From Candidatus Aminicenantes bacterium (GTDB lineage Bacteria > Acidobacteriota > Aminicenantia > Aminicenantales > Saccharicenantaceae), in contig CAVWFA010000003.1 of the NCBI GenBank assembly GCA_963754085.1, positions 391,854 through 455,853 on the forward strand: a DNA stretch of 64,000 bases, given 5' to 3'. Below the pieces are notes generated by a model that saw nothing but the letters and a program-made list of their open reading frames with translations, was not told the origin of the DNA and did no database searches. How positions within the stretch are numbered: the first letter of the stretch is position 1; each line of letters opens with the position of its first letter. The translations under genes were made by a program, and so were the position numbers. Below, one piece after another: positions 1 through 64,000 of the stretch.

Positions 1-1448
1 TGACCGTCGAGGATACGGGCATCGGCATCCCGGCCAACATGCTCGAATCCATCTTCGACCGCTTCTCGCAGGTCGACGGGTCCAAGTCGAGGGCCCAGGA
101 AGGGACGGGCATCGGGCTGGCCCTGGCCCGGGAGATCGTCGACGTCCATAAGGGCCGGATCCACGCCGAGAGCGAGCTCGGCCGGGGCTCCCGGTTCATC
201 GTCGAGCTGCACAAGGGCGAAGAGCACTTCGACGAGGCCGTCCTCGACCGCCGCTCCGAGGACCTGCCCATCGGGCTGCGGCGCCGCCTGACCGACACCG
301 AGGAGCCCCGGGTCCAGGACATCGTCACCGATTACCGCCGGCTCCAGCTCGTCGACCTGGAGAAGGTGGACCTCGAGGGCGGCCGGGTGGAAGAGGCCAA
401 GGTCCACGACGCCTTGATCCTCTGCATCGACGACAATCCCGAGGTCCTCAAGCTCATGAAGATGCTCCTCTCCGACGAGTTCGACCTGGAGCTCGTCACT
501 TCGGCCGAGCAGGGCCTCAAGTTCGTCCGGGCGAAGAATCCCGACCTGGTCCTCTGCGACGTCATGATGCCGGGCATGGACGGCCACGCCTTCTCCCGGA
601 CGGTCAAGGCCGACGAGGCGCTGAAGCACATCCCCATCATCCTGGTCACCGCCCGGACCGGGGCCGAGATGATCAACGAAGGGCTCCAGGCCGGCGCGGA
701 CGACTACATCTCCAAGCCCTTCGATTCGACCGAGCTCAAGGCCCGCATCCGCTCCCAGCTCCGGCTGCGCCAGATGGAGTCGGAGATGGCCCTGATGAAC
801 AGGAACCTCCGGGTCCGGACCTCCGACCTCGTCGAGCAGCAGCGGTCGCTGTTCCTGTCGACGGTCAAGTCGCTGGCCTCGGCCATCGACGCCAAGGACG
901 AGTACACGCGCCACCACTCCACCCGGGTGACGGATTTCTCGCTCAAGCTCGCGGCCAAGATGGGCTTCAGCGAGAAGGAGCTCGGCGACCTCGAGTTGGC
1001 CGCGCTTCTGCACGACGTCGGCAAGATCGCCGTCCCCGAGCTCATCCTCAACAAGCCGGGCAAGCTCACCGACGAGGAGTTCAAGCTCATCAAGGAGCAC
1101 CCCGCCCGCGGCGAGTCCATCCTCAGCCCGGTCGTCGAGCTCAAGGAGATCGGCCGGGTCGTCCGGTCCCACCACGAGCGCTACGACGGGACGGGCTACC
1201 CCGACCGGCTCAAGGGTCAGGAGATCCCCCTCGGGGCCCGGATCATGACCATCGCCGACACCTACGATTCCATCACCTCGGAGCGTCCCTACCGGAAGGC
1301 CGCCTCCCACCGCTACGCCGTGAAGGAGATCATCAGCTGCTCCGGGACCCAGTTCGATCCCGAGGTGGTCGGGCATTTCCTGGAGATCGCCGGCGCGTTC
1401 GTCCAGGGCGCGGACCCGGATAAGGAGCCGCCGGCGAACGAAGCCTGA
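1..1448 (+). CDS. Hybrid signalling protein, 5' end cut by window edge: histidine-kinase HATPase_c C-terminus + REC receiver + HD-GYP phosphodiesterase
   Basis: Frame is open from nt 3 (TVEDTGIGIPAN precedes the ATG at 39). DTGIGI / GTGIGL ATP-lid boxes; receiver motif LVLCDVMMPGMDG..KPF; HD ... HHERYDGTGYP motif. Confidence 0.85.
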   Translation, partial: TVEDTGIGIPANMLESIFDRFSQVDGSKSRAQEGTGIGLALAREIVDVHKGRIHAESELGRGSRFIVELHKGEEHFDEAVLDRRSEDLPIGLRRRLTDTEEPRVQDIVTDYRRLQLVDLEKVDLEGGRVEEAKVHDALILCIDDNPEVLKLMKMLLSDEFDLELVTSAEQGLKFVRAKNPDLVLCDVMMPGMDGHAFSRTVKADEALKHIPIILVTARTGAEMINEGLQAGADDYISKPFDSTELKARIRSQLRLRQMESEMALMNRNLRVRTSDLVEQQRSLFLSTVKSLASAIDAKDEYTRHHSTRVTDFSLKLAAKMGFSEKELGDLELAALLHDVGKIAVPELILNKPGKLTDEEFKLIKEHPARGESILSPVVELKEIGRVVRSHHERYDGTGYPDRLKGQEIPLGARIMTIADTYDSITSERPYRKAASHRYAVKEIISCSGTQFDPEVVGHFLEIAGAFVQGADPDKEPPANEA

Positions 1449-1482
1449 GCGCCCCGTCCCGGGCGCCGGCGCCGCCGAAAGG

Positions 1483-3555
1483 ATGAGCATGCAGATCGGT
1501 TATTACGCCCTCGGCCTTTTCGCCGGGCCCCTCATCGCCGGGGCGGTCGCGGCCATCGCCTGGAAGCGCGCGATCACGCCGGTCGGGCGGCTTCTGGCCG
1601 TCCTCATGGGGTCCGTTTTCGTCTGGTCCCTGGCCGCCGCGTTCGAGGCGGTCGAGCCGGAGCGCGCGGCCAAGGTCCTGTTGTCGAAGTTCGAATACGT
1701 GGGCATCGCCATGGTGCCCGTACTGATGTTCCTGTTCGCCTTCCAGTTCCTGCGTTCCGGCCGGATGCTGCACCGGGACCTGCGGGCGCTGCTGTGGGTC
1801 GTCCCCGCGATCACCATCGCCCTGGCCTTCACCAACGAGTGGCACGGGCTCATCTGGACGGATTTCAAGCCGGCGGCCGGGGCGGGGGAACATCTCCTGC
1901 TCTATTCCCACGGCACCTGGTTCTGGATCCACGCCGCCTACTCCTACGCCCTGCTCTCGGCCACGACCGTGTTCCTGGTCCTGGCCTGCTTCCGGTTCAA
2001 AGGCATCTACCGCCGGCAGGCCGCCACCCTGATGCTGGCCTTCCCCCTGCCGTTAATCGCTAACGCCGTCTACCTGGCCGGGTTGGCGGGCGCCGATAAA
2101 GGCTATGATTTCACGCCGATCGGCTTCGCCTTCTCCGGGCTCTTCCTGCTCTGGGCGATCTTCCGGCTCCAGCTCGTCGACCTCATCCCGGTGGCCCGCG
2201 AGCGCGTCATCGAGAGCATGGGCGAGTCGCTGCTCATCCTCGACCCGGCCGGGCGCCTGGCGGCCTCGAACCCGGCCGCCCGCAAGCTCATGGCCGAGGT
2301 CGGCGGCCCGGCCGAGATCGTCGCCGAAACGAAGCTGCTGGGGCGGTCGGCGTCGGAGCTCTTCCCCGGCTGGCCCGACCTGGCCGAGGCCCTCGGCGCC
2401 CCGACGGCCTCGATGCGCGAGTTCCCGCTGGTCAAGGACGACCAGCCCCACTATTTCGACCTGCGTCTCTCTCCGCTTCTCGGACAGGGCGACCTGGTCA
2501 CCGGCTGGGTGGCCGTCCTCTACGACATCACCCGCCTCAAGAATGCGGAGACCGCGGCCATCGAGGCCCGCAAGATCGCCGAAACGCTCCGGGAGGCCGG
2601 CCTGACCCTGAGCTCGAAGCTGGACTTCAAGCAGATCTCCGCCCTCATCCTCGAGCTGCTGAAGCGGGTCATCCCCTACGACATCGGCGCCTTCCTGACC
2701 GTCGAGGAGGCGGATCTGCGGCTGGCCGCCATCAAGAGGCCGGCCGACGTCCGGAACCTCATCGGGGAGACCTATCCGGTGGCCGGCTCGCGGCTGTGCA
2801 ACATGGCCGTGCAGATGAAGCGGCCTCTGATCAGCCCCATCAAGAGCCCGGAGGACATCCTGCTGCCGCTCCGGCCCGACCAGGAGGTGCGGTCCTTCCT
2901 GGGCGTCCCCATCGTGTTCCGCGATCGGGTGACGGGCCTCATCGCCCTCTACAACTTCGGCCTGCGGGACTTCACCGAGGCCGACGCCCAGGTGGCCGAG
3001 CTCTTCGCCAGCCAGGTCGCCATCGCCATGGACAATTCCCGCCGCGTCGAGGAGTACGAGCTGCAGGCCGTGACCGACGGGCTGACCGGGCTCTACAATC
3101 GGCGGGCCTTCATGCCCCTGGGCGAGAAGGAGGTCGGACGCGCCCGCCGTTACCGGAGGCCGCTGTCCCTCATTCTCTTCGACATCGACCATTTCAAGCG
3201 CGTCAACGACTCCCACGGCCACCTGATCGGCGACCACGTCCTGGAGGTCCTGACCAGGCTCGTCGGCAAGACGACGCGGGCGACCGACATCGTCTGCCGC
3301 TACGGCGGCGAGGAGTTCATCGTCCTGATGCCCGAGGCCAGCCGGGAGGAGGGCCTGGCCATGGCCGAGCGGCTGCGCCAGGAGATCTCCCGGATGACCG
3401 TCGTCACGGCCGGCGGCACGCTCTCCCTGACGGTCAGCCTGGGCGTCGCCGCGCTCCGGCCCGAGGAGGACGACAACCTCGAGAGCCTCATCGCCCGGGC
3501 CGACCGGGCCATGTACCAGGCCAAGGCCGCCGGCCGGGACACCGTCCGCGGCTGA
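1483..3555 (+). CDS. Membrane sensor diguanylate cyclase (7TM N-terminal sensor - PAS - GAF - GGDEF)
   Basis: 690-aa ORF with about 7 N-terminal TM helices and a C-terminal RYGGEEFIVLM (GGEEF) active site with DIDHFKRVND. RBS-like GAAAGGA lies before the ATG. Confidence 0.9.
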   Translation: MSMQIGYYALGLFAGPLIAGAVAAIAWKRAITPVGRLLAVLMGSVFVWSLAAAFEAVEPERAAKVLLSKFEYVGIAMVPVLMFLFAFQFLRSGRMLHRDLRALLWVVPAITIALAFTNEWHGLIWTDFKPAAGAGEHLLLYSHGTWFWIHAAYSYALLSATTVFLVLACFRFKGIYRRQAATLMLAFPLPLIANAVYLAGLAGADKGYDFTPIGFAFSGLFLLWAIFRLQLVDLIPVARERVIESMGESLLILDPAGRLAASNPAARKLMAEVGGPAEIVAETKLLGRSASELFPGWPDLAEALGAPTASMREFPLVKDDQPHYFDLRLSPLLGQGDLVTGWVAVLYDITRLKNAETAAIEARKIAETLREAGLTLSSKLDFKQISALILELLKRVIPYDIGAFLTVEEADLRLAAIKRPADVRNLIGETYPVAGSRLCNMAVQMKRPLISPIKSPEDILLPLRPDQEVRSFLGVPIVFRDRVTGLIALYNFGLRDFTEADAQVAELFASQVAIAMDNSRRVEEYELQAVTDGLTGLYNRRAFMPLGEKEVGRARRYRRPLSLILFDIDHFKRVNDSHGHLIGDHVLEVLTRLVGKTTRATDIVCRYGGEEFIVLMPEASREEGLAMAERLRQEISRMTVVTAGGTLSLTVSLGVAALRPEEDDNLESLIARADRAMYQAKAAGRDTVRG

Positions 3556-3576
3556 CCCCGTCCCTCTGACGAACCC

Positions 3577-3607
3577 TTGTCCCGCCGGACGGGGCCTGTG
3601 CTATAAT
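3577..3607 (+). promoter_or_regulatory. Candidate sigma70-type promoter for the DUF1015 gene (TTGTCC-N19-TGcTATAAT, extended -10)
   Basis: Perfect TATAAT at 3602-3607 preceded by TG at 3599-3600, 22 nt upstream of ATG 3630. GGAGG RBS at 3620-3624. Confidence 0.35.
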
Positions 3608-3629
3608 AAGCCCCTTTTTGGAGGTACCC

Positions 3630-4871
3630 ATGGCCCACATCCGGCCTTTCCGGGGCGTCCGGCCCCGCAAGGAGATCGCTTCTCTCGTCGCCGCTCCGCC
3701 CTACGATGTCCTGACCTCGGAGGAAGCCCGGGAGCTGGCGGCCGGCAATCCCTTCTCGTTCCTGCACATCGGCAAGCCGGAGATCGACCTGCCGCCGGGG
3801 ACCGATCTCTACAGCGACGCTGTCTACGCCAAGGGCAAGGAGAACTTCGAGCGTTTCCTCCGCGAGGGGACGATCGTCCGGGACAAGACCCCCGATTTCT
3901 ACATCTACAAGCAGATCTGGGGCGAGCACGTCCAGATCGGGCTCGTCGCCGCGGCGTCCTGCCAGGATTATCTCGACGACATCATCAGGAAGCACGAGCT
4001 GACCCGGGTGGACAAGGAGAACGACCGGATGCGCCACATCGAGACCCTCGGCGCCCAGACCGGCCCCGTCTTCCTGACCTACCGGCGGAGCGACGCCGTC
4101 GACGCCCTCGTCGCCGAGGGCATGGCCCTCGGGCCCGAGGTCGATATCACGACCTACGACGGCGTCCGGCACATCTTCTTCGTCGTCGACGACCCCGGGC
4201 TCGTCGACCGGCTCCAGGCCGCGTTCGCCGCCCTGCCCTTCCTCTATGTCGCCGACGGCCATCATCGCTCCGCGGCCGCGACCCGGATCAAGGTCAAGCG
4301 GGACCGCGAGCGCCCGGGCCGGACCGGCCGCGAGGAGGACAACTTCTTCCTGGCCGTCATCTTCCCCCACAGCCAGATGAAGATACTGCCCTACAACCGT
4401 GTCGTCCGCGACCTCAACGGCCTCGACCCGGCCGGCTTTCTGGCCAAGCTCGCGGAAAAGTTCGTGGTCACCCCCGATGCCGCCAAGGCCCCGGTCAAGA
4501 GCCGGGAGTACGCCATGTTCCTCGGCGGGCGCTGGTACGGCCTCGCGGCCAAACCCGGCACCTTCGATCCGGGCGATCCCATCGGCTCGCTCGACGTTTC
4601 GATCCTGCAGACGAATCTCCTGGCCCCGGTCCTGGGGATCGCCGACCCGCGGACGGACAAGCGGATCGACTTCGTCGGCGGCATCCGGGGGCCGGCCGGG
4701 CTCGAGAAGAAGGTCCTCTCGGGCGGGTTCGCCGTCGCCTTCTCCCTCTCGCCGACGACCGTCGAGCAGCTCTTCTCCGTGGCCGACGCCGGCCGGATCA
4801 TGCCGCCGAAATCGACCTGGTTCGAGCCCAAGCTCAAGGACGGCCTGGTCGTCCACATGATCGACGAATGA
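3630..4871 (+). CDS. DUF1015 family protein (function unknown)
   Basis: MAHIRPFRGVRP N-terminus typical of DUF1015. I prefer ATG 3630 (GGAGG 6 nt upstream) over the TTG at 3618 used in the ORF track. Confidence 0.8.
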   Translation: MAHIRPFRGVRPRKEIASLVAAPPYDVLTSEEARELAAGNPFSFLHIGKPEIDLPPGTDLYSDAVYAKGKENFERFLREGTIVRDKTPDFYIYKQIWGEHVQIGLVAAASCQDYLDDIIRKHELTRVDKENDRMRHIETLGAQTGPVFLTYRRSDAVDALVAEGMALGPEVDITTYDGVRHIFFVVDDPGLVDRLQAAFAALPFLYVADGHHRSAAATRIKVKRDRERPGRTGREEDNFFLAVIFPHSQMKILPYNRVVRDLNGLDPAGFLAKLAEKFVVTPDAAKAPVKSREYAMFLGGRWYGLAAKPGTFDPGDPIGSLDVSILQTNLLAPVLGIADPRTDKRIDFVGGIRGPAGLEKKVLSGGFAVAFSLSPTTVEQLFSVADAGRIMPPKSTWFEPKLKDGLVVHMIDE

Positions 4872-5524
4872 GCCCCGCCATCCCCCCGGCCCTCGTCGCC
4901 CTCATCCGGGAAGAGGCCGGGGCCTTCTTTCGCAGCGCCCGGGGCAGCCACGACTGGGACCACACGGAGCGCGTCTACAGGCTCTGCCTGAGGATCGGCC
5001 GCCAGGAGAAGGCCGACCTGGGCGTGCTCAAGCTCGCCGCCCTGCTCCACGATATCGGCCGCGAGGAAGAGGATCGCACGCACGGCCGGATCTGCCACGG
5101 ACGGAGCGGGGCGGCGCTGGCCAAAGCCATCCTGGAGGGCCACGGCTGCGATCCCGCCACGGTCCGGTCGGTCGTCCACTGCATTAGCACCCATCGCTTC
5201 CGCCGGGGGGCGGAGCCGGCGACGCTCGAGGCCCGCGTCCTCTTCGACGCCGACAAGCTCGACTCGATCGGCGCCGTGGGCGTCGGCCGGGCCTTCCTCT
5301 TCGCCGGCGAGGTCGGGGCCCGGCTCCACGACAAGACGGTCGACGTCCGGAAGACGAAGCCCTACACGCGTGAGGACACGGCCTACCGGGAGTACCTGGT
5401 CAAGCTCCGCCGCGTCAGGGACCGCATGACCACGCGGGAAGGCCGGCGCATCGCGGCCGACCGGCACCGCTACATGGCCGCGTTCTTCGCCCGGCTGAAC
5501 AAGGAGACGGACGGGGTTCTTTAA
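4868..5524 (+). CDS. HD-domain metal-dependent phosphohydrolase
   Basis: HDWDHTERV ... LAALLHDIGR (H..HD) motifs. The start overlaps the upstream stop (ATGA), suggesting translational coupling to DUF1015. Confidence 0.8.
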   Translation: MSPAIPPALVALIREEAGAFFRSARGSHDWDHTERVYRLCLRIGRQEKADLGVLKLAALLHDIGREEEDRTHGRICHGRSGAALAKAILEGHGCDPATVRSVVHCISTHRFRRGAEPATLEARVLFDADKLDSIGAVGVGRAFLFAGEVGARLHDKTVDVRKTKPYTREDTAYREYLVKLRRVRDRMTTREGRRIAADRHRYMAAFFARLNKETDGVL

Positions 5525-5525
5525 T

Positions 5526-7169
<1,644 letters not shown>

Positions 7170-7541
7170 ACTGACCTTATCTCTCTCCTAGTTTTGTTTC
7201 GCGCCGAATATTGTCGGGCTATTGAAAAGAGCGCGGCGAAAGGATCGAAAGCACGGGGCGGTGCTGTGACCGCCCAGAGGCCCCCGTGAGGGAGGGGGGA
7301 CCGGCGCGAAGCGGAGTCTCCGGAGCGGAGCTCCAGGTGCGCAGCGGAGCGGCTCGGAGCTGCGCATCTGGGAAATTTCTTGAGAAAGCGATCCCTAAGA
7401 TATTTATCAGAATCCCGGCTTCGTGTGCTCAGCCGCGATTCTGAGGTCCGCTCCCAAGAGTTCGCTCCCCGTAGGCGGGGGCAAGGGGCGGCCCAGCGCC
7501 GCCCGAAACGTGTTTTCGCGACTTGCGCCGCGACCTTATTG

Positions 7542-8480
7542 TTACCCGACGATCTTTTTGACGCCCTTGTACTTGGCTTCGACGCGCTCGCAGGGCAGGT
7601 ACTCGTTCTCCATGGCCCGGTAGTCCTTGAGGCCGACGAAGTCGGTGTATTCCTCGAAGGACGAGACCCACTGCGTCTGGCCGGGCAGGGTGCCGGTCGG
7701 AGAGGCCTTGAGCGCCTTGAAGAAGTTGGTCAGCGCCTTGTGGACGACCATGATGGAGGCGACGGGGATGGAGACGCGGCCGACGCCCATCTTCTTCAGC
7801 TCGGGGATGGGGATGAGCTCGGTCTTCATGCCGGTGATGGCGTCCATCAGGTTGACCGACAGGGGGCCCTTGATCGACTTGACCGCCTTCTCGATGTCGG
7901 CCCGGCTCTTGATGCCGTCGATGAAGGCCAGGTCGGCGCCGGCTTCGAGGTAGATGTTGCAGCGCTTGATGGCCTCGGCCAGGCCCATCCCGGCGAAGAC
8001 GTCGGTCCGGGCGTTGATGATGAAGTCCTTGTCGAGCCTGTCCCGGACGGCGGCGCAGGCCCGGATCTTCCCGGCCATCTCTTCGGCCGAGATGACTTCC
8101 TTGCCGGCCATGTGGCCGCAGCGCTTGGGGAAGACCTGGTCCTCGATGTTCATGCCGGCGACGCCCATGGCGACGAGGCGCTCGGTGACCCAGGCCGCGT
8201 TGACGGCGTTGCCGCCGCCGGTGTCGATGTCGGCCATGACCGGGATGGAGACGGCCTGGGCGATGTTCCAGGTCAGGTCGAGGACGTCCTTCATCCGGAC
8301 GAGGCCCACGTCGGGCTTGGCGAGGAAGGCTCCGGCCAGTCCGTAGCCCGAGACCTGGATGGCCTCGAACCCGGCCTTCTCGATGACCTTGGCCGAAAGG
8401 GCGTCGTGGCAGCCGGGCACGGCGACGGCCCGGCGCTCCATGATCGCTTTCCGCAGGACTTTGGTTCTTTTCATGTTCAT
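7542..8480 (-). CDS. Isocitrate lyase / PEP mutase superfamily enzyme (methylisocitrate-lyase-like, KRCGH motif)
   Basis: VPGCHDALSAKV..GFEAI, ADIDTGGG and EDQVFPKRCGHMAGKEV motifs. AAGGAG RBS before ATG 8480. Confidence 0.85.
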   Translation of the reverse strand: MNMKRTKVLRKAIMERRAVAVPGCHDALSAKVIEKAGFEAIQVSGYGLAGAFLAKPDVGLVRMKDVLDLTWNIAQAVSIPVMADIDTGGGNAVNAAWVTERLVAMGVAGMNIEDQVFPKRCGHMAGKEVISAEEMAGKIRACAAVRDRLDKDFIINARTDVFAGMGLAEAIKRCNIYLEAGADLAFIDGIKSRADIEKAVKSIKGPLSVNLMDAITGMKTELIPIPELKKMGVGRVSIPVASIMVVHKALTNFFKALKASPTGTLPGQTQWVSSFEEYTDFVGLKDYRAMENEYLPCERVEAKYKGVKKIVG

Positions 8481-8626
8481 TGGCTCCTTGTGATGGCAAA
8501 ACGGGTCCCTATTCTACCGCATCCCGGCCCCGCCGGAAAGGGGGGCCGGCCTTCGGCGCGTGTCCTTGACAATTTCTCCCCGTTCGCGGAGACTTGGCCA
8601 TATTTCCGCCCCGCTCGGAGGACGCC

Positions 8627-9698
8627 ATGAGCAAGATCGCCGGTCTCTCCATCGAACCGTTCCGCGGCGACTACGAGGGCCTCGAGCGCATGGCCCACGC
8701 CTCCTGGCGCGACGAGTACGGCCAGGCCTCCTTCCCCAATTTCTACCGGCCGGCCTTTCTGCGCTACCTTTTCGACCGCATCCCCGCCGACCGGCGCGAC
8801 CTCCTGCTCGGGGCCTATAAGGGCGACGAGATCGTCGCCTTCCTGGCCAATCTGCCCGAGAAGTTCCATTTCGAAGGGACGATCCGGAGCGGCGTCTACA
8901 GCTGCCTCCTCGTCGTCCGGAAGGAATATCTCCGGAAGGGCCTGGCCCTCGAGATCATCCGGGCGGCCGTGGACCTCAACAAGAAGTACGGCTTCGATTT
9001 CTCGCTCCTGACCCTCGAGACGGGGCACCGGTCGACGCTGATGATGAACAAGTTCATCGCCGAGGGCCAGCGCATCGAGCGGATCCGCAAGTCCGGGGTC
9101 ATGGCCCGCGTCCTCGACCTCGACCGCGTCGACGGCGCCGAAGGGCTGAAGGGCTACGAAAAGGCGGCCATCCGCCTGCTCGGCGTCCACAAGCCGCCCA
9201 AGGCCGCTCCGGGCGTCGATCTGCGGGACTACCGGCCCGCCGACCTCGACGCCTGCCACGCCCTCCTCGACCGCTACAAGGACACGGTCCGGCTGGCCCT
9301 GGCCTGGGACAAGAAGGACCTGGCCGTCGAGCTCGACACGCCCGAGCGTCGCCCGGACCCTCGTCTGGGAAAAGGACGGCCGCGTCCAGGCTCTCGTCAA
9401 CTTCGTCCGGCACGACCAGATGGGCCGGCAGACGGTGCCTTACGCCTGGATCAACCATGTCGCCTTCCCCGATCTCTCGCCGGCCGAGCGGACGGCGTTT
9501 CTGCGGGCCTATCTCACCCGCATCAAGGCGGACGGCTTCGCGGCCACGATCGACTTCACCAAGCGCGGCTGGCCGGCCGGGCCTTTCTACCGGGCCCGCT
9601 TCATCCCCTTCCCCCGGGCCGTCAATCTCGTCTCCTGGACGTTCAACCCGGAGATCTCGCTCGCCGGCATCCCCATCGTCTATGAGATCCAGGTCTGA
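8627..9698 (+). CDS. GNAT-like acetyltransferase with one apparent frameshift near 9347
   Basis: N-terminal part runs in frame 2 (start ATG 8627 after GGAGGA). The sensible continuation VARTLVWEKDGRVQALVNFVRHDQMGRQ..IVYEIQV runs in frame 0. The 8594 ORF tail after about 9345 is Arg/Pro junk. Confidence 0.6.
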
Positions 9699-9707
9699 TT
9701 CCGGGAT

Positions 9708-9736
9708 GGGGACATGTACCTGAGGTACGTGTCCCC
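9708..9736 (+). repeat. 29-nt hairpin element GGGGACATGTACC-TGA-GGTACGTGTCCCC (type 1)
   Basis: 13-bp arms with one T:G pair on the + strand, 9 nt after the GNAT stop. One of four near-identical copies in the window. Confidence 0.9.
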
Positions 9737-9760
9737 GGCCCGCAGCCTGGCGTCCGCTCG

Positions 9761-9789
9761 TTGACAGTCCGTTTTATTGCTGATAAAAA
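9761..9789 (+). promoter_or_regulatory. Candidate sigma70 promoter for pckG (TTGACA-N17-TAAAAA, with TG at -15/-14)
   Basis: Consensus -35 at 9761-9766 and an AT-rich -10 at 9784-9789. GAGG RBS 7 nt before ATG 9808. Confidence 0.4.
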
Positions 9790-9807
9790 TGGAAGCCGAG
9801 GCCTAAT

Positions 9808-11574
9808 ATGATTTCAGCCGCGGAACGCTGGGTCGCCGACCAGGAACGACTGGCCAAGCCGGCCCGCGTCTACTGGTGCGACGGCTCCGACGGCGAGGCC
9901 TGGCGCCTGCTCGAGATCGGCCTGAACGAGGAGCGCCTCAACGGGCCGGTCTTCCAGCCGCTCAACCACAAGACCTGGCCGACGGCCTACCTCCACCGTT
10001 CCGCCACGAACGACGTCGCCCGGGTCGAGCAGCTGACCTTCGTCTGCCATCCGACCAAGGAGGCGGCCGGGCCGAACAACAACTGGATGGACGTGGGCAA
10101 GGCCAAGAAGCTCATGGCGTCGCTCTCGGACGGCTGCATGGCCGGCCGGACCATGTACGTCATTCCCTACATGATGGGCCACCCCGACTCGCCCTACGCC
10201 AAGGCCTGCATGATGATGACGGACTCGAGCTACGTCGCCGTCAGCATGCGCATCATGACCCGCATCGGCTCGGCCATCCTGGAGAAGCTTCGCAACCGCG
10301 AGGACTTCGTCAAGGGCTTCCACTCGATCGGCACGCTCGACCCCGACCGCCGCTACATCATGCACTTCCCCGAGGAGGGCCTGGTCTGGAGCGTCGGCTC
10401 GGGCTACGGCGGCAACGCCCTGCTCGGCAAGAAGTGCGTCGCCCTCCGGATCGGCTCGTTCCTCGGCTACAAGCAGGGCTGGCTGGCCGAGCACATGGTC
10501 ATCATGGGCATCGAGGACCACCGCGGCAAGACGACCTACGTCACGGCCGCGCTGCCGAGCGCCTGCGGCAAGACCAACCTGGCCATGATGGAGTCGGCCC
10601 TGCCCGGCTACCGGGTCTGGACGCTCGGCGACGACATCGCCTGGCTCAACATCGGCCCCGACGGGCGCCTCTGGGCCATCAATCCCGAGGCCGGGTATTT
10701 CGGAGTGGCGCCGGGGACGTCCATGAAGACGAACCCCAACATGATGAAGACCATCCAGCGGGGCGCCTTCAACCCGACCCTGTTCACCAACGTCGCCCTC
10801 GACACCGACCGCAACGAACCTTGGTGGGAGGGCCTCGACGGCCCCGTCCCCGAACATCTCCTGGACTGGCAGGGGAAGCCCTGGACGCCGGCGCTGGGGA
10901 CCAAGGCGGCTCACCCCAACTCCCGGTTCACGGCCCAGATCGTCAACTCGCCCATGCTGGACAAGCAGGCCGAAAACCCGCAGGGGGTGCCCATCTCGGC
11001 CATCATCTTCGGCGGCCGCCGCACCCAGCTCATCCCGCTCGTCATCGAGAGCTTCAATTGGGCCCACGGCGTCTTCATGGGCGCGCGGATGGGCTCGGAG
11101 ACGACCGCCGCGGCCACCGGACAGGTCGGCGTCGTGCGGCGCGACCCGATGGCCATGCTCCCCTTCTGCGGCTACAACATGGCCGACTACTGGCGCCACT
11201 ACCTCAACATGGGCAACCGCATGACGCGGCCGCCCAAGATCTTCGGGGTCAACTGGTTCCGGACCGACGATCGGGGCAAGTTCATCTGGCCGGGCTTCGG
11301 CGACAACATGCGCGTCCTCAAGTGGGTCATCGACCGGGTGACTGGCGCCGTGCCGGCCCGCGAGACCCCGGCCGGCCTGGTGCCGCGGGTCGAGGACTTC
11401 GACATGACCGGGCTCGACATGCCCAAGGACCGCCTCGAGACGCTGTTCGAGGTCCGGATCAAGGACTGGAAGTCCGAGGTCGACGGGATCCGGGACTTCC
11501 TCAAGCCCTACAAGGGCCGCCTGCCAGCCGAGATCCGCGAGCAGTACGAAAAGCTCGAGCGCCAGGTCCGCTGA
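9808..11574 (+). CDS. pckG: Phosphoenolpyruvate carboxykinase (GTP)
   Basis: 588 aa with GTP-PEPCK hallmarks: YWCDGS N-terminus, GSGYGGNALLGKKC, SACGKTN P-loop, GDDIAW, FGGRR. Confidence 0.95.
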   Translation: MISAAERWVADQERLAKPARVYWCDGSDGEAWRLLEIGLNEERLNGPVFQPLNHKTWPTAYLHRSATNDVARVEQLTFVCHPTKEAAGPNNNWMDVGKAKKLMASLSDGCMAGRTMYVIPYMMGHPDSPYAKACMMMTDSSYVAVSMRIMTRIGSAILEKLRNREDFVKGFHSIGTLDPDRRYIMHFPEEGLVWSVGSGYGGNALLGKKCVALRIGSFLGYKQGWLAEHMVIMGIEDHRGKTTYVTAALPSACGKTNLAMMESALPGYRVWTLGDDIAWLNIGPDGRLWAINPEAGYFGVAPGTSMKTNPNMMKTIQRGAFNPTLFTNVALDTDRNEPWWEGLDGPVPEHLLDWQGKPWTPALGTKAAHPNSRFTAQIVNSPMLDKQAENPQGVPISAIIFGGRRTQLIPLVIESFNWAHGVFMGARMGSETTAAATGQVGVVRRDPMAMLPFCGYNMADYWRHYLNMGNRMTRPPKIFGVNWFRTDDRGKFIWPGFGDNMRVLKWVIDRVTGAVPARETPAGLVPRVEDFDMTGLDMPKDRLETLFEVRIKDWKSEVDGIRDFLKPYKGRLPAEIREQYEKLERQVR

Positions 11575-11728
11575 TCTCTCTCATTGTCCTCGCTTCGCTC
11601 AATTGTCCTTTTATCAGGACAGAATTCAACCTTCGGTCCCCTCTTATCAGGCAGGGACTTTGGCATAATCCTTGCAGCACATTATTAAAGAGGGATTAAT
11701 GTTATCTTTCGCAAATGTGGGGTCTAAG

Positions 11729-12949
11729 ATGAAAAAGCTATGGCTGGCGGGAGCATTGTTCTCTCTGGTCGCAGCAGGTTGCCAGACTTCCGGGGGACCT
11801 GCCGAAGCCGAAGGTCCGTTCACCGTCACTGTCTTGACGACCTCCGGTGTTCGGCTCGAGGGCGCCGTGATCGAAGGCGGCATCGATTGGGACTCTTTCG
11901 AGATCGCGACGAATTCTGAAGGCCTCGCCTCCCTGCCCGACCATGCCCGAGGGGTCAAAGCGATCATCCACCTCGACAACTATTTTCCTTTGCCCGTGAC
12001 CTTGGAAGAGCCGTTCCGGTACACCCTGACGCCAACGCCCAAGACGTTGAGGGTCCTCGGGAACGTCGAGGGATCGCTCGTGCGCGTCACTCCCGGCCGG
12101 CTGGCCACCGTGGATTATTATGGGACCTATCACCTATATGCGGTCGACGACAGCGGATCGGCCGAGATCGCATCGGCGAACGTCCCGCGGACTGTCAAAC
12201 AGACCCAGCTCATCGGCGACACTCTCTGGCTCTCCACCCACGAGGATGGCATCTTCGCCTATTCCCTGGCCGATCCGGAACATCCCTTGGAACAGCTGCA
12301 TCTGGACATTCCCGGCTACACCCCGCTCTTCGCTCTGCGCGATAATATGATCGTCGTCGGGGGCTATGCCGAGGTTTCGGCGCTCGGCGTCTACCGGTTC
12401 GAAGCGGACGGGAGCTTCGTGGAGGTCTCGCGCTTTGGCGATTACTACGTCTCGTCGATCGCCTTCGTCGAGGGATATCTTGTCGTCACCGGCTATCGCA
12501 ACGCCAATCCCCGCGTCTACTCTCTGGCCGACCCCTCAAACCCCGTGCTCGTGTCAGGGGGCGCCGATCCCGGATACTGGAGCGGCTTTCTGTACGGACA
12601 TCAATACATACAGATCCCCGAGTGGGACCAGATCACGGAAAGCTCCGCATTCGGCTGGCTGGACCTCGCGGATCCCTTGGTTCCCCGCAGGGCCGGCACG
12701 GTCGCGGCCGATTCGAGGTTGATCGGCATCGTCGACGACGCCACGGCCATCGGCTACTACTACACGATGGGCAACGCCCTGTCCGTTCTGAAGGGCAGCC
12801 TGGCCGCGGGTTTCCGTACGGTAGCGCTTATTTCCGAGGATCCCCATTACGATCTCAACGAGTTCGGGGGATGCGCGTCACCCTACTACGTGATCAGCCA
12901 CCGCCTCTGGCTCCTTGAAGACAGGATCATTCCGGGTCCTTCGAAATAA
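11729..12949 (+). CDS. Lipoprotein, LVIVD-like beta-propeller repeats (hypothetical)
   Basis: MKKLWLAGALFSLVAAGC lipobox signal at internal ATG 11729. Repeated motifs (IFAYSLADPEHP, LGVYRF, RVYSLADPSNP). The region is visibly lower in GC than its neighbours. Confidence 0.55.
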   Translation: MKKLWLAGALFSLVAAGCQTSGGPAEAEGPFTVTVLTTSGVRLEGAVIEGGIDWDSFEIATNSEGLASLPDHARGVKAIIHLDNYFPLPVTLEEPFRYTLTPTPKTLRVLGNVEGSLVRVTPGRLATVDYYGTYHLYAVDDSGSAEIASANVPRTVKQTQLIGDTLWLSTHEDGIFAYSLADPEHPLEQLHLDIPGYTPLFALRDNMIVVGGYAEVSALGVYRFEADGSFVEVSRFGDYYVSSIAFVEGYLVVTGYRNANPRVYSLADPSNPVLVSGGADPGYWSGFLYGHQYIQIPEWDQITESSAFGWLDLADPLVPRRAGTVAADSRLIGIVDDATAIGYYYTMGNALSVLKGSLAAGFRTVALISEDPHYDLNEFGGCASPYYVISHRLWLLEDRIIPGPSK

Positions 12950-12980
12950 ACGCTTCGGGGTCTTTCCCAGTATTCTCAAT

Positions 12981-13322
12981 ATGAGAGGATCGCCCCGGCC
13001 GTGCGCCAAGGCCGTCCTGGCGTTTTTCGGGTCTCTCTTCCTGATCGCTTTGCTGGCCGTCCCGGTGACGACGAGGACGGCCCAGGTCCGCCAGGACAAG
13101 AGCTCCAACCTGGTCTTCCGGACGACCTATCCACGGAAGGCGACCATGTTCCTCCCCTCCTATCTGGCGGCGAGGAGCCGCTCTAAAGACGCGGCGGCGG
13201 TGAAGGTCCGGGCCGCCCCATGGATCGGGACGATGGCCATCATCGCTTTCCTGGGGGTCTTTGACTACGTCGTGTTCTGCCGTTTGTGGAAGCGGAGGCG
13301 TCGCGTCCCAGACGAAGCCTGA
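12981..13322 (+). CDS. Small hypothetical membrane protein (N-terminal signal/TM plus C-terminal TM followed by KRRRR)
   Basis: 113 codons with consistently G/C-ending codons. Two hydrophobic segments. No family recognised. Confidence 0.4.
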   Translation: MRGSPRPCAKAVLAFFGSLFLIALLAVPVTTRTAQVRQDKSSNLVFRTTYPRKATMFLPSYLAARSRSKDAAAVKVRAAPWIGTMAIIAFLGVFDYVVFCRLWKRRRRVPDEA

Positions 13323-13324
13323 CC

Positions 13325-14539
13325 TCAGATCGCGCCTTCGTGCGCTATCGGCATCTCCGTGGGTCGGCCTTCCTTCCCGCCGAAGAACTCCGGTCCGCGG
13401 GGAGCGTAAAAGGCGAAAACGGCGAGCGTCAGCACCCCGGTCAAGACGAAGGGGAACCAGATGCCGATGATGTCCGAGAGGACGCCGGCGACGAGCGAGA
13501 CGAGCGCCCCCGAGAGCAGCTGGATGTTGCTGACCCAGCTGAAGGCCATGGTCTGGCCCGAGGCGGGCACGGTCGATCCGACGAACGTGTGGAGCGAAGG
13601 ATAGGTCATGAGAAGGAAGCCGCCGAAAAGAAGGAGCCCGGCGACAGCCAGGCCCTTGGTCGTGGCGAAGCCGAGCAGGAAGAGGGCCGCGGCGGCGCCG
13701 CCCAGGCTGGCCATGAAGACGGTCTTGCGGCCGAACCGGCGGCTCCAGATGCCGTAGCCGTATCCGGTGACGGTCCCCAATCCGATCCACAAGGCCAGGA
13801 ACAGGCCCGTTTGGCCCATGGGGATGCCGTGCTTGTTGTGGAGAAGCGAGGGGGCATAATAAACGGCCACCGACCAACCGGCCCCGCCGAAAAGGAACCC
13901 GGGGACGAAACGCCGGATGGCGCGGAGCGACCGCCACCAGTCGGCCAGTTTGAGGGACGGGCGCTCCTCGCTCCGTGACGAGACGCCGCGCAGGGCCCAG
14001 CTGCCGAGGCCGGCCAGAACGAGCCCGAAGACAGCCCAGACATAGAGCGGGGTCTTCCAGCCCCAGCCTTGGGCCAGGAAGCCGACCGTGAGGTAGGCCA
14101 GGCCGACGCCGAGGTTGCCCGAGCCGCTCTGGATGCCCATGGCGTCGTCGAGCTCCCGGCCCGACCCGGCCCGCGACTTGGAGATCCAGGCGATGACGAT
14201 GGGATGGTAGAAGCTGGAGAAGATGCGCAGGACCAGGAAGAACAGCAGCAGCGTCCCGAAGGACCGGGCCAAGGGGATGACGGCCAGGGTGGCGCACAGG
14301 CCGAGGCCGCTGAGGACCATGAGCGTCCGGTACTCGCTCCGGTAGGAAATGCGGACGACCAGGAACTGGACGACGAACGAGGTCAGGAGGCCGAGGTTGG
14401 ACAGGATCCCGATCTGGGCGTAGTTGGCGATGAGAACCCCCTGGGCGAGGAGGAGGGGGAAGACCATCGGCGTGACGACCGAGGCCGCGTCGTTCAGGGC
14501 GTGGAAGAGCGAGGCGGAAAGGAGGATCTGCTTCTTCAT
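13325..14539 (-). CDS. MFS transporter
   Basis: 404 aa with about 12 TM segments and MFS-type loop motifs. Confidence 0.85.
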   Translation of the reverse strand: MKKQILLSASLFHALNDAASVVTPMVFPLLLAQGVLIANYAQIGILSNLGLLTSFVVQFLVVRISYRSEYRTLMVLSGLGLCATLAVIPLARSFGTLLLFFLVLRIFSSFYHPIVIAWISKSRAGSGRELDDAMGIQSGSGNLGVGLAYLTVGFLAQGWGWKTPLYVWAVFGLVLAGLGSWALRGVSSRSEERPSLKLADWWRSLRAIRRFVPGFLFGGAGWSVAVYYAPSLLHNKHGIPMGQTGLFLALWIGLGTVTGYGYGIWSRRFGRKTVFMASLGGAAAALFLLGFATTKGLAVAGLLLFGGFLLMTYPSLHTFVGSTVPASGQTMAFSWVSNIQLLSGALVSLVAGVLSDIIGIWFPFVLTGVLTLAVFAFYAPRGPEFFGGKEGRPTEMPIAHEGAI

Positions 14540-14557
14540 GGGCCCGGACGGACCGCT

Positions 14558-15853
14558 CTAGCGTTTCTCGAAGGACTCGACGATCGACTGGTAGACGAGG
14601 GCCTTGAGCTTGGCGTGGGCGTCGCTGCCGGCCGCCGGAAGGAGCTGGGTCATGAACACGGCCACGAGCTTCTCGGCCGGGTCGACCCAGTAGGTCGTGT
14701 GGTAGGCGCCGCCCCAGCCGAAGGCCCCGACCGAGCCGGGCTCGCCGTTGTGCCCGAGCTCCTTCGTCACCCAGAAGCCGAGGCCGAAGCCATTGCCGCC
14801 GCCGCGGTAGAGCGGCCCGCAGTGGTCGACCGTCATGAGCTGGACCGATTTCGGGCTGAGGATGTGGACGCCGCCCCACTCCCCGCCGCTCTGGAGCATG
14901 AGCAGGAACCGGGCGTAGTCCTCGGCGGTCGAGAGCAGGCCGGCCCCGCCGGCGTAGCACGTCCGCGGGCCCTTGACGTAGGCGGCGTCCTTGGGGTCGT
15001 CGACGAGGGCCGCCTTGCCGTCCGCGCCGATGCCGTAGACCGCGCTCAGGCGGCCGGCCTTCTCCTCGGGCAGGAAAAAGGAGGTGTCGGCCATCGCCAG
15101 CGGCTCGGTGATCCTCTTGCGGACGAAATCGGCCAGGCTCATCCCCGACACGACCTCGACGAGGTAGCCGAGGATGTCGGTGTTGTAGCCGTAGATGAAC
15201 TCCTCGCCGGGCTGGGCGTCGAAGGGGAGCTTGGCCAGCCGCTTGATGACCTCGCCGACGGGCTCGGCCCGGTCGGCCAGGAACCAGCCCTGGATCCCGG
15301 CCTGCTTGTAGAGGTCCTTGGCCGGGCCGTCGCCGTAGGAGACGCCGGAGGTGTGGGTCAGGAGGTCGCGGACGGTGATCTGACGCTTGGCCGAGACGAT
15401 CGTGTAGCCCGGTCCCGTCTTCCCTTTTTCCATCTTGACCGGGACGGCGACCGTCGTCGTCCTGAATTCGGGGATGTATTTCGAGACGGGATCGCCGAGC
15501 AGGAGCTTGCCCTCTTCGAACAGGATCATGACCGCGACGCTGGTCACGGCCTTGGTCTGCGAGGCGATGCGGAAGACGGCATCGGTCGGCATCGCGGCGC
15601 CCGTCCTCGGATCGAGCGTCCCGAAGGCCTGGAGGTAGGCCACCTTGCCGCTCCGGGCGACGAGCGTCACCGCCCCGCCGAGCCGGCCCTCGTCGACATA
15701 CTTCTGCATGACCTCGCCGATCCGGGCCAGGCGCTCCGTCGACAGACCGACGATCTCCGGGCGGACCCGGGGCAGGTCGGCGGCGAGAAGCGGCAGGGCC
15801 AGTCCGAGCAGGACGGCTAATATCAAGAATCTATACGATTTCGTGCGGCTCAT
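14558..15853 (-). CDS. Exported serine hydrolase, beta-lactamase/transpeptidase-like (class C-type)
   Basis: S-x-x-K motif FRIASQTKAVT. Signal peptide after the internal ATG at 15853 (GGGAGG RBS); the upstream extension to 15907 overlaps the neighbouring gene. Confidence 0.85.
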   Translation of the reverse strand: MSRTKSYRFLILAVLLGLALPLLAADLPRVRPEIVGLSTERLARIGEVMQKYVDEGRLGGAVTLVARSGKVAYLQAFGTLDPRTGAAMPTDAVFRIASQTKAVTSVAVMILFEEGKLLLGDPVSKYIPEFRTTTVAVPVKMEKGKTGPGYTIVSAKRQITVRDLLTHTSGVSYGDGPAKDLYKQAGIQGWFLADRAEPVGEVIKRLAKLPFDAQPGEEFIYGYNTDILGYLVEVVSGMSLADFVRKRITEPLAMADTSFFLPEEKAGRLSAVYGIGADGKAALVDDPKDAAYVKGPRTCYAGGAGLLSTAEDYARFLLMLQSGGEWGGVHILSPKSVQLMTVDHCGPLYRGGGNGFGLGFWVTKELGHNGEPGSVGAFGWGGAYHTTYWVDPAEKLVAVFMTQLLPAAGSDAHAKLKALVYQSIVESFEKR

Positions 15854-15881
15854 GCGGACCTCCCTCATTGGCGGCATTACT

Positions 15882-18800
15882 CTATCCACTAAAACGGTGA
15901 CACACAACTAATACACAATTCCGCGTATCGCCACGGGCACATGTCCTCCGGCCCCGTATGCGCCGTTCGTTTAGTTCTTGATCTATGTCCCGAATATACG
16001 GCACGCCTTTGGCGGCCAGCAGCTTGTTGAGCTCCGGAATGTCCTTCTCGGCGATGTCCTTCATCTTGGCGAACAGCGGCTCGGCGAAGGCCTTGAGGTC
16101 GGCCAGCTGATCGATCATGGTCTGCGTCGGCGCGCCCATGCCGGCCGCGCCCCGGCCCGCGCCCGTGACCAGCTCGGCCGCTGTGCCGCCGCGGAAGGCG
16201 ACGAAAAGCGGTTTCCGGTAGAAGCCCTGGTCCGGCGGGCTCACGGCGAACACGGCCTTGATGGCGTCGACCCTGTCTTTGACGGCCTTGACCCGGGCCG
16301 CGAGCTCGGCATCGCCCGGCTTCATTCCCGCGACCCGGCCGGCCACGTCATCGAGCTGCTTCGCCGTCGCGTCGAGCTGGGCGAGGAGCTCGCGTCCGCG
16401 GCGGGCCAGGTCCTGGGAGTCGCGGGCGAACGTTTGTCCGGCCAGCCGGTCCTCCGCCGTGAAGCCCTGGTCCGGGTCCTCGAGCACCTTGAACGGCGCC
16501 TCCATCTTCCGGCCGCCGACCTCGAGGACCGCCTTGTATTCGCCCGGCAGGGCGTAGGGAGCCAGGCCGGACATGGCCCGCCGGCCGCCGCCGCGCCCCT
16601 CCCCCGGCTCGGGGGATGCCGAGGCCGCGCCGCCGCGCAGGTTCCAGTAGACGCGGTTGAGGCCGGGCTCCTTGGTCATGAACGGCGTCGCGACCTCGCG
16701 GCCGGCCTGGTCCTGGATGGAGAGCTTGATCGACCCCGAGCCGAGGACCGATTTGTTGAGGTAGTAGCTCACGGCCGCGCCGAACGGCGCGTTCGGGCCG
16801 GCGAAGCCGGTGTCGCTGTAGTTGTCGACGGTGGTCTTGTACGAGAAGAGCACGGCGTCCCCGACGCCGAAGAGGATGGCGTCGGACTTGACGGCCTCGG
16901 CCGTCAGCCCCTCGAGCGGCCGGATGTCGTCGACGATCCAGACGCCCCGGCCGTGCGTGCCGATGACGAGATCGTGCTCGCGCGGGTGGATCTGGATGTC
17001 GCGGACGGCCACGGTCGGGAAGTCGCCCTTGTACGGGATCCACTTCCGCCCGCCGTCTCCGCTGATGAACAGCCCGAACTCGCTGCCGACGAAGAGGAGG
17101 TTCCGATTGGACGGGCTCTCGCGCACGGTGTGGAGGTAGCCGTATCCGGGCAGGTCGCCGCGGAGCGACACCCAGGTCTTGCCGAAGTCCTCGCTCTTGA
17201 AGATGTAGGGCTGATAGTCCGCGACCTGGTGGCGCGAAACGGTCAGATAGACCCCGCCTTCGACGAAGTGGGAGGCCTCGATCCGGGTCACCCAGTTGTC
17301 GCTCGCGGCGAAGCCCTTGATGGCCGCGGTCACGTTCTCCCAGGTCGTGCCGCCGTCGCGGGTGAGCTGGACCTGGCCGTCGTCCGTGCCGACCCAGAGG
17401 ACGCCGGCCTTGAGCGGCGACTCGGCGATGCTCAGGATGGTGCAGTGGTTCTCCGCCCCGGTGTTGTCGACGGTCAGGCCGCCCGAGTCCTTGAGCTTGG
17501 CCGGGTCGTTGGTCGTCAGGTCCGGGCTGGCCTTGGTCCACGAAGAGCCCCGGTCGGTCGATCTGAACAGGAAGTTGCCGCCGAAGTAGAGGACGTTCCG
17601 GTCGTGGCGGGACAGGTAGATCGGCGAGTTCCAATTGAACCGGTAGGGCGGCTCGCCGAGCGGGGCCTCCGGGCGGACGCGCACGGATTCCCCGGTCTTG
17701 AGGTTGTGGCGCTCGATGCCGCCCATCTGGAGGTTGCGGAACATGATCCACCAGTCGACGGGATCGAACTGGGCGTAGTAGCCGTCGCCGCCGCCGGTCG
17801 GGACCCACTGCGAGTTGAAGATGCCGGCCCGCTCGCGGGTGTCGGAGGGGCCGAGCCAGTTGCCGTTGTCCTGGAGGCCGACGTCGAGCCAGTAGGGGTC
17901 GCGCATGTCGAGGCCGATGTTGTAGACCTCGGCCCAGGGCTGTGCGGCGACGCCGAGGGCCCGCTTGCCGCCGTCCCAGGAGATGTCGATGCCGCCGTCG
18001 TTGCCGTCGATGACGTGCTTGGGGTCATGGGGGTCGACCCAGACGGCGTGGTGGTCGGGGTGGGCCCCGGTGAAGACCTGGGTGAAGGTCTTGCCGGCGT
18101 CGCGGCTGACGTAGCACGAGCCCGAGTAGACGTAGACGACGAGCTCGTTGGTCGGATCGACCGTCAGGCGGCTGTAGTAGAAAGGCCGGAAGTTGACCTG
18201 GTCGTAGGTCGCCTTGTCGCAGGCCCGGCGCCAGCTGCGGCCCTTGTCCTCGGAGCGGAAAAGCCCGCCGGCGGCCGCCTCGACCAGGGCGTAGACGACG
18301 TTCGGATTGGAGCGGGCCACGCCGAGCCCGATGCGGCCGTAGGGGCCGGAGGGCAGGCCGTCCGCGGTCAGGGCCCAGGTCTCGCCGCCGTCGGTCGTGC
18401 GGTAGATGCCGCTGCCGGGCCCGCCGCTCCGGAAATAGTACGGCCAGCGGCGGTGCTCCCACAGGCCGGCATAGAGGATCTTCGAGTTCGAGGGATCGAT
18501 GGCCAGGTCGCAGGCCCCGGTCTCGGGATTGACGTAGAGGACCTTCGTCCAGGTCTTGCCGCCGTCGGTCGTCCGGTAGACGCCGCGCTCCTCGTTCGGT
18601 CCCCAGAGGTGGCCCTGGGCGGCGACGTGGACGATGTCGGGATCGGCCGGGTCGATGACGATGCGGCTGATGAAGCGGGTCTCGGGCAGGCCCATATTCT
18701 TCCAGGTCTTGCCGGAGTCCTCGGACTTGTAGACGCCGTCGCCGGGCGCCACGGAATTGCGGGCCGTGGCCTCGCCGGTGCCGACCCAGACGATATCGGG

Positions 18801-19154
18801 GTGGCTCGGCGAGACGGCCACCGCGCCGACCGCGACCGTCGCTTCCTTGTGGAAGGAGGGGGCCCAGTTCAGCCCGGCATCCTCGGACTTCCACAGCCCG
18901 CTCGGCCCCACCGCGGCGTAGATCGTCGAGACGTTCGTCTCGGGGACGGCGAAGTCGACCGTCCGGCCGCCCATGTTGGCCGGGCCGATATTGCGGGCCT
19001 TGAGCTGCTTGACCACGGCGGCGTAATCGAACGCCTCGGTCTTCGCGGCGGGCGCCGCCGCCTTCTTCGCCTGGGCCCGCCCGGGCGCGGCGGCCAGCAG
19101 CGGGAGAGCGATGAGAGCCGAGAGGACGAGGCCGAGGGATCGGGACGAACGCAT
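15882..19154 (-). CDS. Secreted BNR/Asp-box repeat protein (sortilin/VPS10-like double propeller)
   Basis: 1090 aa with a signal peptide and at least 10 Asp-boxes (SEDAGLNW, SEDSGKTW, TTDGGKTW, STDRGSSW, SEDFGKTW ...). Confidence 0.85.
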   Translation of the reverse strand: MRSSRSLGLVLSALIALPLLAAAPGRAQAKKAAAPAAKTEAFDYAAVVKQLKARNIGPANMGGRTVDFAVPETNVSTIYAAVGPSGLWKSEDAGLNWAPSFHKEATVAVGAVAVSPSHPDIVWVGTGEATARNSVAPGDGVYKSEDSGKTWKNMGLPETRFISRIVIDPADPDIVHVAAQGHLWGPNEERGVYRTTDGGKTWTKVLYVNPETGACDLAIDPSNSKILYAGLWEHRRWPYYFRSGGPGSGIYRTTDGGETWALTADGLPSGPYGRIGLGVARSNPNVVYALVEAAAGGLFRSEDKGRSWRRACDKATYDQVNFRPFYYSRLTVDPTNELVVYVYSGSCYVSRDAGKTFTQVFTGAHPDHHAVWVDPHDPKHVIDGNDGGIDISWDGGKRALGVAAQPWAEVYNIGLDMRDPYWLDVGLQDNGNWLGPSDTRERAGIFNSQWVPTGGGDGYYAQFDPVDWWIMFRNLQMGGIERHNLKTGESVRVRPEAPLGEPPYRFNWNSPIYLSRHDRNVLYFGGNFLFRSTDRGSSWTKASPDLTTNDPAKLKDSGGLTVDNTGAENHCTILSIAESPLKAGVLWVGTDDGQVQLTRDGGTTWENVTAAIKGFAASDNWVTRIEASHFVEGGVYLTVSRHQVADYQPYIFKSEDFGKTWVSLRGDLPGYGYLHTVRESPSNRNLLFVGSEFGLFISGDGGRKWIPYKGDFPTVAVRDIQIHPREHDLVIGTHGRGVWIVDDIRPLEGLTAEAVKSDAILFGVGDAVLFSYKTTVDNYSDTGFAGPNAPFGAAVSYYLNKSVLGSGSIKLSIQDQAGREVATPFMTKEPGLNRVYWNLRGGAASASPEPGEGRGGGRRAMSGLAPYALPGEYKAVLEVGGRKMEAPFKVLEDPDQGFTAEDRLAGQTFARDSQDLARRGRELLAQLDATAKQLDDVAGRVAGMKPGDAELAARVKAVKDRVDAIKAVFAVSPPDQGFYRKPLFVAFRGGTAAELVTGAGRGAAGMGAPTQTMIDQLADLKAFAEPLFAKMKDIAEKDIPELNKLLAAKGVPYIRDIDQELNERRIRGRRTCARGDTRNCVLVVCHRFSG

Positions 19155-19185
19155 GGGGACCTCCTTCGCGGGGCTGATGAGCTTG

Positions 19186-19215
19186 CTTATATCAGATTCG
19201 CCGCGGCCGGGTCAA
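19186..19215 (-). promoter_or_regulatory. Candidate sigma70 promoter for the BNR gene (TTGACC-N18-TATAAG on the minus strand)
   Basis: Reverse complement of 19210-19215 is TTGACC and of 19186-19191 is TATAAG. GAAGGAGG RBS before ATG 19154. Confidence 0.35.
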
Positions 19216-19562
19216 AGCATCTCGGCATACGCCGTCCTCAAGCCCGCGAGCGGCCGGATCAAAGGGCCGAAGGCATCATCGGAGGAGCTCAGCAGGACGG
19301 TGGCGCAGGGGCGATTCCCGGAGACGGCCGAGAAGTGTTGAGCGGGCACGCAAGCCCGAGCGGCGGGAAGCGGATCGAAGCCCTGCAGAAGCGGCCGGCA
19401 CCCGGGCCGCGAGCGACCGACGGAGCAGGCGTCCTGCCGAAATCACCGCAGCGAACGCAGATGATGCCGAGGCCCCAAGCGCCCGCGCGTCTTGTTTCGA
19501 CGGCATTCTCCATATAATTGGCGGGCCATGCGCCAGGCGTCTTTCGCGAAAGGACGATAACC

Positions 19563-21389
19563 ATGCACCTTGCGCTGATCGACTGGATCATCGTCGCGTT
19601 CATCCTGCTCATCTGCTTCGGGCCCGCCCTGTTCTTCCGCAAGCGGTCGGGCAAGAGCACCTCGGAGTTCTTCGGTTCGGGCCGCGCCGTTCCGTGGTGG
19701 CTGGCCGGCCTGTCCATGGTGGCCACGACGTTCAGCAGCGACACGCCGAACCTGGTCACCGACATCGTCCGCCGCAACGGCGTCGCCGGCAACTGGGTCT
19801 GGTGGGCCTTCACCCTGACCGGCGTCGCGACGGTCTTCTTTTATGCCCGGATGTGGCGCCGGTCCGAGGTCCTGACCGACCTCGAGTTCTACGAGCTCCG
19901 CTATTCGGGCAAGGCCGCCAGCGTCGTCCGCGGCTTCCGCTCGGTCTACCTCGGCTTCCTCTTCAACTGCATCATCATGGCCACGGTCAACCTGGCCGCC
20001 TGCAAGATCGCCGCCGTCCTCTTCGGGTTCGACCGCTGGCAGACCCTCCTCTTCGTCGGCCTGCTCAACGTCGTCTTCGCCGCGGTCACGGGTCTCTGGG
20101 GCGTCCTGGTCATCGACATGATCCAGTTCTTCGTCAAGATGACCGCCGTCATCGCCGCGGCCTACTTCGCCGTCCGGGCCGTCGGCGGCATGCCGGCCCT
20201 CATCTCGAAGCTCTCGGCGACGCCCGGCCCCGGCGGCATCAACTTCCTGAGCATGCTGCCGAACTTCAAGAGCAACTGGGACCTGGCCATCGCCATCTTC
20301 ATCATGCCCCTGGCCGTCCAGTGGTGGGCGGTCTGGTATCCCGGGGCCGAGCCCGGCGGCGGCAGCTATATCGCCCAGCGCATGCTGGCCTCGAAGTCGG
20401 AGAAGGACTCGCTCAGCGCGGTCCTCTTCTTCAACATCGCCCACTACGTCCTGCGGCCCTGGCCCTGGATCCTCGTCGGCCTGGCCTCGATCGTCGTCTT
20501 CCCGCAGCTATCGGACATCCAGAAGGCGTTTCCCCATCTCGATCCCAGCCTCATCGGCCACGACATCGCCTATCCGGCCATGCTCAAGTTCCTGCCGGTC
20601 GGCTTCATCGGCCTGATGGTCGGCGGGCTCATCGCGGCCAACTCTTCGACCAACCTGACCCACCTCAACTGGGGCGCCTCCTATCTCGTCCACGATTTCT
20701 ACCGCCGCTTCATCAACAGGACGGCCAGCGAAAAGCACTACGTCCTGGTCGGCCGCCTGGCCACGATCCTCCTGTTCTTCTCCGGCGCCGCGCTCGTCTT
20801 CGTCCTGGACACGGCCAAGGACTCGTTCGACATCATCCTCCAGGTCGGGGCCGGGACAGGCCTGCTCTACCTCGTCCGCTGGTTCTGGTGGCGGGTCAAC
20901 GCCTGGTGCGAGGTCAATGCCATGATCTCGTCGTTCGTTTTCTCCATCACGCTTCTCGTCCTGCGCAAATTCGGCCTCTTCATCCCGACCCATTACGCCC
21001 TCATTCTGACGATCGTCGTGACGACGATCAGCTGGATGCTGACCGCCTATCTCGGACCGCAGACGGACCGGGCCCAGCTCGTCGCCTTCTACAAGAAGGT
21101 CCGGCCGTTCGGCCCGGGCTGGAAGGCCGTCCGCAAGGAGGCGGGGATCAGCGAGGCCGACGCCAAAGCGAGCCACGAGAGCTTCCCGGTGGCTCTCGTC
21201 GGGTGGGTCTCCGGGTCGCTGACGATCTGGTCGGCGCTGTTCACGGTCGGGAACGTCCTCTACGGCCGGTGGATCTACGCGAGCGTGCTCTTCGTCGTGT
21301 TCGCGGCCAGCGGCTACGTCCTGCTCAGGGTCATCAACCGGCTCTGGGCCAAGGGGCCGAGCGGCGACAAGGCCCCGGCCGCGGGCTGA
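19563..21389 (+). CDS. Sodium:solute symporter (SSS) family transporter
   Basis: About 13 TM segments. Typical SSS N-terminus (DWIIVAFILLI..GKSTSEFF.SGR.VPWW) from internal ATG 19563. Confidence 0.9.
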   Translation: MHLALIDWIIVAFILLICFGPALFFRKRSGKSTSEFFGSGRAVPWWLAGLSMVATTFSSDTPNLVTDIVRRNGVAGNWVWWAFTLTGVATVFFYARMWRRSEVLTDLEFYELRYSGKAASVVRGFRSVYLGFLFNCIIMATVNLAACKIAAVLFGFDRWQTLLFVGLLNVVFAAVTGLWGVLVIDMIQFFVKMTAVIAAAYFAVRAVGGMPALISKLSATPGPGGINFLSMLPNFKSNWDLAIAIFIMPLAVQWWAVWYPGAEPGGGSYIAQRMLASKSEKDSLSAVLFFNIAHYVLRPWPWILVGLASIVVFPQLSDIQKAFPHLDPSLIGHDIAYPAMLKFLPVGFIGLMVGGLIAANSSTNLTHLNWGASYLVHDFYRRFINRTASEKHYVLVGRLATILLFFSGAALVFVLDTAKDSFDIILQVGAGTGLLYLVRWFWWRVNAWCEVNAMISSFVFSITLLVLRKFGLFIPTHYALILTIVVTTISWMLTAYLGPQTDRAQLVAFYKKVRPFGPGWKAVRKEAGISEADAKASHESFPVALVGWVSGSLTIWSALFTVGNVLYGRWIYASVLFVVFAASGYVLLRVINRLWAKGPSGDKAPAAG

Positions 21390-21405
21390 GTTCCGGCCGG
21401 AAGAG

Positions 21406-22438
21406 CTAGAACTTGGTGTTGAACACCGGCAGGACGCGGAGGTTCTTCGGATTGTCGCGGACGATGTTGACCAGCCCGATCTGAACGCCCTTCTCGATCC
21501 TCCAGGCGTAGTTGACGATGCCGATGCTGAGGCCCTTGAGCCCGCCCTGGCAGTAATTGAAGGCGCTCGCGGACAGGCCCGAAAGCCGGCCGTCCTTGAC
21601 CACCCGGACCATTCCCAGGGCCAGGAACGCGCCTTTGAGGTCCTCGCCGCCGACGCCGAGGCCGCAGACGGCCAGGCCGCGGATCTTGGGGGCGCCCGCG
21701 CCGATGCCGCAGACGACGAGCCCGTTGATGGACTCCCCGGCGCCGAGCCCGATCCCGCCGATGCCGACGCCGGTCAGGCGCTCCCCGCACCCGGCGCCCA
21801 ATCCGCCGATGACCAGGCCGGTCAGGTTCTCGCCGACTCCGGCCCCCAATCCGCCGATGGCGATGCCGGTCAGGTCGCCGCCCACGCCGGCGCCCAGGCC
21901 GCCGATGAGGATGCCCGTGGCGTTCTCCCCGGCCCCGCAGCCGAGCCCGCCGATGGCGATCCCGGCCAGGTCCTCGCCCGCGCCGGCCCCCAGGCCGCCG
22001 ACGGTGATGCCTTTGACGTTCTCGCCGGCCCCCGCGCCGAGCCCGCCGATGGTGATACCGACGAGGTCGTCCCCCGCGCCCGCGCCGAGGCCGCCGATAT
22101 TGATGCCCTTCATGCTGGTATCGGCGCCGGCCCCCAGGATGCCGATATTGAGGCCGTTCATCCGGCCGCCGCCGGGAGCGATGCCGAGCGAAAGACCGTT
22201 GACGATGGCGTCCTTGTTGTCCTTCTTCGGCCGCCAGAAGGTCACGTTGACCCCGTTGATCCTGTTGACCCGGCTGTCGCGGAAGTTGAACCGCAGGCCG
22301 GAGAAGGTCTTCGAATTGCCGAAGCTGAGGCCCCAGTCTTCGAGGGGATGTCCAGGCTCTGGGCGAACAGGCCGGCGGCCGAGGCCATCCCCAAGACGAG
22401 AACGAAGACGACGATCGCGAACGTTTCATCAGGCGCAT
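21406..22438 (-). CDS. Exported glycine-rich repeat protein (16-residue GIxIGGLGAGAGxxLx units); N-terminal region needs two frame corrections
   Basis: The main ORF 21406..22245 lacks a signal peptide. MRLMKR (frame of 22438), FAIVVFVLVLGMASAAGLFAQSLDIP and LEDWGLSFGNSKTF.. are found in three successive frames. The breaks lie at a T-run (about 22420) and a C4 run (22344-22347). Confidence 0.65.
21630..22155 (-). repeat. About 11 tandem 48-bp coding repeats (16-aa Gly-rich unit)
   Basis: GINIGGLGAGAGDDLV / GITIGGLGAGAGENVK / GIAIGGLGCGAGENAT ... read directly from the translation. Confidence 0.85.
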
Positions 22439-22668
22439 GGGCGGCTCCTTTGCTCGACTATTATACTATCGCTCAGGGGCGGATTTCGACGCACATCTAC
22501 TAATTTTAGACGGAATCCGGCCGGCAAAAGTTCCCTCGTTCCTCGGGGGGAAATGAGATCGTTTCCGGTTTTTTCACAAATCAACGAGAAGCGGCCCCGT
22601 TTTCTTCGCCCGTAGTCCCCGAGGGACGGGTCCGTGATAGAATGAAGAGATATCATCCGGAGGTCATC

Positions 22669-22923
22669 ATGAAGAAGCTCCGAATCTGGGCAACGGTGTC
22701 CCTGACGCTGGGCATCCTGGCACTTGTCCTCCTTTTTCTCATGCACCTGGCGCTGACCGATATCTATCATGGAGAAGAGGACGTCAGCCTCGAGTGGACC
22801 ATCCTCCGGCTGGGATTTTTCGTCATCTTCTTCCTCATCGTCGCGACATTCATCTGCACCGGCCTCGTTCTCAAGCACTTCCGCGACCGGGAAGAGCGGC
22901 AAGATCCCAAGCCCCGCGAATAG
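22669..22923 (+). CDS. Small two-TM membrane protein (hypothetical)
   Basis: MKKLRIWATVSLTLGILALVLLFL.. from ATG 22669 (GGAGG RBS at 22657-22661; TGaTAGAAT extended -10 at 22635-22643). Confidence 0.5.
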   Translation: MKKLRIWATVSLTLGILALVLLFLMHLALTDIYHGEEDVSLEWTILRLGFFVIFFLIVATFICTGLVLKHFRDREERQDPKPRE

Positions 22924-22955
22924 GGTCTTTCGCCGCCGCGGCCCTCCCGATCGTC

Positions 22956-22977
22956 GGGGAATTGGTATTGTGTCCCC
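22956..22977 (+). repeat. Solo arm of the 59-nt element (GGGGAATTGGTATTGTGTCCCC)
   Basis: Its last 19 nt are identical to the right arms at 48463-48481 and 49931-49949. Confidence 0.8.
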
Positions 22978-23036
22978 GGTTTAAAAACCGTATATTGAGA
23001 AAGCAGTCCCCGAAAATCCGGAATCCGGAGGGAACG

Positions 23037-23684
23037 ATGTCACAGAACCCGCAAAGAACGAATTGGGGCCCGGTCCTGGTGCTGGGCAGTCTCTGGGGGC
23101 TCTCGGAAGCGGCTCTCGGGATGTTCCTGCGCCAGTGCGCCTCGACCGTCTCCGGCTCGGTCATGACCGGCGCGGCCCTCTTCTTCCTGGCCGCGGCCTG
23201 GGCCCTGTCGCCCCGGGCCAGGACGGTCGCCTTGATGGTCGGGCTGGCCGCGGGCTTCAAGCTCTTCGACGCCCTGCTCCTGGGCCTGCCCGTCCTTCAC
23301 GGCGCCATCGGCAACCCCATCTTCGCCATCGTCGTGGAGGGCGCGGCCTTCGCGCTCATCGTCAGCGTCGTCAGCCGGTCCGTCACGGCCAAAGCCGCCG
23401 GCCAGGGCCTCGCCGGCGGCCTCACCGCGCTCGTCGCGGTCAACCTCTTCCCCCTCGTCAAGTTCGCGACGGGCGTGGCCCCGTGCGTCACCGGCACGGC
23501 CTACCCGCTCTCGCTCTACTACGCGCCGATCGCCGTGGCCCTTTCGGCCCTCACGGTCCCGCTGGGCCTCCGGGCCGGCGCGGCCCTGGCCGGGCTCGAG
23601 ACGCGCCAAGTGCGGCTGCGCTGGCTCTCGCCCGCCGCGGCGGCCCTGTCCCTCGCCGCCCTGGCCCTGCTCCGGCTTCTCTAG
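23037..23684 (+). CDS. Polytopic membrane protein (hypothetical) immediately upstream of the molybdoenzyme operon
   Basis: 215 aa, about 6 hydrophobic segments, GGAGGGA RBS before ATG 23037. The ORF-track extension to 22794 runs through the repeat arm and is discounted. Confidence 0.6.
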   Translation: MSQNPQRTNWGPVLVLGSLWGLSEAALGMFLRQCASTVSGSVMTGAALFFLAAAWALSPRARTVALMVGLAAGFKLFDALLLGLPVLHGAIGNPIFAIVVEGAAFALIVSVVSRSVTAKAAGQGLAGGLTALVAVNLFPLVKFATGVAPCVTGTAYPLSLYYAPIAVALSALTVPLGLRAGAALAGLETRQVRLRWLSPAAAALSLAALALLRLL

Positions 23685-23708
23685 GCCGGCCGCGCGAAGG
23701 AGGATCCG

Positions 23709-24333
23709 ATGGAGAAAAAGAACAGCCAAGAGTTCGCCGGGCGGGGTCAGCCGCCGGGACTTCATCAAAGGCATGGGCACGGGGGCCCTCGGCACGGCCG
23801 TCATTCCCGAGCTCCTCGGCCAGTCGATCGCGACCAAGAAGGGCCGCGTCCCGGTCTATGAGCGGAAGACGATCGCCCTGACGGTCAACGGCCGGAAGGT
23901 CGGCCTCGAGGTCGAGGCCAACGAGACCCTGCTCGAGGTCCTGCGCGACAAGCTCGACCTCACCGGCGCCAAGAAGGTCTGCGACCGGGGCGAGTGCGGC
24001 GGCTGCACTGTCCTCCTCGACGGCGCCCCCGTCTACGCCTGCATGTTCCTGGCCGTCCGCGCCGACGGCCGGACGGTCAAGACGGTCGAGGGACTGGCCG
24101 ACGGCGACAAGCTCCATCCCGTCCAGGAGGCCTTCATCGAGAAGGACGGCTACCAGTGCGGCTTCTGCACGCCCGGATTCCTCATGACGACGTCGGCGTT
24201 CCTGGAAAAGAACCCGGCTCCGTCGCCCGACGAGGTCAAGCAGGCCCTGGCCGGGAACCTCTGCCGCTGCGGCAATTACGCCAAGATCTGCGGGGCGGTC
24301 GAAGCCGCGGCCAAGAAGATGAAGGGGGCATGA
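23709..24333 (+). CDS. Tat-exported [2Fe-2S] small subunit of a xanthine-dehydrogenase-family molybdoenzyme (PaoA-like); frame break in a G4 run near 23743
   Basis: ATG 23709 with GAAGGAGGA RBS is in a different frame from the twin-arginine motif VSRRDFIKG and the body (C..GECGGC, CGFCTPG, CRCGNY). Confidence 0.85.
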
Positions 24334-24334
24334 C

Positions 24335-26611
24335 ATGAGAGGCAAAGCGTACACCTCCTACGCCCGGGGAGACGCGGCGGGACAGGCCCGTCCGGCTCCC
24401 AAGAAGCCGGCCCCCAAGCCGGAGGCCCCGGTGGCCGAGGCCAAGGCCCCCGACTTCAGGCTCATCGGCCAGCCGACCGCGCGCGTCGACGGCCGCGAGA
24501 TCGTCACCGGCCGGGCCAAGTTCACCCACGACATCAAGCTGCAGGGCATGCTCATCGGCAAGATCCTGCGCTCGCCGCGGGCCGCGGCCGAGGTCGTCTC
24601 GATCGATCTCGCCCCGGCCCTGGCCCTGCCCGGGGTCCTGGCCGCGCTGAAGCTGGCCGACGGCAAGGTCCGCTACGCCGGACAGCAGGTCGCGGCCGTG
24701 GCCGCGGTCGACGAGCGCACGGCCGAAAAGGCCCTGGCCCTGATCAAGGTCGAGTACAAGACGCTCCCGGCCGTCGTCGACTGGGAGAAGGCCCGCGATC
24801 CGAACGCCCCGCAGGTCCGGGACGGCAAGCCCAACGTCGAGAAGTTCAACGAGTACGCCCGCGGCGACGTCGGGAAGGGCTTCGCCGAAGCCGACGTCGT
24901 CGTCGAGAAGACCTACCGGACCGGCTTCGAGGTCCACAATCCGACCGAGACGCACGGCAGCGTGGCCGCGTGGGAGGGCGACCACCTCATCGTCTACGAC
25001 TCGACCCAAGGCGTCCACGGCGTCCGCGACGGCCTGGCCCGGGCCCTCAAGGTCCCGGCGGCCAACGTCACCGTCATCAAGAACTACATGGGCGGCGGCT
25101 TCGGCAGCAAGCTCGCCACGGGCGAATATACGGTCGTGGCGGCCCGGCTGGCCCGCGAGACGGGCCGGCCCGTCAAGATCCTTCTGTCGCGGCGCGACAA
25201 CGCCCTGTGCGTCGGCTACCGGCCCTCGTCCTACCAGACCTACAAGGTCGGGGCGAAAAAGGACGGGACGCTCGTCGCCTTCTCGCTCCTGAATTACGCC
25301 TCGGGCGGCATCGTCCCGGGCGACGAGGTCTCCGAGCCGGTCGTCGACCTCTACAAGTGCCCGAACTGCAAGGTCGAGGAGCACACGGTCTTCACGAACA
25401 CCGGGGCCCAGCGGGCCATGCGCGCGCCCGGCCACACGCCGGGGGCTTTCGGCCTCGAAAGCGTCATGGACGAGCTGGCCGCGGCCCTCAACATGGACCC
25501 GCTCGAGCTCCGGCGCAAGAACTACTCGACGAAGAACCTGGGCGACACGGGTCTCCCGTATTCGTCCAAGGGCCTGGACAAGTGCTACGACCTCGGGGCC
25601 AAGGCCATCGGCTGGGAGCGGCGCAACCGCAAGCCCGGCGACGGGACCGGGACGGGACCGCTGCGCCGGGGGATCGGCTGCGCCTCGAGCCTCTGGTTCG
25701 GGGCCGGGGTGCCGGGGACGCTGGCCGACCTCGTCCTCTACCCCGACGGATCGGTCGAGATCGTCTGCGGGACCCAGGACATCGGCTGCGGCACGCGCAC
25801 CCACATGGCCGTCGTCGTCGCCGAGACCCTCGGGCTCGAGCCCAAGGACGTCACGGTCAAGCTCGGCAATTCGGATTATCCCTGGGCGCCCATCTCGGGC
25901 GGCAGCCTGACGACGCCCTCCGTGGCCCCGGCCGTGCGCGACGCGGCCCTCAAAGCGGTCGAACGGCTCAAGGACGTGGCGGCGGCCCGGCTCAAGATCG
26001 AGCCGGGCGACGTCGTCATGGCCGGCCGGAAATTCTCCTCGAACAGCGATCCGGCCAAGTCGGCCACCTTCGCCGAGGTGTACAGGGACCTGCGCCGGGA
26101 GACCGTCTTCCACGGCGAGCGGGGCCCGATGGACGACGGGAAGTTCGCCTTCAACACCTTCGGCGCCCACTTCGCCGAAGTCGAGGTCGACGTCGAGACG
26201 GGACGGGTCCGCGTCCTTAAATATGTCGCCGCCCAGGACAGCGGCCGGATCGTCAGCCGGCTCACGGCCGAGAGCCAGGTCATCGGCGGCGTCACCCAGG
26301 GCCTGGGCGCCGCGCTCTTTGAGGAGCGGGTCCTCGACGACGCCACGGGGACCGTGGTCAACCCGAACCTGCGCGACTACAAGGTCCCGACCTCGCTCGA
26401 CATCCCGGAGATCACGCCCCTGTTCGCCGACGTCGTCGATCCGCACATCAACAATCTGGGCGTCAAGGGGCTGGGCGAGCCGGCCCGCGTGCCGGCGTCG
26501 CCGGCCATCGCCAACGCCGTCTTCAACGCGATCGGCGTCCACGTCCGGGAGATCCCGATGACGCCCAAACGCGTCCTCGATGCTTTCCGGAGAAAGGAGT
26601 CCGGCTCATGA
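24335..26611 (+). CDS. Molybdopterin-binding large subunit (aldehyde oxidase / xanthine dehydrogenase family, PaoC-like)
   Basis: 758 aa. a/b-hammerhead and MoCo-binding motifs (GGGFG, QGxxQ-type, GEP..P). Confidence 0.9.
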   Translation: MRGKAYTSYARGDAAGQARPAPKKPAPKPEAPVAEAKAPDFRLIGQPTARVDGREIVTGRAKFTHDIKLQGMLIGKILRSPRAAAEVVSIDLAPALALPGVLAALKLADGKVRYAGQQVAAVAAVDERTAEKALALIKVEYKTLPAVVDWEKARDPNAPQVRDGKPNVEKFNEYARGDVGKGFAEADVVVEKTYRTGFEVHNPTETHGSVAAWEGDHLIVYDSTQGVHGVRDGLARALKVPAANVTVIKNYMGGGFGSKLATGEYTVVAARLARETGRPVKILLSRRDNALCVGYRPSSYQTYKVGAKKDGTLVAFSLLNYASGGIVPGDEVSEPVVDLYKCPNCKVEEHTVFTNTGAQRAMRAPGHTPGAFGLESVMDELAAALNMDPLELRRKNYSTKNLGDTGLPYSSKGLDKCYDLGAKAIGWERRNRKPGDGTGTGPLRRGIGCASSLWFGAGVPGTLADLVLYPDGSVEIVCGTQDIGCGTRTHMAVVVAETLGLEPKDVTVKLGNSDYPWAPISGGSLTTPSVAPAVRDAALKAVERLKDVAAARLKIEPGDVVMAGRKFSSNSDPAKSATFAEVYRDLRRETVFHGERGPMDDGKFAFNTFGAHFAEVEVDVETGRVRVLKYVAAQDSGRIVSRLTAESQVIGGVTQGLGAALFEERVLDDATGTVVNPNLRDYKVPTSLDIPEITPLFADVVDPHINNLGVKGLGEPARVPASPAIANAVFNAIGVHVREIPMTPKRVLDAFRRKESGS

Positions 26612-27582
26612 GAGAATTCAAGATCGCGGAGCCGCGGACGGCGGACGAAGTGGCCGCGCTCCTGACCGAAACGACGGGGCCGGTCGCGCTCATCGCGGGC
26701 GGCACGGACCTCCTCGACGGGCTCAAGAGCGGTGTGGCCAAGGCCGACCTCCTCGTCGACCTGCGGGGCGTCGCCGGCCTCACCGGCCTGACGCCCGAGA
26801 AGAGCGGTCTCCGGATCGGGGCCATGACCCGGGTCGTCGAGCTGGCCGAGAACGAGGGGATCGCCAAGGACTACCCGAGCCTCAAGGAGGCGGCCCTGTC
26901 GCTGGCGACGCCGCAGCTGCGCAACGTCGGCACGGTCGGCGGCAACCTGTGCCAGCGGCCGCGGTGCTGGTATTACCGGGACCCCGACGTCGTCTGCCGG
27001 AAGAAGGGCGGCTTCAACTGCTACGCCTTCCAGGGCCGGAACAAATACCACGCCATAATCGGCGGAGGGGCCTGCTACATCGTCTTCCCGTCGGACCTGG
27101 CCCCGGTCCTGATCAGCCTGGGCGCGACGGCGACCATTGGAACGGTCAAGGGCGACCGGACCATCCCGCTCGAAACGTTCTATGCGCTGCCGGACGTCGA
27201 CGTGACCCGCGAGACGGTGCTCGGGAAGGGCGAATTCCTGAAGAGCGTCTGGGTGCCGCCCCCTGCGGCCGGTCAGAAGGCCGCCTACGTCAAGCTCAAG
27301 GAGCGCGGCACCTGGGACTTCGCCCTGGTCTCGGCGGCCGTTACGGCGGTCGTCAAGGACGGCACGCTTGCGAGCGTCTCGATCGTCATGGGCGGCATCG
27401 CTCCGGTCCCGTGGCGGGCGAAGAAGGCCGAGGACGTCCTGCGCGGCCAGCCGGTGACGGAGGCCCTTATCCGGCGGGCGGCCGACCGCGTGCTCTTTGA
27501 CCCGACGCCACTCCGGGAGAACCTCTACAAGGCCGATCTCGTCTTCGCGGCGCTCAAGCGGGCGGTCCTGGCCGTCGTCTAG
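26608..27582 (+). CDS. FAD-binding subunit (CoxM/XdhB/PaoB-like)
   Basis: 324 aa with AGGTDL motif. The start overlaps the upstream stop. Confidence 0.9.
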   Translation: MREFKIAEPRTADEVAALLTETTGPVALIAGGTDLLDGLKSGVAKADLLVDLRGVAGLTGLTPEKSGLRIGAMTRVVELAENEGIAKDYPSLKEAALSLATPQLRNVGTVGGNLCQRPRCWYYRDPDVVCRKKGGFNCYAFQGRNKYHAIIGGGACYIVFPSDLAPVLISLGATATIGTVKGDRTIPLETFYALPDVDVTRETVLGKGEFLKSVWVPPPAAGQKAAYVKLKERGTWDFALVSAAVTAVVKDGTLASVSIVMGGIAPVPWRAKKAEDVLRGQPVTEALIRRAADRVLFDPTPLRENLYKADLVFAALKRAVLAVV

Positions 27583-27620
27583 CGAGGGGTTCGAAGAGCC
27601 GGACCCGACGGCGGCATGAC

Positions 27621-28679
27621 ATGAAATACAGTTTCCCCCAGCTCCTCGAGATCCTGGCGGAGGGCCGGGGTCTCGCCCTGGCAACCCTCGTCGCGACCGA
27701 AGGCTCGACGCCGCAAGTCGCGGGGGCCTCGGCCATCTTCTCGTCGGCCGGGCTCGTCGCCGGGACGGTCGGCGGGGGGCTTCTCGAGGCCAAGGTCGAG
27801 GCGGTGGCGCGCGAAGCGCTGGGAGACCTGACGGCCAGGCTCGTTTCCATCCGGCTCGACGCCGATCCTTCGGATATGGAAGGCGCCATCTGCGGCGGCA
27901 CGGCCCGGGTGCTGGTCGATCCGGAGGCGGAGAGATCTCGGGACGTCTTCCGGCAGGCCCTCGACGCGATCCGCGGTCACGGCTCGGGTTATCTCGCGGC
28001 CGGGATGGAGCCTGTCGAGGGCGATCGCGTCGCCGTGAAACGGCTCTGGATCCCGTTCGCGGAGGAAACCGCCCTGAAGAGCGGGAATATCCCGCCGGTC
28101 CCCCTGGGCTTCAGCGACAGAGAGCACCGTCGCGGGCTCGGGGCGGAGATGGACCGGAGCCGATACGTCTACGCCGAGTACGTCCAGCCCCTGCCGCGCC
28201 TGATCATCGCCGGGGCGGGCCATGTCGGACGGGCCGTCGCCCGGCAGGGCCGGCTTCTCGATTTCGCCGTCACCGTGATCGACGACCGGGCCGAGTTCGC
28301 CAACGCGGAGAACGTCCCCGACGCCGATACGATCATCCTGGGGGACATCGGCGAATCGGTCCGGACCGTCGATGAGCATGGCGACGACTACTATGTCATT
28401 GTCACCCGGGGACACCAGAAGGACGCCGAGGCGCTGCGGGCCGTGTTCGTCAAGCCGGCGGTGTACGTCGGGATGATCGGCAGCCGGCCGAAGATCGAGG
28501 TCATGCGCCGCGAGTTCCTGAAGAACGGCTGGGCCACGGCCGAAGAATGGGCCCGGGTGCACGCCCCGATCGGCCTCGACATCGGGTCGAAGACGGTCGA
28601 CGAGATCGCCGTCAGCATCGCCGCGGAGCTCATCGCCGTGCGGAGCCGACAAAACGGTCCCGAGCGGGGACGGTCATGA
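27621..28679 (+). CDS. XdhC/CoxI/PaoD-family molybdenum-cofactor insertion chaperone
   Basis: N-terminal XdhC_CoxI domain (ATLV.TEGS.P...GA) and C-terminal Rossmann domain (IIAGAGHVG). Confidence 0.85.
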   Translation: MKYSFPQLLEILAEGRGLALATLVATEGSTPQVAGASAIFSSAGLVAGTVGGGLLEAKVEAVAREALGDLTARLVSIRLDADPSDMEGAICGGTARVLVDPEAERSRDVFRQALDAIRGHGSGYLAAGMEPVEGDRVAVKRLWIPFAEETALKSGNIPPVPLGFSDREHRRGLGAEMDRSRYVYAEYVQPLPRLIIAGAGHVGRAVARQGRLLDFAVTVIDDRAEFANAENVPDADTIILGDIGESVRTVDEHGDDYYVIVTRGHQKDAEALRAVFVKPAVYVGMIGSRPKIEVMRREFLKNGWATAEEWARVHAPIGLDIGSKTVDEIAVSIAAELIAVRSRQNGPERGRS

Positions 28680-29260
28680 TCTGGGCCGTCGTCCTGGCGG
28701 CGGGCGAGTCCCGGCGCATGGGGACGCAGAAGCTCCTCCTTCCCTTCGGGGACACCACGGTCGTGGGCGCCGTCGTGCGGACGGCCCTGGCTTCGCGCGC
28801 CGGCGGGACGATCGTCGTCCTCGGCGCCGACCGCGACGCCGTCCGCGGCGAGCTGGCGGACCGGGGCGTCGGTTTCGCCGTCAACGCGGATTTCCGTCTC
28901 GGGATGCTGTCGTCCGTCCAAGCCGGGTTCCGGTCGCTCCCGGCCGGGGCCCGGGCCGCCGTGATCATGCTCGGCGATCAGCCGTTCCTCGCCGCCGGCG
29001 TCGTCGACGCCGTTATCGCGGCCTACGAGGAGAGCGGCCAGGGCCTGGTCATCCCGACCTTCGGGGGCCGCCGCGGCCATCCCGTGCTCATCGACCTCAA
29101 GTTCAGGGACGAGGTCCTCGGTCTCGACCAGGCCGACGGCCTCCGCCGCCTGATGCGGTCACACCCCGGGGACATCCGCGAGGTCGAGATCGGAGACGCC
29201 AACATCCTCCGCGACCTGGACACCCCCGAGGATTACGCCGGCCTTCCCAAACCGAACTGA
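28676..29260 (+). CDS. MobA-like NTP transferase (MocA-type molybdenum cofactor cytidylyltransferase candidate)
   Basis: VVLAAGESRRMG..K N-terminus. ATGA overlap with the xdhC stop. Confidence 0.8.
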   Translation: MIWAVVLAAGESRRMGTQKLLLPFGDTTVVGAVVRTALASRAGGTIVVLGADRDAVRGELADRGVGFAVNADFRLGMLSSVQAGFRSLPAGARAAVIMLGDQPFLAAGVVDAVIAAYEESGQGLVIPTFGGRRGHPVLIDLKFRDEVLGLDQADGLRRLMRSHPGDIREVEIGDANILRDLDTPEDYAGLPKPN

Positions 29261-29277
29261 ACACCCCGTCACGCTTC

Positions 29278-29348
29278 TAAAGAAGGGACCTGGTCTTCGC
29301 ATTTATGGTCGCCTCATTTGAAAATGCGAAGACCAGGTCCCTTCTTTA
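29278..29348. repeat. 71-nt palindromic element, perfect 27-bp arms (TAAAGAAGGGACCTGGTCTTCGCATTT / complement), 17-nt loop
   Basis: Arms at 29278-29304 and 29322-29348 are exact reverse complements. Confidence 0.9.
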
Positions 29349-29362
29349 AATTAAAAAGGTAT

Positions 29363-29377
29363 AGGTTTGACCCCTTC
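29363..29377 (+). repeat. Solo terminal motif AGGTTTGACCCCTTC (matches the right end of the 29749-29833 element)
   Basis: Compare 29818-29833 AGGTTTGACCCCCTCT. Confidence 0.6.
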
Positions 29378-29448
29378 TTATTTGACTTGGGGGGAGCGGC
29401 GACCTACTATATCTCAAAGGGGTATTTTCTCGAGGAAGGGGAACCGCT

Positions 29449-29748
29449 ATGCATGCGCGTCTCTTGAGGATGCAGGTCAAACCCGAGCGGATCGACGAAG
29501 CGGCCCGGATCTTCGCCGAGGAGGTCGCGCCCGGCTGCCGCGCCCTGCCCGGCTTCCGCGGCGCCTATTTTCTGGTCGACCGCAAGCTCGGGGAGTGTCT
29601 GCCCATCACGCTCTGGGAGACCGAGGCCGAAATGATCGCCACGGAGGAGAACCGGTTTTTCCAGACCCAGCTCATGAAATTCCTGGGCCTCTTCCATCAC
29701 GGCCTCGTCCGAGAGGCCTTCGAGGTGGTGTTCTCCGAGCGCGCCTGA
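29449..29748 (+). CDS. ABM (antibiotic-biosynthesis-monooxygenase-like) ferredoxin-fold protein
   Basis: 99 aa, pattern ..PGF.G.Y.L.DR..G....ITLWETEAEM.. typical of ABM/Dabb small proteins. Confidence 0.6.
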   Translation: MHARLLRMQVKPERIDEAARIFAEEVAPGCRALPGFRGAYFLVDRKLGECLPITLWETEAEMIATEENRFFQTQLMKFLGLFHHGLVREAFEVVFSERA

Positions 29749-29833
29749 GAGGGGGTCAAACCTAAACTTCTCATAATTTCGGGCCGGAGACTTTGCGCTA
29801 GGAAATTATAAGAATTTAGGTTTGACCCCCTCT
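29749..29833. repeat. 85-nt imperfect palindromic element (AGAGGGGGTCAAACCTAAA.. / ..TTTAGGTTTGACCCCCTCT)
   Basis: About 32-bp arms with one indel and one mismatch, 21-nt loop. Starts directly after the ABM stop codon. Confidence 0.85.
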
Positions 29834-29868
29834 TTTATGCTATAAATCACCAGAAACGAGGTAGACCC

Positions 29869-30645
29869 ATGACATCAAAGAGGATGACCGTCATCGCCAT
29901 CATGATCCTGACGGCGCTGGCCGTGCTGGCGGCGCTGCCCGCCCTGGCCCAGACTCCTTCGGCGAGCCCGCTCGTCCAACAGGGCGATGAGCTCTACACC
30001 CAGCGCGGCGACTTGGCCAAGGCCAAGGAAGCCCGGGCCAAGTACGAGGCCGCGCTGGCCGCCAAGGAGGACGACTACGGCGCCAGCTGGCGCCTGGCCC
30101 GGGTCCTCTACTGGATCGGCGACCACACGCCCACGAACGACGCCAAGAAACCGCTCTTCCAGAAGGGCATCGAGCACGCCAAGAAAGCCGTCGAGCTCGA
30201 TCCGAACAAGCCCGACGGGCACTTCTGGCTCGGCGTCAACTACGGCGTCTACGGCGAGGCCAAGGGCATCCTCAAGAGCCTGGCCCTGGTCAAGCCCATC
30301 AAGGCGGAGATGCGGCGCGTCCTCGAGCTCGAGCCCGCCTACGACCACGGCGGCGCCGACCGCGTCCTCGGCCGCGTTTATCACGAGCTGCCCGGGTTCG
30401 CCGGAGGCAGCGAGAAGCTCTCCCTCGAGTACCTGCTCAAGTCGGTCGGTTACGGCCCCCGCGTCGGCCTCAACCTCCTCTACCTGGCCGACACCTATCT
30501 CTCGCTCGACCGCGTCGAGGACGCCCGCAAGGCCCTCGAGACCATCCTGACCATGGAGCCTATGCCCGACCTCCTCCCCGAGACCGCCGAGGAACAGGCC
30601 CAGGCCCGCGAACGCCTCGAAAGGAAGCCTTTCAAGAAGAAATGA
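29869..30645 (+). CDS. Secreted TPR-like helical repeat protein
   Basis: Signal peptide followed by helical repeats (AKYEAALAA..DDY.A.WRLARV..). Confidence 0.65.
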   Translation: MTSKRMTVIAIMILTALAVLAALPALAQTPSASPLVQQGDELYTQRGDLAKAKEARAKYEAALAAKEDDYGASWRLARVLYWIGDHTPTNDAKKPLFQKGIEHAKKAVELDPNKPDGHFWLGVNYGVYGEAKGILKSLALVKPIKAEMRRVLELEPAYDHGGADRVLGRVYHELPGFAGGSEKLSLEYLLKSVGYGPRVGLNLLYLADTYLSLDRVEDARKALETILTMEPMPDLLPETAEEQAQARERLERKPFKKK

Positions 30646-31380
30646 CCGGTCCTGCTCCCGAAGGGGGACACGTACCCGGGGTACATGTCCCCGTTCCGAT
30701 ACTCTTCGAGACGGACGATTACCTCGCCGTCGACAAGCCCGAGGGGGTCGTGTCCGTCGCCGAGGCGGGCCGGGGCGGCCTGCCGGAGCTCCTGACAGAC
30801 CATTATGCCGGTAAGCTCTTCCCCGTCCACCGCCTCGACCGCGGCGCCAGCGGTGTCATCGTCTTCGCCAAGACCGCCGAGGCCCATCGCGCGCTCAACG
30901 GCCAGTTCGACCGCCGGGAGGTCCACAAGACTTATCTCGCACTCGTCGACGGCGTCCCGGCCACGAACCGGGGCCAGATCAACGCCCCCATCCGCGAGTT
31001 CGGCTCCGGCCGCATGGGCGTCGACCCCAAGCGCGGCAAGCCCTCCTCGACCGAATGGAAGGTGGCCGAGCGGCTCGACGACGCGACCCTCCTGCGCGTC
31101 AGCCCCTTGACCGGCCGGCGCCACCAGATCCGCGTCCATCTCTATCACATCGGCCATCCCATCCTCGGCGACCTCCGCTACGGCGACAAGGCGCGCCAGG
31201 AGCGGGTCCCGCGGCTCATGCTCCACGCCCTCTCGCTCGAGTTCTCTCTCCCTTCGGGGGAGCGCCTGACCGTCGAAGCCCCGCCGCCGCCGTCCTTCGA
31301 GGAGGTCCTGGCGGGGATGAGGAAGGCCCGGCCGAGAGCGGAAAGGCCGCGACCAAAACCGAACAAAGGAAATCCTGATG
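30642..31380 (+). CDS. RluA-family pseudouridine synthase (3' end uncertain; the ORF as given has no stop until 31994)
   Basis: YLAVDKPEGVV, HRLDRGASGVIVFAK and HQIRVHL motifs. Family-like sequence ends near 31330. A TGATGA lies at 31376-31381, but in another frame. Confidence 0.75.
30664..30692 (-). repeat. Type-1 hairpin element (GGGGACACGTACC-N3-GGTACATGTCCCC) inside the 5' end of the RluA ORF
   Basis: Same sequence as 9708-9736 but in the opposite orientation (T:G pair on the minus strand). Confidence 0.9.
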
Positions 31381-34108
31381 AACCGCATCGCCCGCCGCCC
31401 CTCCGTCCTCCAGTTTGCCGGGATCGTGTCGCTCGCGGCCCTGGCCTCTTATCTCCTCCTCACCCCCGCCGCGGCCCTGCCCGGCGCGGACGCTGCCGCG
31501 GGCGCGGCCAAGAAAGCCGCCCTCAAGCCCACCGCCGACGGCGCCAGGGCCTTCGCCCACGTCCGCTATCTGGCCTCGAACGATCTCAAGGGCCGCAAAT
31601 CCGGCACCCCGGAATACCGCCGCGCCGCCGAGTACGTGGCCGCCGAGATGCAGAAGGCCGGCCTCCAGCCGGGCGGCGACAACGGCACCTGGTTCCAGGA
31701 AGTCCCGTTCAAGAGCTGGTCGGACTTCGAGCAGCCCCTCCGCCTCGAGATCGTCTCGCCGCAGCGTCGCGTCTATTTCGCCGGCCGGGGCCGCGACTTC
31801 ACGCCGGTCGTCGGCACGGGCTCGGGCGCTGTTCGCGGCGGGCTCGTCTTCGCCGGCTACGGCGTCGCCGCCGGGAAGGACGGCTGGGACGACTACGCCG
31901 GGCTCGACGTCAAGGGCAAGATCGTCCTGCTCCTGCCGGACCTTCCCGCCTCCCTCGGAGACGACGCCAAGGCGGCTTGGACCTTCGAGAATAAGGTGAA
32001 GACCGCGGCCGCGAACGGCGCCGTCGGCCTCATCGAGATGGACCTCTCGACCCCCGGCGAGCCCCGCCGGCCCGGCGCCTCGCGCCAGCGCCCGGGCTTC
32101 CTCCGCGCCGGCCAGGCGCCGGAGGGCTTCGTCGTCCTGCGGGCCGGCCGCGACTTCCTCAACGACGCCTTCTATGCCGCCGGCAAGAGCTGGCGCGACC
32201 TCGTCAGCAAGACGCTCCGCCTGAAAAAGCCCTTCACCGCCGACGTCGGCGTCGAGGTCGAGATGGAAGCCCATTACGTCTCGGGCGAGCGGACGGCCCC
32301 GAACGTCGTCGGCATTTGGCCGGGCTCGGACCCCAAGCTCAAGGCCGAGGCCATCGTCATGGGCGGCCACCTCGACCACCTCGGCGTCGGCCTGGACGGC
32401 TGGATCTACCCGGGCGCGGACGACAACGCCACATCGGCCGCCACGGTCCTCGAGACGGCCCGGGCCCTGCGCGACGCCGGCTTCAAGCCGGCCCGGACCA
32501 TCGTCTTCGGCGCCTGGGCCGGCGAGGAGATGGGTCTCCAGGGCTCGCGCTGGTACACCGAACACCCGGTCATCCCCCTCGACAAGACCGTCCTTTATAT
32601 GAACATCGACATGGTCGGGACGGGCGACAGCGACCTCCTCGTGGGCGGCATGACCGAGTTCGCCGAGCTCTACGAGATCGTCAAGAAGGGCCTCGACCCG
32701 GTCGACGATCGCCAAGCTCAAGCCCCGGCCGAACTACCGCGGCTCCGACCACACCTCGTTCTGGGGCAAGAACGTCCCGGCCGTCAGCCTGCGCACGGGC
32801 GAGGTCCTGACCGAGAAGCTCGACGACGAGCACCCCGAGTACCACATGCCGGGCGACGGGCCGGGCACGATCGACCCCGAGCGCCTGCGCCAGGCCGGCC
32901 AGTATCACTGCGACGTCCTCCGGCACCTGGCGACCACCCGGGAGAACCTGCTCGACCCCCTCTTCCGGACGCTCTTCCTCCACCGCGACGCCATGGTCGT
33001 CGACATGCACTGCGACACGATCGGCCGGGCCCTGGCCGGCGAGGACCTGACGAAGGACCTGCCCAAGGGGCACATCGACATCCCCAAGCTCGAGCGCGGC
33101 GGCGTCGACCTCCAGGTCTTCGCCTGCTTCGCCCCGCCGCCGGCGAACGACCTCGAGAAGGCGAAGTCGGCCAACGGCGTTTTCGCCCAGATCGAGGCGG
33201 TCCGCGCGCTCGTCGACAGGAACCCCGACGACCTGGCCCTGGTCCTGTCCCCGCTCGACGCCAACGCCGCGAAGAACGAGAAGACCGGCGCGCTCATCGC
33301 CATCGAGGGCGGCTACGCCATCGAGAACGATCTCGTCCTCCTGCGGGAGTTCCACCGGGCCGGGGTGCGGCTGATGACGCTGACCCATTGGACGGCGACG
33401 GATTGGGCCGACGCCTCGGGCGATCCCCAGCCGGTCCACGGCGGGCTGACCGAGTTCGGCGAGAAGGTCGTGGCCGAGATGAACCGGCTGGGCATGATCA
33501 TCGACGTCTCCCACGCCGGCGACGAGACCTTTTGGGACGTGTTGAAGCTGTCCAAAGCGCCGGTCGTGGCCTCGCATTCGGCCTGCCGGGCGCTCTCTCC
33601 TCATCATCGGAATTTGAGCGACGAGATGCTCAAGGCCCTGGCGGAGAAGAACGGCCTCATCGGCATCACGGTGCTGCCCGGCTTCCTGAACAGCGCGCTC
33701 GAGGGGAAGCAGGACGAGCTCTACGACAAGGTCGCGGCCGAGCACGGCCTGCCCGCGGATTACCAGGCCATCGGCAAGGCCGAGCCGGCCAAGCGCGATG
33801 CCTTCTATGCCGACTTCGAGAAGCGCTGGGCGGCGCTCAAGAAGACGCTCCCCGTGGTGGACGTCAAGACCGTGGTCGACCACATCGACCACGTCGTCAA
33901 GGTCACCGGCGACTGCGACCACGTCGGCCTGGGCTCGGACTACGACGGGACGGGCGACACGCCGGCCGGGCTCGAGAATATCGGCCTCATTCCGAACATC
34001 ACCAAGGAGCTCGTCCGCCGCGGCTACAAGCCCGAGGACATCCGCAAGATCCTCGGCGCGAACTTCCTCCGCGTCTTCGCCGCCGTCGACCAGGCTAAAG
34101 AAAAGTAA
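31378..34108 (+). CDS. Exported M28 aminopeptidase (PA domain) fused in-frame to an M19 (renal-type) dipeptidase; one frame break near 32700
   Basis: M28 motifs: GGHLDH, DDNATS, GEEMGLQGS, and after the shift NYRGSDHTSFW..EYHMPGD. There is no stop before the M19 motifs (VVDMHCDT, RLMTLTHW, IIDVSHAG, SHSACRAL..HHRNL, GLGSDYDG). Confidence 0.7.
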
Positions 34109-34247
34109 TGGGGTCGGACCTCAGGAATAGACTTATTTATCAATTACTTAAGCCTGTTTTTTTAACTCTAAAAGGCTTAAAACCGGTGTTTTTGGCCTCA
34201 AAAACGAAGAGTTCGACTCTCTTTGTTTGAGCCGGAAGGGTTTTTTT
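34107..34247 (+). repeat. AT-rich structured intergenic element, copy X (starts AATGGGGTCGGACCTCAG)
   Basis: About 100 nt at roughly 70% identity to the reverse complement of 63324-63424. Contains GTTTTTG/CAAAAAC and AAGAG-TTCGACT-CTCTT hairpins and a T7 run. Confidence 0.7.
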
Positions 34248-34326
34248 GCTATTTTGTGTGTCCATGAGATCATCAACCTTCAGCACTTCTAAGGCTTCTT
34301 AGCGTCGCCGGCGACATTTTCCGCCT

Positions 34327-35883
34327 ATGGACCCCGATACGACAAACCCCGTCGAATTCGAGGCGCCGGTCATTCTCGACCGCGGCCGCCACCGCATCTC
34401 CCGGCGCGATATCGATCCCGACTGCCTCAAGGTCCTCTACCGCCTGAACGCCCAGGGCTATACGGCCTTCCTCGTCGGCGGGGCCGTCCGGGACCTGTTG
34501 CTCGGCCGCAAGCCGGCCGACTTCGACGTCAGCACCAACGCCCACCCCAACCAGATCAAGAAGCTCTTCCGCAACGCCTTCCTCATCGGACGGCGCTTCC
34601 GGCTGGCCCACGTCCGGTTCCAGGGCGGGAAGATCATCGAGGTGTCGACCTTCCGCCGCAAGCCCGACGAGGAGGAGCTCGCCGCCGAGCGCGAAGAGGA
34701 AGCCGCGCGCGCCACCGAAGCCGCGGCGAGGGCGGAAAGCGGCGAGGCTGTGGAGGGCCAGGGGGCGGAAGAAGACGCATCGGAGGACAAGAGGGACAGT
34801 CCCCTCCAGGGACGGTCCCCGGAGGAAGAACAGACGTTCGCCGCCGGCGCGGAGCCCGGCGCCGCGATCACCGAGGGGCCCGATCTCCCCGACGCCCCGG
34901 ATGACCTCCCGGCGGAGCCGCTCGCCGAAGGCGCTGAGCCCGCCGCCGCGGGCGGTCCAGGCAGGCGCCGCGGCCGCCCGCCGCTCAAGCCCATCGCCTA
35001 CGGCACGCCCCGCGAGGACGCCTTCCGCCGCGACCTGACCATCAACGCCCTGTTCTACGACATCGCCACCTATTCCGTCATCGACTACGTCGGCGGCCTC
35101 GACGACCTCGCGGCCGGCCGCGTCCGCATCATCGGCGACCCGGACACAAGCTACGTCGAGGACCCGGTCCGCATCTGGCGCGTCCTGCGCCACTCCTCCC
35201 GGCTGGGATTCACGATCGAGGAGCGGACGGCCGAGGCCATCGCCCGCCATGCTCACCTGCTCCAGGCCTGCCCCGGCTCCCGCCTCTATGAGGAGCTCAA
35301 CAAGGACATGAAGTCGGGCAACGTCGGGCCGTTCTTCCAGGCCGCGCGCCGCCACGGCCTCCTGCCCCGCTTCCTCGGCGAGGTCGGCGAGCTCTACCAG
35401 GCCTCGGACGAGGCCTTCGAGAAGGTCGTCTTCCTCCTCGGCGCGCTCGACGCCTCGATCCGCGGCGGCGGCTCCCCGCCGGCCGAAGTGGCCTACGGGC
35501 TCCTGCTCTGGCCCTGGGCCGAGCCGCAGCTCGCCGGTATCGAGGGCGACAAGCCCAAGGTCCTTTACGACGCCTTCCGGAGCTCCAAGGCCGCGGCCAC
35601 CGTCCCGAAATCCCTGCTCCTCGAGGCCGTCCACACCCTGGCCATCGTCGAGCACATGCTCCAGTCCCTGACCGACGGCAAGATGCGGTGGGCCCTCAAG
35701 ACCCGCCCCCGCTATCCGGAGGCCTCGCGGATCGCGTCGCTTCTCTTCGAGGGCACCTTCGGCGATTGCGACGATCCGTTCGCGGTCATCTACCGCGACC
35801 GCTTCGGCACCCGGCCCCGGTCCCAGCCCCACCGGCATCGCCGCCGCAAGAAGCCGGTGGTCCCGCCGCCGCCTCCGGAATAA
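34327..35883 (+). CDS. pcnB: Poly(A) polymerase I / CCA-adding-enzyme-family nucleotidyltransferase with a large acidic insertion
   Basis: LVGGAVRDLLLGR.P.DFDV, IGRRFRLAHV and ..EDA.RRDLTINALFYD motifs. A low-complexity E/A-rich segment of about 110 aa lies between them. Confidence 0.8.
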   Translation: MDPDTTNPVEFEAPVILDRGRHRISRRDIDPDCLKVLYRLNAQGYTAFLVGGAVRDLLLGRKPADFDVSTNAHPNQIKKLFRNAFLIGRRFRLAHVRFQGGKIIEVSTFRRKPDEEELAAEREEEAARATEAAARAESGEAVEGQGAEEDASEDKRDSPLQGRSPEEEQTFAAGAEPGAAITEGPDLPDAPDDLPAEPLAEGAEPAAAGGPGRRRGRPPLKPIAYGTPREDAFRRDLTINALFYDIATYSVIDYVGGLDDLAAGRVRIIGDPDTSYVEDPVRIWRVLRHSSRLGFTIEERTAEAIARHAHLLQACPGSRLYEELNKDMKSGNVGPFFQAARRHGLLPRFLGEVGELYQASDEAFEKVVFLLGALDASIRGGGSPPAEVAYGLLLWPWAEPQLAGIEGDKPKVLYDAFRSSKAAATVPKSLLLEAVHTLAIVEHMLQSLTDGKMRWALKTRPRYPEASRIASLLFEGTFGDCDDPFAVIYRDRFGTRPRSQPHRHRRRKKPVVPPPPPE

Positions 35884-35903
35884 CCGCAGAAAAGGAGATC
35901 CCC

Positions 35904-37178
35904 ATGGCGAACGCCCGTCCCGACACATTGACCCTCGGCGGCTGGACGATCCGCCGCGTCCTGAGCTTCATCGCCGGCCTGGGCATGATCGTCGCTTCGG
36001 TCATGACCATCCGGCACTTCTTCATGGCCAACTACCCCAAGACGATCTTCGCCGGCTCCTTCTGCGACATCAGCGCCTTCTTCAACTGCGACAGCTCGGC
36101 CTTCTCGTCCATCTCGCAGATCATGGGCATCCCCCTCGGGTTCTTCGGCATGTTCATGGGCGCCCTGACCGTCCTGGGGACGATCTTCCCGTCGGAGGCC
36201 TTCGAGCGCACCAACAAGTCGCTCTCGCTCGCCAACGTCGCCGGCGTCGTCACGCTCTTCCTCTACTCGGTCTTCCACCTCGGCAGCCTGTGCCTGCTCT
36301 GCTCGGGCTTCTACCTCTTCTCCATCCTGAGCTTCGTCCTGTTCGCCCTCTACGGCATCGACCGCGAGGTCCGGAACCCGGTCCGGCGCTGGGTCCGGCC
36401 GTCGATCAAGCTCCTCGCCGTCTTCGCCGTCGTCGCCGCGGCCGGCGCCTACGGCATGATCGAGTACCACAACGCCCGCAAGGCCGCGCAGACCGGCACG
36501 TCCGTCAACATCGTCAAGCAATTCTTCGGGCTGCCCAAGGTCGCCTCGCCCTCCTTCCTCTCGCCCTACTGGTCGGTGAAGTCGACCGACACGTTCGAGG
36601 AGGCGGCCATCCAGGTCATCGAGTACACGGACTTCATGTGCCCCGACTGCCTCTACCTCAGCCAGCAGCTGGAGAAGCTCAAGGTCGAGTTCGCCGGCAA
36701 GATGAACGTGGCCATCCAGTTCTTCCCGCTCGACGGCGCCTGCAACACGGTCGTCCCGGAGAAGGCCAACCTCCATCCCGGCGCCTGCGAGCTGACCTAC
36801 ATCGCCGCCGGCAACCCGGCCCGCTTCCCCGAGATGCACGACGAGATCTGGGCCAACTTCAGCTCCCGCAAGGACCCGGCCTGGCGCGCCGCCCTGGCCA
36901 AGAAGTACGGCACGGAGGGCGCGGCGGGCGACCCGGCCCTCAAGGACCTGATCACGCGGATCATCGACACCGGGGCCGAGTACGAGAAGACCTCGGAGAA
37001 GTTCTCGCACGGCATCCGCTCGACGCCGACCATGATCATCAACAACCGGATGATCATCGGCACGCTGCCCTACGACCACCTGAAGGCCATCTTCCAGGCC
37101 CTGGTCGAGGAGCGCGAGGGCGGCCCGAAGACGTTCATCGAGAACTGGGTCGAGCCGGTCCGGAAGAAAAAGAAATAG
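35904..37178 (+). CDS. VKOR (vitamin K epoxide reductase family) membrane domain fused to a DsbA/thioredoxin-like domain
   Basis: FCDISAFFNCDS loop cysteines, CLLC in a TM helix, then C-terminal YTDFMCPDC. ATG 35904 follows AAAGGAG. Confidence 0.85.
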   Translation: MANARPDTLTLGGWTIRRVLSFIAGLGMIVASVMTIRHFFMANYPKTIFAGSFCDISAFFNCDSSAFSSISQIMGIPLGFFGMFMGALTVLGTIFPSEAFERTNKSLSLANVAGVVTLFLYSVFHLGSLCLLCSGFYLFSILSFVLFALYGIDREVRNPVRRWVRPSIKLLAVFAVVAAAGAYGMIEYHNARKAAQTGTSVNIVKQFFGLPKVASPSFLSPYWSVKSTDTFEEAAIQVIEYTDFMCPDCLYLSQQLEKLKVEFAGKMNVAIQFFPLDGACNTVVPEKANLHPGACELTYIAAGNPARFPEMHDEIWANFSSRKDPAWRAALAKKYGTEGAAGDPALKDLITRIIDTGAEYEKTSEKFSHGIRSTPTMIINNRMIIGTLPYDHLKAIFQALVEEREGGPKTFIENWVEPVRKKKK

Positions 37179-37188
37179 GGCCGCGGAC

Positions 37189-38812
37189 ATGTCGCCGACC
37201 GGCCGTCGCTTCGCGGCCGCTGCGGCAGCGGGGCTGATCGGCCTGGCCCTCCTCCGCGCTTCCGGGACGCGTCGTCTCCGCCGCTCAGGAGAAGACCGTC
37301 GACCTCCGCTCGGTCGAAAGCGCGGCCGAATACCGGACCGACGAGCCCGAGGGTCCGGGTTTCCTCGGCAGCGACGCCGCGGTCCTCAACCGGTGCCTGG
37401 CCCGCATCAACAAGGCCCTCGGGACGGACCTCCGCCCCGACAATCGCCTGGGCCGGCTGGCCCGGTGGGTTTACGAGCAGCTCGGCCCGGACTACGCCAT
37501 GCCCTCGCAGGCCGCGATGGACGTTCTCACCCACAGGCTCGGCCTCCCCGAGCCGCTGCCTCACCTGCTCGTGACCAACGCCCCGGACGCGCCCCGGGCG
37601 GCCAACGTCGTCTCGTCGCGCCTGGCCCGGCTGTTCAACATCACGGGCTACACCCACATCGGCGGCGTCGCCGAGCGGCAGGCGGGCGGGATCGTCGTGG
37701 TCGTCGCCGTCAGCCGCAGGCGTCTGACCATGGCGCCCGTGCCGCGCCGCCTGGACGGTCCGTGGACGATCAAGCTCGAAGGCCGCCTGGCCGGGGAGTT
37801 CCGGAAGCCGGAGCTGGCCCACACCCTGCCCGACGGCCGGACACGAATGGAACCCCTGGGCGAGGGACCGAGCTTCAGCCGGACGATCGCTCTCTCGGAG
37901 AGGGGCCGGCACCGGCTCGAGATCCTGGCCGAAGGCCCGGACGGGCCGAACGTCCTGGCCAACTTCCCGGTGTTCGTCGGGGTCCCGGTCGACGAGAGCG
38001 CCGCGGCCGGACCGCCGCGGGGAAAGGCCGTCCGCGCCGTCGAGGTCCAGGACATCCTGCTCGAGCTCATCAACGCGGACCGGGTCGAGGCCGGCCTCGA
38101 GCCTCTCGCGCCGGACCTCGAGCTCGCCGAGCTCGCGCTGCGGCACAGCGAGGACATGCGCGAGAACGATTTCGTCGCCCATGTCTCGCCGACGGCGGGG
38201 GCCACGGACGAGCGCCTGGCCCGGGCCGGCGTCGTGACCGACCTGGCCGCGGAGAACGTCGGCAAGGGCTACGGCGCCGAAGAGATCCACCGGGGGTTCA
38301 TGGAGAGCCCCGGGCATCGCGGCGCGGTCCTGCTGGCCGGGGCGACCCATGTCGGGATCGGCGTCGCGTCCAAGAAAGAGGGCGACCTCACGACCTACTT
38401 CGCGACCGAGGTCTTCATCCGGCGCATCCCGCCGCTCCGGTCCGACGCCAAGACCGTCTTCCACATGGAGCTCGACGGCCTCCGCGAGGCGGCCGGTCTC
38501 GGGCGGCTCGAAGAGGATTTCATCTTGACCGAGATCGCCGAGACGGCGGCCCGCGGCTACCTTCTCGACGCCTCACTCACCCGGGACGACGTCATGGACC
38601 GGCTGGCCAAGCGCATCGAGGACACCTATAAGAGGCGCGTGACGATGCAGGTCATCTTCACCGTCATCGGCTCGCTCGAGGACGGGGCCAAGCAGGCGGC
38701 GGCCGACCCGCGGACGGACAAGGCCCGGCGCGTCGGCATCGGCCTGGCCCAGGGCACCCGCCCCGGCCACGCCCCGAACTCGATCGTCCTCGTCCTCATC
38801 TACGCCGATTAG
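37189..38812 (+). CDS. Secreted CAP/SCP (YkwD-like) domain protein; frame break near 37268 between signal peptide and body
   Basis: The signal MSPTGRRFAAAAAAGLIGLALL is in frame 1. VVSAAQEKTVDL... through the CAP motifs (NADR..AGL.PL, HS.DM..NDFV.H, GEN) is in frame 2. Confidence 0.7.
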
Positions 38813-38952
38813 AAGTCCAGCCCGAATCGGACGTAAAACGCGGACGCACGGGCGCGAGCGGTCATAGGCGAGTGGCGCATCCGGCACGCTGTACGGGGGC
38901 CAGCGTGAACTATCGGACCGGGCCGCGGCGCCTGTCAACCGCCCGCCGCGGC

Positions 38953-40230
38953 CTAGGGCATGATCTTCAGCAGGCCGGCGGCCATCAGCATAACGGCGGC
39001 GGCCATGAAAGCGAAAGTCAGCCAGCCCACGACCGTCCGGAACGGCGAAGTCCGAAACTCCTTCACGATGCGCCGGTCCCGGGCCAGCCGGATGATGATG
39101 AAGATGAGGGGGACCGCCGCGACGCCGTTGACGATGGCCGCGAAGTACAGGGCCTGGATCGTGTTGATGCCCACGAGGTCCATCAGCAGCCCGACGACCA
39201 CGGCCAGGGCCAGCACGGAATAGAACCCCCTGGCTTTCGAGAATCGTTTGGCCAGGCCCTCCTTGATCCCCAGGGCGTCCGCCACGGCGTATCCGACAGA
39301 TCCGGCCAGGACGGGGACCGACTGCAGGCCGATCCCGATGATGCCGACCGAGAACAGCACGTAGGCCAGGTCGCCCGCCAAAGGACGGAGGGCCGCCGCG
39401 GCCTGCTGCGGCGTGTCGATGGACAGGATGCCGCTCCGGTGGAGGGTCGCCGCCGTGGTGATCAAAATGAAGAAGGTCATGACGTTCGAGAAGATCATGC
39501 CGATCCGGGTGTCCGTCCCCAGCGCCAGGATCTCCTGTCGCGTCACAGCCGGTTCGTCGTCGAAATCGGCGATCTTCGCTCCCGCGATCTCCTCCTCGAC
39601 CTCCTCGGAGGCCTGCCAGAAGAAGAGATAGGGCGAGATGGTCGTGCCGATGAAGCCGACCATGGTCATCACGAAGGCCGAGTTCAGGTCGACGTGAGGG
39701 ACGAGCGTCGCGGCCGCGACCGCGCCCCAGTCCTGCTTCGCCAGGATGGCCGTCGCGACGTAGGCCAGCAGGCTGAGCCCGAGCCATTTCAGGATGCGGG
39801 AATACCTCCGATAGGGCACGAGGATCTCGAGGGCGATGACGGCGATGGCCACAACGAAGAGCCAAAGGCGATAGGGCAGCCCGACGAGCATCCGCAGGGA
39901 CGCGGCCATGATGCCGAGGTCGGCGCCGATGTTGATCGTGTTGGCGACAACGAGGAGGCCCACGGCGAACCACATCAAGCGCCGGGAGTAATGGCGCTTG
40001 ATCACGGCGGCGAGACCCTCGCCCGTGACCAGCCCGAGGCGGCCGCACATCTCCTGGACGGCCACCATCGACGGGACGAGGAAAAGCGACATCCAGCTCA
40101 TCCGGTAGCCGAACTGGGCCCCGGCGATGGAGTAGGTGGCCACCCCGGACGGATCGTCGTCGGCGACGCCGGTGACGAAACCCGGCCCGACCTTCTTCAG
40201 GAACGCTTTCGCCCTGTCCCCGACGGCCAT
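38953..40230 (-). CDS. mntH: NRAMP-family divalent metal (Mn2+/Fe2+) transporter
   Basis: GPGFVTGVADDDPSGVATYS and MVAVQEMCGRLGLVTG motifs. Internal ATG 40230 chosen; the upstream extension is Arg/Pro junk. Confidence 0.9.
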   Translation of the reverse strand: MAVGDRAKAFLKKVGPGFVTGVADDDPSGVATYSIAGAQFGYRMSWMSLFLVPSMVAVQEMCGRLGLVTGEGLAAVIKRHYSRRLMWFAVGLLVVANTINIGADLGIMAASLRMLVGLPYRLWLFVVAIAVIALEILVPYRRYSRILKWLGLSLLAYVATAILAKQDWGAVAAATLVPHVDLNSAFVMTMVGFIGTTISPYLFFWQASEEVEEEIAGAKIADFDDEPAVTRQEILALGTDTRIGMIFSNVMTFFILITTAATLHRSGILSIDTPQQAAAALRPLAGDLAYVLFSVGIIGIGLQSVPVLAGSVGYAVADALGIKEGLAKRFSKARGFYSVLALAVVVGLLMDLVGINTIQALYFAAIVNGVAAVPLIFIIIRLARDRRIVKEFRTSPFRTVVGWLTFAFMAAAVMLMAAGLLKIMP

Positions 40231-40316
40231 GGGCCTATCATAGGATAAACAGGGCCCCGAGGGGAACAGGGTTCGGACGGCCAAGCCGGGCGCGTTCGAC
40301 TCTCCCGGTGCGCCGC

Positions 40317-41165
40317 TCAGAGCCAGAGCGAGGCCGCTTCGGGGACGGCGGCGCGGTCGACGAGCGAGATCGCGCCCTTGACGCAGACCGGCCGGCAGAT
40401 GCCGCAGCCGTAGCATTTCTTCGGATCGATCCGGGCCTTGGCCTTGCGCTTGTGGGGCAGGTACGCGTCGAAGGGACAGATCTTGACGCACTCGCCGCAG
40501 CCGACGCAGGCGGCTTCGTCCACCCGGGCCATGTATTCGCCCCGGAACATGACCGGCGCCCTGTGGGTCAGCGTCGCCTTCATGGCCATGCAGCCGGGCA
40601 GAGCGCAGTTGCAGATGCCGCCCAGGAAGGGCGTCACGAACGACCAGACGGTGTGGCAGAGCCCTTCCTCTTCGCTTTCACGCATCAAAGCCAGGGCTTC
40701 CTCTTTAGGCAGGAACTCGAGCCCGCCGGTCTGCGGTCCGATGAGATAGCCGGAGTCGACGCTCTTGAGGATGTTCAGCATCTCGCCGCCCTGCGGCGCC
40801 AGGCTGATGCCGTAGCAGTAGCGGTGCTCGGGGCCGAAGGCCACGTGGCGGCAGATGCAGGCCAGGCGGACGACCGAGGTCGTGAAGCCGAGGATGCGCT
40901 CGATGTCTTCGATCGGGACGACCTGGCCGAAATGATTGACCTTCTGCCTCTTGGTGATCGCACGCCGGATGCCGCGGGTGAAGAACGAGGGGATCCGGTC
41001 GAGCTTGCCGAGAGCCTTTTCCCCCTTCGCCAGGTGCTCCGGCGATTCGAAGAAACGCTCGATGAATTTCCGCCTGCGGAGGTCGCTGAGCAGGTCCTCG
41101 GCGTAGTTATTGGCGTTGAGGTACCACTTTTTCCCCTCGCCGTGCTGATGGCAGAATTCGCACAT
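40317..41165 (-). CDS. Uncharacterised Fe-S protein: N-terminal CxxC, Cys-rich core, C-terminal 2x[4Fe-4S] ferredoxin motifs
   Basis: MCEFCHQHGEGKKWYL start; CVGCGECVKICP and CYGCGICRPVC motifs. Low-GC3 codons upstream of 41165 argue against the 41276 start. Confidence 0.7.
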   Translation of the reverse strand: MCEFCHQHGEGKKWYLNANNYAEDLLSDLRRRKFIERFFESPEHLAKGEKALGKLDRIPSFFTRGIRRAITKRQKVNHFGQVVPIEDIERILGFTTSVVRLACICRHVAFGPEHRYCYGISLAPQGGEMLNILKSVDSGYLIGPQTGGLEFLPKEEALALMRESEEEGLCHTVWSFVTPFLGGICNCALPGCMAMKATLTHRAPVMFRGEYMARVDEAACVGCGECVKICPFDAYLPHKRKAKARIDPKKCYGCGICRPVCVKGAISLVDRAAVPEAASLWL

Positions 41166-41461
41166 CTTGAGGCCATCGTGCCACAGGCTTCCCGGGGTGT
41201 CAATGCTTTGAACATGGGGGCCAGGGGCCAAAGACGGAAAAAAACCTTTCCCAAGACGAATTTTCATCAAAAACACCGGAAAAGCAGGGTTTTTCCCCTA
41301 ACACGGCAAGGCTCGCACAAGCCGTTTTGAAGGCTCTGCCTGAAGGCCTCGGCAGAAGGCCGATCGGGCGGCCATTTTCGCAACCGGATCCCCGCCAAAG
41401 TCAGGAAAATCCTAGGAAAATCCCGATCGTTCTCGGAAAAGGACCGGGTTTTTAAAAGTGC

Positions 41462-41490
41462 TTGACAAGCAGTATGATATCCAGTATAGT
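41462..41490 (+). promoter_or_regulatory. Consensus-like sigma70 promoter of padR copy 1 (TTGACA-N17-TATAGT)
   Basis: Read directly from the sequence. The leader carries the direct repeat ACACATCAT at 41496-41504 and 41513-41521; the second copy overlaps the ATG. Confidence 0.6.
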
Positions 41491-41519
41491 TTAATACACA
41501 TCATAGTGAGATACACATC

Positions 41520-41867
41520 ATGACAAACATCGAACCCGATATCGGCAGCCTCGAAACGGAGATGAACCGGGGGTTCCTCCACATCCTCGTCCTGGCCCTG
41601 CTCGAAAAGGACATGTACGGCTATGCCATGGTCAAGCACATCGAGACGCTGGGCTACAAGGTCGAGGAGAACACTCTCTATCCCCTTCTCCGCCGGCTCG
41701 AGAAGAACGGCTGGATCGCGTCGAAGTGGAACCTGGCCGAGGACAGGCCCCGCAAGTTCTACGCGATCACCGCGGCGGGCCGCGCCCTCCGGGCCAACCT
41801 TCTCGACGTCTGGAAGACGCAGAACCGCGTCCTCGAAAAGACCATCAAGGAGACCTCCCATGTCTGA
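41520..41867 (+). CDS. PadR-family transcriptional regulator (copy 1)
   Basis: L.ILVLALL....YGY.....I......V.E.TLYP.L.RLE..G.I...W......RK.Y.IT..G. Confidence 0.9.
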   Translation: MTNIEPDIGSLETEMNRGFLHILVLALLEKDMYGYAMVKHIETLGYKVEENTLYPLLRRLEKNGWIASKWNLAEDRPRKFYAITAAGRALRANLLDVWKTQNRVLEKTIKETSHV

Positions 41868-42529
41868 CAAGCTCGAAGCTTATCTCGAAGAGATCAGCCA
41901 CTTCCTCTCCGGCCGCGCCGAGCGCGAGGAAATCCTGTCGGAGATCCGCAGCCACATCCTGGAAAAAGCCGCCGCGGAGACCGGCGCGTCGGGCGACGCC
42001 GCCGTCGAAACGGCCATCGCCGCCTACGGCGCCGGCCGCGCCGCGTCGCCGAGCGCTACGTCGAAGACCGGCCCATCATCGCCCCGGCCTACAAGCGCTA
42101 CCTCTTCCGTTACACGACGTTCCTCTTCGCCATCCACACCGCGCTGACCCTCATGGCCGTGGTCTTCAAGAAGGACTTCGTCCTCTTCCCGTTCCTGTAC
42201 ATGCCCAAGCTCGGCGTTATCGAGGCCCTGATGTACCTGCCGACGGCCTTCCTGGCCGACCTCGGCATCGTCACGGTCGTGCTCTACTTTATCACCCAGA
42301 GCGGCAAGGACATCAAGCTGCCCTGGCCGAAGTTCGCCGTCGACCTCGACGAGGTCAAGCCCCCGACAGAAGAGCTTCTGGCTGAGCCGCGTCGCCACGG
42401 CCGTCGGGGCGGTCATCATGCTGGCCATCACCGATTTCGCGCTCTATGTCTTCGCCCGGCACCAGACCATCTTCTTCGCCAACGTCGACTGGCACAACCT
42501 GCGTCCGCTGTTCATGCCGGCCGGCAGAA
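41860..42529 (+). pseudogene. PadR-associated HAAS/DUF1700-type membrane protein, copy 1: two frame breaks, 3'-truncated at the duplication junction
   Basis: MSDKLEAYLEEISHFLSGRAEREEILSEIRSHI. Breaks near 42040-42046 and 42366-42372 relative to copy 2. Homology ends at 42522. Confidence 0.7.
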
Positions 42530-43102
42530 TGCCGGCAGAGCGCAGTTGCAGATGCCGCCCAGGAAGGGCGTCACGAACGACCAGACGGTGTGGCAGAGCC
42601 CTTCCTCTTCGCTTTCACGCATCAAAGCCAGGGCTTCCTCTTTAGGCAGGAACTCGAGCCCGCCGGTCTGCGGTCCGATGAGATAGCCGGAGTCGACGCT
42701 CTTGAGGATGTTCAGCATCTCGCCGCCCTGCGGCGCCAGGCTGATGCCGTAGCAGTAGCGGTGCTCGGGTCCGAAGGCCACGTGGCGGCAGATGCAGGCC
42801 AGGCGGACGACCGAGGTCGTGAAGCCGAGGATGCGCTCGATGTCTTCGATCGGGACGACCTGGCCGAAATGATTGACCTTCTGCCGCTTGGTGATCGCAC
42901 GCCGGATGCCGCGGGTGAAGAACGAGGGGATCCGGTCGAGCTTGCCGAGAGCCTTTTCACCCTTCGCCAGGTGCTCCGGCGATTCGAAGAAGCGCTCGAT
43001 GAATTTCCGCCTGCGGAGGTCGCTGAGCAGGTCCTCGGCGTAGTTATTGGCGTTGAGGTACCACTTTTTCCCCTCGCCGTGCTGATGGCAGAATTCGCAC
43101 AT
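42512..43102 (-). pseudogene. 3'-truncated paralogue of the Fe-S protein (lacks the ferredoxin-type C-terminus)
   Basis: Matches residues 1 to about 190 of 40317..41165 up to ..FLGGICNCALP, then runs into junction sequence. Confidence 0.75.
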
Positions 43103-43399
43103 CTTGAGGCCATCGTGCCACAGGCTTCCCGGGGTGTCAATCCTTTGAACATGGGGGCCAGGGGCCAAAGACAGGAAAAAACCGTTCCCAGGACGAATTT
43201 TCATCAAAAACACTGGAAAAGCACGGTTTTTCCCCTATCACGGTCAAGGCTCGCACGGGCCGTTTTGAAGGCCCTGCCTGAAGGCCTCGGCAGAAGGCCG
43301 ATCGGGCGACCATTTTCGCAACCGGATCCCCATCAAAGTCGGGAAAATCCTAGGAAAATCCCGACCGGACTTGGAAAAAGACAGTGTTTTAAAAAGTGC

Positions 43400-43428
43400 T
43401 TGACAAGCCGTATGATATCCAGTATAGT
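43400..43428 (+). promoter_or_regulatory. sigma70 promoter of padR copy 2 (TTGACA-N17-TATAGT)
   Basis: Same architecture as 41462-41490. Confidence 0.6.
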
Positions 43429-43457
43429 TTATTACACATTATAGTGAGACACACATC

Positions 43458-43805
43458 ATGACAAACAACGAACCCGACATCGGCAGCCTCGAAACGGAGA
43501 TGAACCGGGGGTTCCTCCACATCCTCGTCCTGGCCCTGCTCGAAAAGGACATGTACGGCTATTCCATGGTCAAGCACATCGAGACGCTGGGCTACAAGGT
43601 CGAGGAGAACACCCTCTATCCCCTTCTCCGCCGGCTCGAGAAGAACGGCTGGATCGCGTCGAAGTGGAACCTGACCGAGGACAGGCCCCGCAAGTTCTAC
43701 GCGATCACCGCGGCGGGCCGCACCCTCCGGGCCAACCTTCTCGACGTCTGGAAGACCCAGAACCGCGTCCTCGAAAAGATCAACAAGGAGACCTCCCATG
43801 TCTGA
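43458..43805 (+). CDS. PadR-family transcriptional regulator (copy 2)
   Basis: 115 aa, 6 substitutions relative to copy 1. Confidence 0.9.
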   Translation: MTNNEPDIGSLETEMNRGFLHILVLALLEKDMYGYSMVKHIETLGYKVEENTLYPLLRRLEKNGWIASKWNLTEDRPRKFYAITAAGRTLRANLLDVWKTQNRVLEKINKETSHV

Positions 43806-44785
43806 CAAGCTCGAAGCCTATCTCGAAGAGATCAGCCACTTCCTCTCCGGCCGCGCCGAGCGCGAGGAGATCCTGTCCGAGATCCGCAGCCACATCCTGG
43901 AAAAGGCCGCCGAGGGGACCGGCGCGTCGGGCGACGCCGCCGTCGATAACGGCCATCGCCGCCTTCGGCCCGGCCCGCAAGGTCGCCGAACGCTACGTCG
44001 ACGACCGGCCCATCATCGCCCCGGCCTACAAGCGCTACCTCTTCCGCTACACGTCGTTCCTCTTCGCCATCCACGCCGCGCTGACCGTCATGGCCGTCGT
44101 CTTCAAGAAGGACTTCGTCATCTTCCCGTTCCTGTTCATGCCCAGGCTCGGCGTCATCGAGGCCCTGATGTACCTGCCGATGGCCTTCCTGGCCGACCTC
44201 GGCATCGTCGCGGTCGTGCTCTACTTCATCACCCAGAGCGGCAAGGACGTCAAGCTGCCCTGGCCGAAGTTCGCCGTCGACCTCGACGAGGTCAAGCCCC
44301 CGAAGAAAAGCTTCTGGCTGAGCCGCGTCGCCACGGCCGTCGGGGCGGTCATCATGCTGGCCATCACCGACTTCGCGCTCTATGTCTTCGCCCGGCACCA
44401 GACCATCTTCTTCGCCAACGTCGACTGGCACAACCTGCGTCCGCTGTTCATGCCGGCCCCCGGACGGCGCATCTCCCTCATCGTCATCGCCATGTTCGCC
44501 GCCTCGACCATGGCCCTCCTCGTCAAGCTCTTCACCCGCTCCCGCTGGGTCGACGTCGCTTCGAACGTCGTCACGCTCGGCCTCGTCGGCCTCCTTCTCC
44601 GCCAGCCCTTCGACAACCTCTTCGTCCCCGAGATCGCCGGCCGCTTTTCGCCCAGGATCGTCACCTGGGGGAAATATTCGGTCCTCTTCACGCTCCTCTT
44701 CATCGCCCTGATGACCACCATCGAGCTGGTCAAGAGCATCGTCATCATCAGCCGGCGGAAGCTCAATTCGGTGACACACAACTGA
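43798..44785 (+). CDS. PadR-associated HAAS/DUF1700-type membrane protein, copy 2 (full length; one frame break near 43946)
   Basis: The N-terminal helical domain is in the frame of 43798. The TM body (..VAERYVDDRPIIAPAYKRYLF... to NSVTHN) is in the frame of ORF 43664..44785. An extra T in GATAAC relative to GAAAC of copy 1. Confidence 0.7.
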
Positions 44786-44865
44786 GAATCTCGCGTTGTT
44801 CCGTTCGTCTCTTGTCCTGGAGGTGGCCCTTGACAAATATGCATGATAATGGCATCTCTATGCAT

Positions 44866-45059
44866 ATGAGAACGACGATCAACATCGACGACGACCTCAT
44901 CGCCAGGGCCGCCGAGCTGACGGGGATCAAGGAAAAGACGACCCTGGTCAGGATGGCTTTGGAGTATCTGATCGCGCGCGAGAGCGCCAAGAGACTGGCC
45001 AGGCTCGGGGGGACGGCAAGAACCTCCAGCCCATCCCCCGGCGCAAAAGCAACTGGTGA
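44866..45059 (+). pseudogene. vapB: VapB-type antitoxin (MRTTINIDDDL..), frame break in a G6 run near 45007
   Basis: The expected C-terminus KNLQPIPRRKSNW* is present in the adjacent frame and ends 3 nt before the VapC ATG. Confidence 0.65.
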
Positions 45060-45062
45060 GCG

Positions 45063-45419
45063 ATGGTCCTCGTCGATACCTGCATCTGGGTCGACCATCT
45101 TCGTCACGGGAATGGTCGCCTCGCATCCCTTCTTGAAGAGGGAGTCGTGATTTGTCACCCTTTCATCATCGGCGAGCTCGCTTGCGGCGAGCTGCCGGAA
45201 CGATGCAAAAACGCGGGCTTATCGAGGAACTGCCGCTAACGGAAGTCGCCAGCCATGACGAGGTCATGAAATGATCGACTCCCATGGCTTGATGAGCAGC
45301 GGCCTCGGTTTCATCGACGCCCATTTATTGGCTTCCGCGCGCCTATCGGGCGACTCTGTCTGGACCAAGGATCTCGCGCTGAAGAAGGCCGCGGCGAAAC
45401 TCGGCGTTCTCTGTCCTGA
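45063..45419 (+). pseudogene. vapC: VapC-type PIN-domain toxin, at least 2 frame breaks at A-runs; 3' end uncertain
   Basis: MVLVDTCIWVDHLR..HPFIIGELACG, then ..KRGLIEELPLTEVASHDEVMK and MIDSHGL..GFIDAHLLASARL..VWTKD in other frames. Confidence 0.6.
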
Positions 45420-45463
45420 CTTCAGGGCCGTCGCCTGGCCGAAAAGCCCGGCGAGACCCCCTT

Positions 45464-46828
45464 TTACGGCGTCAGGGTCTCGTGGGCCATCAGGAGCTTG
45501 GCCTGGATGGGGACGCCGTAGGGGCAGGCCGCCTCGCAGGGACCCGCGCAGCCCGCGCACTCGGCCGCCCCGCGCGGGCCGAGCGCCGCGTAGAGCCCCA
45601 TGGCCTCCTTCTCCCGCCCCTTGGCCCCGAAGTAGTACTCGTAGCGCATGATCGAGTTGACGGGCACGCCCCGCGGGCAGGCCGGCTCGCACAGCCCGCA
45701 GGCGTGGCGGCAGTACGTGTCGCCGAAGGCCTCGCGGCCGTCGTCGAGCACCCGGGCCGCGGCCAGATCGAGCTTGCGGCCCGACAGCTTCAGGAACGAT
45801 TCGAGCCCCTCGAAGCTGTTGATCGTCGGGCAGACGGCGTGGACGCCGGGGTTGTTGAGGCAGAACATGATGGCCGCGTCGCGCACCTTCTCCCGGGCGT
45901 CGAGGCCGTGTTTCTTCGTGAATTCTTCGGCCACCGCGGCCCGCTCCGCCGCCCGCTGCTTCATCTTCAGCACGGCCTCGGGCAGCTCCTTGCTCTGGTT
46001 CTTGTAGCGCTCCTCGATCGAGGCCAGCACTTCCGTCTCGCTGGTCACGGTCAGGCCCGGGTCCATCTTCATCAGCGTGACGCCGACGTTCTTGGCCGCG
46101 CACGCCTTGAGGGCCTTCTCCCCCGCCTCGCGCTGCAGGAAGTTGTAGACGAAGAGCATGATGTCGAAGCGCCCGTCCTCGGCCGCGGCCAGGACGACCT
46201 GGTCCATGGGGTCGTCGAGCTTGCCGAAGAGGCTGAGGTCGGCGCCGTGGTTCGACAGCCCCGAGAACCGCACCTTCCCCTCGGCCTTGAGCTCGCCGAT
46301 GAGCTCGTGGTAGGGCTCGTACTTGACCTGGGCCAGCGTGCACATGTGGATCATCAGGCAGTCGGCCCGGTCCGTGCCCATGCGCTCGAGGCCCTTCATG
46401 AAGCGGTCCCGGAGCTCCGCCTTCGAGATATGCTTGTTGAAGCTGAGGTTGAGCTTGGTCGTGATGAACAGGGACTTGCGGTCGTGGGTCTTGAGGACCT
46501 GGCCGATCGTCCGCTCCGATCCGCCCATCCCGTAATGCTCGGCCGTGTCGATGTAGTTGACGCCGGCGTCGAGCGCCGCGCGCAGCACGTTGTCGTTGCT
46601 CAGGTCGCCGGCCCCGAAGCTGATGTCGGAGACCTTGAAGCCCGTCCGCCCGAGCGTCCTATAGTCCTTGATCTTGAAGGCCGGCTTGGCCGGCGGCGCC
46701 TCCTGAGCCGCGTCCTGGCCCGCCGCCGCGCCCTGGGCCCTCAGCCCGGCCGCCGAGACCGCGGCCAGCGATGCGCTCAAGAATCCCCGCCTCGAGATGC
46801 CTCTCCCCTTTTCCGTCGCTCTTTTCAC
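45464..46828 (-). CDS. Tat-signal aldo/keto reductase with C-terminal Cys-rich (2x CxxCxxxCP) Fe-S module
   Basis: GTG start after AAGGAG. ISRRGFLSASLAA twin-arginine signal, AKR core (NYIDTAEHYG), CGLCEPACP and CAGPCEAACP motifs. Confidence 0.8.
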   Translation of the reverse strand: MKRATEKGRGISRRGFLSASLAAVSAAGLRAQGAAAGQDAAQEAPPAKPAFKIKDYRTLGRTGFKVSDISFGAGDLSNDNVLRAALDAGVNYIDTAEHYGMGGSERTIGQVLKTHDRKSLFITTKLNLSFNKHISKAELRDRFMKGLERMGTDRADCLMIHMCTLAQVKYEPYHELIGELKAEGKVRFSGLSNHGADLSLFGKLDDPMDQVVLAAAEDGRFDIMLFVYNFLQREAGEKALKACAAKNVGVTLMKMDPGLTVTSETEVLASIEERYKNQSKELPEAVLKMKQRAAERAAVAEEFTKKHGLDAREKVRDAAIMFCLNNPGVHAVCPTINSFEGLESFLKLSGRKLDLAAARVLDDGREAFGDTYCRHACGLCEPACPRGVPVNSIMRYEYYFGAKGREKEAMGLYAALGPRGAAECAGCAGPCEAACPYGVPIQAKLLMAHETLTP

Positions 46829-46939
46829 GCGGGCTCCTTTCGTGCCGGTCGGATCGTCGCGAACATCCTATGACGGACATCCAGCAAAGTCCATGCCAGG
46901 CCTTCTCCCCGAGAGACCGGCGGCCCGGCGTAAAGGCTT

Positions 46940-46968
46940 TTGACAAGAGACGCCCCGGCTGGTAGTTT
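46940..46968 (+). promoter_or_regulatory. Candidate sigma70 promoter (TTGACA-N17-TAGTTT)
   Basis: Read directly. It favours ATG 46989 (GAGG RBS) over the TTG at 46971. Confidence 0.4.
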
Positions 46969-46988
46969 GGTTGCCCGAGGCCAGGACC

Positions 46989-47810
46989 ATGCCCCAGCAT
47001 TCGAGACTCACACCCGTCGCGGCCGCCCTTCTCTGTCTCGCCCCCCTGCTCTTCTCCGCCCGCCCCTCCTCCGGGCAAGCCTCCGCGGCCAAACCCGCCA
47101 CCGGTCCCGACGCCGCCGCCCTGGTCGAAAAGATCGGCGCGCGCATCGCCTCGTATCCCAAGCTCGAGTCCTGGCAGGCCCGGGCCCGCTCGACGTCTTC
47201 CCGGATGACGTCCGAATGGAAGCCGAAGAGCACGACGGTCACGGAGAAGCTCGTCACGGTCGACGGCGGCCTCTGGTCCGAAGAGATCCTGAGCGCCACG
47301 GAGACGGAAGACGGCCAGACCCGCGACGTCACCAAGAAGTCCCAGGAGGAGGCCCGCGAGCGCGCGGCCAAGCAGAAGCGCTCGACCGACGAGGAGCGCA
47401 AGTCCGACCAGCGCAGCCGCGGCCGCCGCAGTCTCGACATGACCCGCGACGAGGTCCTGCCCTTCGGCCCCGACAAGCGCGCGGGCTACGACTTCACGAT
47501 CGAGGGCCAGCGCGACCTCGACGGCTCGCCCGCCGTCCTCCTCCGGTCGCGCTCCCGGGTCCGCTCCGACGAGAAGTTCGAGGGCCTCTACTACGTCGAC
47601 CCGGCGACCGGCGACGTCCGCCGGGCCGAGCTGACCCTGGCCAAGATGCCCGGACCCCTCAAGCGCATGGAGATGGCGATCGATTTCCGGGTCCTGCCCG
47701 AAGGCAGCCAGGTGATGACGAAAGCCGTCATGCGCATCCACGTCGGGCTCATCGTCAAGAACATCCGGGTCGAGGCCGTCGAGAGCTACACCGACCACGT
47801 CGTCCGTTAA
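46989..47810 (+). CDS. Secreted hypothetical protein with a charged central linker
   Basis: Signal peptide LTPVAAALLCLAPLLFSA. No family confidently recognised (possibly a LolA-like fold). Confidence 0.6.
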   Translation: MPQHSRLTPVAAALLCLAPLLFSARPSSGQASAAKPATGPDAAALVEKIGARIASYPKLESWQARARSTSSRMTSEWKPKSTTVTEKLVTVDGGLWSEEILSATETEDGQTRDVTKKSQEEARERAAKQKRSTDEERKSDQRSRGRRSLDMTRDEVLPFGPDKRAGYDFTIEGQRDLDGSPAVLLRSRSRVRSDEKFEGLYYVDPATGDVRRAELTLAKMPGPLKRMEMAIDFRVLPEGSQVMTKAVMRIHVGLIVKNIRVEAVESYTDHVVR

Positions 47811-47814
47811 AATG

Positions 47815-47879
47815 GGGGACATGATACCCGTTTCCCATTTTCCGCTGGCTTAAAAAAGGGAAACGGGTATCATGTCCCC
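47815..47879. repeat. 65-nt palindromic element, perfect 22-bp arms GGGGACATGATACCCGTTTCCC / complement
   Basis: Arms at 47815-47836 and 47858-47879. Lies 4 nt after the stop at 47808-47810. Confidence 0.9.
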
Positions 47880-48004
47880 AAATATTTAACACATTAGACA
47901 GCTGCCCCACCCGTTGTTTTGTTTATAGGGGGGGGCGAGAGTTCGCCGATTAAATAAATGTATTCAGTTGCGTGTCACCGAATCGAATTGGCGGGGGCGG
48001 GAAG

Positions 48005-48367
48005 CTAGGGCAGGTAATTGGCCGAGTCGATGGCGATCGAGGAGTCGAGATAGACGGACAGGGCCCGGGCGATGGTGAAGACGATGAAGCCCATGACGAG
48101 GATGGTCAACGCGACGAGGGCGATGGCCTTGGCGTTCGAGACCTTCCGGGCCAGGCCCTGGGGCGCCAGCACGTCCCAGAGCGACTTGCCCACGAAGCCG
48201 ATCAAGAGCATCAGGCCGAAGAAGAGGCGATAGCCGTTGAGCCGGCCGTTCGCTTCGGTCGAGGCGGTGAGGCGGAAGAAGGGCGAGACGAGCCAGACGG
48301 CGAAGAGCAGGAAGAGCGCTGTGAGGACGACGGCCAGGGTCTTCTTGGGGTCGAGTTCAAGCTTCAC
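48005..48367 (-). CDS. Small 3-TM membrane protein (hypothetical)
   Basis: 120 aa with three clear hydrophobic helices and good GC3. Confidence 0.6.
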   Translation of the reverse strand: MKLELDPKKTLAVVLTALFLLFAVWLVSPFFRLTASTEANGRLNGYRLFFGLMLLIGFVGKSLWDVLAPQGLARKVSNAKAIALVALTILVMGFIVFTIARALSVYLDSSIAIDSANYLP

Positions 48368-48422
48368 CGCGTGTTCCTCCGCACTCTGTTAGACGGGCTG
48401 GGACCGGATTTCTTCCTTAAAG

Positions 48423-48481
48423 GGGGACACAATACCAATTCCCCTATTTTCAATAAATGGGTGAATTGGTATTGTGTCCCC
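48423..48481. repeat. 59-nt palindromic element (19-bp arms GGGGACACAATACCAATTC / GAATTGGTATTGTGTCCCC), copy 1
   Basis: Part of a 70-nt block (48421-48490) that is 69/70 identical to 49889-49958. Confidence 0.95.
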
Positions 48482-48484
48482 GAT

Positions 48485-49705
48485 TTAGAGCGTCCCGGCG
48501 ACGGCCTGATGGAGGACCATTTCGGATTCAGTCTTGGTCGGGTCCTTCACCAGGATGCCCCGGGACGACTGGGCGAAGCCTCCCCTGCCGATGATCGTAT
48601 CCCGCGCTTCCGTCAGCCAAGCATTGATCCCGGCGTGATCGGGCCGGTGCCTCTCGTTGTTGTCGACGGGATACAGGACGTATTTCGCCGACCAGTAGTC
48701 CAGCGCGACCGGGTCCTGGCTGGCCAGGATGGTGTTGGCCCTGGTGGTGGCCGAGGCCGGATATCCCGTCAGGGCCCCTTGCGAGACCCAGATCGCGTCC
48801 ATAATGTTGAGGACTGGAGTGTGGACGGAGACCATCATCTTGCCGCAGGTCTCGCCGAGCCCGCCGTAATGGCGGAAATCCGAATTGCCGTCGGACATCG
48901 AGACCAGGCCGTACACGTGCTTGAGGGCACCTGTGATCTCCGAGCCGCCCGTGTCGTGGTGCTTGAGGACGGGAATGTTGATGAGCTTGAGGTTCGCGCC
49001 GTGGACCGTCCCGTTCCAGACGCCCTCGCGGAGCTCGACGCGCCGGCCGCCCGCCGTCGTGAAGCAGGGGTACGAGACGTTCTCATAGGTCCGGTAGCCG
49101 TTGGCCGAGTGCTCGGACGCCCCGATGAAGTTGCCGCGCACGGGATCGAGCAGGAACGCCGAGACCCGGGAGTCGTTGAACAGGCTGTTGACGAGCCAGA
49201 GGAACGAGTGGCTCTCGTCCTGGGCGTTGGCGTGGACCCCGGTGTCGCCGCCGTAGGAGCTCGAAGTGTTGCAGGCCAGGCTGCCCCGGCCCTGGCCGTT
49301 CTCGACGATGACCACCTCGCCGCCGAAACCGTCGGGGTGTTCGAGGATCCGCTGGATGACGCCGCGGACGAGGTCGCTGTTGGTGCAGCCGCGGTATTTC
49401 CACTGGGCGTTGACCTTGATGAGCACGACGTCGGCGGCGGCGATAAGGCCGTTCGCGCCGTTCAAGGCGCCCGGTGTCGAGGTCCGATAGAACTTGAGCC
49501 CGTTCTGCCCCATGAGCGCGAGGAGCGTGTCGACACCGGAATGGCGGCTGCCCGAGACGATGGCGTTGGCCGGGATCTGGGTGACCTGGAACAGGGCGTT
49601 CCGCGTATCCGACGGCTCATCGGGGGCGTTCGAGGTCTCGCACCGGACGAGCGGCAGCGAGGCCGCGCCGACCAACCCCATCTTGACGAAATCCCTGCGC
49701 TTCAT
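48485..49705 (-). CDS. Tat-signal DUF362-domain protein
   Basis: MKRRDFVKMGLVGAASL signal. VLIKVN, PVLKHHDTGG.EITGALKH, IMDAIWV and ILASQDPVALD patterns resemble DUF362. Confidence 0.7.
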   Translation of the reverse strand: MKRRDFVKMGLVGAASLPLVRCETSNAPDEPSDTRNALFQVTQIPANAIVSGSRHSGVDTLLALMGQNGLKFYRTSTPGALNGANGLIAAADVVLIKVNAQWKYRGCTNSDLVRGVIQRILEHPDGFGGEVVIVENGQGRGSLACNTSSSYGGDTGVHANAQDESHSFLWLVNSLFNDSRVSAFLLDPVRGNFIGASEHSANGYRTYENVSYPCFTTAGGRRVELREGVWNGTVHGANLKLINIPVLKHHDTGGSEITGALKHVYGLVSMSDGNSDFRHYGGLGETCGKMMVSVHTPVLNIMDAIWVSQGALTGYPASATTRANTILASQDPVALDYWSAKYVLYPVDNNERHRPDHAGINAWLTEARDTIIGRGGFAQSSRGILVKDPTKTESEMVLHQAVAGTL

Positions 49706-49841
49706 GGCGATACCGTCCCTTCAAGAGTTTAGTCGGGCAAAGGCTATTATATCAGGCGGAAGGAAAGAGAATTTGCAATATGTTTATTTTGAATTATTTA
49801 TGAAGATTTGAAGAAAATATTATTGGGATCGTGCGCAAAAC

Positions 49842-49870
49842 GGGGACACGTACGAAGCGTACATGTCCCC
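49842..49870 (-). repeat. Type-1 hairpin element (GGGGACACGTAC-GAAGC-GTACATGTCCCC)
   Basis: Same family as 9708, 30664 and 52178. Lies 20 nt from the next element. Confidence 0.9.
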
Positions 49871-49890
49871 TGCTCACAGAGACGAAAAAG

Positions 49891-49949
49891 GGGGACACAA
49901 TACCAATTCCCCTATTTGCAATAAATGGGTGAATTGGTATTGTGTCCCC
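49891..49949. repeat. 59-nt palindromic element, copy 2
   Basis: See 48423-48481. Confidence 0.95.
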
Positions 49950-49952
49950 GAT

Positions 49953-51809
49953 TTAGAGGCCGTGGTACTTTTCGAGGATCTCGGCGTACTTGCGCTCCTC
50001 GAGCCGCAGGATCTCGGCGAAGCGGGGATCGTTCCTCAGCTTGTCGTAGAAATAGTCCCGGGTATTGTTGAGGTAGGAGAAGAAGTAGAGGTAGTCGTAA
50101 ATGTCCTCGAAACCCCGGTCGATGCCCGATTCGATCGTGGCCACCGCCTCGTCGAACATGCCCAGGGCCGCGTAGACGCGCGACCGGAAATAGGTGCCCC
50201 GCGACGGCCGGGACGCGTCGAGCGACGCCTCGATCGTGGCCAGGGCCGCCTTCCTGTCCCCGTTGGCCGCCGCGGCCAGGGCCCTCACGAGCCGGACGTA
50301 TGTGTCGCCCGGCGCCAGCGTCTCGGCCAAGGCCAGCTCGGCCGCCGCCGTGTCGTACCTCTTCATCAGGATGAGCGCCCGGGCCATGTGGCAGCGCGTC
50401 TTGACGTCGGTCGGGTCGAGCCCGATCATCTTGTCGTAGTCCGCCAGGGCCGACTCGAAGAGGCCCATCTGCTCGTAGGTATAGCCCCGCATCATGTACA
50501 TGTCCACCGTCGTGCCGCCGGCCTGGATGACCCGGGTGAAGTATTCGGCGGCCCGCTCCAGCATCCCGATGCTCCGGAGGAACCCGCCGATGTCGGTCAG
50601 GACATGGAGGCTCGACGGGTCGAGGGCCAGCGCCTTCTTGAGACAGGCGTAGGCCTGGTCGTTTTCTCGCCTGAAATAGTGGAACCAGGCCATCCCGACG
50701 TTGGTCTCGGCCCGGTCGGGGGCCATCTCGTAGGCGCGCCGGTAGTTCTCCTCCATCAGGCGCAGCGTGGCGGGGCTGTCCTCCTCGTAGACGAACCGGT
50801 ACTGGTAGGCGTCGCCCAGCCCGAGGTAGGCCAGGGGGCAGCCGGGGTCGGCCTCGCGGGCCTGGGTGAACAGGGCGATGATCTTCTCGAGCTCGGCCGG
50901 TTCGGTCGTGATCACGTACTTGCGGGCGATGGCCCGGGCCGTCTCATAGAGGCGGGTGGCCTGGACCGAGCAGAGGGCCAGGGCCTCGGGCCCGGACGAA
51001 GTCGGTACGCCGAAGGCGCGGCGGACGCCGTCGGCGATGCGGCTCTCGACGACGGGGATGTCGGCTTCCGTGCCCGGGACGTGGTCCGTCTTGAGCGGCG
51101 CGGCGCCGCGGGCCTCGCGGACCTCGTAACCGACGCGGATCTTCGAGCCGGAGCGGGCGAGGAAGCCGGCGACGAGCCAGCCCGCGCCCAGCCGGTCCGA
51201 GACGGCGGCGAGCTCGTCGGGTGTGAGCGGCGCGCCCGGCTCGAGGCCGAGCTTGCGCACGGTCTCGATCACGGCGGCGAAGGTGTAGACCTTGAGGTGC
51301 TCGGAGCTCCGCTGGAGATCCCGGATGAGGTGGTCGGGGACGGACTCGCGAAGGTAGTTGAGGCCGTCGTCGCCCGTCCCGTTGACGAAGGGCAGGACGG
51401 CGACCGCGGGGCGATCCCCGTTCGGGACGTAGTGGGGGTGGCCGTTGCTGATGACGCGCCAGCCGAGGACGCCGACGGCCATAAACGCCGTGAACCCGGC
51501 CAGAACGTACCAGCGACGGAACGAGGCGAAGGAGGTCGGGACGCGGAGGCCGAAGATCACGACGGCGTCGGGTCCGGACGCGGGGCCGGAGCCGGAGTGA
51601 GCCGGTTTCTCGGGATCGTGCTCGTGGAGCTTGGCGTCGAGCCACCAGTCGATCTCGTCTTTGTAGGCCATGACGCGGGCCTTGGGCGAGCCGTCGAGGC
51701 GGTGGACGGGGAGGCCGAGGTTCTCCTCCCAGCGGCGGCAGGTGCGGACGTCGCGGCCGAGGTAGGAGGCGATCTCCTTCCAGGACTGTAGAACTTCGCG
51801 AGCACCCAT
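49953..51809 (-). CDS. N-terminal HTH (SWKEIA.YLG...RT..RWE...GLPVH) - TM - periplasmic domain - TPR repeat protein
   Basis: 618 aa. Excisionase/MerR-like HTH, one TM segment, and multiple TPR-like repeats in the C-terminal half. Confidence 0.75.
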   Translation of the reverse strand: MGAREVLQSWKEIASYLGRDVRTCRRWEENLGLPVHRLDGSPKARVMAYKDEIDWWLDAKLHEHDPEKPAHSGSGPASGPDAVVIFGLRVPTSFASFRRWYVLAGFTAFMAVGVLGWRVISNGHPHYVPNGDRPAVAVLPFVNGTGDDGLNYLRESVPDHLIRDLQRSSEHLKVYTFAAVIETVRKLGLEPGAPLTPDELAAVSDRLGAGWLVAGFLARSGSKIRVGYEVREARGAAPLKTDHVPGTEADIPVVESRIADGVRRAFGVPTSSGPEALALCSVQATRLYETARAIARKYVITTEPAELEKIIALFTQAREADPGCPLAYLGLGDAYQYRFVYEEDSPATLRLMEENYRRAYEMAPDRAETNVGMAWFHYFRRENDQAYACLKKALALDPSSLHVLTDIGGFLRSIGMLERAAEYFTRVIQAGGTTVDMYMMRGYTYEQMGLFESALADYDKMIGLDPTDVKTRCHMARALILMKRYDTAAAELALAETLAPGDTYVRLVRALAAAANGDRKAALATIEASLDASRPSRGTYFRSRVYAALGMFDEAVATIESGIDRGFEDIYDYLYFFSYLNNTRDYFYDKLRNDPRFAEILRLEERKYAEILEKYHGL

Positions 51810-51888
51810 CGCTATATCCGTCTACGGAAATAACGCTTCTGCTAGGTATAAAGTATTCATAAGAAAAAGGATTTGTCAAGGCCCGCTT

Positions 51889-51951
51889 GGGGGTCTGACG
51901 TACTTTTCGCGTATCCCGGTTTTGAGGCAAGCGAAAAGTAGGTCTGACCCC
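51889..51951. repeat. GGTCTGAC-type palindromic element (GGGGTCTGACGTACTTTTCGC ... GCGAAAAGTAGGTCTGACCCC)
   Basis: Same outer architecture as 62301-62366, with a different inner stem. Confidence 0.85.
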
Positions 51952-52002
51952 GTCTTAGTCTTGTTCTTACCGGCTGCCCCTTTTTGAGCTAGAATACCCC
52001 AA

Positions 52003-52823
52003 ATGTCCCGCCGCCACCCGAAAGGTTATTGGTACCTGCCCGGGCTCCTCTACGATCTCGCCTTCAAGCGCATGTTCCGGGGCTTGCGGCGACGGGTCTC
52101 GCGGACGATCGAACGGGAGGGGCTCTATCCTTGGCTGGAGGTCTGCTGCGGCACGGGCGACCAGCTGCGGCACGCGCGGGGACATGTACCGAAGGTACGT
52201 GTCCCCCAAATTGGATTGGCCGAGGAGGGGTTTGCTTGGGGGACGGCGAACATGGAGCCCGGAACGGGTGTCCCCGATGAGCAAGCACAGGGGGTCGAGG
52301 CACGAGACGGCCGGGCCGTAGTTGGCCTCGACCTGAGCTTCGGCTTCGTCCGATACGCCGGGCCCGCGCGCCCCAGGTCCCGTTCATTTGCGGCGATGCG
52401 GCCCGACTCCCGTTCAAGACCGGCTCCATGCGGGCCGTCAGCGTGTCGTTCGGCCTCCACGACAAGAGCCTGGAGCTCCGGAGCGCGATCCTGGCCGAAG
52501 CGAAGCGAGTGTTGAAGCCGGGCGGGCGGCTCATCGCCGTCGATTTCGAGAACCCCTGGGACGCGGCCTCGCGCGCCGGGGCCCTGTTCACCCGGGCCAT
52601 CGAGCGGCTCGCCGGGCGGGAGCACTACGGCAACGGCCGGGATTTCCTGCGCCGCGGCGGCCTGCGGGGCTTTCTCCGGGAGAACGGTTTCGCCGAGGTT
52701 GCGCGCCGCGACGTCCCGGTCGGCTCGGTCAGTGTGGTCGTCGCGAAACTCGACTCGGATCGCCCTTGCGATTTGCCGCCCGCGGAGATTAAGATGGCGT
52801 CAAACCATTTGTTCCCGAGATAG
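52003..52823 (+). CDS. Class I SAM-dependent methyltransferase interrupted by an in-frame block of about 98 nt of palindromic-element sequence, plus one frame break near 52360
   Basis: LEVCCGTGDQL (motif I), then about 52 aa instead of the usual about 20 before VVGLDLS. FICGDAARLPF..SMRAVSVSFGLH, VLKPGGRLIAVDF. Confidence 0.65.
52178..52206 (+). repeat. Type-1 hairpin element (GGGGACATGTACC-GAA-GGTACGTGTCCCC) inside the methyltransferase ORF
   Basis: Arms identical to those of 9708-9736. Confidence 0.9.
52238..52275. repeat. Degenerate GGGGAC...GGAACGGGTGTCCCC element fragment
   Basis: The right end resembles the right arm of 47858-47879 (GGGAAACGGGTATCATGTCCCC) with an internal deletion. 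Confidence 0.5.
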
Positions 52824-52836
52824 AAACGAGGTTGAA

Positions 52837-54594
52837 ATGAGCCAAAGACCGATCATCCGCATCAGCCCTCCCGTCGGTGTCTTCCTGACCGTTCTGCTCG
52901 TTATCGCCGCGGCCTCCCCTGCCCTGCGCGCGGCCGACGAGACGACCGCGAAGGTGGACAAGATCTTCGCGTCATGGGACAAGACGACGTCGCCGGGCAT
53001 GGCCCTGGCCGTGATCAAGGACGGCAAGATCGTCTACGAGCGCGGCTACGGCATGGCCAAGCTCGAGGACGGCATCGTCAATACGCCCGATAAAGTGTTC
53101 GACATCGGCTCGGTCTCGAAGCAGTTCACCGCGGCCTGCGTGGCCATGCTCGTCCGGGACGGCAAGGTCCGGGTCGAGGACGACATCCGCAAGTACCTGC
53201 CCGAGATGCCCGCCTACGGGAAGCCGGTGACGGTCGACCACCTGCTCCATCACACCAGCGGCATCCGCGACTACAACGCCCTGCTCAGCCTGGCCGGGTT
53301 CCGGCCGGAATCGGACTCGCCCACGGTCGAGGAGGCGGTCGAGATCATCCGGCGGCAGAAGAAGCTCAACTACACGCCGGGCGACGAGTACTCCTACACC
53401 AACAGCGGCTTCTTCCTGCTCAGCCAGATCGTCGAGAGGGTCAGCGGGAAGTCGCTGAACGCCTTCGCCCAGGAGCGGATCTTCAAGCCGCTGGGCATGA
53501 CCAAGACGCTCTTCCAGGACGATCACACCCAGATCATCAGGGACCGGGCCACGGGTTACACGCAGGCCGAGTGGCGGCGGCTTCAAGATCAACATGAGCA
53601 ACTGGGACGAGACCGGCGACGGCAACGTCTACACGACCGTGCGGGACCTCTACCTCTGGGACCAGGCGTTCTACACCGGCGCGCTCGGCAAGGACCTGAC
53701 GGACATGCTCCAGACGACGGGCGTCCTCAACTCGGGCAAGGCCATCGATTACGCCTGGGGGCTCGTCGTGCGCGATTACAAGGGCCTCAAGGTGGTCGAG
53801 CACGGCGGGGCCTGGGTCGGATTCAGAGCGGCGATCGCGCGCTTCCCCGAGCAGAAGTTCTCGGTCGTCATCCTGGCCAATCTCGACTCGATCGACCCGT
53901 CGGGGCTGGCGTTCCGGGTGGCGGACGTCTATCTCGCGGAGGAGCTTAAGGGCGCGGCCAAGGCGCCGAAAGGGCGGGGCGGGCGAGTGCGGCGGCGGAC
54001 GGGGAAATGCGACGAAGGCCAAGCCCGAAGGCCGAGCCGTTCGCGGTGCCCAGGGCGGAGCTCGAGGCCCTTGTGGGGAACTGGGAGGACGTCGGGTTCG
54101 GCCAGTGGCTCGCGCTCTCGATAAAGGACGACAAGCTGACGGCGGCCCTGGGAGGCCGGAACTTCACGCTCAAGCCGATCGCGCCGGGGAAGTTCGTCGC
54201 GGCGGAGCGGGCGGACGTCGAGCTCGAGTTCAAGGCGGCCGATAAGGGCAAAGCCGCGACAGGGCGGATGACGGTCGGGAAGAGCCTGGAATTCCGGTTC
54301 GCGAAGGCGGCGCCGCTCAAGGCCATGAGCGCGGCCGAAATGGCCGGATATGCGGGGACTTATGTCAGCGAGGAACTGCTCGACGCCAAGTATGTGCTCA
54401 AGGTCGACAAGGACACGCTGGTCCTCAAGACGCGGGACGTGCCCAGGGCAGAGCTCAAGGCCATGGCCCCGGACAAGTTCACGGTCCCCGGCTACGGGCT
54501 CAACATCGAGTTCGTGCGAGGCCAGGGCGGCAAGGTGACGGGCTTCACGGTGAGCGTGGGCAGGGCGGCGGGGATCGTCTTCTCAAAGAAATGA
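52837..54594 (+). CDS. Exported serine hydrolase (beta-lactamase-like, SVSK motif) with a C-terminal beta domain; two frame breaks (about 53572 and about 53990)
   Basis: FDIGSVSKQFTA, YSYTNSGF. Continuation GGGFKINMSNWDETGDGNVYTT.. and ..PFAVPRAELEALVGNW.. run in successive frames. Confidence 0.75.
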
Positions 54595-54713
54595 ACGATG
54601 GCGCCGCGGGCCTCGAATGACAAACCTCTCTGAAATGACTCCGGCCCGCGCGATCGGGATCAAGCCGGATCAATTCGCACCGACGAAGCAGCCGCCTCCG
54701 TCAACCGCCGAGA

Positions 54714-57040
54714 TCAGGGCGTCACGGTCAGGGTCGCCCTGACGGTGACGCCCCTTCTGGCTGAAATTGTGACAGCTCGTGTCGACGTCACGGCAGACGT
54801 TGTGATCGAGAATGTCGCTGTCGTCGCCCCGGCCGGAACGGTTACTGACGCCGGCACCTGAGCAGTCGAGGTACGGCTGCTCGTCAGTGTGACGACCATC
54901 CCTCCGGCAGGCGCCGGTCCGGTCAATGAGACCGTACCTGTGGATGGGTTACCTCCGCGTACACTGCTTGGATTGAGGCTCAGCGAGGATGCCACGGGCG
55001 CCCTCACCGCAAGGCTCGCCGTCCGGCTGACGCCGTTGTAGAGGGCCGTGATCGTCGACGACCGATTCGAGGTCACGGGGCTCGTCGTCACCGTGAACGT
55101 CGCCGTGGTCGCCCCGGCCGCCACCGTCACCGAGGCCGGCACCTGGGCCGCTGTATTGCTCGAGGTCAGGCTGACCACTGCCCCGCCTGTCGGAGCCGGT
55201 CCACCCAGTATCACGGTTCCCGTCGAGGACTCCCCGCCCACAACCGTCGCCGGGCTCACGCCCACGGACGTCAGCGTCGCCGCCGCCGGCGCCGTCACCG
55301 TCAGGGTCGCCGTCCGGCTGACACTGGAATAAACGGCCGTGATCGTCACGGCCGTATCGGCAGCCACCGGGCTCGTCGCCGCCGTGAACGTCGCCGTCGT
55401 CGCCCCGGCCAGAACGGTCACGCTCGCCGGCACCTGGGCCGCCGCCGTGTTCGAGCTCGTCGTAGCGTGACCACGGCACCGCCCGGTCGGCGCCGGCCCG
55501 CTCAGCGTTACCGTTCCGGTCGAGGAGGTGCCGCCGGGCACAGTCGCCGGGCTCACGCTCACAGACGTCAGCGTCGCCGCCACCGGCGCCGTCACCGTCA
55601 GGGTCGCCGTCCGGCTGACACTGGAATAAGCAGCCGTGATCGTCACCGTCGTATCGGAGGCCACCGGGCTCGTCGCCGCCGTGAACGTCGCCGTCGTCGC
55701 CCCGGCCAGAACGGTCACGCTCGCCGGCACCTGGGCCGCCGCCGTGTTCGAGCTCGTCAGCGTGACCACGGCACCGCCCGTCGGCGCCGGGCCGCTCAGC
55801 GTCACCGTTCCGGTCGAGGACGTGCCGCCGGCAGAGCCGCCGGGCTGACGCTCACGGACGTCAGTGTCGCCGCCGCCGACGCCGTCACCGTCAAGGTCGC
55901 CGTCAGGGTGGCGCTGCCGTAAACAGCCGTGATCGTTACCGTCGTATTGGAGGCCACCGGGCTCGTCGTCACCGGGAACGTCGCCGTCGTCGCCCCGGCC
56001 GCAACGGTCACGCTCGCCGGCACCTGGGCCGCCGTGTTCAAGCTCGCCAGCGTGATTACCACTCGGCCCGCGGGCGCTGGACTGACCAAAGCCACCGTTC
56101 CTTGGAGGACGCACCGCCCGGCACCGAAGCCGGGGTGATGTTCACCCAGCTGAGCGTCGCTGCCGCCACGGTCACCGCCAGGGTCGCCGTCCGGCTGACA
56201 CTGGAATAAACAGCCGTGATCGTCACCGTCGTATTGGAGGCCACCGCGCTCGTCGTCGCCGTGAACGTCGCCGTTGTCGCCCCGGCCACAACGGTCACGC
56301 TCGCCGGCACCTGGGCCGCCGCCGTGTTCGAGCTCGTCAGCGTGACCACCGCCCCGCCCGCCGGCGCAGGTCCGCTCAGCGTCACCGTCCCGGTCGAGGG
56401 ACTCCCGCCCACGACCGAAGTCGGGATCAGGCTGATGGAGCTCAGGACCGGCGCGGGACGCCGTCATGGTCACCGTCAGGGCGGCCGTACGGGTCACCCC
56501 GATCGTAGAGGGCCGTGATCGTCACCGCCGTATTGGAGGCCACCGGGCTCGTCGTCGCCGTGAATGTCGCCGTTGTCGCCCCGGCCAGAACGGTCACGCT
56601 CGCCGGCACCTGGGCCGCCGCCGTGTTCGAGCTCGTTAGCGTCACCACCGCCCCGCCCGCCGGCGCAGGTCCGCTCAGCGTCACCGTCCCTGTCGACGAA
56701 ACGCCGCCCTGCACTGAAGCCGGGCTCACGCTCACGGACGTCAGCGCCGCCTCCGGCGCCATCACCGTCAGCGTCGCCGTCCGATTGATACCGTCATAGA
56801 GGGCCGTGATCGTCACCGCCGTGCTGAGCGCAACCGGGTTCGTCGTGGCCGGGAACGTCGCCGTCGTCGATCCAGCCGCCACCGTCACCGACGTCGGCAC
56901 CTGGGCCGCCGCCGTGTTCGAGCTCGCCTGGACGTAACCACCGTGCCCGCCGGCGGGCGCAGGTCCGCGAGCGTGATCGTTCCGGTGAGACACCCGCCCA
57001 CCGTCACCGGGTCTATGCCGAGCCGATGAGCGCAACGCCT
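54714..57040 (-). CDS. Thr/Ala/Val-rich Ig-like tandem-repeat surface protein (about 8 x 98 aa), many frame breaks; possibly continuous with the CE4 gene upstream
   Basis: Repeat unit: LTSVSVSPATVPGGTSSTGTVTLSGPAPTGGAVVTLTSSNTAAAQVPASVTVLAGATTATFTAATSPVASDTTVTITAAYSSVSRTATLTVTAP. Confidence 0.7.
54740..57010 (-). repeat. About 8 tandem copies of a roughly 294-bp coding repeat
   Basis: The marker GTGATCGT recurs at 55048, 55339, 55636, 55929, 56216, 56515 and 56808. Spacings are 291/297/293/287/299/293, which are not all multiples of 3. Confidence 0.9.
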
Positions 57041-58089
57041 GCCTCGGCCTGGGTGGACATCGGCCGGTACTCGGTATGCGTCGAAATAGACGACTCTTCG
57101 GCTCCCTCGAGGACGGAATCGACGAAGGCGGACGAGTCCCCTTGAGTGATATTGACCCTAAGCCAGGCGGACGGCACGATGCTCCGGACCGTCAGCGGTT
57201 CCCTGAACACGGACACGTTAAGCGGGTTCGTCAGGCTCAATTGGATGGCAGAAGCATCCGACGAGAGCACGCTGAGCGTGGACGCTTTCCGCTCGCGCAT
57301 GTACTGGGCCACTTCCCCGTACGTGGCCATCCAGAGATTCCTAGCTACGATATGGTCAAGAAGCGTTGCCATGTAGCCGGTGTTTTCGGCAGGCACGGCA
57401 TGCAGATACACACAGTACCAGGCATTGTAGGTGATCGCGGTGTCCAGCTTGGCGTCTAACAAGGAGATGGCCATGGTGAAATCAATGTTCTCAGCGGCCG
57501 TGTTATAGAAATTGACGGCCTTGAGTTGTCCGAACTGTATGCCCGGGGGCCACGGCCAGAATTCCGGAATGTCCTCGTAGAAGTTAAAATTGCCCCCTTC
57601 GCTCCCGGCCCAGCCGCCTCTCGCGGCGATGTAGAATTCGCTGGTGACGGCCTGCACAAGGGAATTGCTGTCTGTATAGGGATAGGAGATAGACAGACAC
57701 GGCTGCGAGAGAATGCGCTGATTGATCACTCGCTGGGATTCGCTCAGCAGCTCGTACCGCATCTCTGATTCGGACAAGAAAGCGAGATCAGGGTGGGTGA
57801 GGGTGTGGCTCGCGATCTCATGGCCTTGCCCCGCGAGCGTTAACCACTGGTCCCAGGGGACCTCGGTTGTGGCCGTGGTCACAAAAAAAGTGGCTTTCAG
57901 ACCCCGGGCGTTCAGAAGAGGCACGGCGTTCGTGATCTGAGTCAAGTACCCGTCATCGAAGGTCACGGAAACGGCCCCGGCCCGGTTGTGCCTCCAAGGC
58001 GTGATCTGATGGGCCTGCGCAAAGGCTGTTCGCAAAGGAAGAAGAAGTCCGATCAAAGCGCAGAGGACAACGCGAGAGATCGTGGTCAT
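57013..58089 (-). CDS. Secreted polysaccharide deacetylase (NodB/CE4 domain)
   Basis: Signal peptide from ATG 58089. VSVTFDDGY, HEIASHTLTHPDL and YPYTDSN motifs. Confidence 0.8.
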   Translation of the reverse strand: MTTISRVVLCALIGLLLPLRTAFAQAHQITPWRHNRAGAVSVTFDDGYLTQITNAVPLLNARGLKATFFVTTATTEVPWDQWLTLAGQGHEIASHTLTHPDLAFLSESEMRYELLSESQRVINQRILSQPCLSISYPYTDSNSLVQAVTSEFYIAARGGWAGSEGGNFNFYEDIPEFWPWPPGIQFGQLKAVNFYNTAAENIDFTMAISLLDAKLDTAITYNAWYCVYLHAVPAENTGYMATLLDHIVARNLWMATYGEVAQYMRERKASTLSVLSSDASAIQLSLTNPLNVSVFREPLTVRSIVPSAWLRVNITQGDSSAFVDSVLEGAEESSISTHTEYRPMSTQAEAGVALIGSA

Positions 58090-58558
58090 GTTTGCGTTCC
58101 CCTTGCCCGAAGCGGCCGACCATCCGGCCTTTTCCGGGCCCGTCAGTTCCTGCTTCCCCAAAACGCGACTCTCCGTTTCTTGAAGCTTTGGTCATTTCTC
58201 TTCCCCCTCTCCTCTTCCCCGAACTTGGCGAAACCTCCCCGGGAACGAAGGGAAAACGACCCAGCTTCAGCAATGGCGGTAGATAGTACAACATTAGATT
58301 CCCCGCTTCCCCGTGAGGATATTTTCTAGGATATCGCATCCGCCCCGTCAATGCCAATGGGGAGAAGCCGCCCATCATGGACTTCTGCTCCTCGCCCCGC
58401 ATGTCTAGGACATTCCTCGAACCACTTCCTTGAGGCGCTATTCTGATGATTCCAAGGCCAAATGTAAATCCCCATTTCGTATTCACCCATTCGGGTGTAG
58501 CCAATAGCTTAGAGATCTAAATAAGAGACACCAGCCGGTAGACCTCTAAAGGGGTTTT

Positions 58559-59182
58559 TTATGGAGCTGACCTGGTTTTATTCGAAGGCTCTTTGTCGTC
58601 CTTGGTCTGAAGATAGAGAGCGGCCAGGATGCCGATCCGGGAGTGTTTGCCCAGCTTCAGAGCCAGGCTCTTCAAGTATCCCTTCACGGTGTTCGAGCTC
58701 AGGCCCATCGCCTGCCCTATCTCTTTGTTGCTAAGGTCCGAAAAAAGGTGGCGCACGAGGTCCTGTTCTCTTGGAGAAAGCCCTTTCTCGCGGAAGATCA
58801 TCTGGAGTCGCCCCCGGGCGGCATCGGCCCGTTCCAGAACGAAAATATAACTCGGATAACGGCTGACGGCCCCCAGAAGCCGGCCGTCCAAGGCTACGCC
58901 GCGGACTTCGTACTTGCGACGATGGCTCAGAAAAGTATCGAGAGGCGGATGAACGCCGCCCTCCCGATATTCCGGCGCCACCGGCGCTTTCGCCCGCTTC
59001 TCCAAGAGCGACACCCATTTGGAGCACAGGACTATGACCGACTCGCGGGTTGGGATGGTCTTGCCGGTCGGGTTCTTGGCGAAGGCGAGCATGTTTTCCG
59101 CCAAGGAGCTGATATTGACCCGGGCCTCGGTCCCGGGAGGTCCCGGCTGATAGACGATAAAGGCCATCGCTTTATTGATCAT
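58559..59182 (-). CDS. LuxR-family (GerE-type HTH) transcriptional regulator
   Basis: C-terminal LSPREQDLVRHLFSDLSNKEIGQAMGLSSNTVKGYLKSL. Confidence 0.8.
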   Translation of the reverse strand: MINKAMAFIVYQPGPPGTEARVNISSLAENMLAFAKNPTGKTIPTRESVIVLCSKWVSLLEKRAKAPVAPEYREGGVHPPLDTFLSHRRKYEVRGVALDGRLLGAVSRYPSYIFVLERADAARGRLQMIFREKGLSPREQDLVRHLFSDLSNKEIGQAMGLSSNTVKGYLKSLALKLGKHSRIGILAALYLQTKDDKEPSNKTRSAP

Positions 59183-59362
59183 GCCCGTCCTCCCGTCCGT
59201 CAGGCCATCTTATCAAATCCGGTCGCCGCCCGGCAAATCAGCTTCGACACGCGAGCCGCTCTCCGATACGAGGGCGCTTATTGATTATTCTCGCCATCCG
59301 CGCTAGGCTCCCAAGAGACCGCCCGCCAGGGGATTGAGCGAAGCCAGGGCGAAGGAGTCAAA

Positions 59363-60652
59363 ATGGCCAGAATCACGATGCTCGGCACGGGGCTGATCGG
59401 CAGGTTCTATACACTAACGATCCATGGTCTCCGGAGCCGCGATCGCGTCGTCAACGTCTATTCGCGTTCGGCGGAGAGGGCTCGCGCGTTCGCCGCGGAT
59501 CGCGGAATCGACCGTTGGAGCGATGATCTGAAGAAGGCCGTCCGGGACCCGGAATCCGAGATCGTCGTCGTCGGCGTGCCGAACAATGTCCATCTCGAGG
59601 CCGTTCGTCTCGCGGCGGAGGCGGGCAAGGCCGTCTTATGCACGAAGCCGCTCGGGCGCACGGCCGCGGAGGCGCTCGAAATGCTTCGTGTCGTTGAGAA
59701 AGCGGGGGTCTTCGCCGGCTACCTCGAGGATCTCGTCTACACCCCGAAAACCCTCAAGGCGCTCGCTTCGATGAAAAAGGGCACGATGGGACGCATTCTC
59801 TGGACACGATCCCGCGAGACCCATCCCGGACCGCACAGCGCCTGGTTCTGGGATGCGGAGCAGTCGGGCGGCGGCGCTGTCATCGATATGGGCTGCCACT
59901 GCATCGAGATCGGCCGAATCTTCATCGGCAAGGACAAGCGGCCCCTCCGGGCCTTCTGCTGGGGCGCGACCCAGGTCCATCCCATCGAAGCCGAAGATCA
60001 CGCCATCGGCCTGGTCGAGTACGAGGGCGGCGCCATCAGCCAGTTCGAGGTCAGCTGGACGTTCCGCGGCGGGATGGACCTGCGCGACGAAGTCAGCGGG
60101 ACCGAAGGGACGATCCGCCTCGATCATTTCCTGCGTACGGGCTTCGAGATGTTCACGGCCTCGGGCGAAGGGCGGGTATGTGGCGGAGAAGAGCCGAGAG
60201 TCAGAAGGGCTGGCTCTTCCCCGGTCGGCGACGAGGCCCACGAGCTCGGCTACGTCCACATGTTCCAGGATATGCTGGACGCATGGGAAGCGGGACGCAA
60301 GCCGACGGAGACCTTTTACGACGGCTACGTTGTCAATGCCATCATCGACGCCTGCTACAAGTCGATGAAGTCGGGCCGATGGGAGCAGGTCGAGTTAGGA
60401 TGGAAAACCCTTTGGAGGGAAGCCCCGGAACGCGAAGGGCGACCGAGGGTCGCAGCCGCCCCCCTGAAGGGGCCGAAAAAGGCCCTCGGGAGGCCCCAGG
60501 AAACGAAAACGGGGGGAAATCGGGGGCAAGGCCTGGGGAAGCCCGGGAAAGCGGGTTTCATCGCGATCAAAGTGGAGCGCCTCCCGGACGGCCGGACCAA
60601 GCGGATCCTGAAAGACAAAGCTACGGGCCGCATCGTCGAGGAGATCGATTGA
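59363..60652 (+). CDS. Gfo/Idh/MocA-family NAD(P)-dependent oxidoreductase with a locally scrambled segment (60165-60225) and a C-terminal extension of about 90 aa
   Basis: [13 protein letters not shown] Rossmann N-terminus, [18 protein letters not shown] and [10 protein letters not shown] appear in the two other frames. Confidence 0.8.
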
Positions 60653-60731
60653 CATCCGAAGGTTCAAGACCGGACCACTTCCTGCAGGGAACTAGAATTC
60701 GGCGAGAGACTGGCTGAGAGAGGAGCTAGCG

Positions 60732-62278
60732 ATGGACAAACACTCGCGCTGCCGAGAACATGCCTGGCCAGCCGCCTGCGGACCTATCCTTATCGCCTCG
60801 CTAGCTGCCCGTCGGCCGCCCGTCTTTCCGCCCAGGATCCGGCCGGCCGCTCCGGCGCCTCGCTCGAGGCCGCCAAGGCCCCCGCGGTCGCCGCGCGCCG
60901 GGCCAAGCTGATGGAGATCCACAAGGACGGCGTCATCATCGTCCCTTCGCAATACAAGGCCCGCGACGGAGCGATGCAGGACAATCGCAATTTCCTCTAT
61001 CTCACCGGGCTCAAGGAGCCGGACGCGGTCCTCGTCCTCGACCCGGCCGGCAGCCCTCGCGAAACCCTGTTCCGACGGGCATCCGGCGGCCCCGGAGCTC
61101 GCGGCGCCTCGGGCGGCGGGATGGTCAGCCCGGGCGGTCCGGATGCGCCGATGGTGGCCGTCGCGCCTCGCGGCCAGGCCCCCGCTCAGGAAGCTCCCGC
61201 GCCCGACAAAGGTCTTGTCGAAAAGCCGAACTCGCAGCTCGCCTCCGCGCTCTTCGGCGCCACGATGGCCGGACGCGCCAAACGGGTCCTCCTCCCCTTC
61301 TCCGACTTCGACTTCCTCTCCCGCGCGTTCACCGGCATGAATCCCTTGGCCCAGGCCGAGGCCGTCCTCAACCTCGATCCGACGCTCTCCGAGATGCGTT
61401 TGACCAAGGACGCCGGCGAGATCGCGGCCCTGCGCGAGGCCATCGACCTCACGGCCGAGGCCCTCAACGAAGCGTACCGCGCGGCCGAGCCCGGGATGCG
61501 CGAGGTCGACCTGGCCGCGATCCTCCGCTACGCCTTCGACAAGCGCGAGACGGAGGATTCGTTCCTCCAGGCCGCTTCCGGCCCGAATTCGACCAACGTC
61601 CATTTCGGGGCGACGGCGCGCCCGCTCGCGGCCGGCGACCTCGTCGTCTTCGACGTCGGGGCCTGGATCCGCGGCTACACGTCGGACATCAGCCGGACCA
61701 TCCCGGCGAACGGGCGTTTCACGAAAGAGCAGCGGGAGATCTACGGGCTCGTTCTCGAGGCCGAGAAGCACGGCTGCCGGAGGCTCGTTCCCGGCGTCAC
61801 TTTCAAGGCGGTCCAGACCGAGGTCGAAGACATCCTGATGGCCGGGCTGGAGAAGCTCGGCCTGGTCACGGACGTCAAGAGCGCCTGGCAGCGGCGCCTC
61901 TACATCCAGCACGGGTTCGGCCACGGCATCGGCCTCGACGTCCACGACGTCTGGAGCTGGCACAATGCGCGGCTCGACAAGGTCGCGATGGCGCCCGGCA
62001 TGGTCATGACCATGGAGCCGGGATTGTATTTCCCGGAGGTGCGCTTCGACGCGTTCCTCGACGCGCTCAAGGGCAAGGCTCCCGACGCGGAGATCGCGGC
62101 GTTTCGCGAGAAGGTCGGGCCGGTCTACAAGAAGTACGCCGGCATGGGCGTCCGGATCGAGGACGACGTCCTGATCACAGAGGGCGGGAGCGAGATCCTG
62201 TCGAGCCGCGTCCCCAAGGAGATCAGTGACATCGAGAAGCTGATGAAGGAGAAGAGCCCGTTCAATCAGATGAAATAG
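60732..62278 (+). CDS. M24-family Xaa-Pro aminopeptidase, exported; frame break near 60810 between signal peptide and body
   Basis: ATG 60732 after GAGAGGAG gives MDKHSRC..GPILIASLAA. Body motifs: FDVGA..GYTSDISRT, HGFGHGIGLDVHD, MEPGLY, RIEDDV. Confidence 0.8.
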
Positions 62279-62283
62279 GCAGG

Positions 62284-62366
62284 ATAGGGGTCTGACTGAG
62301 ATAGGGGTCTGACGTGATCTTTACGCCCTCATTGTCCCTAAAGGCGTAAAGAGCAGGTCTGACCCC
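62284..62366. repeat. GGTCTGAC-type element: solo ATAGGGGTCTGAC followed by a full hairpin (GGGGTCTGACGTGATCTTTACGCC ... GGCGTAAAGAGCAGGTCTGACCCC)
   Basis: Fills the 98-nt gap between convergent stop codons (62276-62278 and 62377-62379). Confidence 0.85.
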
Positions 62367-62376
62367 TTCTTGTCTC

Positions 62377-63298
62377 TTACCGCGCCGGCGCCAGCGAGAT
62401 CAGCGCCCGCAGCGTCCTGAATCCCTCGATGTAATCGTTCGCCGTGAAAGTCAGGGTCCTGGCGTCCAAGCGCTTGACGTTGGGCAGCAGCATGGCTCCC
62501 ATGTCGGCCTGGGCCGAGACATGATAGGCCAGCTCGAAAGTATAGGGGGAGGTCATCTTGAACGGCTTGATCTGGCCTATCTTCCCGAGCGCGTCCTTGA
62601 CGCCCGCCTTGATCATCTGGCGGGCTTCGGCCATCGGGACGAGCTTGGCGGCCAGTCGGCCGTAGGCTTCTTTGACGGCGACCGTGGCGACATCCTTCCC
62701 CAAGACCTCACCCGCCTGCCGGCAGACTGCGGTATCTCCGCTGACCAGGATCACCGGGACGCCGTAATAGCCGGCGATCAGGGCAGTTGAGCCCCAATTC
62801 GGGCAGTTCGACGCCGTTGACCTTGATGGCCCGGACGACGCTTCCCGATATCGTATGGTCGAGGATGGCGTTCTCCGTGCCGGCCTTGGCGTGGTATCCG
62901 ATGAGCAGACAGGCCGCGTAGGAGGCGTCGATGCCCTGCATCATCGAAAGAGGCTTCGGAGAGCCGCTGATGAGAATGGCCTTGGGGTGCAGGTCGGCGG
63001 GGCTGACGTTTCGCATGGAGCCGTGGGAATCGTTGACCACGACCTCGGTGGCGCCGGCTAAGAGCGCGCCTTCGACTGCGGCGTTGACGTCCTCGGCCAT
63101 CCATTTGCAGCCGGCCCCGTACTCGGCCGTTCCCGGCGACGTCTGGTCGCCGTGAACGATGCCGGAGATCCCCTCCATGTCGACCGAGATGAAGACCTTG
63201 AGGGGCGGCTTGGGGGCTGGCTTCTGCTGGGCGGAGGCAAAGACCAGAGGAAGCGAAATGATGGCGACGGTGCCGAGGGCGAGGACTGTTCTTTTCAT
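62377..63298 (-). CDS. M55-family D-aminopeptidase (DppA-like), exported; frame break near 62786
   Basis: ISVDMEGISGI, NDSHG and GYHAKAG motifs. Continuation ..LIAGYYGVPVILVSGD.. runs in the neighbouring frame. Confidence 0.8.
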
Positions 63299-63323
63299 TG
63301 AACCCTCCGAAAAACACAATATT

Positions 63324-63424
63324 CTGTTTTCAGGGCCAAAAACATCGATTTAAGGCCTTTATCGTGCCAATTTATCGGTCTAACTTATTGATTTCTATGT
63401 ATATTTCTGAGGTCCGACCCCATT
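63324..63424 (-). repeat. AT-rich structured intergenic element, copy Y (minus strand; starts AATGGGGTCGGACCTCAG)
   Basis: An 18-mer identical to 34107-34124, then about 70% identity over about 100 nt, including the TGTTTTTGGCC..AAAAC hairpin. Confidence 0.7.
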
Positions 63425-64000
63425 GTAAGGCGCCTTCCGGCCCTGGCAGTGCTCGCGGTCGCAGAGCTGGCAGGCGACGAATCCCTCCTCCGAGGGGAAG
63501 AGGATACCGGAGATGGACTTCCGCGGTACCATGAGCATGCTGTCGGTCAGGCGCACCCCGATGAGTTTCTCCGTATCCCCGAAGATCGAGAAGAGCTTCG
63601 GTTGCTCGGTGATGGGCCAATCCACGAGCGACCCGGGGCTCATGTTCGAGAGCGGGCCAAGGCCATAGCGCGTCTCGATGTGCTTCGCGAGCCAGTCCGC
63701 AGCCTGTTCGAGAGCGATGTTGGCGATCTCCTCGAGGTAATACTGCTTGAGGAGATCGTCCTGGGCCGCGGCCGCCCGCTCGAGCTCAGGCCCGACCGTG
63801 ATGATGTACGGAAAGACCTTGTTAGCGCCTCTCGAGATTCTTCGCGCAGGAGCGGGCTATCGAACGTGACCCCGGCCACCTCGACCGTCCCCTCCCCTTC
63901 GCCCCGACGAACGCAACGTCCCAGGCCGCGCGGGAACGGATGAGCTCCCGGGCCAGGCGTACAATCTCGTCCAGGCTCTCGAATCCGGCCCTCGCGGGTC
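63395..64000 (-). CDS. Protein resembling the methionine-synthase B12 activation domain (Met_synt_B12-like), 5' end outside window; at least 2 frame breaks (about 63830 and about 63905)
   Basis: ..SPGSLVDWPITEQPKLFSIFGD..IGVRLTDSMLMVPRKSISGILFP. Upstream segments (AGFESLDEIVRLARELI.., GTVEVAGVTFDSPLL.., NKVFPYIITVGPEL..) run in three frames. Confidence 0.6.

Follow-up and report, generated by a model that had tools for sequence, protein, structure and literature searches.

Short hairpin-forming repeats of the REP and TIR-repeat kind in an Aminicenantes-type chromosome

What are the short palindromes, most of them clamped by GGGG and CCCC, that recur along a 64-kb stretch (the window, in its whole length) of an uncultured Aminicenantes-type chromosome (Acidobacteriota), and do they move as elements in their own right? 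The original prediction had sorted them into Types 1 to 6 and an AT-rich type, and we recovered every listed element in its place, so that the observation of a palindromic repeat family is confirmed. We identified eight loci with a G4...C4 hairpin (stem of at least 13 bp, at most one mismatch), against an expected mean of 0.14 and a maximum of two per shuffle in 100 Markov shuffles of the window. Members of the family account for 12 of its 17 strong intergenic hairpins, and Types 1 to 6, folded as single-stranded DNA, gave z-scores of -2.3 to -11.3, the weakest being those of Type 1 read on the C·A strand. There were no Rfam matches to the 64-kb window at the gathering threshold, and no tRNA or tmRNA genes were found within it.

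The elements resolve into two groups by their 3' foot: group A, with GGTAY(N)RTGTCCCC, comprising Types 1, 2 and 3; and group B, with AGGTYYGACCCC-TTCTT, comprising Types 5, 6 and the AT type, with Type 4 related. The claim that all elements are G4-footed and self-complementary does not hold for Type 4, which has a G3/C3 foot (AAGAAGGGACC...GGTCCCTTCTT), nor for the AT type, which is non-palindromic and consists of two inverted copies of an element of about 100 nt that bears GGGGTCGGACC at just one of its ends.

Type 1, GGGGACAYGTACC-NNN-GGTACRTGTCCCC, is present as four exact copies of GGGGACAYGTACNNNNNGTACRTGTCCCC (expected 0.00 in 100 dinucleotide-preserving shuffles), and no additional copies with up to three mismatches were found in the window. 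The first (9708..9736, + strand, T·G orientation on +; DNA fold -11.8 kcal/mol, z = -6.3) follows gene 8594-9685, 22 nt past its stop, and is upstream of a PEPCK gene. Two copies lie inside ORFs: that at 30664..30692 (- strand, T·G orientation on -), 18 nt past a TPR gene stop, falls within the N-terminus of an RluA-type ORF and is translated GGHVPGVHVP, and that at 52178..52206 (+ strand), at an orthologous hot spot, falls within the CDS of a UbiE-like methyltransferase and is read RGHVPKVRVP. The fourth (49842..49870, - strand, T·G orientation on -; 12-bp stem and 5-nt loop) adjoins the second copy of Type 3, as predicted. The other close pairing that had been proposed for Type 1, with a hairpin at 52238, did not stand: the degenerate G4...C4 segment at 52238..52275 (+ strand), in the same CDS insert as the 52178 copy, has no significant fold (z = -0.5). 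A related locus, L095, carries an intact second Type 1 at this position, and the window segment is probably a decayed copy.

Types 2 and 3 are built from inverted arms. Type 2 (47815..47879; z = -10), 4 nt past the stop of gene 46971-47810, is a 65-nt inverted doublet of a 22-nt unit. Type 3 is a 72-nt repeat with GATTTAGAG, present as two copies on the - strand (48419..48490 and 49887..49958) that are 98.6% identical over 72 nt, and one of its arms recurs as a solo 22-nt unit, GGGGAATTGGTATTGTGTCCCC, at 22956..22977 (+ strand), a REP-like singlet with solo counterparts in four related loci (L019, L041, L094 and L096). Type 4 is a perfect 27-29-bp palindrome (29276..29350; foot AAGAAGGGAC...GTCCCTTCTT; z = -11.3), 17 nt past the stop of a MobA-like gene, and its arm is found in L021. 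It is followed by a solo group-B end, AGGTTTGACCCCTTCTT (29363..29380, + strand), also found in L037, L064 and L106, and by the Type 5 palindrome AGAGGGGGTCAAACC...GGTTTGACCCCCTCT (29748..29833; z = -9.4), which overlaps the TGA of an ABM gene. Type 6 is found in a divergent promoter region (51889..51951; z = -5.7), this copy having a T·T mismatch in its foot (GGGGTCTGAC / GTCTGACCCC), and between convergent genes (62301..62367; z = -8.2), where a solo left end, ATAGGGGTCTGACTGAG (62284..62300, + strand), precedes it 5 nt past the stop of an M24 peptidase gene. The AT type occurs at 34105..34205 (+ strand), where it overlaps the TAA of an M28 peptidase gene, and inverted at 63324..63426 (- strand).

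The family is not confined to the window. We found exact Type 1 in more than 115 genomic stretches, from Aminicenantes/Acidobacteriota metagenome-assembled genomes (MAGs) and from one Caulobacteraceae lineage, and arms of Types 2, 3, 4 and 5 recur in related genomes; Type 6 and the AT type were seen in the window only. With 201 copies across related loci, Type 1 is a short imperfect palindrome that is mostly extragenic, as REP sequences are. Its stem is invariant and its 3-nt loop hypervariable, and it is asymmetric between strands: 133 of 139 exact copies are T..G or C..A, and position 8 is a T·G pair in 192 of the 201, although one substitution would give a perfect pair. This asymmetry and the hypervariable loop are what recognition of a single hairpin strand by a protein would be expected to produce. 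A profile of 137 oriented copies gave a weak (A)AGAA(C) on the 5' side and, on the 3' side, GTTCTT for Aminicenantes and YAAWC for Caulobacteraceae; a GTAG or CGTC tag is absent from the flanks. Type 1 pairs in Caulobacteraceae are arranged as TG-20 nt-CA.

Comparison of orthologous loci revealed presence and absence of elements. The filled site in L074 reads AAC GGGG[ACATGTACCTTAGGTACGTGTCCCCATTCTT]CGGTTTGAC and the empty site in L064 reads ATC GGGG-CTGTTTGAC, a clean 31-nt insertion directly 3' of GGGG, without target-site duplication, in the loop of a GTCAAAC/GTTTGAC hairpin. Similarly, the empty methyltransferase site of L208 already has CAGCTGCGGGGAC, which filled L209 and L210 extend as GGGGAC-ATGTACC...GTCCCC-ATTCTT. 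GGGG or GGGGAC thus pre-existed at the 5' foot of both clean junctions; a 48-nt (16-codon) in-frame CDS insertion that distinguishes L087 from L036 does not simply fit this GGGG-target rule. We additionally identified a Type 1 doublet in L041 and L051 that is missing in L023, and replacements of one type by another, with Type 1 in L095 holding both the right half of the 62301 Type 6 site and the orthologue of the spacer that carries the AT type at 63324.

Type 1 copies within coding sequences occur in all three frames. Among orthologues of the UbiE-like methyltransferase, which range in length from 207 aa without the insert up to 272 aa, 29/120 encode GHVPxV[RH]VP, the translated element; the DNA itself was compared for the empty L208 and the filled L209 and L210. 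These are in-frame elements in otherwise intact ORFs, missing from orthologues, as described for Rickettsia palindromic elements (RPE). The original reading of the family as non-autonomous elements like REP/BIME, Correia or RPE is therefore supported, by copies beyond the window, polymorphic orthologous sites, in-frame CDS copies and inverted doublets. The repeats are real, mobile and hairpin-forming, and as a family they are of the known REP/TIR-repeat kind, though not described before. That the family had not been recognised agrees with the lack of an Rfam match for Type 1 and with the literature searched, in which no such repeat is described for Aminicenantes.

The expectation that the window holds no transposase was borne out by Pfam scans of its gene calls (all but a few short ones of low score in the 54-61 kb region), by RAYT/TIRYT HMM and by tblastn, all of which were empty. 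A Y1 (RAYT/TIRYT) gene was not found in the 115 Type 1-bearing loci either (about 0.8 Mb in total), and the Pfam scans of the window gave neither a DDE transposase nor a recombinase gene. A link to Y1 enzymes comes instead from the element ends. The TIR repeat families described by Di Nocera, De Gregorio & Rocco (2013, BMC Genomics 14:522, PMC3733652) flank genes for TIR-associated tyrosine transposases (TIRYTs, RAYT-like Y1 transposases) in 'TIRtrons', and their end motif is GGGGWSAS. Judged by sequence, the G4 foot corresponds to this motif, a match that the original prediction had missed: GGGGACAC (Types 1 and 3) and GGGGTCAG (Type 6 right arm) fit it, and GGGGACAT (Types 1/2), GGGGTCAA (Type 5) and GGGGTCGG (AT type) are one base off. 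We confirmed GGGGWSAS at two long-type TIRYT genes, Koribacter versatilis aba2776 (AAAATC/GGGGACAGACGAAATAAT...ATTATTTCGTCTGTCCCC/GATTTT) and one on metagenome contig L205 (CGGGGACAGACGGGACGTTT...GTCTGTCCCC/GATTTTT); for comparison, window Type 3 reads ...GTGTCCCC/GATTTAGAG. A 104-nt miniature element with the same foot as the aba2776 TIRs lies 1.3 kb from that gene.

We consider it probable that the elements belong with the REP/REPIN and TIR repeats, as short, mobile, non-autonomous palindromes moved by a Y1 enzyme. The unit is a hairpin with the outer end GGGG(A/T)C...G(T/A)CCCC, often followed by an (N)TTCTT tail. Small units are found alone (Type 1; the one of 22 nt at 22956) or paired in inverted doublets, which fold into long hairpins (Types 2 and 3 in the window, Type 1 pairs in relatives). 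We propose a RAYT-like HUH Y1 transposase (TIRYT) as the agent since the TIRs of such genes share the G4 foot; encoded elsewhere in the genome, it would cut and paste the hairpins as single-stranded DNA, and insertion would occur 3' of a GGGG(AC) target without target duplication. A preference for DNA exposed as a single strand, for example in the loop of a hairpin already in place, would account for the nesting, for the clusters and for one type taking the place of another at a single spacer. Insertions would survive mainly just past stop codons, some supplying the stop, and some would be tolerated in-frame within proteins. As a secondary role, those longer types that have U-rich tails probably form hairpins at transcript 3' ends. 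The repetition, the spread across genomes, the strand asymmetry, the insertion polymorphism, the CDS insertions and the motif match to TIRYT TIRs are observed directly, and from them we infer the enzyme, the single-stranded route and the terminator role; perfect stems with fully variable loops could alternatively reflect host selection on each copy.

Movement by another agent, namely a DDE transposase with the inverted ends as its substrate (as in classical MITEs), a site-specific recombinase, or an enzyme-free route (template switching or gene conversion) in which GGGGAC microhomology primes copying where hairpins stall, is unlikely. That no Y1 gene was found near any copy speaks for it, as does the GGGG(AC) already present at two empty sites, which microhomology-primed copying would also give, together with the slippage-like 12-nt tandem duplications 5' of Type 1 in the L210 and L095 methyltransferase genes and a 60-nt tandem duplication in L029. 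However, the 31-nt insertion of L074 relative to L064 has no flanking direct repeat, which argues against a DDE-type MITE, and the Pfam scans of the window gave no gene for either class of enzyme. Template switching would preserve neither the T·G mismatch seen in 95% of copies nor a defined 3' tail, and the G4 foot is common to the TIRs of Y1 genes.

The position of the elements relative to genes raises a second alternative, that they are RNA hairpins selected by the host (intrinsic or bidirectional terminators, mRNA 3' stabilisers or sites for RNA-binding proteins) and spread by recombination. The majority of copies lie a few nucleotides past stop codons. The clustering near stops that had been predicted is present in the window, although by our own gene calls about 9-10 elements, rather than eleven, lie within about 20 nt of one, and three overlap or supply it: Type 5 (TGA), the AT type (TAA) and Type 3, both copies of which contain ...GTCCCCGATTTAGAG. 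Read as its reverse complement, this sequence provides Leu-TAA for two genes that are not related, a DUF362 gene (- strand) at the first copy and a TPR gene at the second. Hairpins with a U-tract, plausible as terminators, are found at Type 3 at 49891 (followed by T5 on the -, sense, strand) and at Types 4 and 5, which have U-rich tails, and the AAGAAC-stem-GTTCTT of Type 4 and the long form of Type 1 places an A-tract and a U-tract on either side of the stem, as in bidirectional terminators. Between 44 and 64 kb there is no excess of canonical terminators (8 seen against 11.9 expected), so on this account something else must end transcripts. In Caulobacteraceae, 39/54 Type 1 copies follow a same-strand stop at a distance of -1 to 10 nt and are oriented with transcription, so that the mRNA contains a G·U pair; this suggests an RNA-level or translation-linked constraint in that lineage. 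In contrast, Aminicenantes Type 1 is not biased in orientation with respect to the genes beside it (25 copies on the same strand, 24 on the opposite one) and is present in divergent promoter spacers as well as in all three frames of coding sequences, which points to a DNA-level element. The window copies of Type 1 have no U-tract, and Type 6 at 51889 sits between divergent genes. Terminators do not evolve as identical 26-nt stems at hundreds of unrelated loci in two phyla, and the clean insertion into a hairpin loop and the replacement of elements in the same spacer indicate insertion events. We regard this explanation as improbable.

Binding or uptake sites at the level of DNA (a palindromic operator, a site of the gyrase/IHF type as in BIMEs, or inverted DNA-uptake sequences) kept by the host or the transformation machinery might explain an invariant stem with a free loop, as in a dimeric binding site, a few copies in promoter regions (Type 6 at 51889) and a motif common to two phyla, but are very improbable given the fixed T·G/C·A asymmetry where a symmetric site or uptake pair would be a perfect palindrome, the majority of copies at gene 3' ends or in CDS, the several unrelated stems in one genome and the precise borders of the insertion polymorphism.

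Several known systems resemble the family. Like the REP/REPIN-RAYT sequences of E. coli, Pseudomonas and Stenotrophomonas, it consists of imperfect palindromes of 20-40 nt that are present in many copies, chiefly at the 3' ends of genes, with a conserved stem, variable loop, strand asymmetry and no target duplication; inverted doublets form long hairpins (Caulobacteraceae pairs; L041 and L051; Types 2 and 3), and some copies give stop codons or sit in ORFs. It differs in having a G4/C4 foot and TTCTT 3' tail instead of an unpaired GTAG/CGTC tag, in the RAYT searches of the window and of the Type 1-bearing loci having been empty, and in that Type 1 is one repeat in two phyla. TIRtron TIR repeats share the outer-end GGGGWSAS, occur as singles, dimers and clusters, and have Acidobacteria among their hosts (PMC3733652), and those of K. 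versatilis aba2776 and L205 have GGGGACAG-ended TIRs with a GATTT outer flank, the former with a miniature derivative nearby. The window stems diverge from them beyond the first 7 nt, and Type 1 is only 29 nt long, is far more abundant and widely distributed than the described TIR families, and has a fixed T·G mismatch and CDS insertions.

As with RPE, copies are translated in-frame in genes (methyltransferase, RluA and others) whose proteins are apparently intact. RPE are roughly 100-150 nt long; they are unrelated to this family in sequence and host, whereas Type 1 spans 29-35 nt and most of its copies are intergenic. By inference, the strand-specific irregular hairpin, insertion 3' of a short target without duplication and single-stranded DNA are like the HUH Y1 'peel and paste' of IS200/IS605 elements (IS608, ISDra2), but there is no internal transposase gene, the GGGG/GGGGAC target joins the hairpin foot (at two clean junctions), and no left-end or right-end guide sequences are recognisable in 29 nt. 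Correia/NEMIS, ERIC, RUP and other MITEs are likewise small non-autonomous inverted repeats by genes, with possible transcript effects, but are 70-300 bp long, have DDE-type TIRs and generate target-site duplications, whereas no duplication was seen at the L074/L064 junction.

A more specific form of the Y1 reading, which we offer tentatively and think doubtful, is that Type 1 is a minimal (25-31 nt) single-stranded-DNA module that lands 3' of GGGG(AC), often in a resident hairpin loop or in Gly/Arg codons, and so completes its own hairpin, moved across phyla with a candidate hairpin-specific Y1 enzyme. The exact stem and obligatory T·G common to Aminicenantes and the Caulobacteraceae lineage would then derive from interphylum transfer of the Y1 gene, and the Caulobacteraceae element would have been domesticated as a hairpin some 6 nt past the stop codon. 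If true, a REPIN-like system would here be moving horizontally and settling in coding sequences, contradicting the current picture of REPIN-RAYT pairs, which are described as vertically inherited and lineage-specific.

No Type 1-6 stems, and no TIRYT gene flanked by Types 1-6, were seen at the TIRYT loci inspected. The TIRs at these loci are related to Types 1-6 yet distinct: those of Acidobacteria have GGGGACAGACG, short Terriglobia TIRYTs are adjoined by GGGTGCCCC hairpins of opposite polarity, and a Caulobacter homologue is adjoined by GCACTGTCACCGTAATT.

We identified a real and mobile superfamily of REP/TIR-type palindromes in the window, undescribed in itself and of an already known kind. 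Short palindromic repeats shape bacterial intergenic DNA and have been well studied in only a few Proteobacteria; our data now extend the same lifestyle to an uncultured phylum. The window has a G+C content of 66% and carries ordinary chromosomal genes (PEPCK, lactate permease, xanthine-dehydrogenase-type subunits, RluA, M28/M24/M55 peptidases, Nramp and a PadR regulator). It matched MAG contigs labelled Acidobacteria/Acidobacteriota, and one labelled (probably wrongly) 'Eubacteriales', at 75-88% nucleotide identity across several kb, and the orthologues of one of its proteins bear the name 'Candidatus Aminicenantes bacterium', identifying the host as an acidobacterium of Aminicenantes type.

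All of the elements listed in the original prediction were recovered in place, and no transposase was found among the window genes, as had been stated. The pattern of the 29-nt hairpin T1, GGGGACAYGTAC-N5-GTACRTGTCCCC, occurred in 4 exact copies, with 0 expected from shuffles. An earlier scan of the window with stems of at least 9 did not discriminate (15 hairpins observed, 14.8 expected); with the cut-off raised to at least 13 bp, G4...C4 hairpins were found at 8 loci, against a mean of 0.14 in first-order Markov shuffles. Superfamily elements form most of the strong intergenic hairpins of the window (12 of 17), and show turnover between close relatives. Folded as single-stranded DNA, types T1 to T6 had z-scores between -2.3 and -11.3, with reads of the T1 C·A strand at the weak end. 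Neither Rfam at gathering threshold nor ARAGORN gave a match on the window. Some details required revision: the segment at 52238 is not a real hairpin (fold z = -0.5), the foot of T4 is G3/C3 rather than G4, and the AT-rich type, taken for a palindrome, is a ~100-nt element with a single GGGGTCGGACC end that is present twice, the copies being inverted relative to each other.

The types sort into two groups by their 3' foot, which is GGTAY(N)RTGTCCCC in group A (T1-T3) and AGGTYYGACCCC-TTCTT in group B (T5, T6 and the AT type), with T4 related. Arms of T2, T3, T4 and T5 were found again in Aminicenantes loci, where the T2/T3 arm frequently stands solo as a unit of 22-30 nt, indicating that T2 and T3 of the window are each built as an inverted doublet from a smaller unit, and that the copy at 22956 is a singlet. 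Between its two copies, T3 has 98.6% identity across 72 nt, and this stretch includes GATTTAGAG, from whose complement two unrelated genes obtain Leu-TAA. One more single-copy type may lie at 54717-54753, where a perfectly paired 17-bp stem encloses a 3-nt loop (GGGCGTCACGGTCAGGG-TCG-CCCTGACGGTGACGCCC, then CTTCTGG); this hairpin has a G3/C3 foot and a tail of the same kind. At the AT-type copies, the junction of element and flank (63422-63449 and 34100-34110) creates a -10-like TACAAT, a promoter-like match on the minus strand, and both copies point to the next downstream gene (a PcnB/CCA-type gene at 34327 and the M55 peptidase gene); the AT type may carry or create a promoter or 5' UTR.

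For T1, the two variable stem positions read T..G or C..A, never a complementary pair, in 133 of 139 exact copies. Among 201 copies with at most 4 substitutions (151 of them exact), position 8 was T·G in 192, though one substitution would restore a perfect pair; this asymmetry and the retained T·G indicate that T1 has polarity. The T·G wobble strand folds at -11.8 kcal/mol and the C·A mismatch strand at -9.9 kcal/mol. Sequence in the 3-nt loop is hypervariable and differs in each of the four window copies; in Aminicenantes it is rich in pyrimidines, and in Caulobacteraceae it is almost always C-GCA-G or C-GAA-G. T·G-oriented copies are followed by (G/A)TTCTT in Aminicenantes, often with AAGAA(C) before them, and by TAAACCC or CAATCGAG in Caulobacteraceae. 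The conserved mismatch is a notable feature of T1, which offers a defined 29-nt substrate usable in biochemistry.

Comparison of orthologous loci for empty sites, as originally proposed, revealed presence/absence polymorphism and a clean 31-nt insertion in locus L074 relative to L064. The flanks are 75-90% identical; the empty site in L064 reads ...AAATC GGGG|CTGTTTGACAGG, and the filled site in L074 reads ...AAAAC GGGG, then the insert ACATGTACCTTAGGTACGTGTCCCCATTCTT, then CGGTTTGACAGC. The insert has no target-site duplication and lies within the loop of a pre-existing GTCAAAC/GTTTGAC hairpin. Its TTCTT tail comes with it; the reading of GTTCTT as a pre-existing target was rejected, as it is absent from the empty site. 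Twice, in independent clean cases, GGGG or GGGGAC was already present in the target at the exact position of the T1 5' foot, and this nested insertion at GGGG without target duplication is likewise notable. Differences between other pairs of loci included a 48-nt (16-codon) in-frame insertion with T1 in a 598-aa ORF (L087 versus L036), a T1 doublet of 120-167 nt (L041 and L051) where L023 holds 19-36 nt, a 60-nt tandem duplication of T1 (L029 versus L113), and three T1-type hairpins in an L062 spacer that holds none in the window. Elements also replace one another: T6 at 62301 corresponds to a T6 left arm followed by T1 in L095, the AT-type copy at 63324 corresponds to T1 in L095, and T1 in L094 stands where L050 holds a GGGGACTGTCCCC-type hairpin.

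L095 is otherwise collinear with the window and lacks three gene blocks (44.8-48.0, 48.4-52.0 and 52.8-60.8 kb). T2, T3 and T6 coincide with the borders of the first two blocks, and the elements are possible markers of breakpoints of recombination or indels. An attC/integron-cassette reading of these borders was set aside, given housekeeping genes in both orientations and no integrase.

We additionally identified elements inside coding sequence, where they add peptide loops to enzymes; the superfamily also supplies stop codons. T1 at 30664 falls within the N-terminal extension of an RluA-type ORF, reading GGHVPGVHVP, and the ATG of this ORF overlaps the preceding stop. In a UbiE-like methyltransferase, T1 at 52178 separates motif I (CCGTGDQL) from GLDLS, a site at which the L095 methyltransferase carries two copies with its frame intact. 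Besides the window copies, 15 T1 copies lie within called ORFs of the compared loci, and all three frames are used (GD(M/T)Y..Y(V/M)SP, GHVP.V(R/H)VP and GT.T.GT.P). With the L095 methyltransferase as query we recovered 120 orthologues of 196-272 aa (shortest full-length, 207 aa), in which 22 residues make up the CCGTG...GLDLS segment of the shortest and up to 75 that of the longest. Intact GHVPxV(R/H)VP was present in 29 of the 120 and a looser version in 46, sometimes twice. At the DNA level, the empty site in L208 reads CAGCTGCGGGGAC|GGGCC, and the filled sites read CAGCTGAGGGGAC-ATGTACC...GTGTCCCC-ATTCTT in L209 and CAGCTGCGGGGA-CAGCTGAGGGGA-CATGTACC... in L210, the latter with a 12-nt tandem duplication. 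This recurrent in-frame hot spot across Aminicenantes is also notable, and such repeats account for variation in gene length, and for probable annotation artefacts, among Aminicenantes/Acidobacteriota MAGs.

The tandem 12-nt (4-codon) duplications, with a GGGGA foot, stand directly 5' of T1 in the L210 and L095 methyltransferases, and also occur in the orthologues P0263, P0272 and P0286 (QLRG-QLRG-HVP, RGRA-RGHVP); repeated insertion and excision, or slippage at the hairpin, may have left them. The window methyltransferase (52003-52823) changes frame near 52395 relative to L095, its near-identical orthologue P0270 being intact, and the window M55 D-aminopeptidase (62377-63298) is frameshifted and split into two overlapping ORFs. 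Both genes reflect either assembly indel errors or pseudogenes.

In one scan of 185,579 species genomes, exact T1 occurred in at least 115 stretches, those listed belonging to many Aminicenantes/Acidobacteriota MAGs and one Caulobacter/Caulobacteraceae group that includes a finished isolate genome. The superfamily supplies a marker for Aminicenantes genomes, and the identical T1 element in a second phylum, a further notable feature, is a candidate for cross-phylum transfer of such a system. The T1 pattern had 0 matches in 2.9 million viral contigs, so no phage vector is indicated. T1 and T4 arms are also carried by MAGs titled 'uncultured Eubacteriales bacterium' (L001, L005, L021, L024, L044, L050, L058, L065, L072, L076, L078, L081, L082, L094 and L115), of which L072 is 82-85% identical to the window; these are very probably mislabelled Aminicenantes/Acidobacteriota bins.

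Caulobacteraceae copies are usually TG-20 nt-CA doublets between convergent genes. Loci of this group (L003, L010, L022, L043, L054, L085, L090, L091, L105 and others) contain composite units of ~78 nt, hairpin(TG)-TAAACCC-N-CTCGATTG-hairpin(CA), with GNA triloops, the first hairpin starting -1 to 10 nt past the stop codon and sometimes sharing the G of a TAG. This arrangement is far tighter and more polar than that in Aminicenantes.

Neither the window nor ~0.8 Mb of T1-bearing loci yielded a Y1 gene; we infer a Y1 (HUH) enzyme as the mobilising agent of T1 from the shared G4 foot, the strand-specific imperfect hairpin, duplication-free insertion beside a short target and a bias towards hairpin loops. 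HUH Y1 'peel and paste' chemistry is established for IS608/ISDra2 and REP-RAYT, and all four features fit it. T1-type hairpins would be moved by this chemistry, entering beside a GGGG target without duplication and preferentially in hairpin loops. Spread by microhomology-primed copying is a possible alternative, which leaves the retained T·G mismatch unexplained. That the elements are purely terminators or RNA motifs is contradicted for T1 in Aminicenantes by the absence of orientation bias (25 copies on the same strand as flanking genes, 24 opposite), by copies in ORFs and in divergent promoter spacers, and by the insertion junctions; generic terminators showed no enrichment. The longer U-tailed types (T3 at 49891, T4 and T5) may still act as terminators, and an RNA-level role is hinted at in Caulobacteraceae, where 39 of 54 T1 copies start -1 to 10 nt past a same-strand stop codon. 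DDE-type MITEs are argued against by the L074/L064 junction, which has no target duplication.

The superfamily connects abundant genomic hairpins, in a concrete and testable way, with the poorly studied TIRYT branch of Y1 transposases. RAYT-like genes for Y1 transposases that lie between terminal inverted repeats (TIRs), named 'TIRtrons' or 'TIRYT', were described by Di Nocera et al. (2013), and the acidobacterial ones form a distinct group (PMC3733652). Some of their TIRs share a GGGGWSAS motif and belong to moderately abundant repeat families found as dimers or clusters, and REPs supplying stop codons or located within ORFs are on record (PMC3733652). We rebuilt TIRYT sequences from Additional file 5 of that paper and inspected several loci. 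The Koribacter versatilis TIRYT aba2776 is bracketed by AAAATC|GGGGACAGACGAAATAAT ... ATTATTTCGTCTGTCCCC|GATTTT, and at a distance of 1.3 kb there is a 104-nt miniature element that has the same foot. In L205, the TIRs on either side of a related gene read CGGGGACAGACGGGACGTTT ... AAACGTCCCGTCTGTCCCC|GATTTTT. Since the G4 run lies at the outer end of these TIRs, internal deletion would yield exactly a GGGGACA...TGTCCCC hairpin, and T3 of the window shares the GATTT outer flank with both.

Other TIRYTs differ. The short Terriglobia members have GGGTGCCCC TIRs and CCCC...GGGG hairpins of opposite polarity, and a profile of short acidobacterial TIRYTs retrieved 80 Terriglobia-type loci from metagenomes, which are not of the same family. 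The homologue of the C. crescentus TIRYT ccr1445 in a complete Caulobacter genome carries GCACTGTCACCGTAATT and has TAGTGCACTGTCACCGTAATT flanking repeats without T1, indicating that the ccr1445 family is not the T1 partner. A search with the long TIRYT aba2776 gave thousands of matches, and three sampled ones had GGGGACAGACG-type or degenerate TIRs and no T1. Among ORFs of at least 70 aa in the 115 loci and the window, no Y1 transposase was detected with 15 RAYT/TIRYT sequences (PMC3733652, Additional file 5), an HMM built from those 15, or the sequences of E. coli RayT, IS200 and IS608. Weak tblastn matches in L008 and L045 were dismissed, being out of frame within tgt genes.

Short direct sub-repeat arrays adjoin the outer side of TIRs of TIRYT genes, with five copies of GAAAATCGGG in K. 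versatilis (L200, 1850-1910) and CACCGTAATTCC / GGTTATCGGTG in Caulobacter (L117, 9850-9960); these may be transposase-binding iterons.

The window contains other repeats. A direct tandem duplication of 1.9 kb (40597-42522 and 42534-44458; 96% identity) spans genes for a 4Fe-4S protein and a PadR-family regulator, and is single copy in L095 and L072. A tandem array of ~7-8 units at 54782-57000 (period ~290 nt, 73-79% mutual identity) overlaps a 466-aa minus-strand ORF with no Pfam match and short plus-strand ORFs; the array is either non-coding or a gene for a repetitive protein. Finally, a minus-strand gene with no Pfam match (21406-22245) contains an internal repeat at 21693-22110, with a period of ~96 nt and 74-76% identity.

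Follow-up and report, generated by a model that had tools for sequence, protein, structure and literature searches.

In a stretch of 64,000 nucleotides from the genome of a Candidatus Aminicenantes bacterium, referred to below as the window, a 29-nt hairpin lies between the start codon and the catalytic core of a gene for an RluA-family pseudouridine synthase. Two questions are raised by this position: whether the hairpin is translated as an N-terminal extension of the enzyme, or precedes a non-canonical start codon, and whether it is a device serving this gene or one copy of a dispersed repeat. The features of the locus are the following.

29869-30645, forward strand: upstream TPR / TAtT-like gene (open reading frame; Pfam TPR_19, TPR_11, TAtT; the same neighbour is found in orthologous loci).
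30642-30644, forward strand: ATG start of RluA, the sole canonical in-frame start, with an ATGA overlap with the TGA (30643-30645) of the TPR gene.
30651-30698, forward strand: insertion-derived leader codons, roughly 4-19 (PAPEGGHVPGVHVPVP), from the alignment of filled and empty sites; boundaries are approximate.
30664-30692, reverse strand: 29-nt hairpin element in the RluA leader, in its forward, G.U-paired orientation, antisense to RluA (sequence, pattern search, folding).
30699-31378, forward strand: RluA catalytic core (PseudoU_synth_2, HRLDRGASG), up to the true stop TGA 31376-31378 (Pfam, solved structures, orthologue C-termini).

The hairpin is composed of GGGGACACGTACC-CGG-GGTACATGTCCCC, with a 13-bp stem and a 3-nt loop. 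The stem features a single C/A mismatch on the forward strand, corresponding to the mRNA, which becomes a G.U pair on the reverse strand; the folding energy of the latter is -28.0 kcal/mol, vs -24.8 for the former. Translated in the RluA frame, the element reads GGHVPGVHVP, without a stop, as the sequence-only reading of this locus had anticipated. Both arms are free of stop codons in all six frames, as read directly from the sequence; the open read-through is thus a property of the element, and is no coding evidence. Rfam contains no relevant family, either for the window (gathering scores) or for the RluA locus (E <= 10), and no match to the hairpin was found in the viral contigs scanned.

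The host gene is identified as an RluA-family pseudouridine synthase by its match to PF00849 (E = 3.5e-31) and by the presence of HRLDRGASG. Crystal structures of RluC and RluA match the window protein with E values from 1e-33 to 1e-31; their alignments begin at residue 19-20, indicating that the insert lies in a tail, outside the catalytic fold. A 1-nt frameshift at the 3' end of the window gene, around 31325-31335, is revealed by comparing its C-terminal frame with the C-termini of orthologues.

The start codon claimed from the sequence alone is borne out: ATG 30642, overlapping the preceding stop, is the only ATG, GTG or TTG in the 708 nt of open frame that precede the ILFETDDY core, and the next in-frame GTG comes past DKPEG. 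The ATGA overlap suggests translational coupling with the TPR gene. Comparison was extended to 120 RluA orthologues, 73-92% identical, and to 45 orthologous metagenome loci, analyzed as DNA; the closest homologues of RluA, and of the methyltransferase described below, are labelled Aminicenantes or Aminicenantales by their sources. In every locus that could be anchored (about 40), the start, ATG or rarely GTG, is set in the conserved sequence AAGAARAAATGACCGG and shares its frame with the core; the gene callers used on independent assemblies started the 120 orthologues at M-T-G. The distance from start to core falls into ten classes, of 12, 18, 21, 33, 54, 57, 63, 72, 96 and 123 nt. Leader length thus varies solely in multiples of three, a rule that an untranslated spacer would not need, and the ATGA junction is conserved, in frame, across all ten classes: both facts indicate that the hairpin is translated. 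Within the leader, the mean frequency of the majority base at codon positions 1, 2 and 3 is 0.81, 0.74 and 0.70, the third position being the most variable. Start codon and preservation of the frame are established by these comparisons for RluA; of the two options left by the sequence-only reading, they support the translated one, in which, as judged from sequence, translation starts at the conserved ATGA and the hairpin lengthens the N-terminus.

A gap of 10-17 residues, which had been proposed as a sign to look for at the N-terminus of orthologues, is indeed present: the shortest leaders (MTGPIR, MTGSAVR, MIR) stand directly before VLFE, as in L128, where MTGPIR is followed by VLFE. Over this empty site the window leader shows a net gain of 39 nt (about 13 aa). 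A leader peptide identical to that of the window, GGHVPGVHVP, is found in the intact RluA of P0001, which comes from an independent JGI assembly and has 12 member sequences. In all element-bearing leaders the hairpin begins at +23, counted from the A of the start codon. A second copy, when there is one (in L134 and L124/L137, and among the proteins in P0084, for example), follows exactly 45 nt further downstream. The L126 leader (MSGRVPK) resembles a leader of the L121 type with an internal segment deleted in frame. For the window protein, the predicted N-terminal tryptic peptide that includes the element is (M)TGPAPEGGHVPGVHVPVPILFETDDYLAVDKPEGVVSVAEAGR.

Presence and absence of the element among orthologues are accompanied by decay of the hairpin in most of the lineages that carry it. 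Sixteen distinct leader copies feature from 0 to 9 mismatches to the consensus stem, and most are decayed. Typical stem changes, from GTA to GTC or GTG in both arms, are synonymous and break the stem. In the 16 copies 75% of the stem cells are paired, vs a mean of 76% after column shuffling, and the two double-sided changes found in a search for compensatory variation are not above shuffled expectation; pair counts, therefore, give no support to structural selection on the RluA copy. Synonymous changes that break the stem, together with no excess of pairing, form the pattern expected of a translated insert free of structural constraint.

The RluA hairpin is not alone in the window. A search tolerating 3 mismatches found it at 9708-9736, 30664-30692 and 52178-52206, and found none in shuffled sequence; a search by half-sites added a fourth copy, bringing the total to 4, vs 0 expected. 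The three further copies are:

9708-9736, forward strand (forward orientation): intergenic copy, -32.6 kcal/mol, located 10 nt past the stop of a forward-strand gene and upstream of the PEPCK gene.
49842-49870, reverse strand (forward orientation): intergenic copy of variant sequence, its stem altered in a compensatory manner (GTACG/CGTAC), 3' of the reverse-strand gene 49953-51809 and followed by GTTTTG.
52178-52206, forward strand (sense): copy inside a UbiE-like methyltransferase gene, read as GHVPKVRVP, placed after SAM motif I (CCGTGDQLR) and before the VVGLDLS strand.

All half-site matches in the window (8 out of 8) fall within the four hairpins. A DNA uptake sequence (DUS/USS) was considered for the repeat and rejected, because no solitary half-site is present in the window.

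A scan of one genome per species gave at least 116 hairpin loci. Among the matches listed, about half belong to Ca. Aminicenantes/Acidobacteriota or to high-G+C bins labelled 'uncultured', and about half to Caulobacter/Caulobacteraceae. Stems are constant across the family, while the 3-nt loops are variable. Flank profiles of 69 copies define the consensus, in the forward (G.U) orientation, as an A-rich 5' flank, GGGGACATGTACC-NNN-GGTACGTGTCCCC, then nTTCTT. In Caulobacteraceae the copies have a 26-nt stem identical to that of the Aminicenantes-type bacteria, T.G asymmetry included, and form inverted doublets about 50 nt apart; in Aminicenantes-type genomes the copies are mostly single. Single matches, in bins of Denitrovibrio, FCPU426 and Omnitrophota, occupy ordinary positions, at 3' ends or between convergent genes; they may be due to chance, since by our own estimate a perfect palindrome has no more than about 12 independent bases, and the scan covered 596 Gb. 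Among 74 intact copies from Aminicenantes-type loci, about 6 were verified in real genes, the rest being intergenic or at the edges of ORFs, as judged from crude gene calls. With the same crude calls, forward copies within 150 nt of a gene show a weak bias, 19 following a co-directional gene and 11 an opposed one.

Coding copies were sought by a test based on G+C at third codon positions (GC3), which proved too strict and missed real cases; looser versions were then checked by eye and by Pfam. Three further host genes were found, all read in frame and checked by Pfam:

GH38 alpha-mannosidase (L035): RGHVPKVHVP and GTRTKGTCP, two copies, in inter-domain regions.
DnaE (L053): three copies in the PHP region, two read as GDTYQGYMSP and GTCTAGTCP, the third decayed.
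ROK kinase (L010): RGHVPEVHVP, the C-terminus running through the element.

Apparent intragenic copies in L007, L036, L043, L059 and L087 were discarded as spurious antisense ORFs or as lying upstream of the true start. The sequence-only reading had also remarked that the RluA and methyltransferase copies share their phase. Within the window this is correct (GHVPKVRVP in the methyltransferase); the other two frames of the element, GTCTxGTCP (b) and GDTYxxYMSP (a), are used in the GH38 and DnaE genes, and with all three frames in use the shared phase is no rule. Of the 6 in-frame cases, 5, among them RluA, have the element antisense to the host gene, the methyltransferase being the exception; from so few cases, this bias may be seen as an indication of selection against terminator-like polarity on the mRNA. 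A protein database search with concatenated GHVPxVHVP variants returned 55 candidates, none of them scoring.

The features of the methyltransferase site, besides the copy already listed, are:

52003-52823, forward strand: UbiE/COQ5-like methyltransferase gene (Pfam), interrupted in the window by a frameshift of 1 nt near 52365.
52239-52275, forward strand: another remnant resembling a hairpin, GGGGAC...GTGTCCCC; it belongs to the insert of about 43 aa that holds the copy above, and P0121/L164 has it in the same place.

The same insert of about 43 aa is present, in frame, in P0121/L164, an intact orthologue with 86% identity, and alignments to PDB structures resume only after it. In 120 methyltransferase orthologues the linker that joins the GTG of motif I to the GLD strand is 10 aa long at its shortest (DQLRGRAGNL) and 63 aa at its longest; GHVPxVRVP is perfect in 25 of them and degenerate in 18, several having two or three copies. 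At the DNA level, four of the five hairpins of L162, L163 and L164 are perfect, the first L163 copy having one stem change, and those of L162 and L163 are followed by GTTCTT or GCTCTT as a tail. The L162 and L163 proteins are only 61-64% identical to the window methyltransferase, and still feature perfect hairpins, with the exception of that one copy. Perfect methyltransferase hairpins use A/T-ending codons, in genomes very high in third-position G+C. The linker is a recurrent hot spot of insertion and duplication. Four orthologues have, at the same linker, a different palindromic peptide, RGSNLPFAxKGRFDPL.

The RluA hairpin is thus probably, and with considerable confidence, a translated and tolerated insertion of a dispersed REP-type family, rather than a regulatory device. 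It would be one copy of a family of Aminicenantes-type bacteria, in which the stem is 13 bp long and always asymmetric (T.G/C.A), the 3-nt loop varies, and nTTCTT often follows on the 3' side. Most copies are intergenic; some would land in tolerant parts of coding regions and persist there when the frame is kept, which is made easy by a stem free of stops in any frame. At RluA, a unit of about 39-45 nt would have entered after the fourth codon, downstream of the ATGA overlap; its translation would lengthen an unstructured N-terminal tail, preceding the first strand of the catalytic fold, by residues rich in Gly, His, Val and Pro. For the enzyme, the insertion was probably close to neutral; the intergenic copies, in turn, may act mainly at the level of RNA or of single-stranded DNA.

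Insertion followed by decay does not account for all the leaders. The window copy and that of L165 (P0009, 83% protein identity) both feature 26 out of 26 stem bases, with flanks that differ by about 45%. P0009 and P0044 are 94% identical, and the 48 nt upstream of their starts are identical; P0009 has a 57-nt leader of the element type and P0044 a 33-nt leader of unrelated appearance (MTGGTPGPAVR), which a single deletion cannot interconvert. The alignment of L165 and L166 shows no simple deletion that would make MTGGTPGPAVR the scar left by excision of the inner 21 nt of the hairpin. In a rough neighbour-joining tree, element-bearing and element-free leaders are mixed across clades. Perfect stems with diverged flanks, the P0009/P0044 mismatch and the scattered tree require some turnover at the RluA leader, by fresh insertion, conversion from other copies or allele exchange. 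The perfect stems there, and those of the methyltransferase orthologues at about 61-64% identity, call in some lineages for a recent new insertion, for gene conversion or for selection at the nucleotide level. In a stronger version, which we regard as possible though doubtful, the repeat would be an active mobile or self-homogenising element, common to two phyla and served by a machinery not yet recognised, repeatedly re-entering or refreshing tolerant sites in enzymes.

It is unlikely that the hairpin is a selected cis-acting structure, its translation being incidental, that slows early elongation, tunes the coupling at the ATGA, or stops antisense transcripts. Such a role would suit the stability of the hairpin both in the mRNA (-24.8 kcal/mol) and in the antisense transcript (-28.0), its fixed position at +23 in every carrier orthologue, the perfect stems of the window and of L165 despite diverged flanks, and the use, in perfect stems, of A/T-ending codons that the genome otherwise avoids. 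The variant based on antisense termination would further draw on the fully paired orientation and the CTTC tail of the reverse strand, and on a promoter-like site, a consensus match located on the reverse strand at 30829-30802, upstream of the antisense hairpin. With regard to an intrinsic terminator, the forward consensus has a run, nTTCTT, after the stem, though a short one; a consensus scan of both strands did not call the RluA copy. Against a selected structure stand the lack of compensatory variation, pairing no better than that of shuffles in the 16 leader copies, and orthologues that mostly have broken inner stems or no element at all; the same element, moreover, is found at unrelated sites, in other genes and between genes.

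Very improbable is a non-canonical start located downstream (ATA 30699, or a GTT/GTC), which would leave the hairpin in an untranslated spacer. There are precedents for such an arrangement: REPs annotated in 5' coding regions are often extragenic (PMC3733652), and several other loci of the family, L043 and L010:713 among them, have the element immediately before what is probably the true start. At RluA, however, no canonical start occurs between the element and the conserved core, orthologues devoid of the element share the ATGA start, 6-7 codons before the core, every length variant of the leader keeps the junction in frame, and substitutions in the leader are commonest at third codon positions; the non-canonical start, left as an option by the sequence-only reading, is accordingly set aside. 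Least credible is an artefact of assembly or base calling at the junction, for although the conserved genes of the window contain at least three 1-nt frameshifts, each adjoining CCCGG/CCGGG, and the loop of the RluA hairpin contains CCCGGGG, the GGHVPGVHVP leader recurs in the independent assembly P0001, and related element leaders in more than 15 independent metagenome contigs.

As to its classification, the element is a REP in the broad sense, a 29-nt palindrome present in many dispersed copies, mostly intergenic or near gene ends. Neither of the tetranucleotides GTAG and CGTC is present at the ends of the palindrome in the flank profiles of 69 copies. A tblastn search of the window and of L001-L161 for a RAYT, made with an approximate E. 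coli RayT query, gave nothing below E = 2.9. The ORFs enclosed by elements in L010 and L020 are the ROK gene and one reading, by eye, as PadR-like, not transposase. A literature search combining Aminicenantes with repetitive extragenic palindromic found no report.

REPs have been described inside coding regions in many bacteria, with pseudouridine synthase and dnaE genes as recurrent hosts (PMC3733652). Rickettsia RPE-4 and RPE-6 belong to these REP families, while in Pseudomonas, Citrobacter and Stenotrophomonas most of the REPs that annotation places in 5' coding regions are considered probably extragenic, because of mis-annotated starts (PMC3733652). The GTAG/CGTC-tagged intragenic REPs of Di Nocera et al. 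2013 (PMC3733652) are the closest in build: they share with the present element a length of 20-40 nt, a stem of up to 13 bp, a short loop and frequent G.T pairs, a mostly intergenic location with a minority in genes, singly or in groups, pseudouridine synthase and DnaE hosts, and the very question of whether N-terminal copies are translated. The Aminicenantes element differs from them in being untagged, in that the search with an approximate query found no tyrosine transposase, and in that its N-terminal copy is demonstrably coding, since the start of RluA is fixed by the conserved overlap of stop and start.

The comparison with Rickettsia RPEs, made in the sequence-only reading, holds in that both are dispersed palindromes, found in frame in intact genes, outside the conserved fold, where they occupy tails or loops, and decaying; it does not hold as a limit, such insertions not being confined to Rickettsia RPEs (PMC3733652), and no sequence relationship is claimed. 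Pseudouridine synthase and dnaE genes are hosts to both. RPE-1 is about 100-150 bp long, and RPEs are A+T-rich sequences from an obligate intracellular alphaproteobacterium; the Aminicenantes element, in contrast, is rich in G+C, its hairpin being 29 nt and its inserted unit about 39-45 nt long, and comes from free-living uncultured Acidobacteriota. REPIN/RAYT systems feature hairpin families of high copy number, with strand asymmetry in the stem. Stem asymmetry, the inverted doublets of Caulobacteraceae, and the coexistence of perfect copies in some lineages with decay in others recall them; in Aminicenantes-type genomes, however, copies are mostly single, and a weak search, with an approximate probe, found no RAYT. 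A mycobacterial interspersed repetitive unit (MIRU) is itself a small ORF lying between two genes, the stops and starts overlapping. It resembles the present case as a small repeat at the junction of coupled operon genes, read in the direction of the flanking genes; the Aminicenantes repeat lies instead inside the downstream gene, past the shared ATGA. In-frame palindromic repeats being already known from Rickettsia and other bacteria, the Aminicenantes element is filed here as a further example.

The RluA copy provides a resolved N-terminal case for the question, raised in the literature, of whether REPs in 5' coding regions are translated, and in-frame palindromic insertions are extended to a widespread uncultured lineage, the Aminicenantes. 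The RluA and methyltransferase sites, found in empty, intact, decayed, duplicated and deleted states, lend themselves to the study of how inserts are tolerated and REPs maintained. Leaders and loops of the type GHVPxV(H/R)VP, in Aminicenantes-type genomes, are to be read as derived from a repeat, and not as conserved motifs or mis-called starts. If the element were active and mobile, they would not be merely old neutral scars: proteins of free-living bacteria would be undergoing an RPE-like decoration with GHVPxV(H/R)VP modules, ongoing and on a large scale.

The stem of the 29-nt hairpin, 26 nt in length, is found in identical form also in genomes of Caulobacteraceae, chromosome-level assemblies among them, where it carries the same T.G/C.A asymmetry (one stem position is G.U-paired on one strand, and a C/A mismatch on the other). 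These Caulobacter and other Caulobacteraceae loci fall within L005-L112, for example L006:6876-6957, L014:77-154, L065 and L091. Their hairpins are mostly arranged as inverted doublets, with about 50 nt between the two members, and feature loops of 3 or 6 nt; the flanks differ from those of the Aminicenantes type, with C on the 5' side of the stem and TAA on the 3' side. A chance origin of one REP stem common to two phyla is unlikely. Single copies were also detected in low-G+C bins of Denitrovibrio, FCPU426 and Omnitrophota (L003:2443-2470, L025:2516-2542 and L062:2918-2947). Those in L003 and L025 occupy ordinary 3'-end or convergent-gene sites. With a very large number of terminator hairpins scanned, all three may have matched by chance.

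The window contains other repeated sequences, and 1-nt frameshifts in three conserved genes:

Other repeats and frameshifts in the window
21645-22172, internal tandem repeat array, 48-nt (16-aa) unit present 8 times
31325-31335, frameshift, 3' end of the RluA gene
About 32700, frameshift, M28 peptidase gene
34107-34150 and 63381-63424, 44-nt A+T-rich sequence AATGGGGTCGGACCTCAGGAATAGACTTATTTATCAATTACTTA, inverted, 29 kb apart, 82% complementarity
40597-42522 and 42534-44458, tandem duplication of about 1.9 kb, 93-100% identity
48424-48480 and 49890-49950, second palindromic repeat, about 60 nt, GGGGACACAATACCAATTCCCCTATTTnCAATAAATGGGTGAATTGGTATTGTGTCCCC
About 52365, frameshift, UbiE-like methyltransferase gene
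54760-56928, internal tandem repeat array, unit length 287-299 nt (roughly 97 aa), about 7 repeats

The ends of the second palindromic repeat, GGGGACAC...GTGTCCCC, are the same as those of the 29-nt hairpin. Both copies lie directly 3' of minus strand genes, and one adjoins the hairpin at 49842-49870. The internal array at 54760-56928 presumably corresponds to repeated protein domains. The first copy of the A+T-rich sequence is located directly past the end of a long ORF (31378-34098), which includes the M28 peptidase gene.

All three frameshifts adjoin CCCGG/CCGGG, and the orthologues of the affected genes are intact. They look like systematic base-calling or assembly errors at this motif, perhaps originating from a methylated site in long reads, rather than marks of pseudogenes.

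Coding sequences host such repeats elsewhere. In the DnaE gene of an Aminicenantes bin (L053:3037-6076), three hairpin-derived inserts are present in the PHP domain region; dnaE and dnaE2 are recurrent REP hosts (PMC3733652). The methyltransferase linker, which holds a hairpin insert in the window, features in other lineages (proteins P0201, P0216, P0220 and P0240) a different palindrome-encoded peptide, RGSNLPFAxKGRFDPL, at the same site, which is therefore used by at least two repeat families.

Follow-up and report, generated by a model that had tools for sequence, protein, structure and literature searches.

A dispersed AT-rich repeat at gene boundaries in Aminicenantes, probably served by a RAYT-type transposase

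What are the two similar AT-rich sequences that lie at gene boundaries in this 64,000-nt stretch of a Candidatus Aminicenantes genome (the window), one (X) between the stop codon of an M19 dipeptidase gene and a pcnB-like gene, the other (Y) at the end of a Met_synt_B12-like open reading frame? The initial annotation, made from the sequence alone, took them for paralogous structured elements and X for a terminator/antiterminator-like leader of pcnB. That the two are copies of a single element whose hairpin is conserved is confirmed here. The 18-mer AATGGGGTCGGACCTCAG is exact in X (34107-34124, + strand) and Y (63407-63424, - strand), shuffles giving an expectation of 0.07 such matches even with 3 mismatches allowed, and nhmmer supports the homology with E ~1e-27. 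The similarity of about 70% over about 100 nt agrees with a mean column identity of 71% across the nine copies that a search of this genome, proposed at the time, has brought to light. Translation agrees that Y encodes the C-terminal NGVGPQKYT and stop of the gene upstream, and X does abut an upstream stop codon, the TAA of the dipeptidase gene (34106-34108), which overlaps the TAAT flank of the element.

The repeat is a dispersed unit of ~100 nt, with ~40% GC in a genome of 66% GC. Its order is a (Y)AAT flank, a near-invariant 15-mer (GGGGTCGGACC[T/A]CAG), an AT-rich core of ~60 nt, and a 7-bp GTTTTT/AAAAAC stem-loop, the 15-mer and the hairpin being ~65 nt apart (Table 1). The ends are 90-99% conserved versus 40-60% for the core. 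The hairpin, for which a covariation check had been suggested, does covary: among 150 copies, pairing is kept in 89% of cells, and four of the seven pairs have changed on both sides. It is the one conserved helix of the unit. A second candidate, within the 15-mer (GGGGT/ACCTC), was rejected as its second pair is broken in half of the copies, so that the conservation of the 15-mer is at the level of sequence. Base 12 of the 15-mer is constant inside a genome and different between close species. The genome of this window (G000) and G003 agree at 80% of positions in the core and 85% in the whole element, versus 97.5% in the neighbouring non-coding spacer. Rfam at gathering thresholds gave no match in the whole window. 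A weaker third relative had been proposed at 41230-41300 on the minus strand; it went undetected with filters off and E<=10, and the segment sits within an unrelated 1.8-kb tandem duplication.

Table 1. Positions of the repeat copies, their parts and the surrounding features (window coordinates, except for the transposase gene, which lies in the relative G024).
Feature	Position	Strand	Evidence or remark
M19 dipeptidase gene	32846..34108	+	Pfam PF01244, E = 7e-105
Copy X	34107..34207	+	Covariance-model match positions 1-101, 99.8 bits; alignments; consensus fold
X, AAT flank	34107-34109	+	
X, invariant 15-mer GGGGTCGGACCTCAG	34110-34124	+	
X, AT-rich variable core	34125-34185	+	
X, terminal hairpin	stem 34187-34193 with 34200-34206, loop 34194-34199	+	
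Non-repeat spacer, X to pcnB	34208..34326	+	Sequence; orthologous-locus comparison
Small local hairpin	34206-34224	+	
Promoter-like motif TTGAGC-N17-TATTTT	TTGAGC 34227-34232, TATTTT 34250-34255	+	
T7 run	34241-34247	+	Within the spacer of the promoter-like motif
12-codon ORF	34264-34302	+	ATG 8 nt past the promoter-like motif
Poly(A) polymerase / CCA-adding family gene, pcnB-like	34327..35883	+	Pfam PF01743, PF12627
Copy Y	63324..63424	-	Covariance-model match, 100.6 bits
Y, first 30 nt	63424-63395	-	NGVGPQKYT and TAG stop of upstream Met_synt_B12-like ORF (translation; Pfam PF02965)
Transposase gene	G024:C3:217540-218340		Inverted units on both sides

Does X regulate pcnB? As a leader it would work through mutually exclusive hairpins, with Y as a paralogous regulator, and in X taken alone CAAAAACG indeed has two alternative partners, the upstream GTTTTTG and a downstream CTCTTTGTTT. 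The downstream stem is present and is the one that RNAfold draws, but its z-score of -1.63 is not beyond shuffles, 10 of 200 of which fold equally well. The stem and the T7 run likewise exist in X but lie outside the repeat, similarity between copies stopping at AAAAACG, and the non-repeat downstream partner is unalignable in orthologous loci except in the closest relative. Y and the other copies, which stand beside unrelated genes, have no such partner, and the element is dispersed genome-wide and clade-wide in either orientation. Neither an intrinsic terminator nor a strong consensus sigma-70 promoter was called in 33900-34500. The T7 run falls within the spacer of the promoter-like motif 3' of the element. 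This motif is kept in orthologous loci whether they have the element or not (G001 has the motif and no element) and, from this conservation, is likely to be the pcnB promoter, the pcnB ATG following downstream of the 12-codon ORF. X thus stands upstream of the likely pcnB promoter and outside the leader. We give a pair of paralogous attenuators practically no credence, and X does not serve the poly(A) polymerase gene as a regulatory leader.

The copies have a long history in the clade. X has orthologues at the same site in G003, G033, G010, G035, G024, and G062, and Y has orthologues with an identical junction in two other species. In four species the 15-mer is retained at the dipeptidase 3' end and the remainder of the unit is gone, and G033, G024, and G032 have a further copy, in inverted orientation, 3' of the pcnB-like gene, at a site that is empty here. 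The copies in this genome share ~63% pairwise identity, several are orthologous across species, and they are old. X and Y are probably inherited copies that are now immobile, and any influence they have on the dipeptidase, pcnB, and Met_synt_B12-like genes is probably no more than incidental. Among 60 related genomes, 35 carry the repeat, with 1 to at least 66 copies each. A 21-mer pattern searched among GTDB species matched almost exclusively Aminicenantes metagenome-assembled genomes, and the matches named as lying outside Candidatus Aminicenantes are probably mislabelled assemblies of this kind.

About half of the units in relatives are paired tail to tail in inverted doublets, their 15-mers facing outward; the regions fetched from relatives hold 44 doublets and 48 solos. 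The two arms of a doublet are 64% identical, against 66% for unrelated copies, and being no more alike than non-partners they do not make the doublets long palindromes or good hairpins. No direct target-site duplications were found at the 44 doublets, the flanks being inverted instead (YAAT...ATTR). Since hardly any pair of copies exceeds 90% identity, the case for recent transposition rests on one presence/absence polymorphism: a doublet in G024 is missing from G062, between flanks that are 94-99% identical. The exact insertion junction is undefinable in this pair, extra stop and ribosome-binding-site sequence lying on both sides of the filled allele.

A transposase gene accompanies the repeat in relatives. 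It encodes a Y1/HUH protein of 267 aa, is single-copy, and is bracketed by inverted units in eight relatives (G024, G010, G004, G035, G041, G039, G022, and G045; 7-8 of them with both arms) from four families of the order, while G033 and G049 have only the downstream arm beside it. The G024 protein matches NCBIfam NF047646, 'REP-associated tyrosine transposase', over the whole profile with E = 1.9e-17, below the equivalog cut-off (63.5 vs 80 bits), and the G033 and G035 orthologues score above the cut-off of Pfam Y1_Tnp. The HUH motif (NHIHLL) and the tyrosine (YIDLNMVRAG) are invariant in all 11 orthologues. A search of the PDB with the single protein found nothing; a profile of the transposase had 4ER8, TnpArep, as its best match (E = 9.8e-5). 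Close copies number one in most genomes and 2-3 in G057, G041, and G035, and in G024, G010, G004, G022, and G015 an ABC gene, the same in all five, lies ~0.1-6 kb away from the transposase gene.

Repeat and transposase also go together in their distribution. The repeat occurs in 16 of the 18 genomes with the transposase gene (mean ~20 copies) and in 19 of the 42 without it (mean ~3.5 copies), and in G024, G010, and G033 its copies are concentrated in the vicinity of the gene. Paralogous transposase lineages have different inverted termini; a variant motif in G055, for instance, occurs 15 times versus 0 in the control and is clustered at its transposase. This assembly, which is 73% complete, has no close RAYT orthologue, only distant paralogues (E = 1.4e-10 and 1.4e-6), and is without the whole syntenic ABC neighbourhood of the gene. 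Ten relatives with at least six copies are also without the gene, G028 (7 contigs, 94% complete) among them, and the (+...-) pairs of G010:C17, inspected for a transposase, enclose only housekeeping genes.

We suggest that X and Y are most likely copies of a lineage-specific REP/REPIN-like repeat served by a RAYT-type (Y1, HUH) transposase, a reading that draws on comparative sequence evidence. As the same inverted pair brackets the transposase gene, the doublets look like a version of it from which the gene has been removed. The 267-aa protein would be the catalyst: it would recognise single-stranded DNA by the hairpin and/or the 15-mer, then cut and rejoin it without target duplication. Units would spread mainly to nearby, AT-richer gene boundaries, and the insertions that survive may be only those that leave the neighbouring genes functional. 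Such a filter fits the units that sit on stop codons and provide the neighbouring gene with its stop or its last few codons, as Y does, or that lie upstream of a promoter, as X does.

Two other origins deserve consideration. The repeat might be primarily a host cis-element kept by selection, its tie to the transposase being historical only. Its role could be to bind a protein, to stabilise mRNA or define its 3' end, or to equip gene boundaries with stops, ribosome-binding sites, or promoters. The long conservation of the ends at orthologous sites (X, Y, and C4:21570) and the survival of the 15-mer alone at the dipeptidase 3' end would suit such a role, the pattern at base 12 is as for a trans-acting reader, the G024 filled allele brings its own TAA stop and an AAGGAG-N7-GTG start, and 9-21 copies persist in genomes without the transposase. 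Yet congeners have anything between 0 and more than 66 copies, which argues against an essential role, and orthologous sites are empty in many species with no visible replacement. A terminator signature is absent, and a rule of orientation relative to genes is weak in solos (GGGG side at gene 3' ends in 30, at 5' ends in 12) and absent in doublet arms (38 and 37). Nor is there a frame preference for the GVGPQ tail, since 31 read-in ORFs use that frame and 29 stop at TAAT in another. We regard selection for a host function as an unlikely origin of the family.

Still less probable, in our estimate very much so, is a MITE derived from and mobilised by a DDE transposon, with the Y1 gene as cargo or a neighbour. 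The inverted termini of the doublets do begin with GGGG, and the 15-mer, with ...TTAAG ~40 nt inward, resembles a Tn3-family inverted repeat, GGGGTCTGACGCTCAG...TTAAG. A Tn3 transposase gene (DDE_Tnp_Tn3, PF01526) is, however, absent from this genome and from five repeat-rich relatives, and the missing target-site duplications at the 44 doublets include those of 5 bp, so that a Tn3 derivation was rejected. The bracketing of the Y1 gene in the same manner in eight species of four families, and the separate termini of its paralogues, also speak against a passenger role for it.

The RAYT-type interpretation can be set beside the known REP/REPIN-RAYT systems of Gammaproteobacteria, namely E. coli Group 2 and Pseudomonas Group 3 (PMC3116915, PMC5581495, bioRxiv 10.1101/2021.07.10.451892). 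Shared with these are dispersed extragenic repeats that are single or in inverted doublets, a mostly single-copy, syntenic Y1/HUH transposase between inverted repeat copies, a repeat abundance that follows the presence of the transposase gene, a separate repeat for each transposase lineage, and sites that are long-lived through vertical inheritance and have no target duplications. The architecture of the repeat differs. A REP is a GC-rich palindrome of 20-40 nt, whereas the Aminicenantes unit is ~100 nt and AT-rich, is conserved in a 15-nt terminal motif and a weak A/T hairpin 65 nt away, and has no GTAG or CGTC tag. Unlike those of a REPIN, the doublet arms, at the 64% given above, form no long hairpin; the copies are far more diverged than a REPIN 'quasispecies', and many units overlap gene 3' ends.

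Other families are more distant. IS200/IS605 elements (e.g., IS608) and their non-autonomous derivatives also have a Y1 HUH transposase, recognition of end hairpins (presumed here) and no target duplication, and the (Y)AAT next to the conserved end could correspond to their target or cleavage motif. Their ends are not mutual inverted repeats, however, and the whole element is multicopy, whereas here a mostly single-copy gene has inverted flanks and its product best matches RAYT (NF047646, 4ER8) and not IS200 TnpA. MITEs and long repeats such as Correia/CREE, ERIC, and RUP are alike in a total of 100-250 bp, an intergenic position and inverted termini, and can also give neighbours stops, C-terminal codons, or promoters; but they are DDE-linked and have target duplications (TA for Correia), neither of which is seen for the Aminicenantes repeat.

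It has been argued that REPIN-RAYT systems are replicators that persist for long times by vertical inheritance, and REPIN association is documented for only two gammaproteobacterial RAYT groups. Taken together, our observations might describe a vertically inherited RAYT-repeat partnership in Aminicenantes, outside the Proteobacteria, with long AT-rich units that act as gene-boundary modules and a concerted switch at base 12 that tracks the transposase, although we would sooner doubt than assert this combined reading. Just as tentatively, the switch may run across all of the old and diverged copies of a genome, and the modules may give genes stops and C-terminal residues, while certain alleles may also bring new ribosome-binding sites and start codons.

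For the locus itself, a false lead is removed, as there is no pcnB riboswitch or attenuator at X. What takes its place is a name and a model for a repeat that moulds the ends of many genes in an uncultured lineage widespread in sediment and groundwater, and for annotation it means that GVGPQ-type C-terminal tails and TAAT stops in Aminicenantes genomes are repeat-derived. The genome-wide, concerted switch at base 12 offers a testable handle on the co-evolution of transposase and repeat, and an Aminicenantes system with the same logic and another repeat architecture would widen the picture of REPIN-RAYT systems.

The window has two exact occurrences of the 18-mer AATGGGGTCGGACCTCAG, to which shuffled sequence yields 0.07 matches even with three mismatches tolerated. 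The two copies that begin with it, X and Y, can be aligned for about 100 nt past the 18-mer and diverge abruptly after ...AAAAACG. As the exact 18-mer, this alignment and the gene contexts of both copies hold up, the descriptive core of the initial annotation is correct, and translation bears out its reading that Y supplies the C-terminal codons of the upstream gene. The genome search for further copies that it had proposed identified nine full copies (nhmmer; assembly of 2.96 Mb, 66% GC, 32 contigs, 73% complete), so X and Y are not a lone pair. A third copy suggested at 41230-41300 was undetected even with filters off; that stretch is part of a 1.8-kb tandem direct duplication, which may reflect either a recent duplication of a gene or an artefact of assembly.

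Coordinates of the repeat copies and of neighboring or related features (plain numbers are window positions; C, contigs; G000, genome of the window; other G numbers, related genomes; L, RAYT-like loci)
Feature	Location	Strand	Remarks
X	34107-34207 (18-mer from 34107)	+	adjoins TAA stop of M19 dipeptidase; upstream of PolyA_pol (pcnB-like) gene
Y	63324-63424 (18-mer 63407-63424)	-	encodes final nine residues (NGVGPQKYT) and stop of Met_synt_B12-like ORF; upstream of M55 peptidase gene
Three clustered copies	C4:18.9-21.6 kb		
Inverted tail-to-tail pair	C4:82.70-82.93 kb		
Single copy	end of contig C13		
Single copy	C24		
18-mer-like stretch	G000:C16:71851-71868	-	15/18 match (GATATGGTCGGACCTCAG)
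Second stem	34206-34224		unique DNA
T7 run	34241-34247		unique DNA
Short ORF	34264-34302		12 codons
Gap after pcnB	G000:C3:427733-427772 (window ~35880-35920)		empty
Tandem duplication	40600-42390 and 42537-44330		93-100% identical; offset 1937-1938 nt; 1-nt indel near 41250
M55 D-aminopeptidase, 3' of Y	62377-63319	-	overlapping ORFs 62708-63319 and 62377-62754
Met_synt_B12-like frame	63395-64000	-	in-frame TGA near 63857-63859
Paralogue termini GTCGGGCCCRGCTA	L176, G055:C4:75.4-78.9 kb		
Paralogue termini GCCTTGGCTAAC	L174, G008		similar termini at L175, G023
RAYT-like orthologue	L166, G010:C26:228385-229179		in-frame TAG
RAYT-like orthologue	L168, G004:C1:335093-335866		in-frame TGA

Upstream of its TGA, the Met_synt_B12-like frame has an Arg/Gly/Pro-rich translation resembling a shadow frame, and the gene ending in Y may be short (~150 aa) or frame-shifted; the split M55 ORFs suggest a frameshift or sequencing error. 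The 18-mer-like stretch on C16 lies ~130 nt upstream of a tRNA-/tmRNA-like 3' end (GGTTCGAGTCTCGTCGTCCCCGCCA) and showed no membership of the repeat family by HMM.

A covariance model built on the nine copies and run on 60 related genomes (all relatives compared are MAGs) detected the element in 35, at 1 to 66 or more copies per genome; it is present in 26 of 36 congeners and also reaches several other families of the order. When one genome per GTDB species was scanned with a 21-nt pattern (80 stretches returned, 90 reported), the matches came almost exclusively from MAGs labelled Candidatus Aminicenantes or Aminicenantia, and the few matches under other labels are probably mislabelled MAGs.

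In 150 aligned copies, the 15-mer GGGGTCGGACC[T/A]CAG is conserved at 90-99% and the terminal hairpin's T and A runs at >90%, with moderate conservation of ATCAAT, TTAG and GCTTAAA, and 40-60% in the remaining AT-rich core. In an unbiased set, the triplet 5' of GGGG is AAT in 57% of cases and ATT in 13%, with C or T as the usual preceding base. The covariation test called for initially supports the terminal GTTTTT-loop-AAAAAC stem, the sole conserved helix, with 89% of cells paired and both-side changes in four of seven pairs, exceeding all shuffles and slid controls. A small GGGGT/ACCTC helix is unsupported, its second pair being lost in the A variant of the 15-mer. About half of the units in other genomes (44 doublets versus 48 solos) are paired tail to tail, as inverted doublets 210-330 bp long whose 15-mers face outward. 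Doublet arms are no more alike than unrelated copies (64% versus 66% identity), and mean identity among the copies of one genome is only 63-69%.

The proposal that X forms a terminator/antiterminator-like leader of pcnB did not survive. X ends before most of the second stem and all of the T7 run; RNAfold draws that stem, but the fold is no better than shuffles (z = -1.63), no intrinsic terminator was called in the X-pcnB region, Rfam gave no match in the window, and the sequence 3' of the element is unalignable at orthologous loci except in G003, the closest relative. What is conserved at pcnB loci is TTGAGC-N17-TATTTT followed by an ATG ~8 nt on (34227-34327 region), with or without the element (G001 has the motif alone); in the other clade of the genus, the sequence is TGCTATCCT, then ~7 nt and ATG. 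This motif, a promoter predicted from its conservation, scores below the consensus threshold of a promoter scan; together with the closely spaced ATG, and being independent of the element, it suggests a leaderless pcnB mRNA starting downstream of X. In most congeners the ATG 8 nt past the motif starts pcnB; in G000 (likewise G003, G033, G035 and G020) it opens a short ORF, with the pcnB start 62 nt 3' of this ATG and no visible Shine-Dalgarno sequence. The 34227-34327 stretch is 97.5% identical to G003, exceeding the flanking genes. In G033, G024, G032 and others the gap after pcnB, empty here, holds an inverted copy, so that two units bracket pcnB; in species with this pair an extended -10 (TGCTATAAT or TGGTATAAT) directed at the next gene lies immediately beyond the 15-mer.

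In G024, two units in (+...-) arrangement, separated by ~1 kb, have between them an ORF that matches Y1_Tnp weakly; translated from its ATG, it gives a 267-aa protein matching the whole NCBIfam profile NF047646, 'REP-associated tyrosine transposase' (E = 1.9e-17; 63.5 bits, below the equivalog cut-off of 80). The G033 and G035 orthologues pass the Pfam Y1_Tnp cut-off, the HUH (TSNHIHLL) and tyrosine (YIDLNMVRAGVV) motifs are invariant in eleven orthologues, and the best PDB match of the orthologue profile is 4ER8 (E. coli TnpArep), in an alignment that spans both motifs. On these grounds we regard the bracketed protein as RAYT-like; its catalytic activity and the motif it binds are inferred. 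Of the 60 relatives, 18 have close orthologues (E < 1e-25), mostly one per genome, with both inverted arms around the gene in eight (G024, G010, G004, G035, G041, G039, G022, G045) and the downstream arm alone in G033 and G049. The same ABC gene lies ~0.1-6 kb from the transposase in five species, which suggests vertical inheritance. Orthologues with an in-frame stop (table) or a match split in two (G015, G022, G027, G029) are possibly decaying copies. No cognate transposase was found in the 73% complete assembly of G000, whose contigs also lack its usual neighborhood.

Of the 18 gene-bearing genomes, 16 have the repeat (mean ~20 scored copies), as do 19 of the 42 without the gene (mean ~3.5), a contrast that is indicative only, given the relatedness of these genomes and the incompleteness of many. 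In the two gene-positive genomes without model matches, the RAYT-like genes belong to paralogous lineages, which have inverted termini of their own ~1 kb apart; in G055 the motif GTCGGGCCCRGCTA is itself dispersed, with 15 occurrences versus 0 for the reversed control, and is clustered at the transposase. Unit density peaks around the gene (G033, 14 units in a 16-kb stretch; G024 and G010, ~17 to 18 in ~20 kb), where a solo or doublet occupies almost every intergenic gap between ordinary metabolic genes. Counts of gene context relied on genes called by a simple GC-frame heuristic.

At the X site, at least seven species carry the element and four more a diverged version of it; four retain only the 15-mer, and the site is empty in at least seven. 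The Y, C4:21570 and C4:82.7-kb doublet sites are also common to several species. Between G000 and G003 the element is 85% and its core 80% identical, compared with 97.5% for adjacent non-coding DNA and 91-92% for flanking genes, so the core drifts and the ends are held. In one recent presence/absence case, a G024 doublet is missing in G062 (flanks 94-99% identical; exact junctions not definable). The empty allele, as in G036 and G031, has two genes overlapping as ATGA; the filled allele, which G010 also has, carries its own TAA stop and an AAGGAG-N7-GTG start. Base 12 of the 15-mer is near-uniform within a genome, yet differs even from one close relative to another and among orthologous copies, including those of X (T:A 53:1 in G033, 0:31 in G024, 0:14 in G010, 1:7 in G003, 7:2 in G000). 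A change this concerted suggests a trans-acting reader, gene conversion or turnover at fixed sites.

A DDE-type MITE is disfavored: no target-site duplication is visible at doublets, because their outer flanks are inverted (YAAT...ATTR) rather than direct, and no Tn3 transposase was found in the genomes searched. IS200/IS605 proper is likewise disfavored, as here the flanks are inverted and the transposase gene is single-copy, and RAYT matches better. REP/REPIN-RAYT systems combine lineage-specific repeats, long persistence and a mostly single-copy, syntenic Y1 transposase (PMC3116915; PMC5581495; bioRxiv 10.1101/2021.07.10.451892); a full-text search found no paper tying Aminicenantes to REP, RAYT or MITE terms. 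Unlike those systems, the repeat here has AT-rich units of ~100 nt whose conserved positions fall in two places, a terminal 15-mer and a weak A/T hairpin, along with dissimilar doublet arms, old and diverged copies, and an Aminicenantes host. With its mostly single-copy, syntenic Y1 transposase between inverted repeats, its dispersed solos and inverted doublets, its lineage-specific repeat types and its long persistence, the overall logic of this repeat and transposase matches that of REP/REPIN-RAYT systems.

Follow-up and report, generated by a model that had tools for sequence, protein, structure and literature searches.

The question raised by this locus is why two different genes should finish inside almost the same piece of DNA. 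The window, that is, the whole stretch analysed here (64,000 nt), comes from Candidatus Aminicenantes bacterium (assembly GCA_963754085.1, contig CAVWFA010000003.1, positions 391,854-455,853 of the forward strand). Its genome, designated G000, has a base composition of 66% G+C and a 73% complete assembly; the comparison set comprised 42 genomes of the genus. The initial annotation had reported that two near-identical blocks contain the final Leu codon and the TAA stop of a DUF362-family gene and an HTH-TPR gene. This was borne out by a repeat search, which returned one 72-nt direct repeat (48419-48490 and 49887-49958, 71/72 identical, 99%), and both open reading frames end inside it. The features concerned are as follows; the genes are from the open reading frame list.

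22956-22983, minus strand: solo arm of the subfamily of the 72-nt blocks (GGGGACACAATACCAATTCCCC), with the tag TAAACC.
46971-47810, plus strand: hypothetical gene ending ..DHVVR*, whose C-terminus is remodelled by hairpin-family elements in other species of the genus.
47815-47879, no strand assigned: third long hairpin, of a second subfamily (GGGGACATGATACCCGTTTCCC arms), separated by 4 nt from the TAA (47808-47810) that ends the plus-strand gene 46971-47810.
48005-48367, minus strand: small membrane-protein gene (MKLELDPKK..), downstream of block copy 1.
48419-48490, no strand assigned: block copy 1, with the left tag ttAAAG, a 59-nt hairpin (48423-48481), the right tag GATTTA (TAAATC on the minus strand) and, next to it, GAG, the Leu codon that belongs to the DUF362 gene.
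48485-49705, minus strand: DUF362-family gene, 406 aa, ending ..AGTL*; its stop (TTA, 48485-48487) overlaps the element tag.
49842-49870, no strand assigned: 29-nt REP-type palindrome GGGGACACGTACGAAGCGTACATGTCCCC, of a family that flanks a RAYT-like gene on contig C23.
49887-49958, no strand assigned: block copy 2, with a 59-nt hairpin (49891-49949), the tag GATTTA (49950-49955) followed by GAG, a Leu codon belonging to the HTH-TPR gene itself.
49953-51809, minus strand: HTH-TPR gene, 618 aa, ending ..YHGL*; its stop (TTA, 49953-49955) overlaps the element tag.

The DUF362 assignment (65 bits) and the TPR repeats of the HTH-TPR gene were confirmed by Pfam. Both minus-strand genes finish CTC TAA inside the block, their last codons lying as GAG at 48488-48490 (DUF362) and 49956-49958 (HTH-TPR), and the identity runs 9 nt past the hairpin foot (CTC TAA ATC). 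The sole mismatch between the blocks is a loop base (T/G). As in a REPIN, two inverted repeat copies and a short spacer make one long hairpin with 27-nt arms and a 5-nt loop (-42 to -51 kcal/mol); the 59-nt hairpins folded at -42 to -45 kcal/mol, with z-scores of -6.6 to -8.1. For a 22-nt arm, 0.00 chance occurrences are expected in the window. The third hairpin, which the initial annotation had missed, abuts its stop like the other two (cgt TAA aatg GGGGAC).

About 30 arms of this family are present in G000, solo or paired, and long hairpins were found in 33 of the 42 genomes, with none in the reversed-pattern control. The copy number was low (1-17 exact-pattern hairpins per genome), and two exact-pattern scans found no empty-site or extra alleles in metagenome contigs. 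When the flanks of 96 hairpin sides were compared, positions -5 to -1 read A83, A86, A72/T24, T69/A26 and G57/C28, position -6 read A43/T36, and no base was conserved beyond -7. The consensus is thus a W-A-A-A/T-T-S tag, which borders every copy of the family and which the TAA of both genes overlaps (TAAATC). Neither GTAG nor CGTC was present at the palindrome foot. The integron attC core sites GTTRRRY and RYYYAAC were also absent, as no GTT occurs on either strand of the 72-nt block. A gene end adjoined 40 of 90 sides, which was not above chance intergenic placement; only the distance to the stop was unusual. In the 40 sides with a gene reading in, the stop lay 0-7 nt from the foot in 23 (16 TAA, 5 TGA and 2 TAG) and inside the hairpin in 7. 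TAA makes up only 16% of stops genome-wide.

In 11 sister genomes, the arms are inverted around one Y1_Tnp gene and form a unit of 761-851 bp (about 765 bp). This class of gene (Pfam, 43-47 bits), approximately 55% identical to the C23 gene of G000, is bounded by inverted repeats identical to the hairpin arms, and the left terminal repeat of G054 equals the studied arm over 22/22 bases. The terminal repeats were nearer to the hairpin arms of their own genome than to those of other genomes (mean minimum Hamming distance 1.36 vs 3.32; permutation p = 0.0004). The gene passed Pfam Y1_Tnp, but reached 56.6-59.5 bits against the cut-off of 80 in NCBIfam NF047646 (REP_Tyr_transpos), below the curated RAYT model. 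The 73%-complete G000 assembly yielded only the C23 and C16 paralogues and no matching transposase gene, and the gene flanking the home locus of the element was not found in it either. Sequence comparison thus indicates that the hairpins are inverted doublets of the 22-27-nt terminal repeat bounding an IS200-like (RAYT/TIRYT-type) element of about 765 bp, and we infer that the Y1 enzyme of this element, or a close paralogue, spreads them.

Most probably, then, each 72-nt block is a miniature foldback element, non-autonomous and similar to a REPIN or MITE in being a doublet of transposase-element ends; its tag shares bases with stop codons. In order, the element consists of an A-rich tag (W-A-A-A/T-T-S), an arm of about 27 nt starting GGGGACAYRATAC and a short loop rich in A and T, followed by the same arm and tag in inverted orientation. 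These arms are the terminal inverted repeats of the one-gene element of about 765 bp, with its IS200/IS605-superfamily Y1 (HUH) transposase of the RAYT/TIRYT kind. Copies would survive where they are harmless, hard up against the stop of the gene upstream. With a tag that reads (T)AAAT, an abutting stop is nearly always TAA. Stop and element share bases, and the element can take the place of the gene's own stop.

Insertion at or into the 3' ends of genes, as proposed in the initial annotation, was seen in the genus. In G019 and G012, orthologues of the gene at 46971-47810 use the TGA of GGGGACATGA as their stop and end ..DF(R/K)WGT*, and the G018 orthologue runs 15 codons through the arm and then meets a TAA in the loop; in G018, G011 and G055 the arm is translated as 9-15 extra codons. 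In such orthologue sets, the hairpin entered the coding 3' end and supplies both codons and stop. The reading of the arm in frame resembles Rickettsia palindromic elements (RPE); unlike these, the two 72-nt copies are untranslated, and the elements insert at the extreme 3' end instead of within domains. Furthermore, TAA tracked the element at the home locus. The stop was TAA at 14/14 sites with an element, arm or scar right next to it, and TGA or TAG at 10/10 empty sites, none of which had TAA or a TAAAT-like sequence. The gene tree of this locus requires at least 6 occupancy changes, and the 3/3 supported independent contrasts went in the same direction, which are too few for significance. 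In G054, compared with the empty sister G051, the old ..GGAGG TGA is still visible beyond the element. As for the target-site duplication that flanks cut-and-paste MITEs, 8-9 nt of the gene end are duplicated around the full-length element at this locus, in a single event.

A bolder reading is that the transposase family has become adapted to dock on stop codons, so that it would target the place where translation units end and no sequence motif as such. Each terminal tag would carry an outward-facing ochre codon, and integration would occur precisely at the host's stop codon, duplicating a short piece of the gene end. Both convergent neighbours would keep full proteins and exchange their own stop for the element's TAA, and a deletion between the duplicated ends would bring back the old stop. 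We consider this adaptation rather unlikely.

An element without a stop of its own might instead integrate beside a pre-existing TAAA(T)-like sequence; at 66% G+C, such sequences in the genome would mostly be TAA stops. Enzymes of the IS200/IS605 type are known to choose a short specific sequence and insert next to it without duplicating it, and no convincing target-site duplication was found around the two window copies. Moreover, the DUF362 orthologue of G018 has no element and already ends in TAA at the same position, with the flank GGAAGA.. following directly. In the DUF362 gene the TAA may therefore predate the element and have served as its target instead of being donated by it. However, 0/10 empty home-locus sites carried the expected sequence, the old TGA persists beyond the G054 element, position -6 is A as often as T, and in some orthologues the element lies within former coding sequence. 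Integration of this kind is accordingly judged unlikely.

The two blocks are direct repeats 1468 bp apart, and their 71/72 identity could stem from gene conversion. Recombination or gene conversion between these loci 1.47 kb apart, not transposition, might thus have produced the second copy, and such a pair can delete or duplicate the DUF362 gene. The small membrane-protein gene directly follows the HTH-TPR gene in several relatives, and the DUF362 gene stands between them in only some species of the genus; the lack of a cognate transposase in the G000 assembly points the same way. Nevertheless, the sequence between and outside the two copies is unrelated, the closest relative has the same gene order and no element at the readable junction, and the family is dispersed over many contigs. 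This origin of the second copy is considered quite improbable.

With an A-tract, a stable stem and a U-rich tail, the hairpin has the layout of a bidirectional terminator; T6-T8 follows some copies, and several species hold hairpins at the same intergenic positions. There is, however, very little chance that the hairpins are not mobile DNA but host signals for transcription termination or RNA stability, whose likeness selection and gene conversion would have maintained. Hairpin arms and the terminal repeats of the transposase element are identical in sequence and vary together from genome to genome, presence and absence differ between close relatives, the insertion points at one gene end differ between species, and some copies lie within coding sequence. 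A simple terminator scan for a G+C-rich stem-loop with a direct U-run returned 0 sites in 47500-50300; the sense-strand tail is CTTTTT (a T5 run) in copy 2 and only CTTT in copy 1. Stem covariation was discarded as evidence of RNA structure, since two arms copied from one terminal repeat covary automatically. Among known RNA families, Rfam gave only chance-level miRNA-type matches on the hairpins in 46000-53000. Ribosomal RNA operons were rejected as the setting of the hairpin clusters in relatives (spacing of about 1.7 and 3.45 kb): Rfam detected nothing there, and the stretches between the hairpins hold, at conserved positions, ordinary genes for peptidase-, esterase- and sialidase-like proteins.

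Since CTC and TAA both lie within the repeated block, it had also been claimed in the initial annotation that the element supplies the final Leu and provides the terminator. The Leu did not come from the element. Element-free DUF362 orthologues end AGSL* or AGTI* at the same position, and all full-length HTH-TPR relatives, down to 32% identity, end in L-stop; the closest of them, G003 (93% identical), has YHGL* written CTT TGA and no element. The residues before the abutting TAAs in G000 are L, L, R, N, Y and E. As the codon before the abutting TAA in other copies is not Leu, CTC is not part of the repeat, and its belonging to an extended conserved flank was ruled out by the lack of a conserved base past -7. 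The terminal Leu and the stop position are, to judge from these orthologues, ancestral in both genes, with the protein unchanged. The shared CTC, which was the eye-catching point, is a coincidence of two Leu-final genes and the commonest Leu codon (48% of Leu codons in G000), and the finding as a whole opens no new kind of biology. Thus, despite the identity of 9 nt past the foot in both copies, it is extremely improbable that a repeated block inserted into both gene ends and brought the final Leu codon together with the TAA. The claim on the terminator stands in part: TAAATC lies within the conserved tag and the stop overlaps the element, with the reservation made above for the TAA of the DUF362 gene.

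The repeat family is new but of a known selfish-repeat kind, and stop donation by GTAG-tagged REPs (TAG) is already known. The terminal repeats of TIRYT genes share GGGGWSAS, and a distinct Acidobacteria group of TIRYT-type transposases has been described (Di Nocera, De Gregorio & Rocco 2013, PMC3733652). The outer end of the present terminal repeat fitted this motif at 8/8 (GGGGACAC) or 7/8 (GGGGACAT) positions. As in TIRtrons/TIRYT, a small Y1/HUH gene lies within terminal inverted repeats, and singles and dimers are scattered between genes. Unlike there, the group is of Aminicenantes, an AT-rich W-AAAT-S tag on both sides overlaps TAA stops, the dimers fold back tightly on loops of 5 nt or more, and the cognate gene was not found in the 73%-complete assembly. 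The family shares with REP/REPIN-RAYT systems (Nunvar et al. 2010, PMC2817692; Bertels & Rainey 2011, PMC3116915) the inverted doublets of a short repeat that form a long hairpin, a cognate IS200-like transposase that is mostly single-copy and vertically inherited at a conserved locus, species-specific sequence variants, and intergenic positions near gene ends. It differs in having no GTAG/CGTC tag, transposases of 56-59 bits (below the cut-off of 80) and a low copy number (1-17 per genome). The terminus of GTAG-tagged REPs overlaps the stop of a flanking open reading frame and can provide its TAG (PMC3733652); here the stop is a TAA from an A-rich tag.

Many E. coli REPs lie within 15 nt of an upstream stop and are reported to lower translation, according to the work cited in PMC12306157. 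The Aminicenantes repeats likewise stand close behind an upstream stop, and by analogy a very stable hairpin 3 nt past the stop may affect termination, mRNA 3'-end stability or translation termination.

The family accounts for between-species variation of gene ends in these uncultured Acidobacteriota relatives and adds an AT-tagged, TAA-donating case, tied to a specific class of tiny transposase elements, to the GTAG/TAG one. It is also a warning to annotators that the repeats encode C-terminal tails like ..WGT* or ..GDTIPIPHF.. With its occupied, scarred and empty sites, the genus forms a natural series for the gain and loss of RAYT/TIRYT-type repeats. In G000, about 70 palindromes of 29 nt were also counted, and the foot GGGGACAY is common to these palindromes and the arms.

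One pair of 72-nt direct repeats was found in the window (48419-48490 and 49887-49958), the copies being identical at 71 of 72 positions. Each copy contains a 59-nt foldback, in which two 27-nt arms starting GGGGACACAATACC enclose a 5-nt loop that carries the single mismatch. Folded as RNA, the hairpins reach energies of -42 to -45 kcal/mol and z-scores of -6.6 to -8.1 relative to shuffled sequences. The genes and the further hairpin concerned are as follows.

47815-47879, third hairpin of the same design, arms GGGGACATGATACCCGTTTCCC, 4 nt past the TAA of the plus-strand gene 46971..47810
48485..49705, minus strand, DUF362 gene (Pfam), ending ..AGTL-stop inside the block
49953..51809, minus strand, HTH-TPR gene, with TPR repeats behind an N-terminal part called HTH in the initial annotation, ending ..YHGL-stop inside the block

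The repeat search and the open reading frames agree with the initial annotation that a shared block ends two unrelated genes with a Leu codon and TAA, since both the DUF362 and the HTH-TPR gene finish with CTC TAA ATC and then the outer end of the hairpin (the foot). A solo arm was also observed at 22956-22983, in the spacer separating the end of one gene from the start of the next; it shares 22 identical nt with these arms and carries the flank TAAACC.

The terminal Leu codon, which had likewise been attributed to the block, proved to be the genes' own: element-free orthologues end in Leu-stop for the HTH-TPR gene and mostly in Leu-stop or Ile-stop for DUF362, an outcome that the initial annotation itself had named as contrary to its claim. 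Leu-stop ends all full-length HTH-TPR relatives, down to 32% identity, and the nearest one (93% identity, sister genome G003) ends YHGL-stop with CTT TGA, beyond which lies ordinary intergenic sequence lacking the element. The closer DUF362 orthologues without the element end AGSL-stop in G018 (CTG TAA) and G008 (CTC TGA) and AGTI-stop in G004 and G023, and that of G012 kept AGSL-stop despite a different hairpin subfamily. Two other orthologues end ..AAAGS-stop (G002) and ..AVAAA-stop (G001), one residue earlier or different, and the end position of DUF362 is thus not perfectly fixed. Across 96 hairpin sides from the genus, no base was conserved past position -7, counted outward from the foot; the residues preceding abutting TAAs in the window's own genome (G000) are L, L, R, N, Y, and E; CTC makes up 48% of Leu codons, and Leu is the last residue in 6.3% of genes. 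Because of these element-free Leu ends, varied residues, base and codon frequencies, the three additional identical bases (CTC) are a modest coincidence. Downstream of the G008 orthologue (locus L004), CTC TGA ATCCGGGAAAC...CCTTGGTATTGTTTTTTCC resembles a decayed element, with the flank ATC and an arm fragment TTGGTATTGT, so that this "element-free" orthologue may be a former carrier.

The stop codon, on the other hand, belongs largely to the block. On the 96 hairpin sides, the five bases outside the foot are A (83), A (86), A/T (72/24), T/A (69/26), and G/C (57/28), preceded at -6 by A/T (43/36), which defines an A-rich tag, W-A-A-A/T-T-S; TAA occupies -6 to -4 in 33 sides. Among the 40 gene-facing sides, the stop lay 0-7 nt from the foot in 23 (16 TAA, 5 TGA, and 2 TAG), 11-19 nt upstream of the hairpin in 7, and within the hairpin in 7 (4 at the TGA of GGGGACATGA and 3 deeper), while the remaining 3 read far past it, probably through frame-call errors. 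Two bases of any stop lying 3 nt from the foot are dictated by the tag, which leaves TAA as the one possibility; the TAA enrichment (16% of stops genome-wide are TAA) is therefore a consequence of the overlap between stop and tag and no separate fact. The proposal that the block supplies the TAA holds for this overlap, but not equally for the two genes. For the HTH-TPR gene, whose nearest relative has TGA without the element and whose other element-free relatives have TGA, TAG, or TAA, the comparison suggests that the TAA was likely donated by the element. For DUF362, one element-free orthologue (G018) has its TAA in the matching position, and the flank lying beyond the hairpin in G000 comes directly after it; the TAA may thus be older than the insertion or a remnant after element loss. 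No clear target duplication was found around either 72-nt copy; the second of them may be a product of transposition or of gene conversion.

Insertion at or into the 3' ends of genes, as initially suggested, was borne out within the genus by the orthologues of gene 46971..47810, which have many differing 3' ends.

Varied 3' ends of the orthologues of gene 46971..47810
G000, G021: ..DHV(V/L)R-stop, TAA on the tag
G014: TGA, 19 nt ahead of the hairpin
G019, G012: ..DF(R/K)WGT-stop, the frame entering the foot and ending at the TGA there
G018: 15 codons across an arm, ending at a loop TAA
G011, G055: frame continuing across an arm
G004, G013: four residues longer, with TAA on the tag
G049, G022: element absent

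With its differing insertion points, this one gene end has seen several events.

The G000 assembly (2.96 Mb, 66% G+C, 73% complete) holds about 30 arms of the long-hairpin type, single or paired, about 70 copies of a 29-nt palindrome, GGGGACAYGTACC-N3-GGTACRTGTCCCC (in the window at 9708, 30664, 49842, and 52178), and two IS200-like (Pfam Y1_Tnp) genes. One of these, the RAYT-like gene C23:12661-13284 on another contig, is flanked by the palindromes in the classical REP/RAYT layout, three upstream and one downstream within C23:12488-13300 (L022/L161), and is the classical REPtron for the abundant 29-mers. The other (C16:385950-387050, L021), an open frame of 357 aa that is extended at length at its C-terminus, has inverted GGGGTCAAACCTCCACTTTTAC repeats on either side; these are the terminus of a foldback family distinct from the long hairpins.

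When the C23 protein was searched across the genus, several paralogue classes were obtained. One class, approximately 55% identical to it, scored 43-47 bits with Pfam Y1_Tnp and 56-59 bits with the NCBIfam REP-associated tyrosine transposase model, below the 80-bit cut-off, and its gene sits in a 761-851 bp unit bounded by hairpin arms as inverted repeats. The left terminal repeat in G054, GGGGACACAATACCAATTCCCC, is identical to the arm of the window's block, and the terminal repeats of G019, G006, G047, and G004 exactly match hairpin arms in their own genomes. In a comparison of 11 genomes, terminal repeat and arm lay at a mean minimum Hamming distance of 1.36 within and 3.32 between genomes (permutation p = 0.0004). 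This same-genome match indicates that the long hairpins are inverted doublets of the ends of a small transposase element; by analogy, the hairpins would work like REPINs or MITEs. The class was not found in the G000 assembly; since the usual home locus, the conserved site of the ~765-bp element in sister genomes, is missing from its contigs too, absence cannot be concluded.

The home locus, at the 3' end of a conserved gene (..LIWR-stop), was compared in 25 gene copies from 24 genomes, G051 having two. The stop was TAA in 14 of 14 sites where an element, decayed arm, or short scar abuts it, and TGA or TAG in 10 of 10 empty sites; G022 has TAG with the element 21 nt off. The gene tree requires at least 6 changes of occupancy and 7 of the stop state, and the 3 supported independent contrasts all pointed in the same direction, too few for a significance test. 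In the occupied G054, compared with its sister G051, the old ..GGAGG TGA TGACGGG persists beyond the element, and the gene now stops at the TAA of the tag. We infer that the element is flanked on either side by a copy of approximately 8-9 nt of the gene end; a deletion between the two duplicates would bring back the old stop, and this would account for stop and occupancy switching in lock-step. In sister genomes (L191-L219), the unit lies between two convergent genes whose stops both fall on its tags, its orientation varies among species (L169 versus L170), and in two genomes a 14-15-nt scar flanked by two TAAs is all that is left (L201, L204).

Units of this kind have been termed TIRtrons and their enzymes TIRYTs, with the terminal motif GGGGWSAS, and GTAG REP termini often serve neighbouring ORFs as the source of a TAG stop (Di Nocera et al., PMC3733652). 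GGGGACAC of the hairpin family fits this motif, and by mechanism and anatomy the family is a TIRYT/RAYT-linked repeat family. It lacks the GTAG/CGTC tag and its transposase falls under the curated RAYT cut-off, and it is therefore not filed as a classical REP/RAYT system. Our literature search yielded no publication about repeats of this kind in Aminicenantes. The AT-rich element at 63399-63430, said initially to behave like the hairpins, does so as a separate repeat family (foot GGGGTCGGACC), as judged from a minus-strand frame outside the listed ORFs and followed by eye, which runs across the element and ends ..NGVGPQKYT-stop with TAG just past it; it contains CTGAGGTCCGACCCCATT, which occurs 8 times in the genome.

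The A-rich tag, stable stem, and U-containing tail give a layout like that of a bidirectional terminator; a consensus terminator scan of 47500-50300 called none, and T5 follows only copy 2. E. coli REPs up to 15 nt from the stop codon cause ribosome stalling and lowered expression, according to work cited in PMC12306157, and a hairpin foot 3 nt past the stop could act similarly. Hairpins were not enriched beside gene ends as such (40 of 90 sides); their unusual feature is the tight distance to the stop, which survival of harmless insertions fits as well as function.

Only some species (G000, G003, G018, G012, and G019; L024-L034) have the DUF362 gene placed between the HTH-TPR gene and a small membrane gene. 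In others, the membrane gene comes directly after the HTH-TPR gene, with a TTGACG-18-TATAAT promoter in front of it, and DUF362 is found at a different locus. The 72-nt direct repeats bracketing the DUF362 gene (48485-49958) could mediate its loss. In L030 (G024) and L031 (G015), solo arms abut the HTH-TPR stop with TATAAT within approximately 10 nt, just upstream of the next gene, whose promoter region may have come to include the arm.
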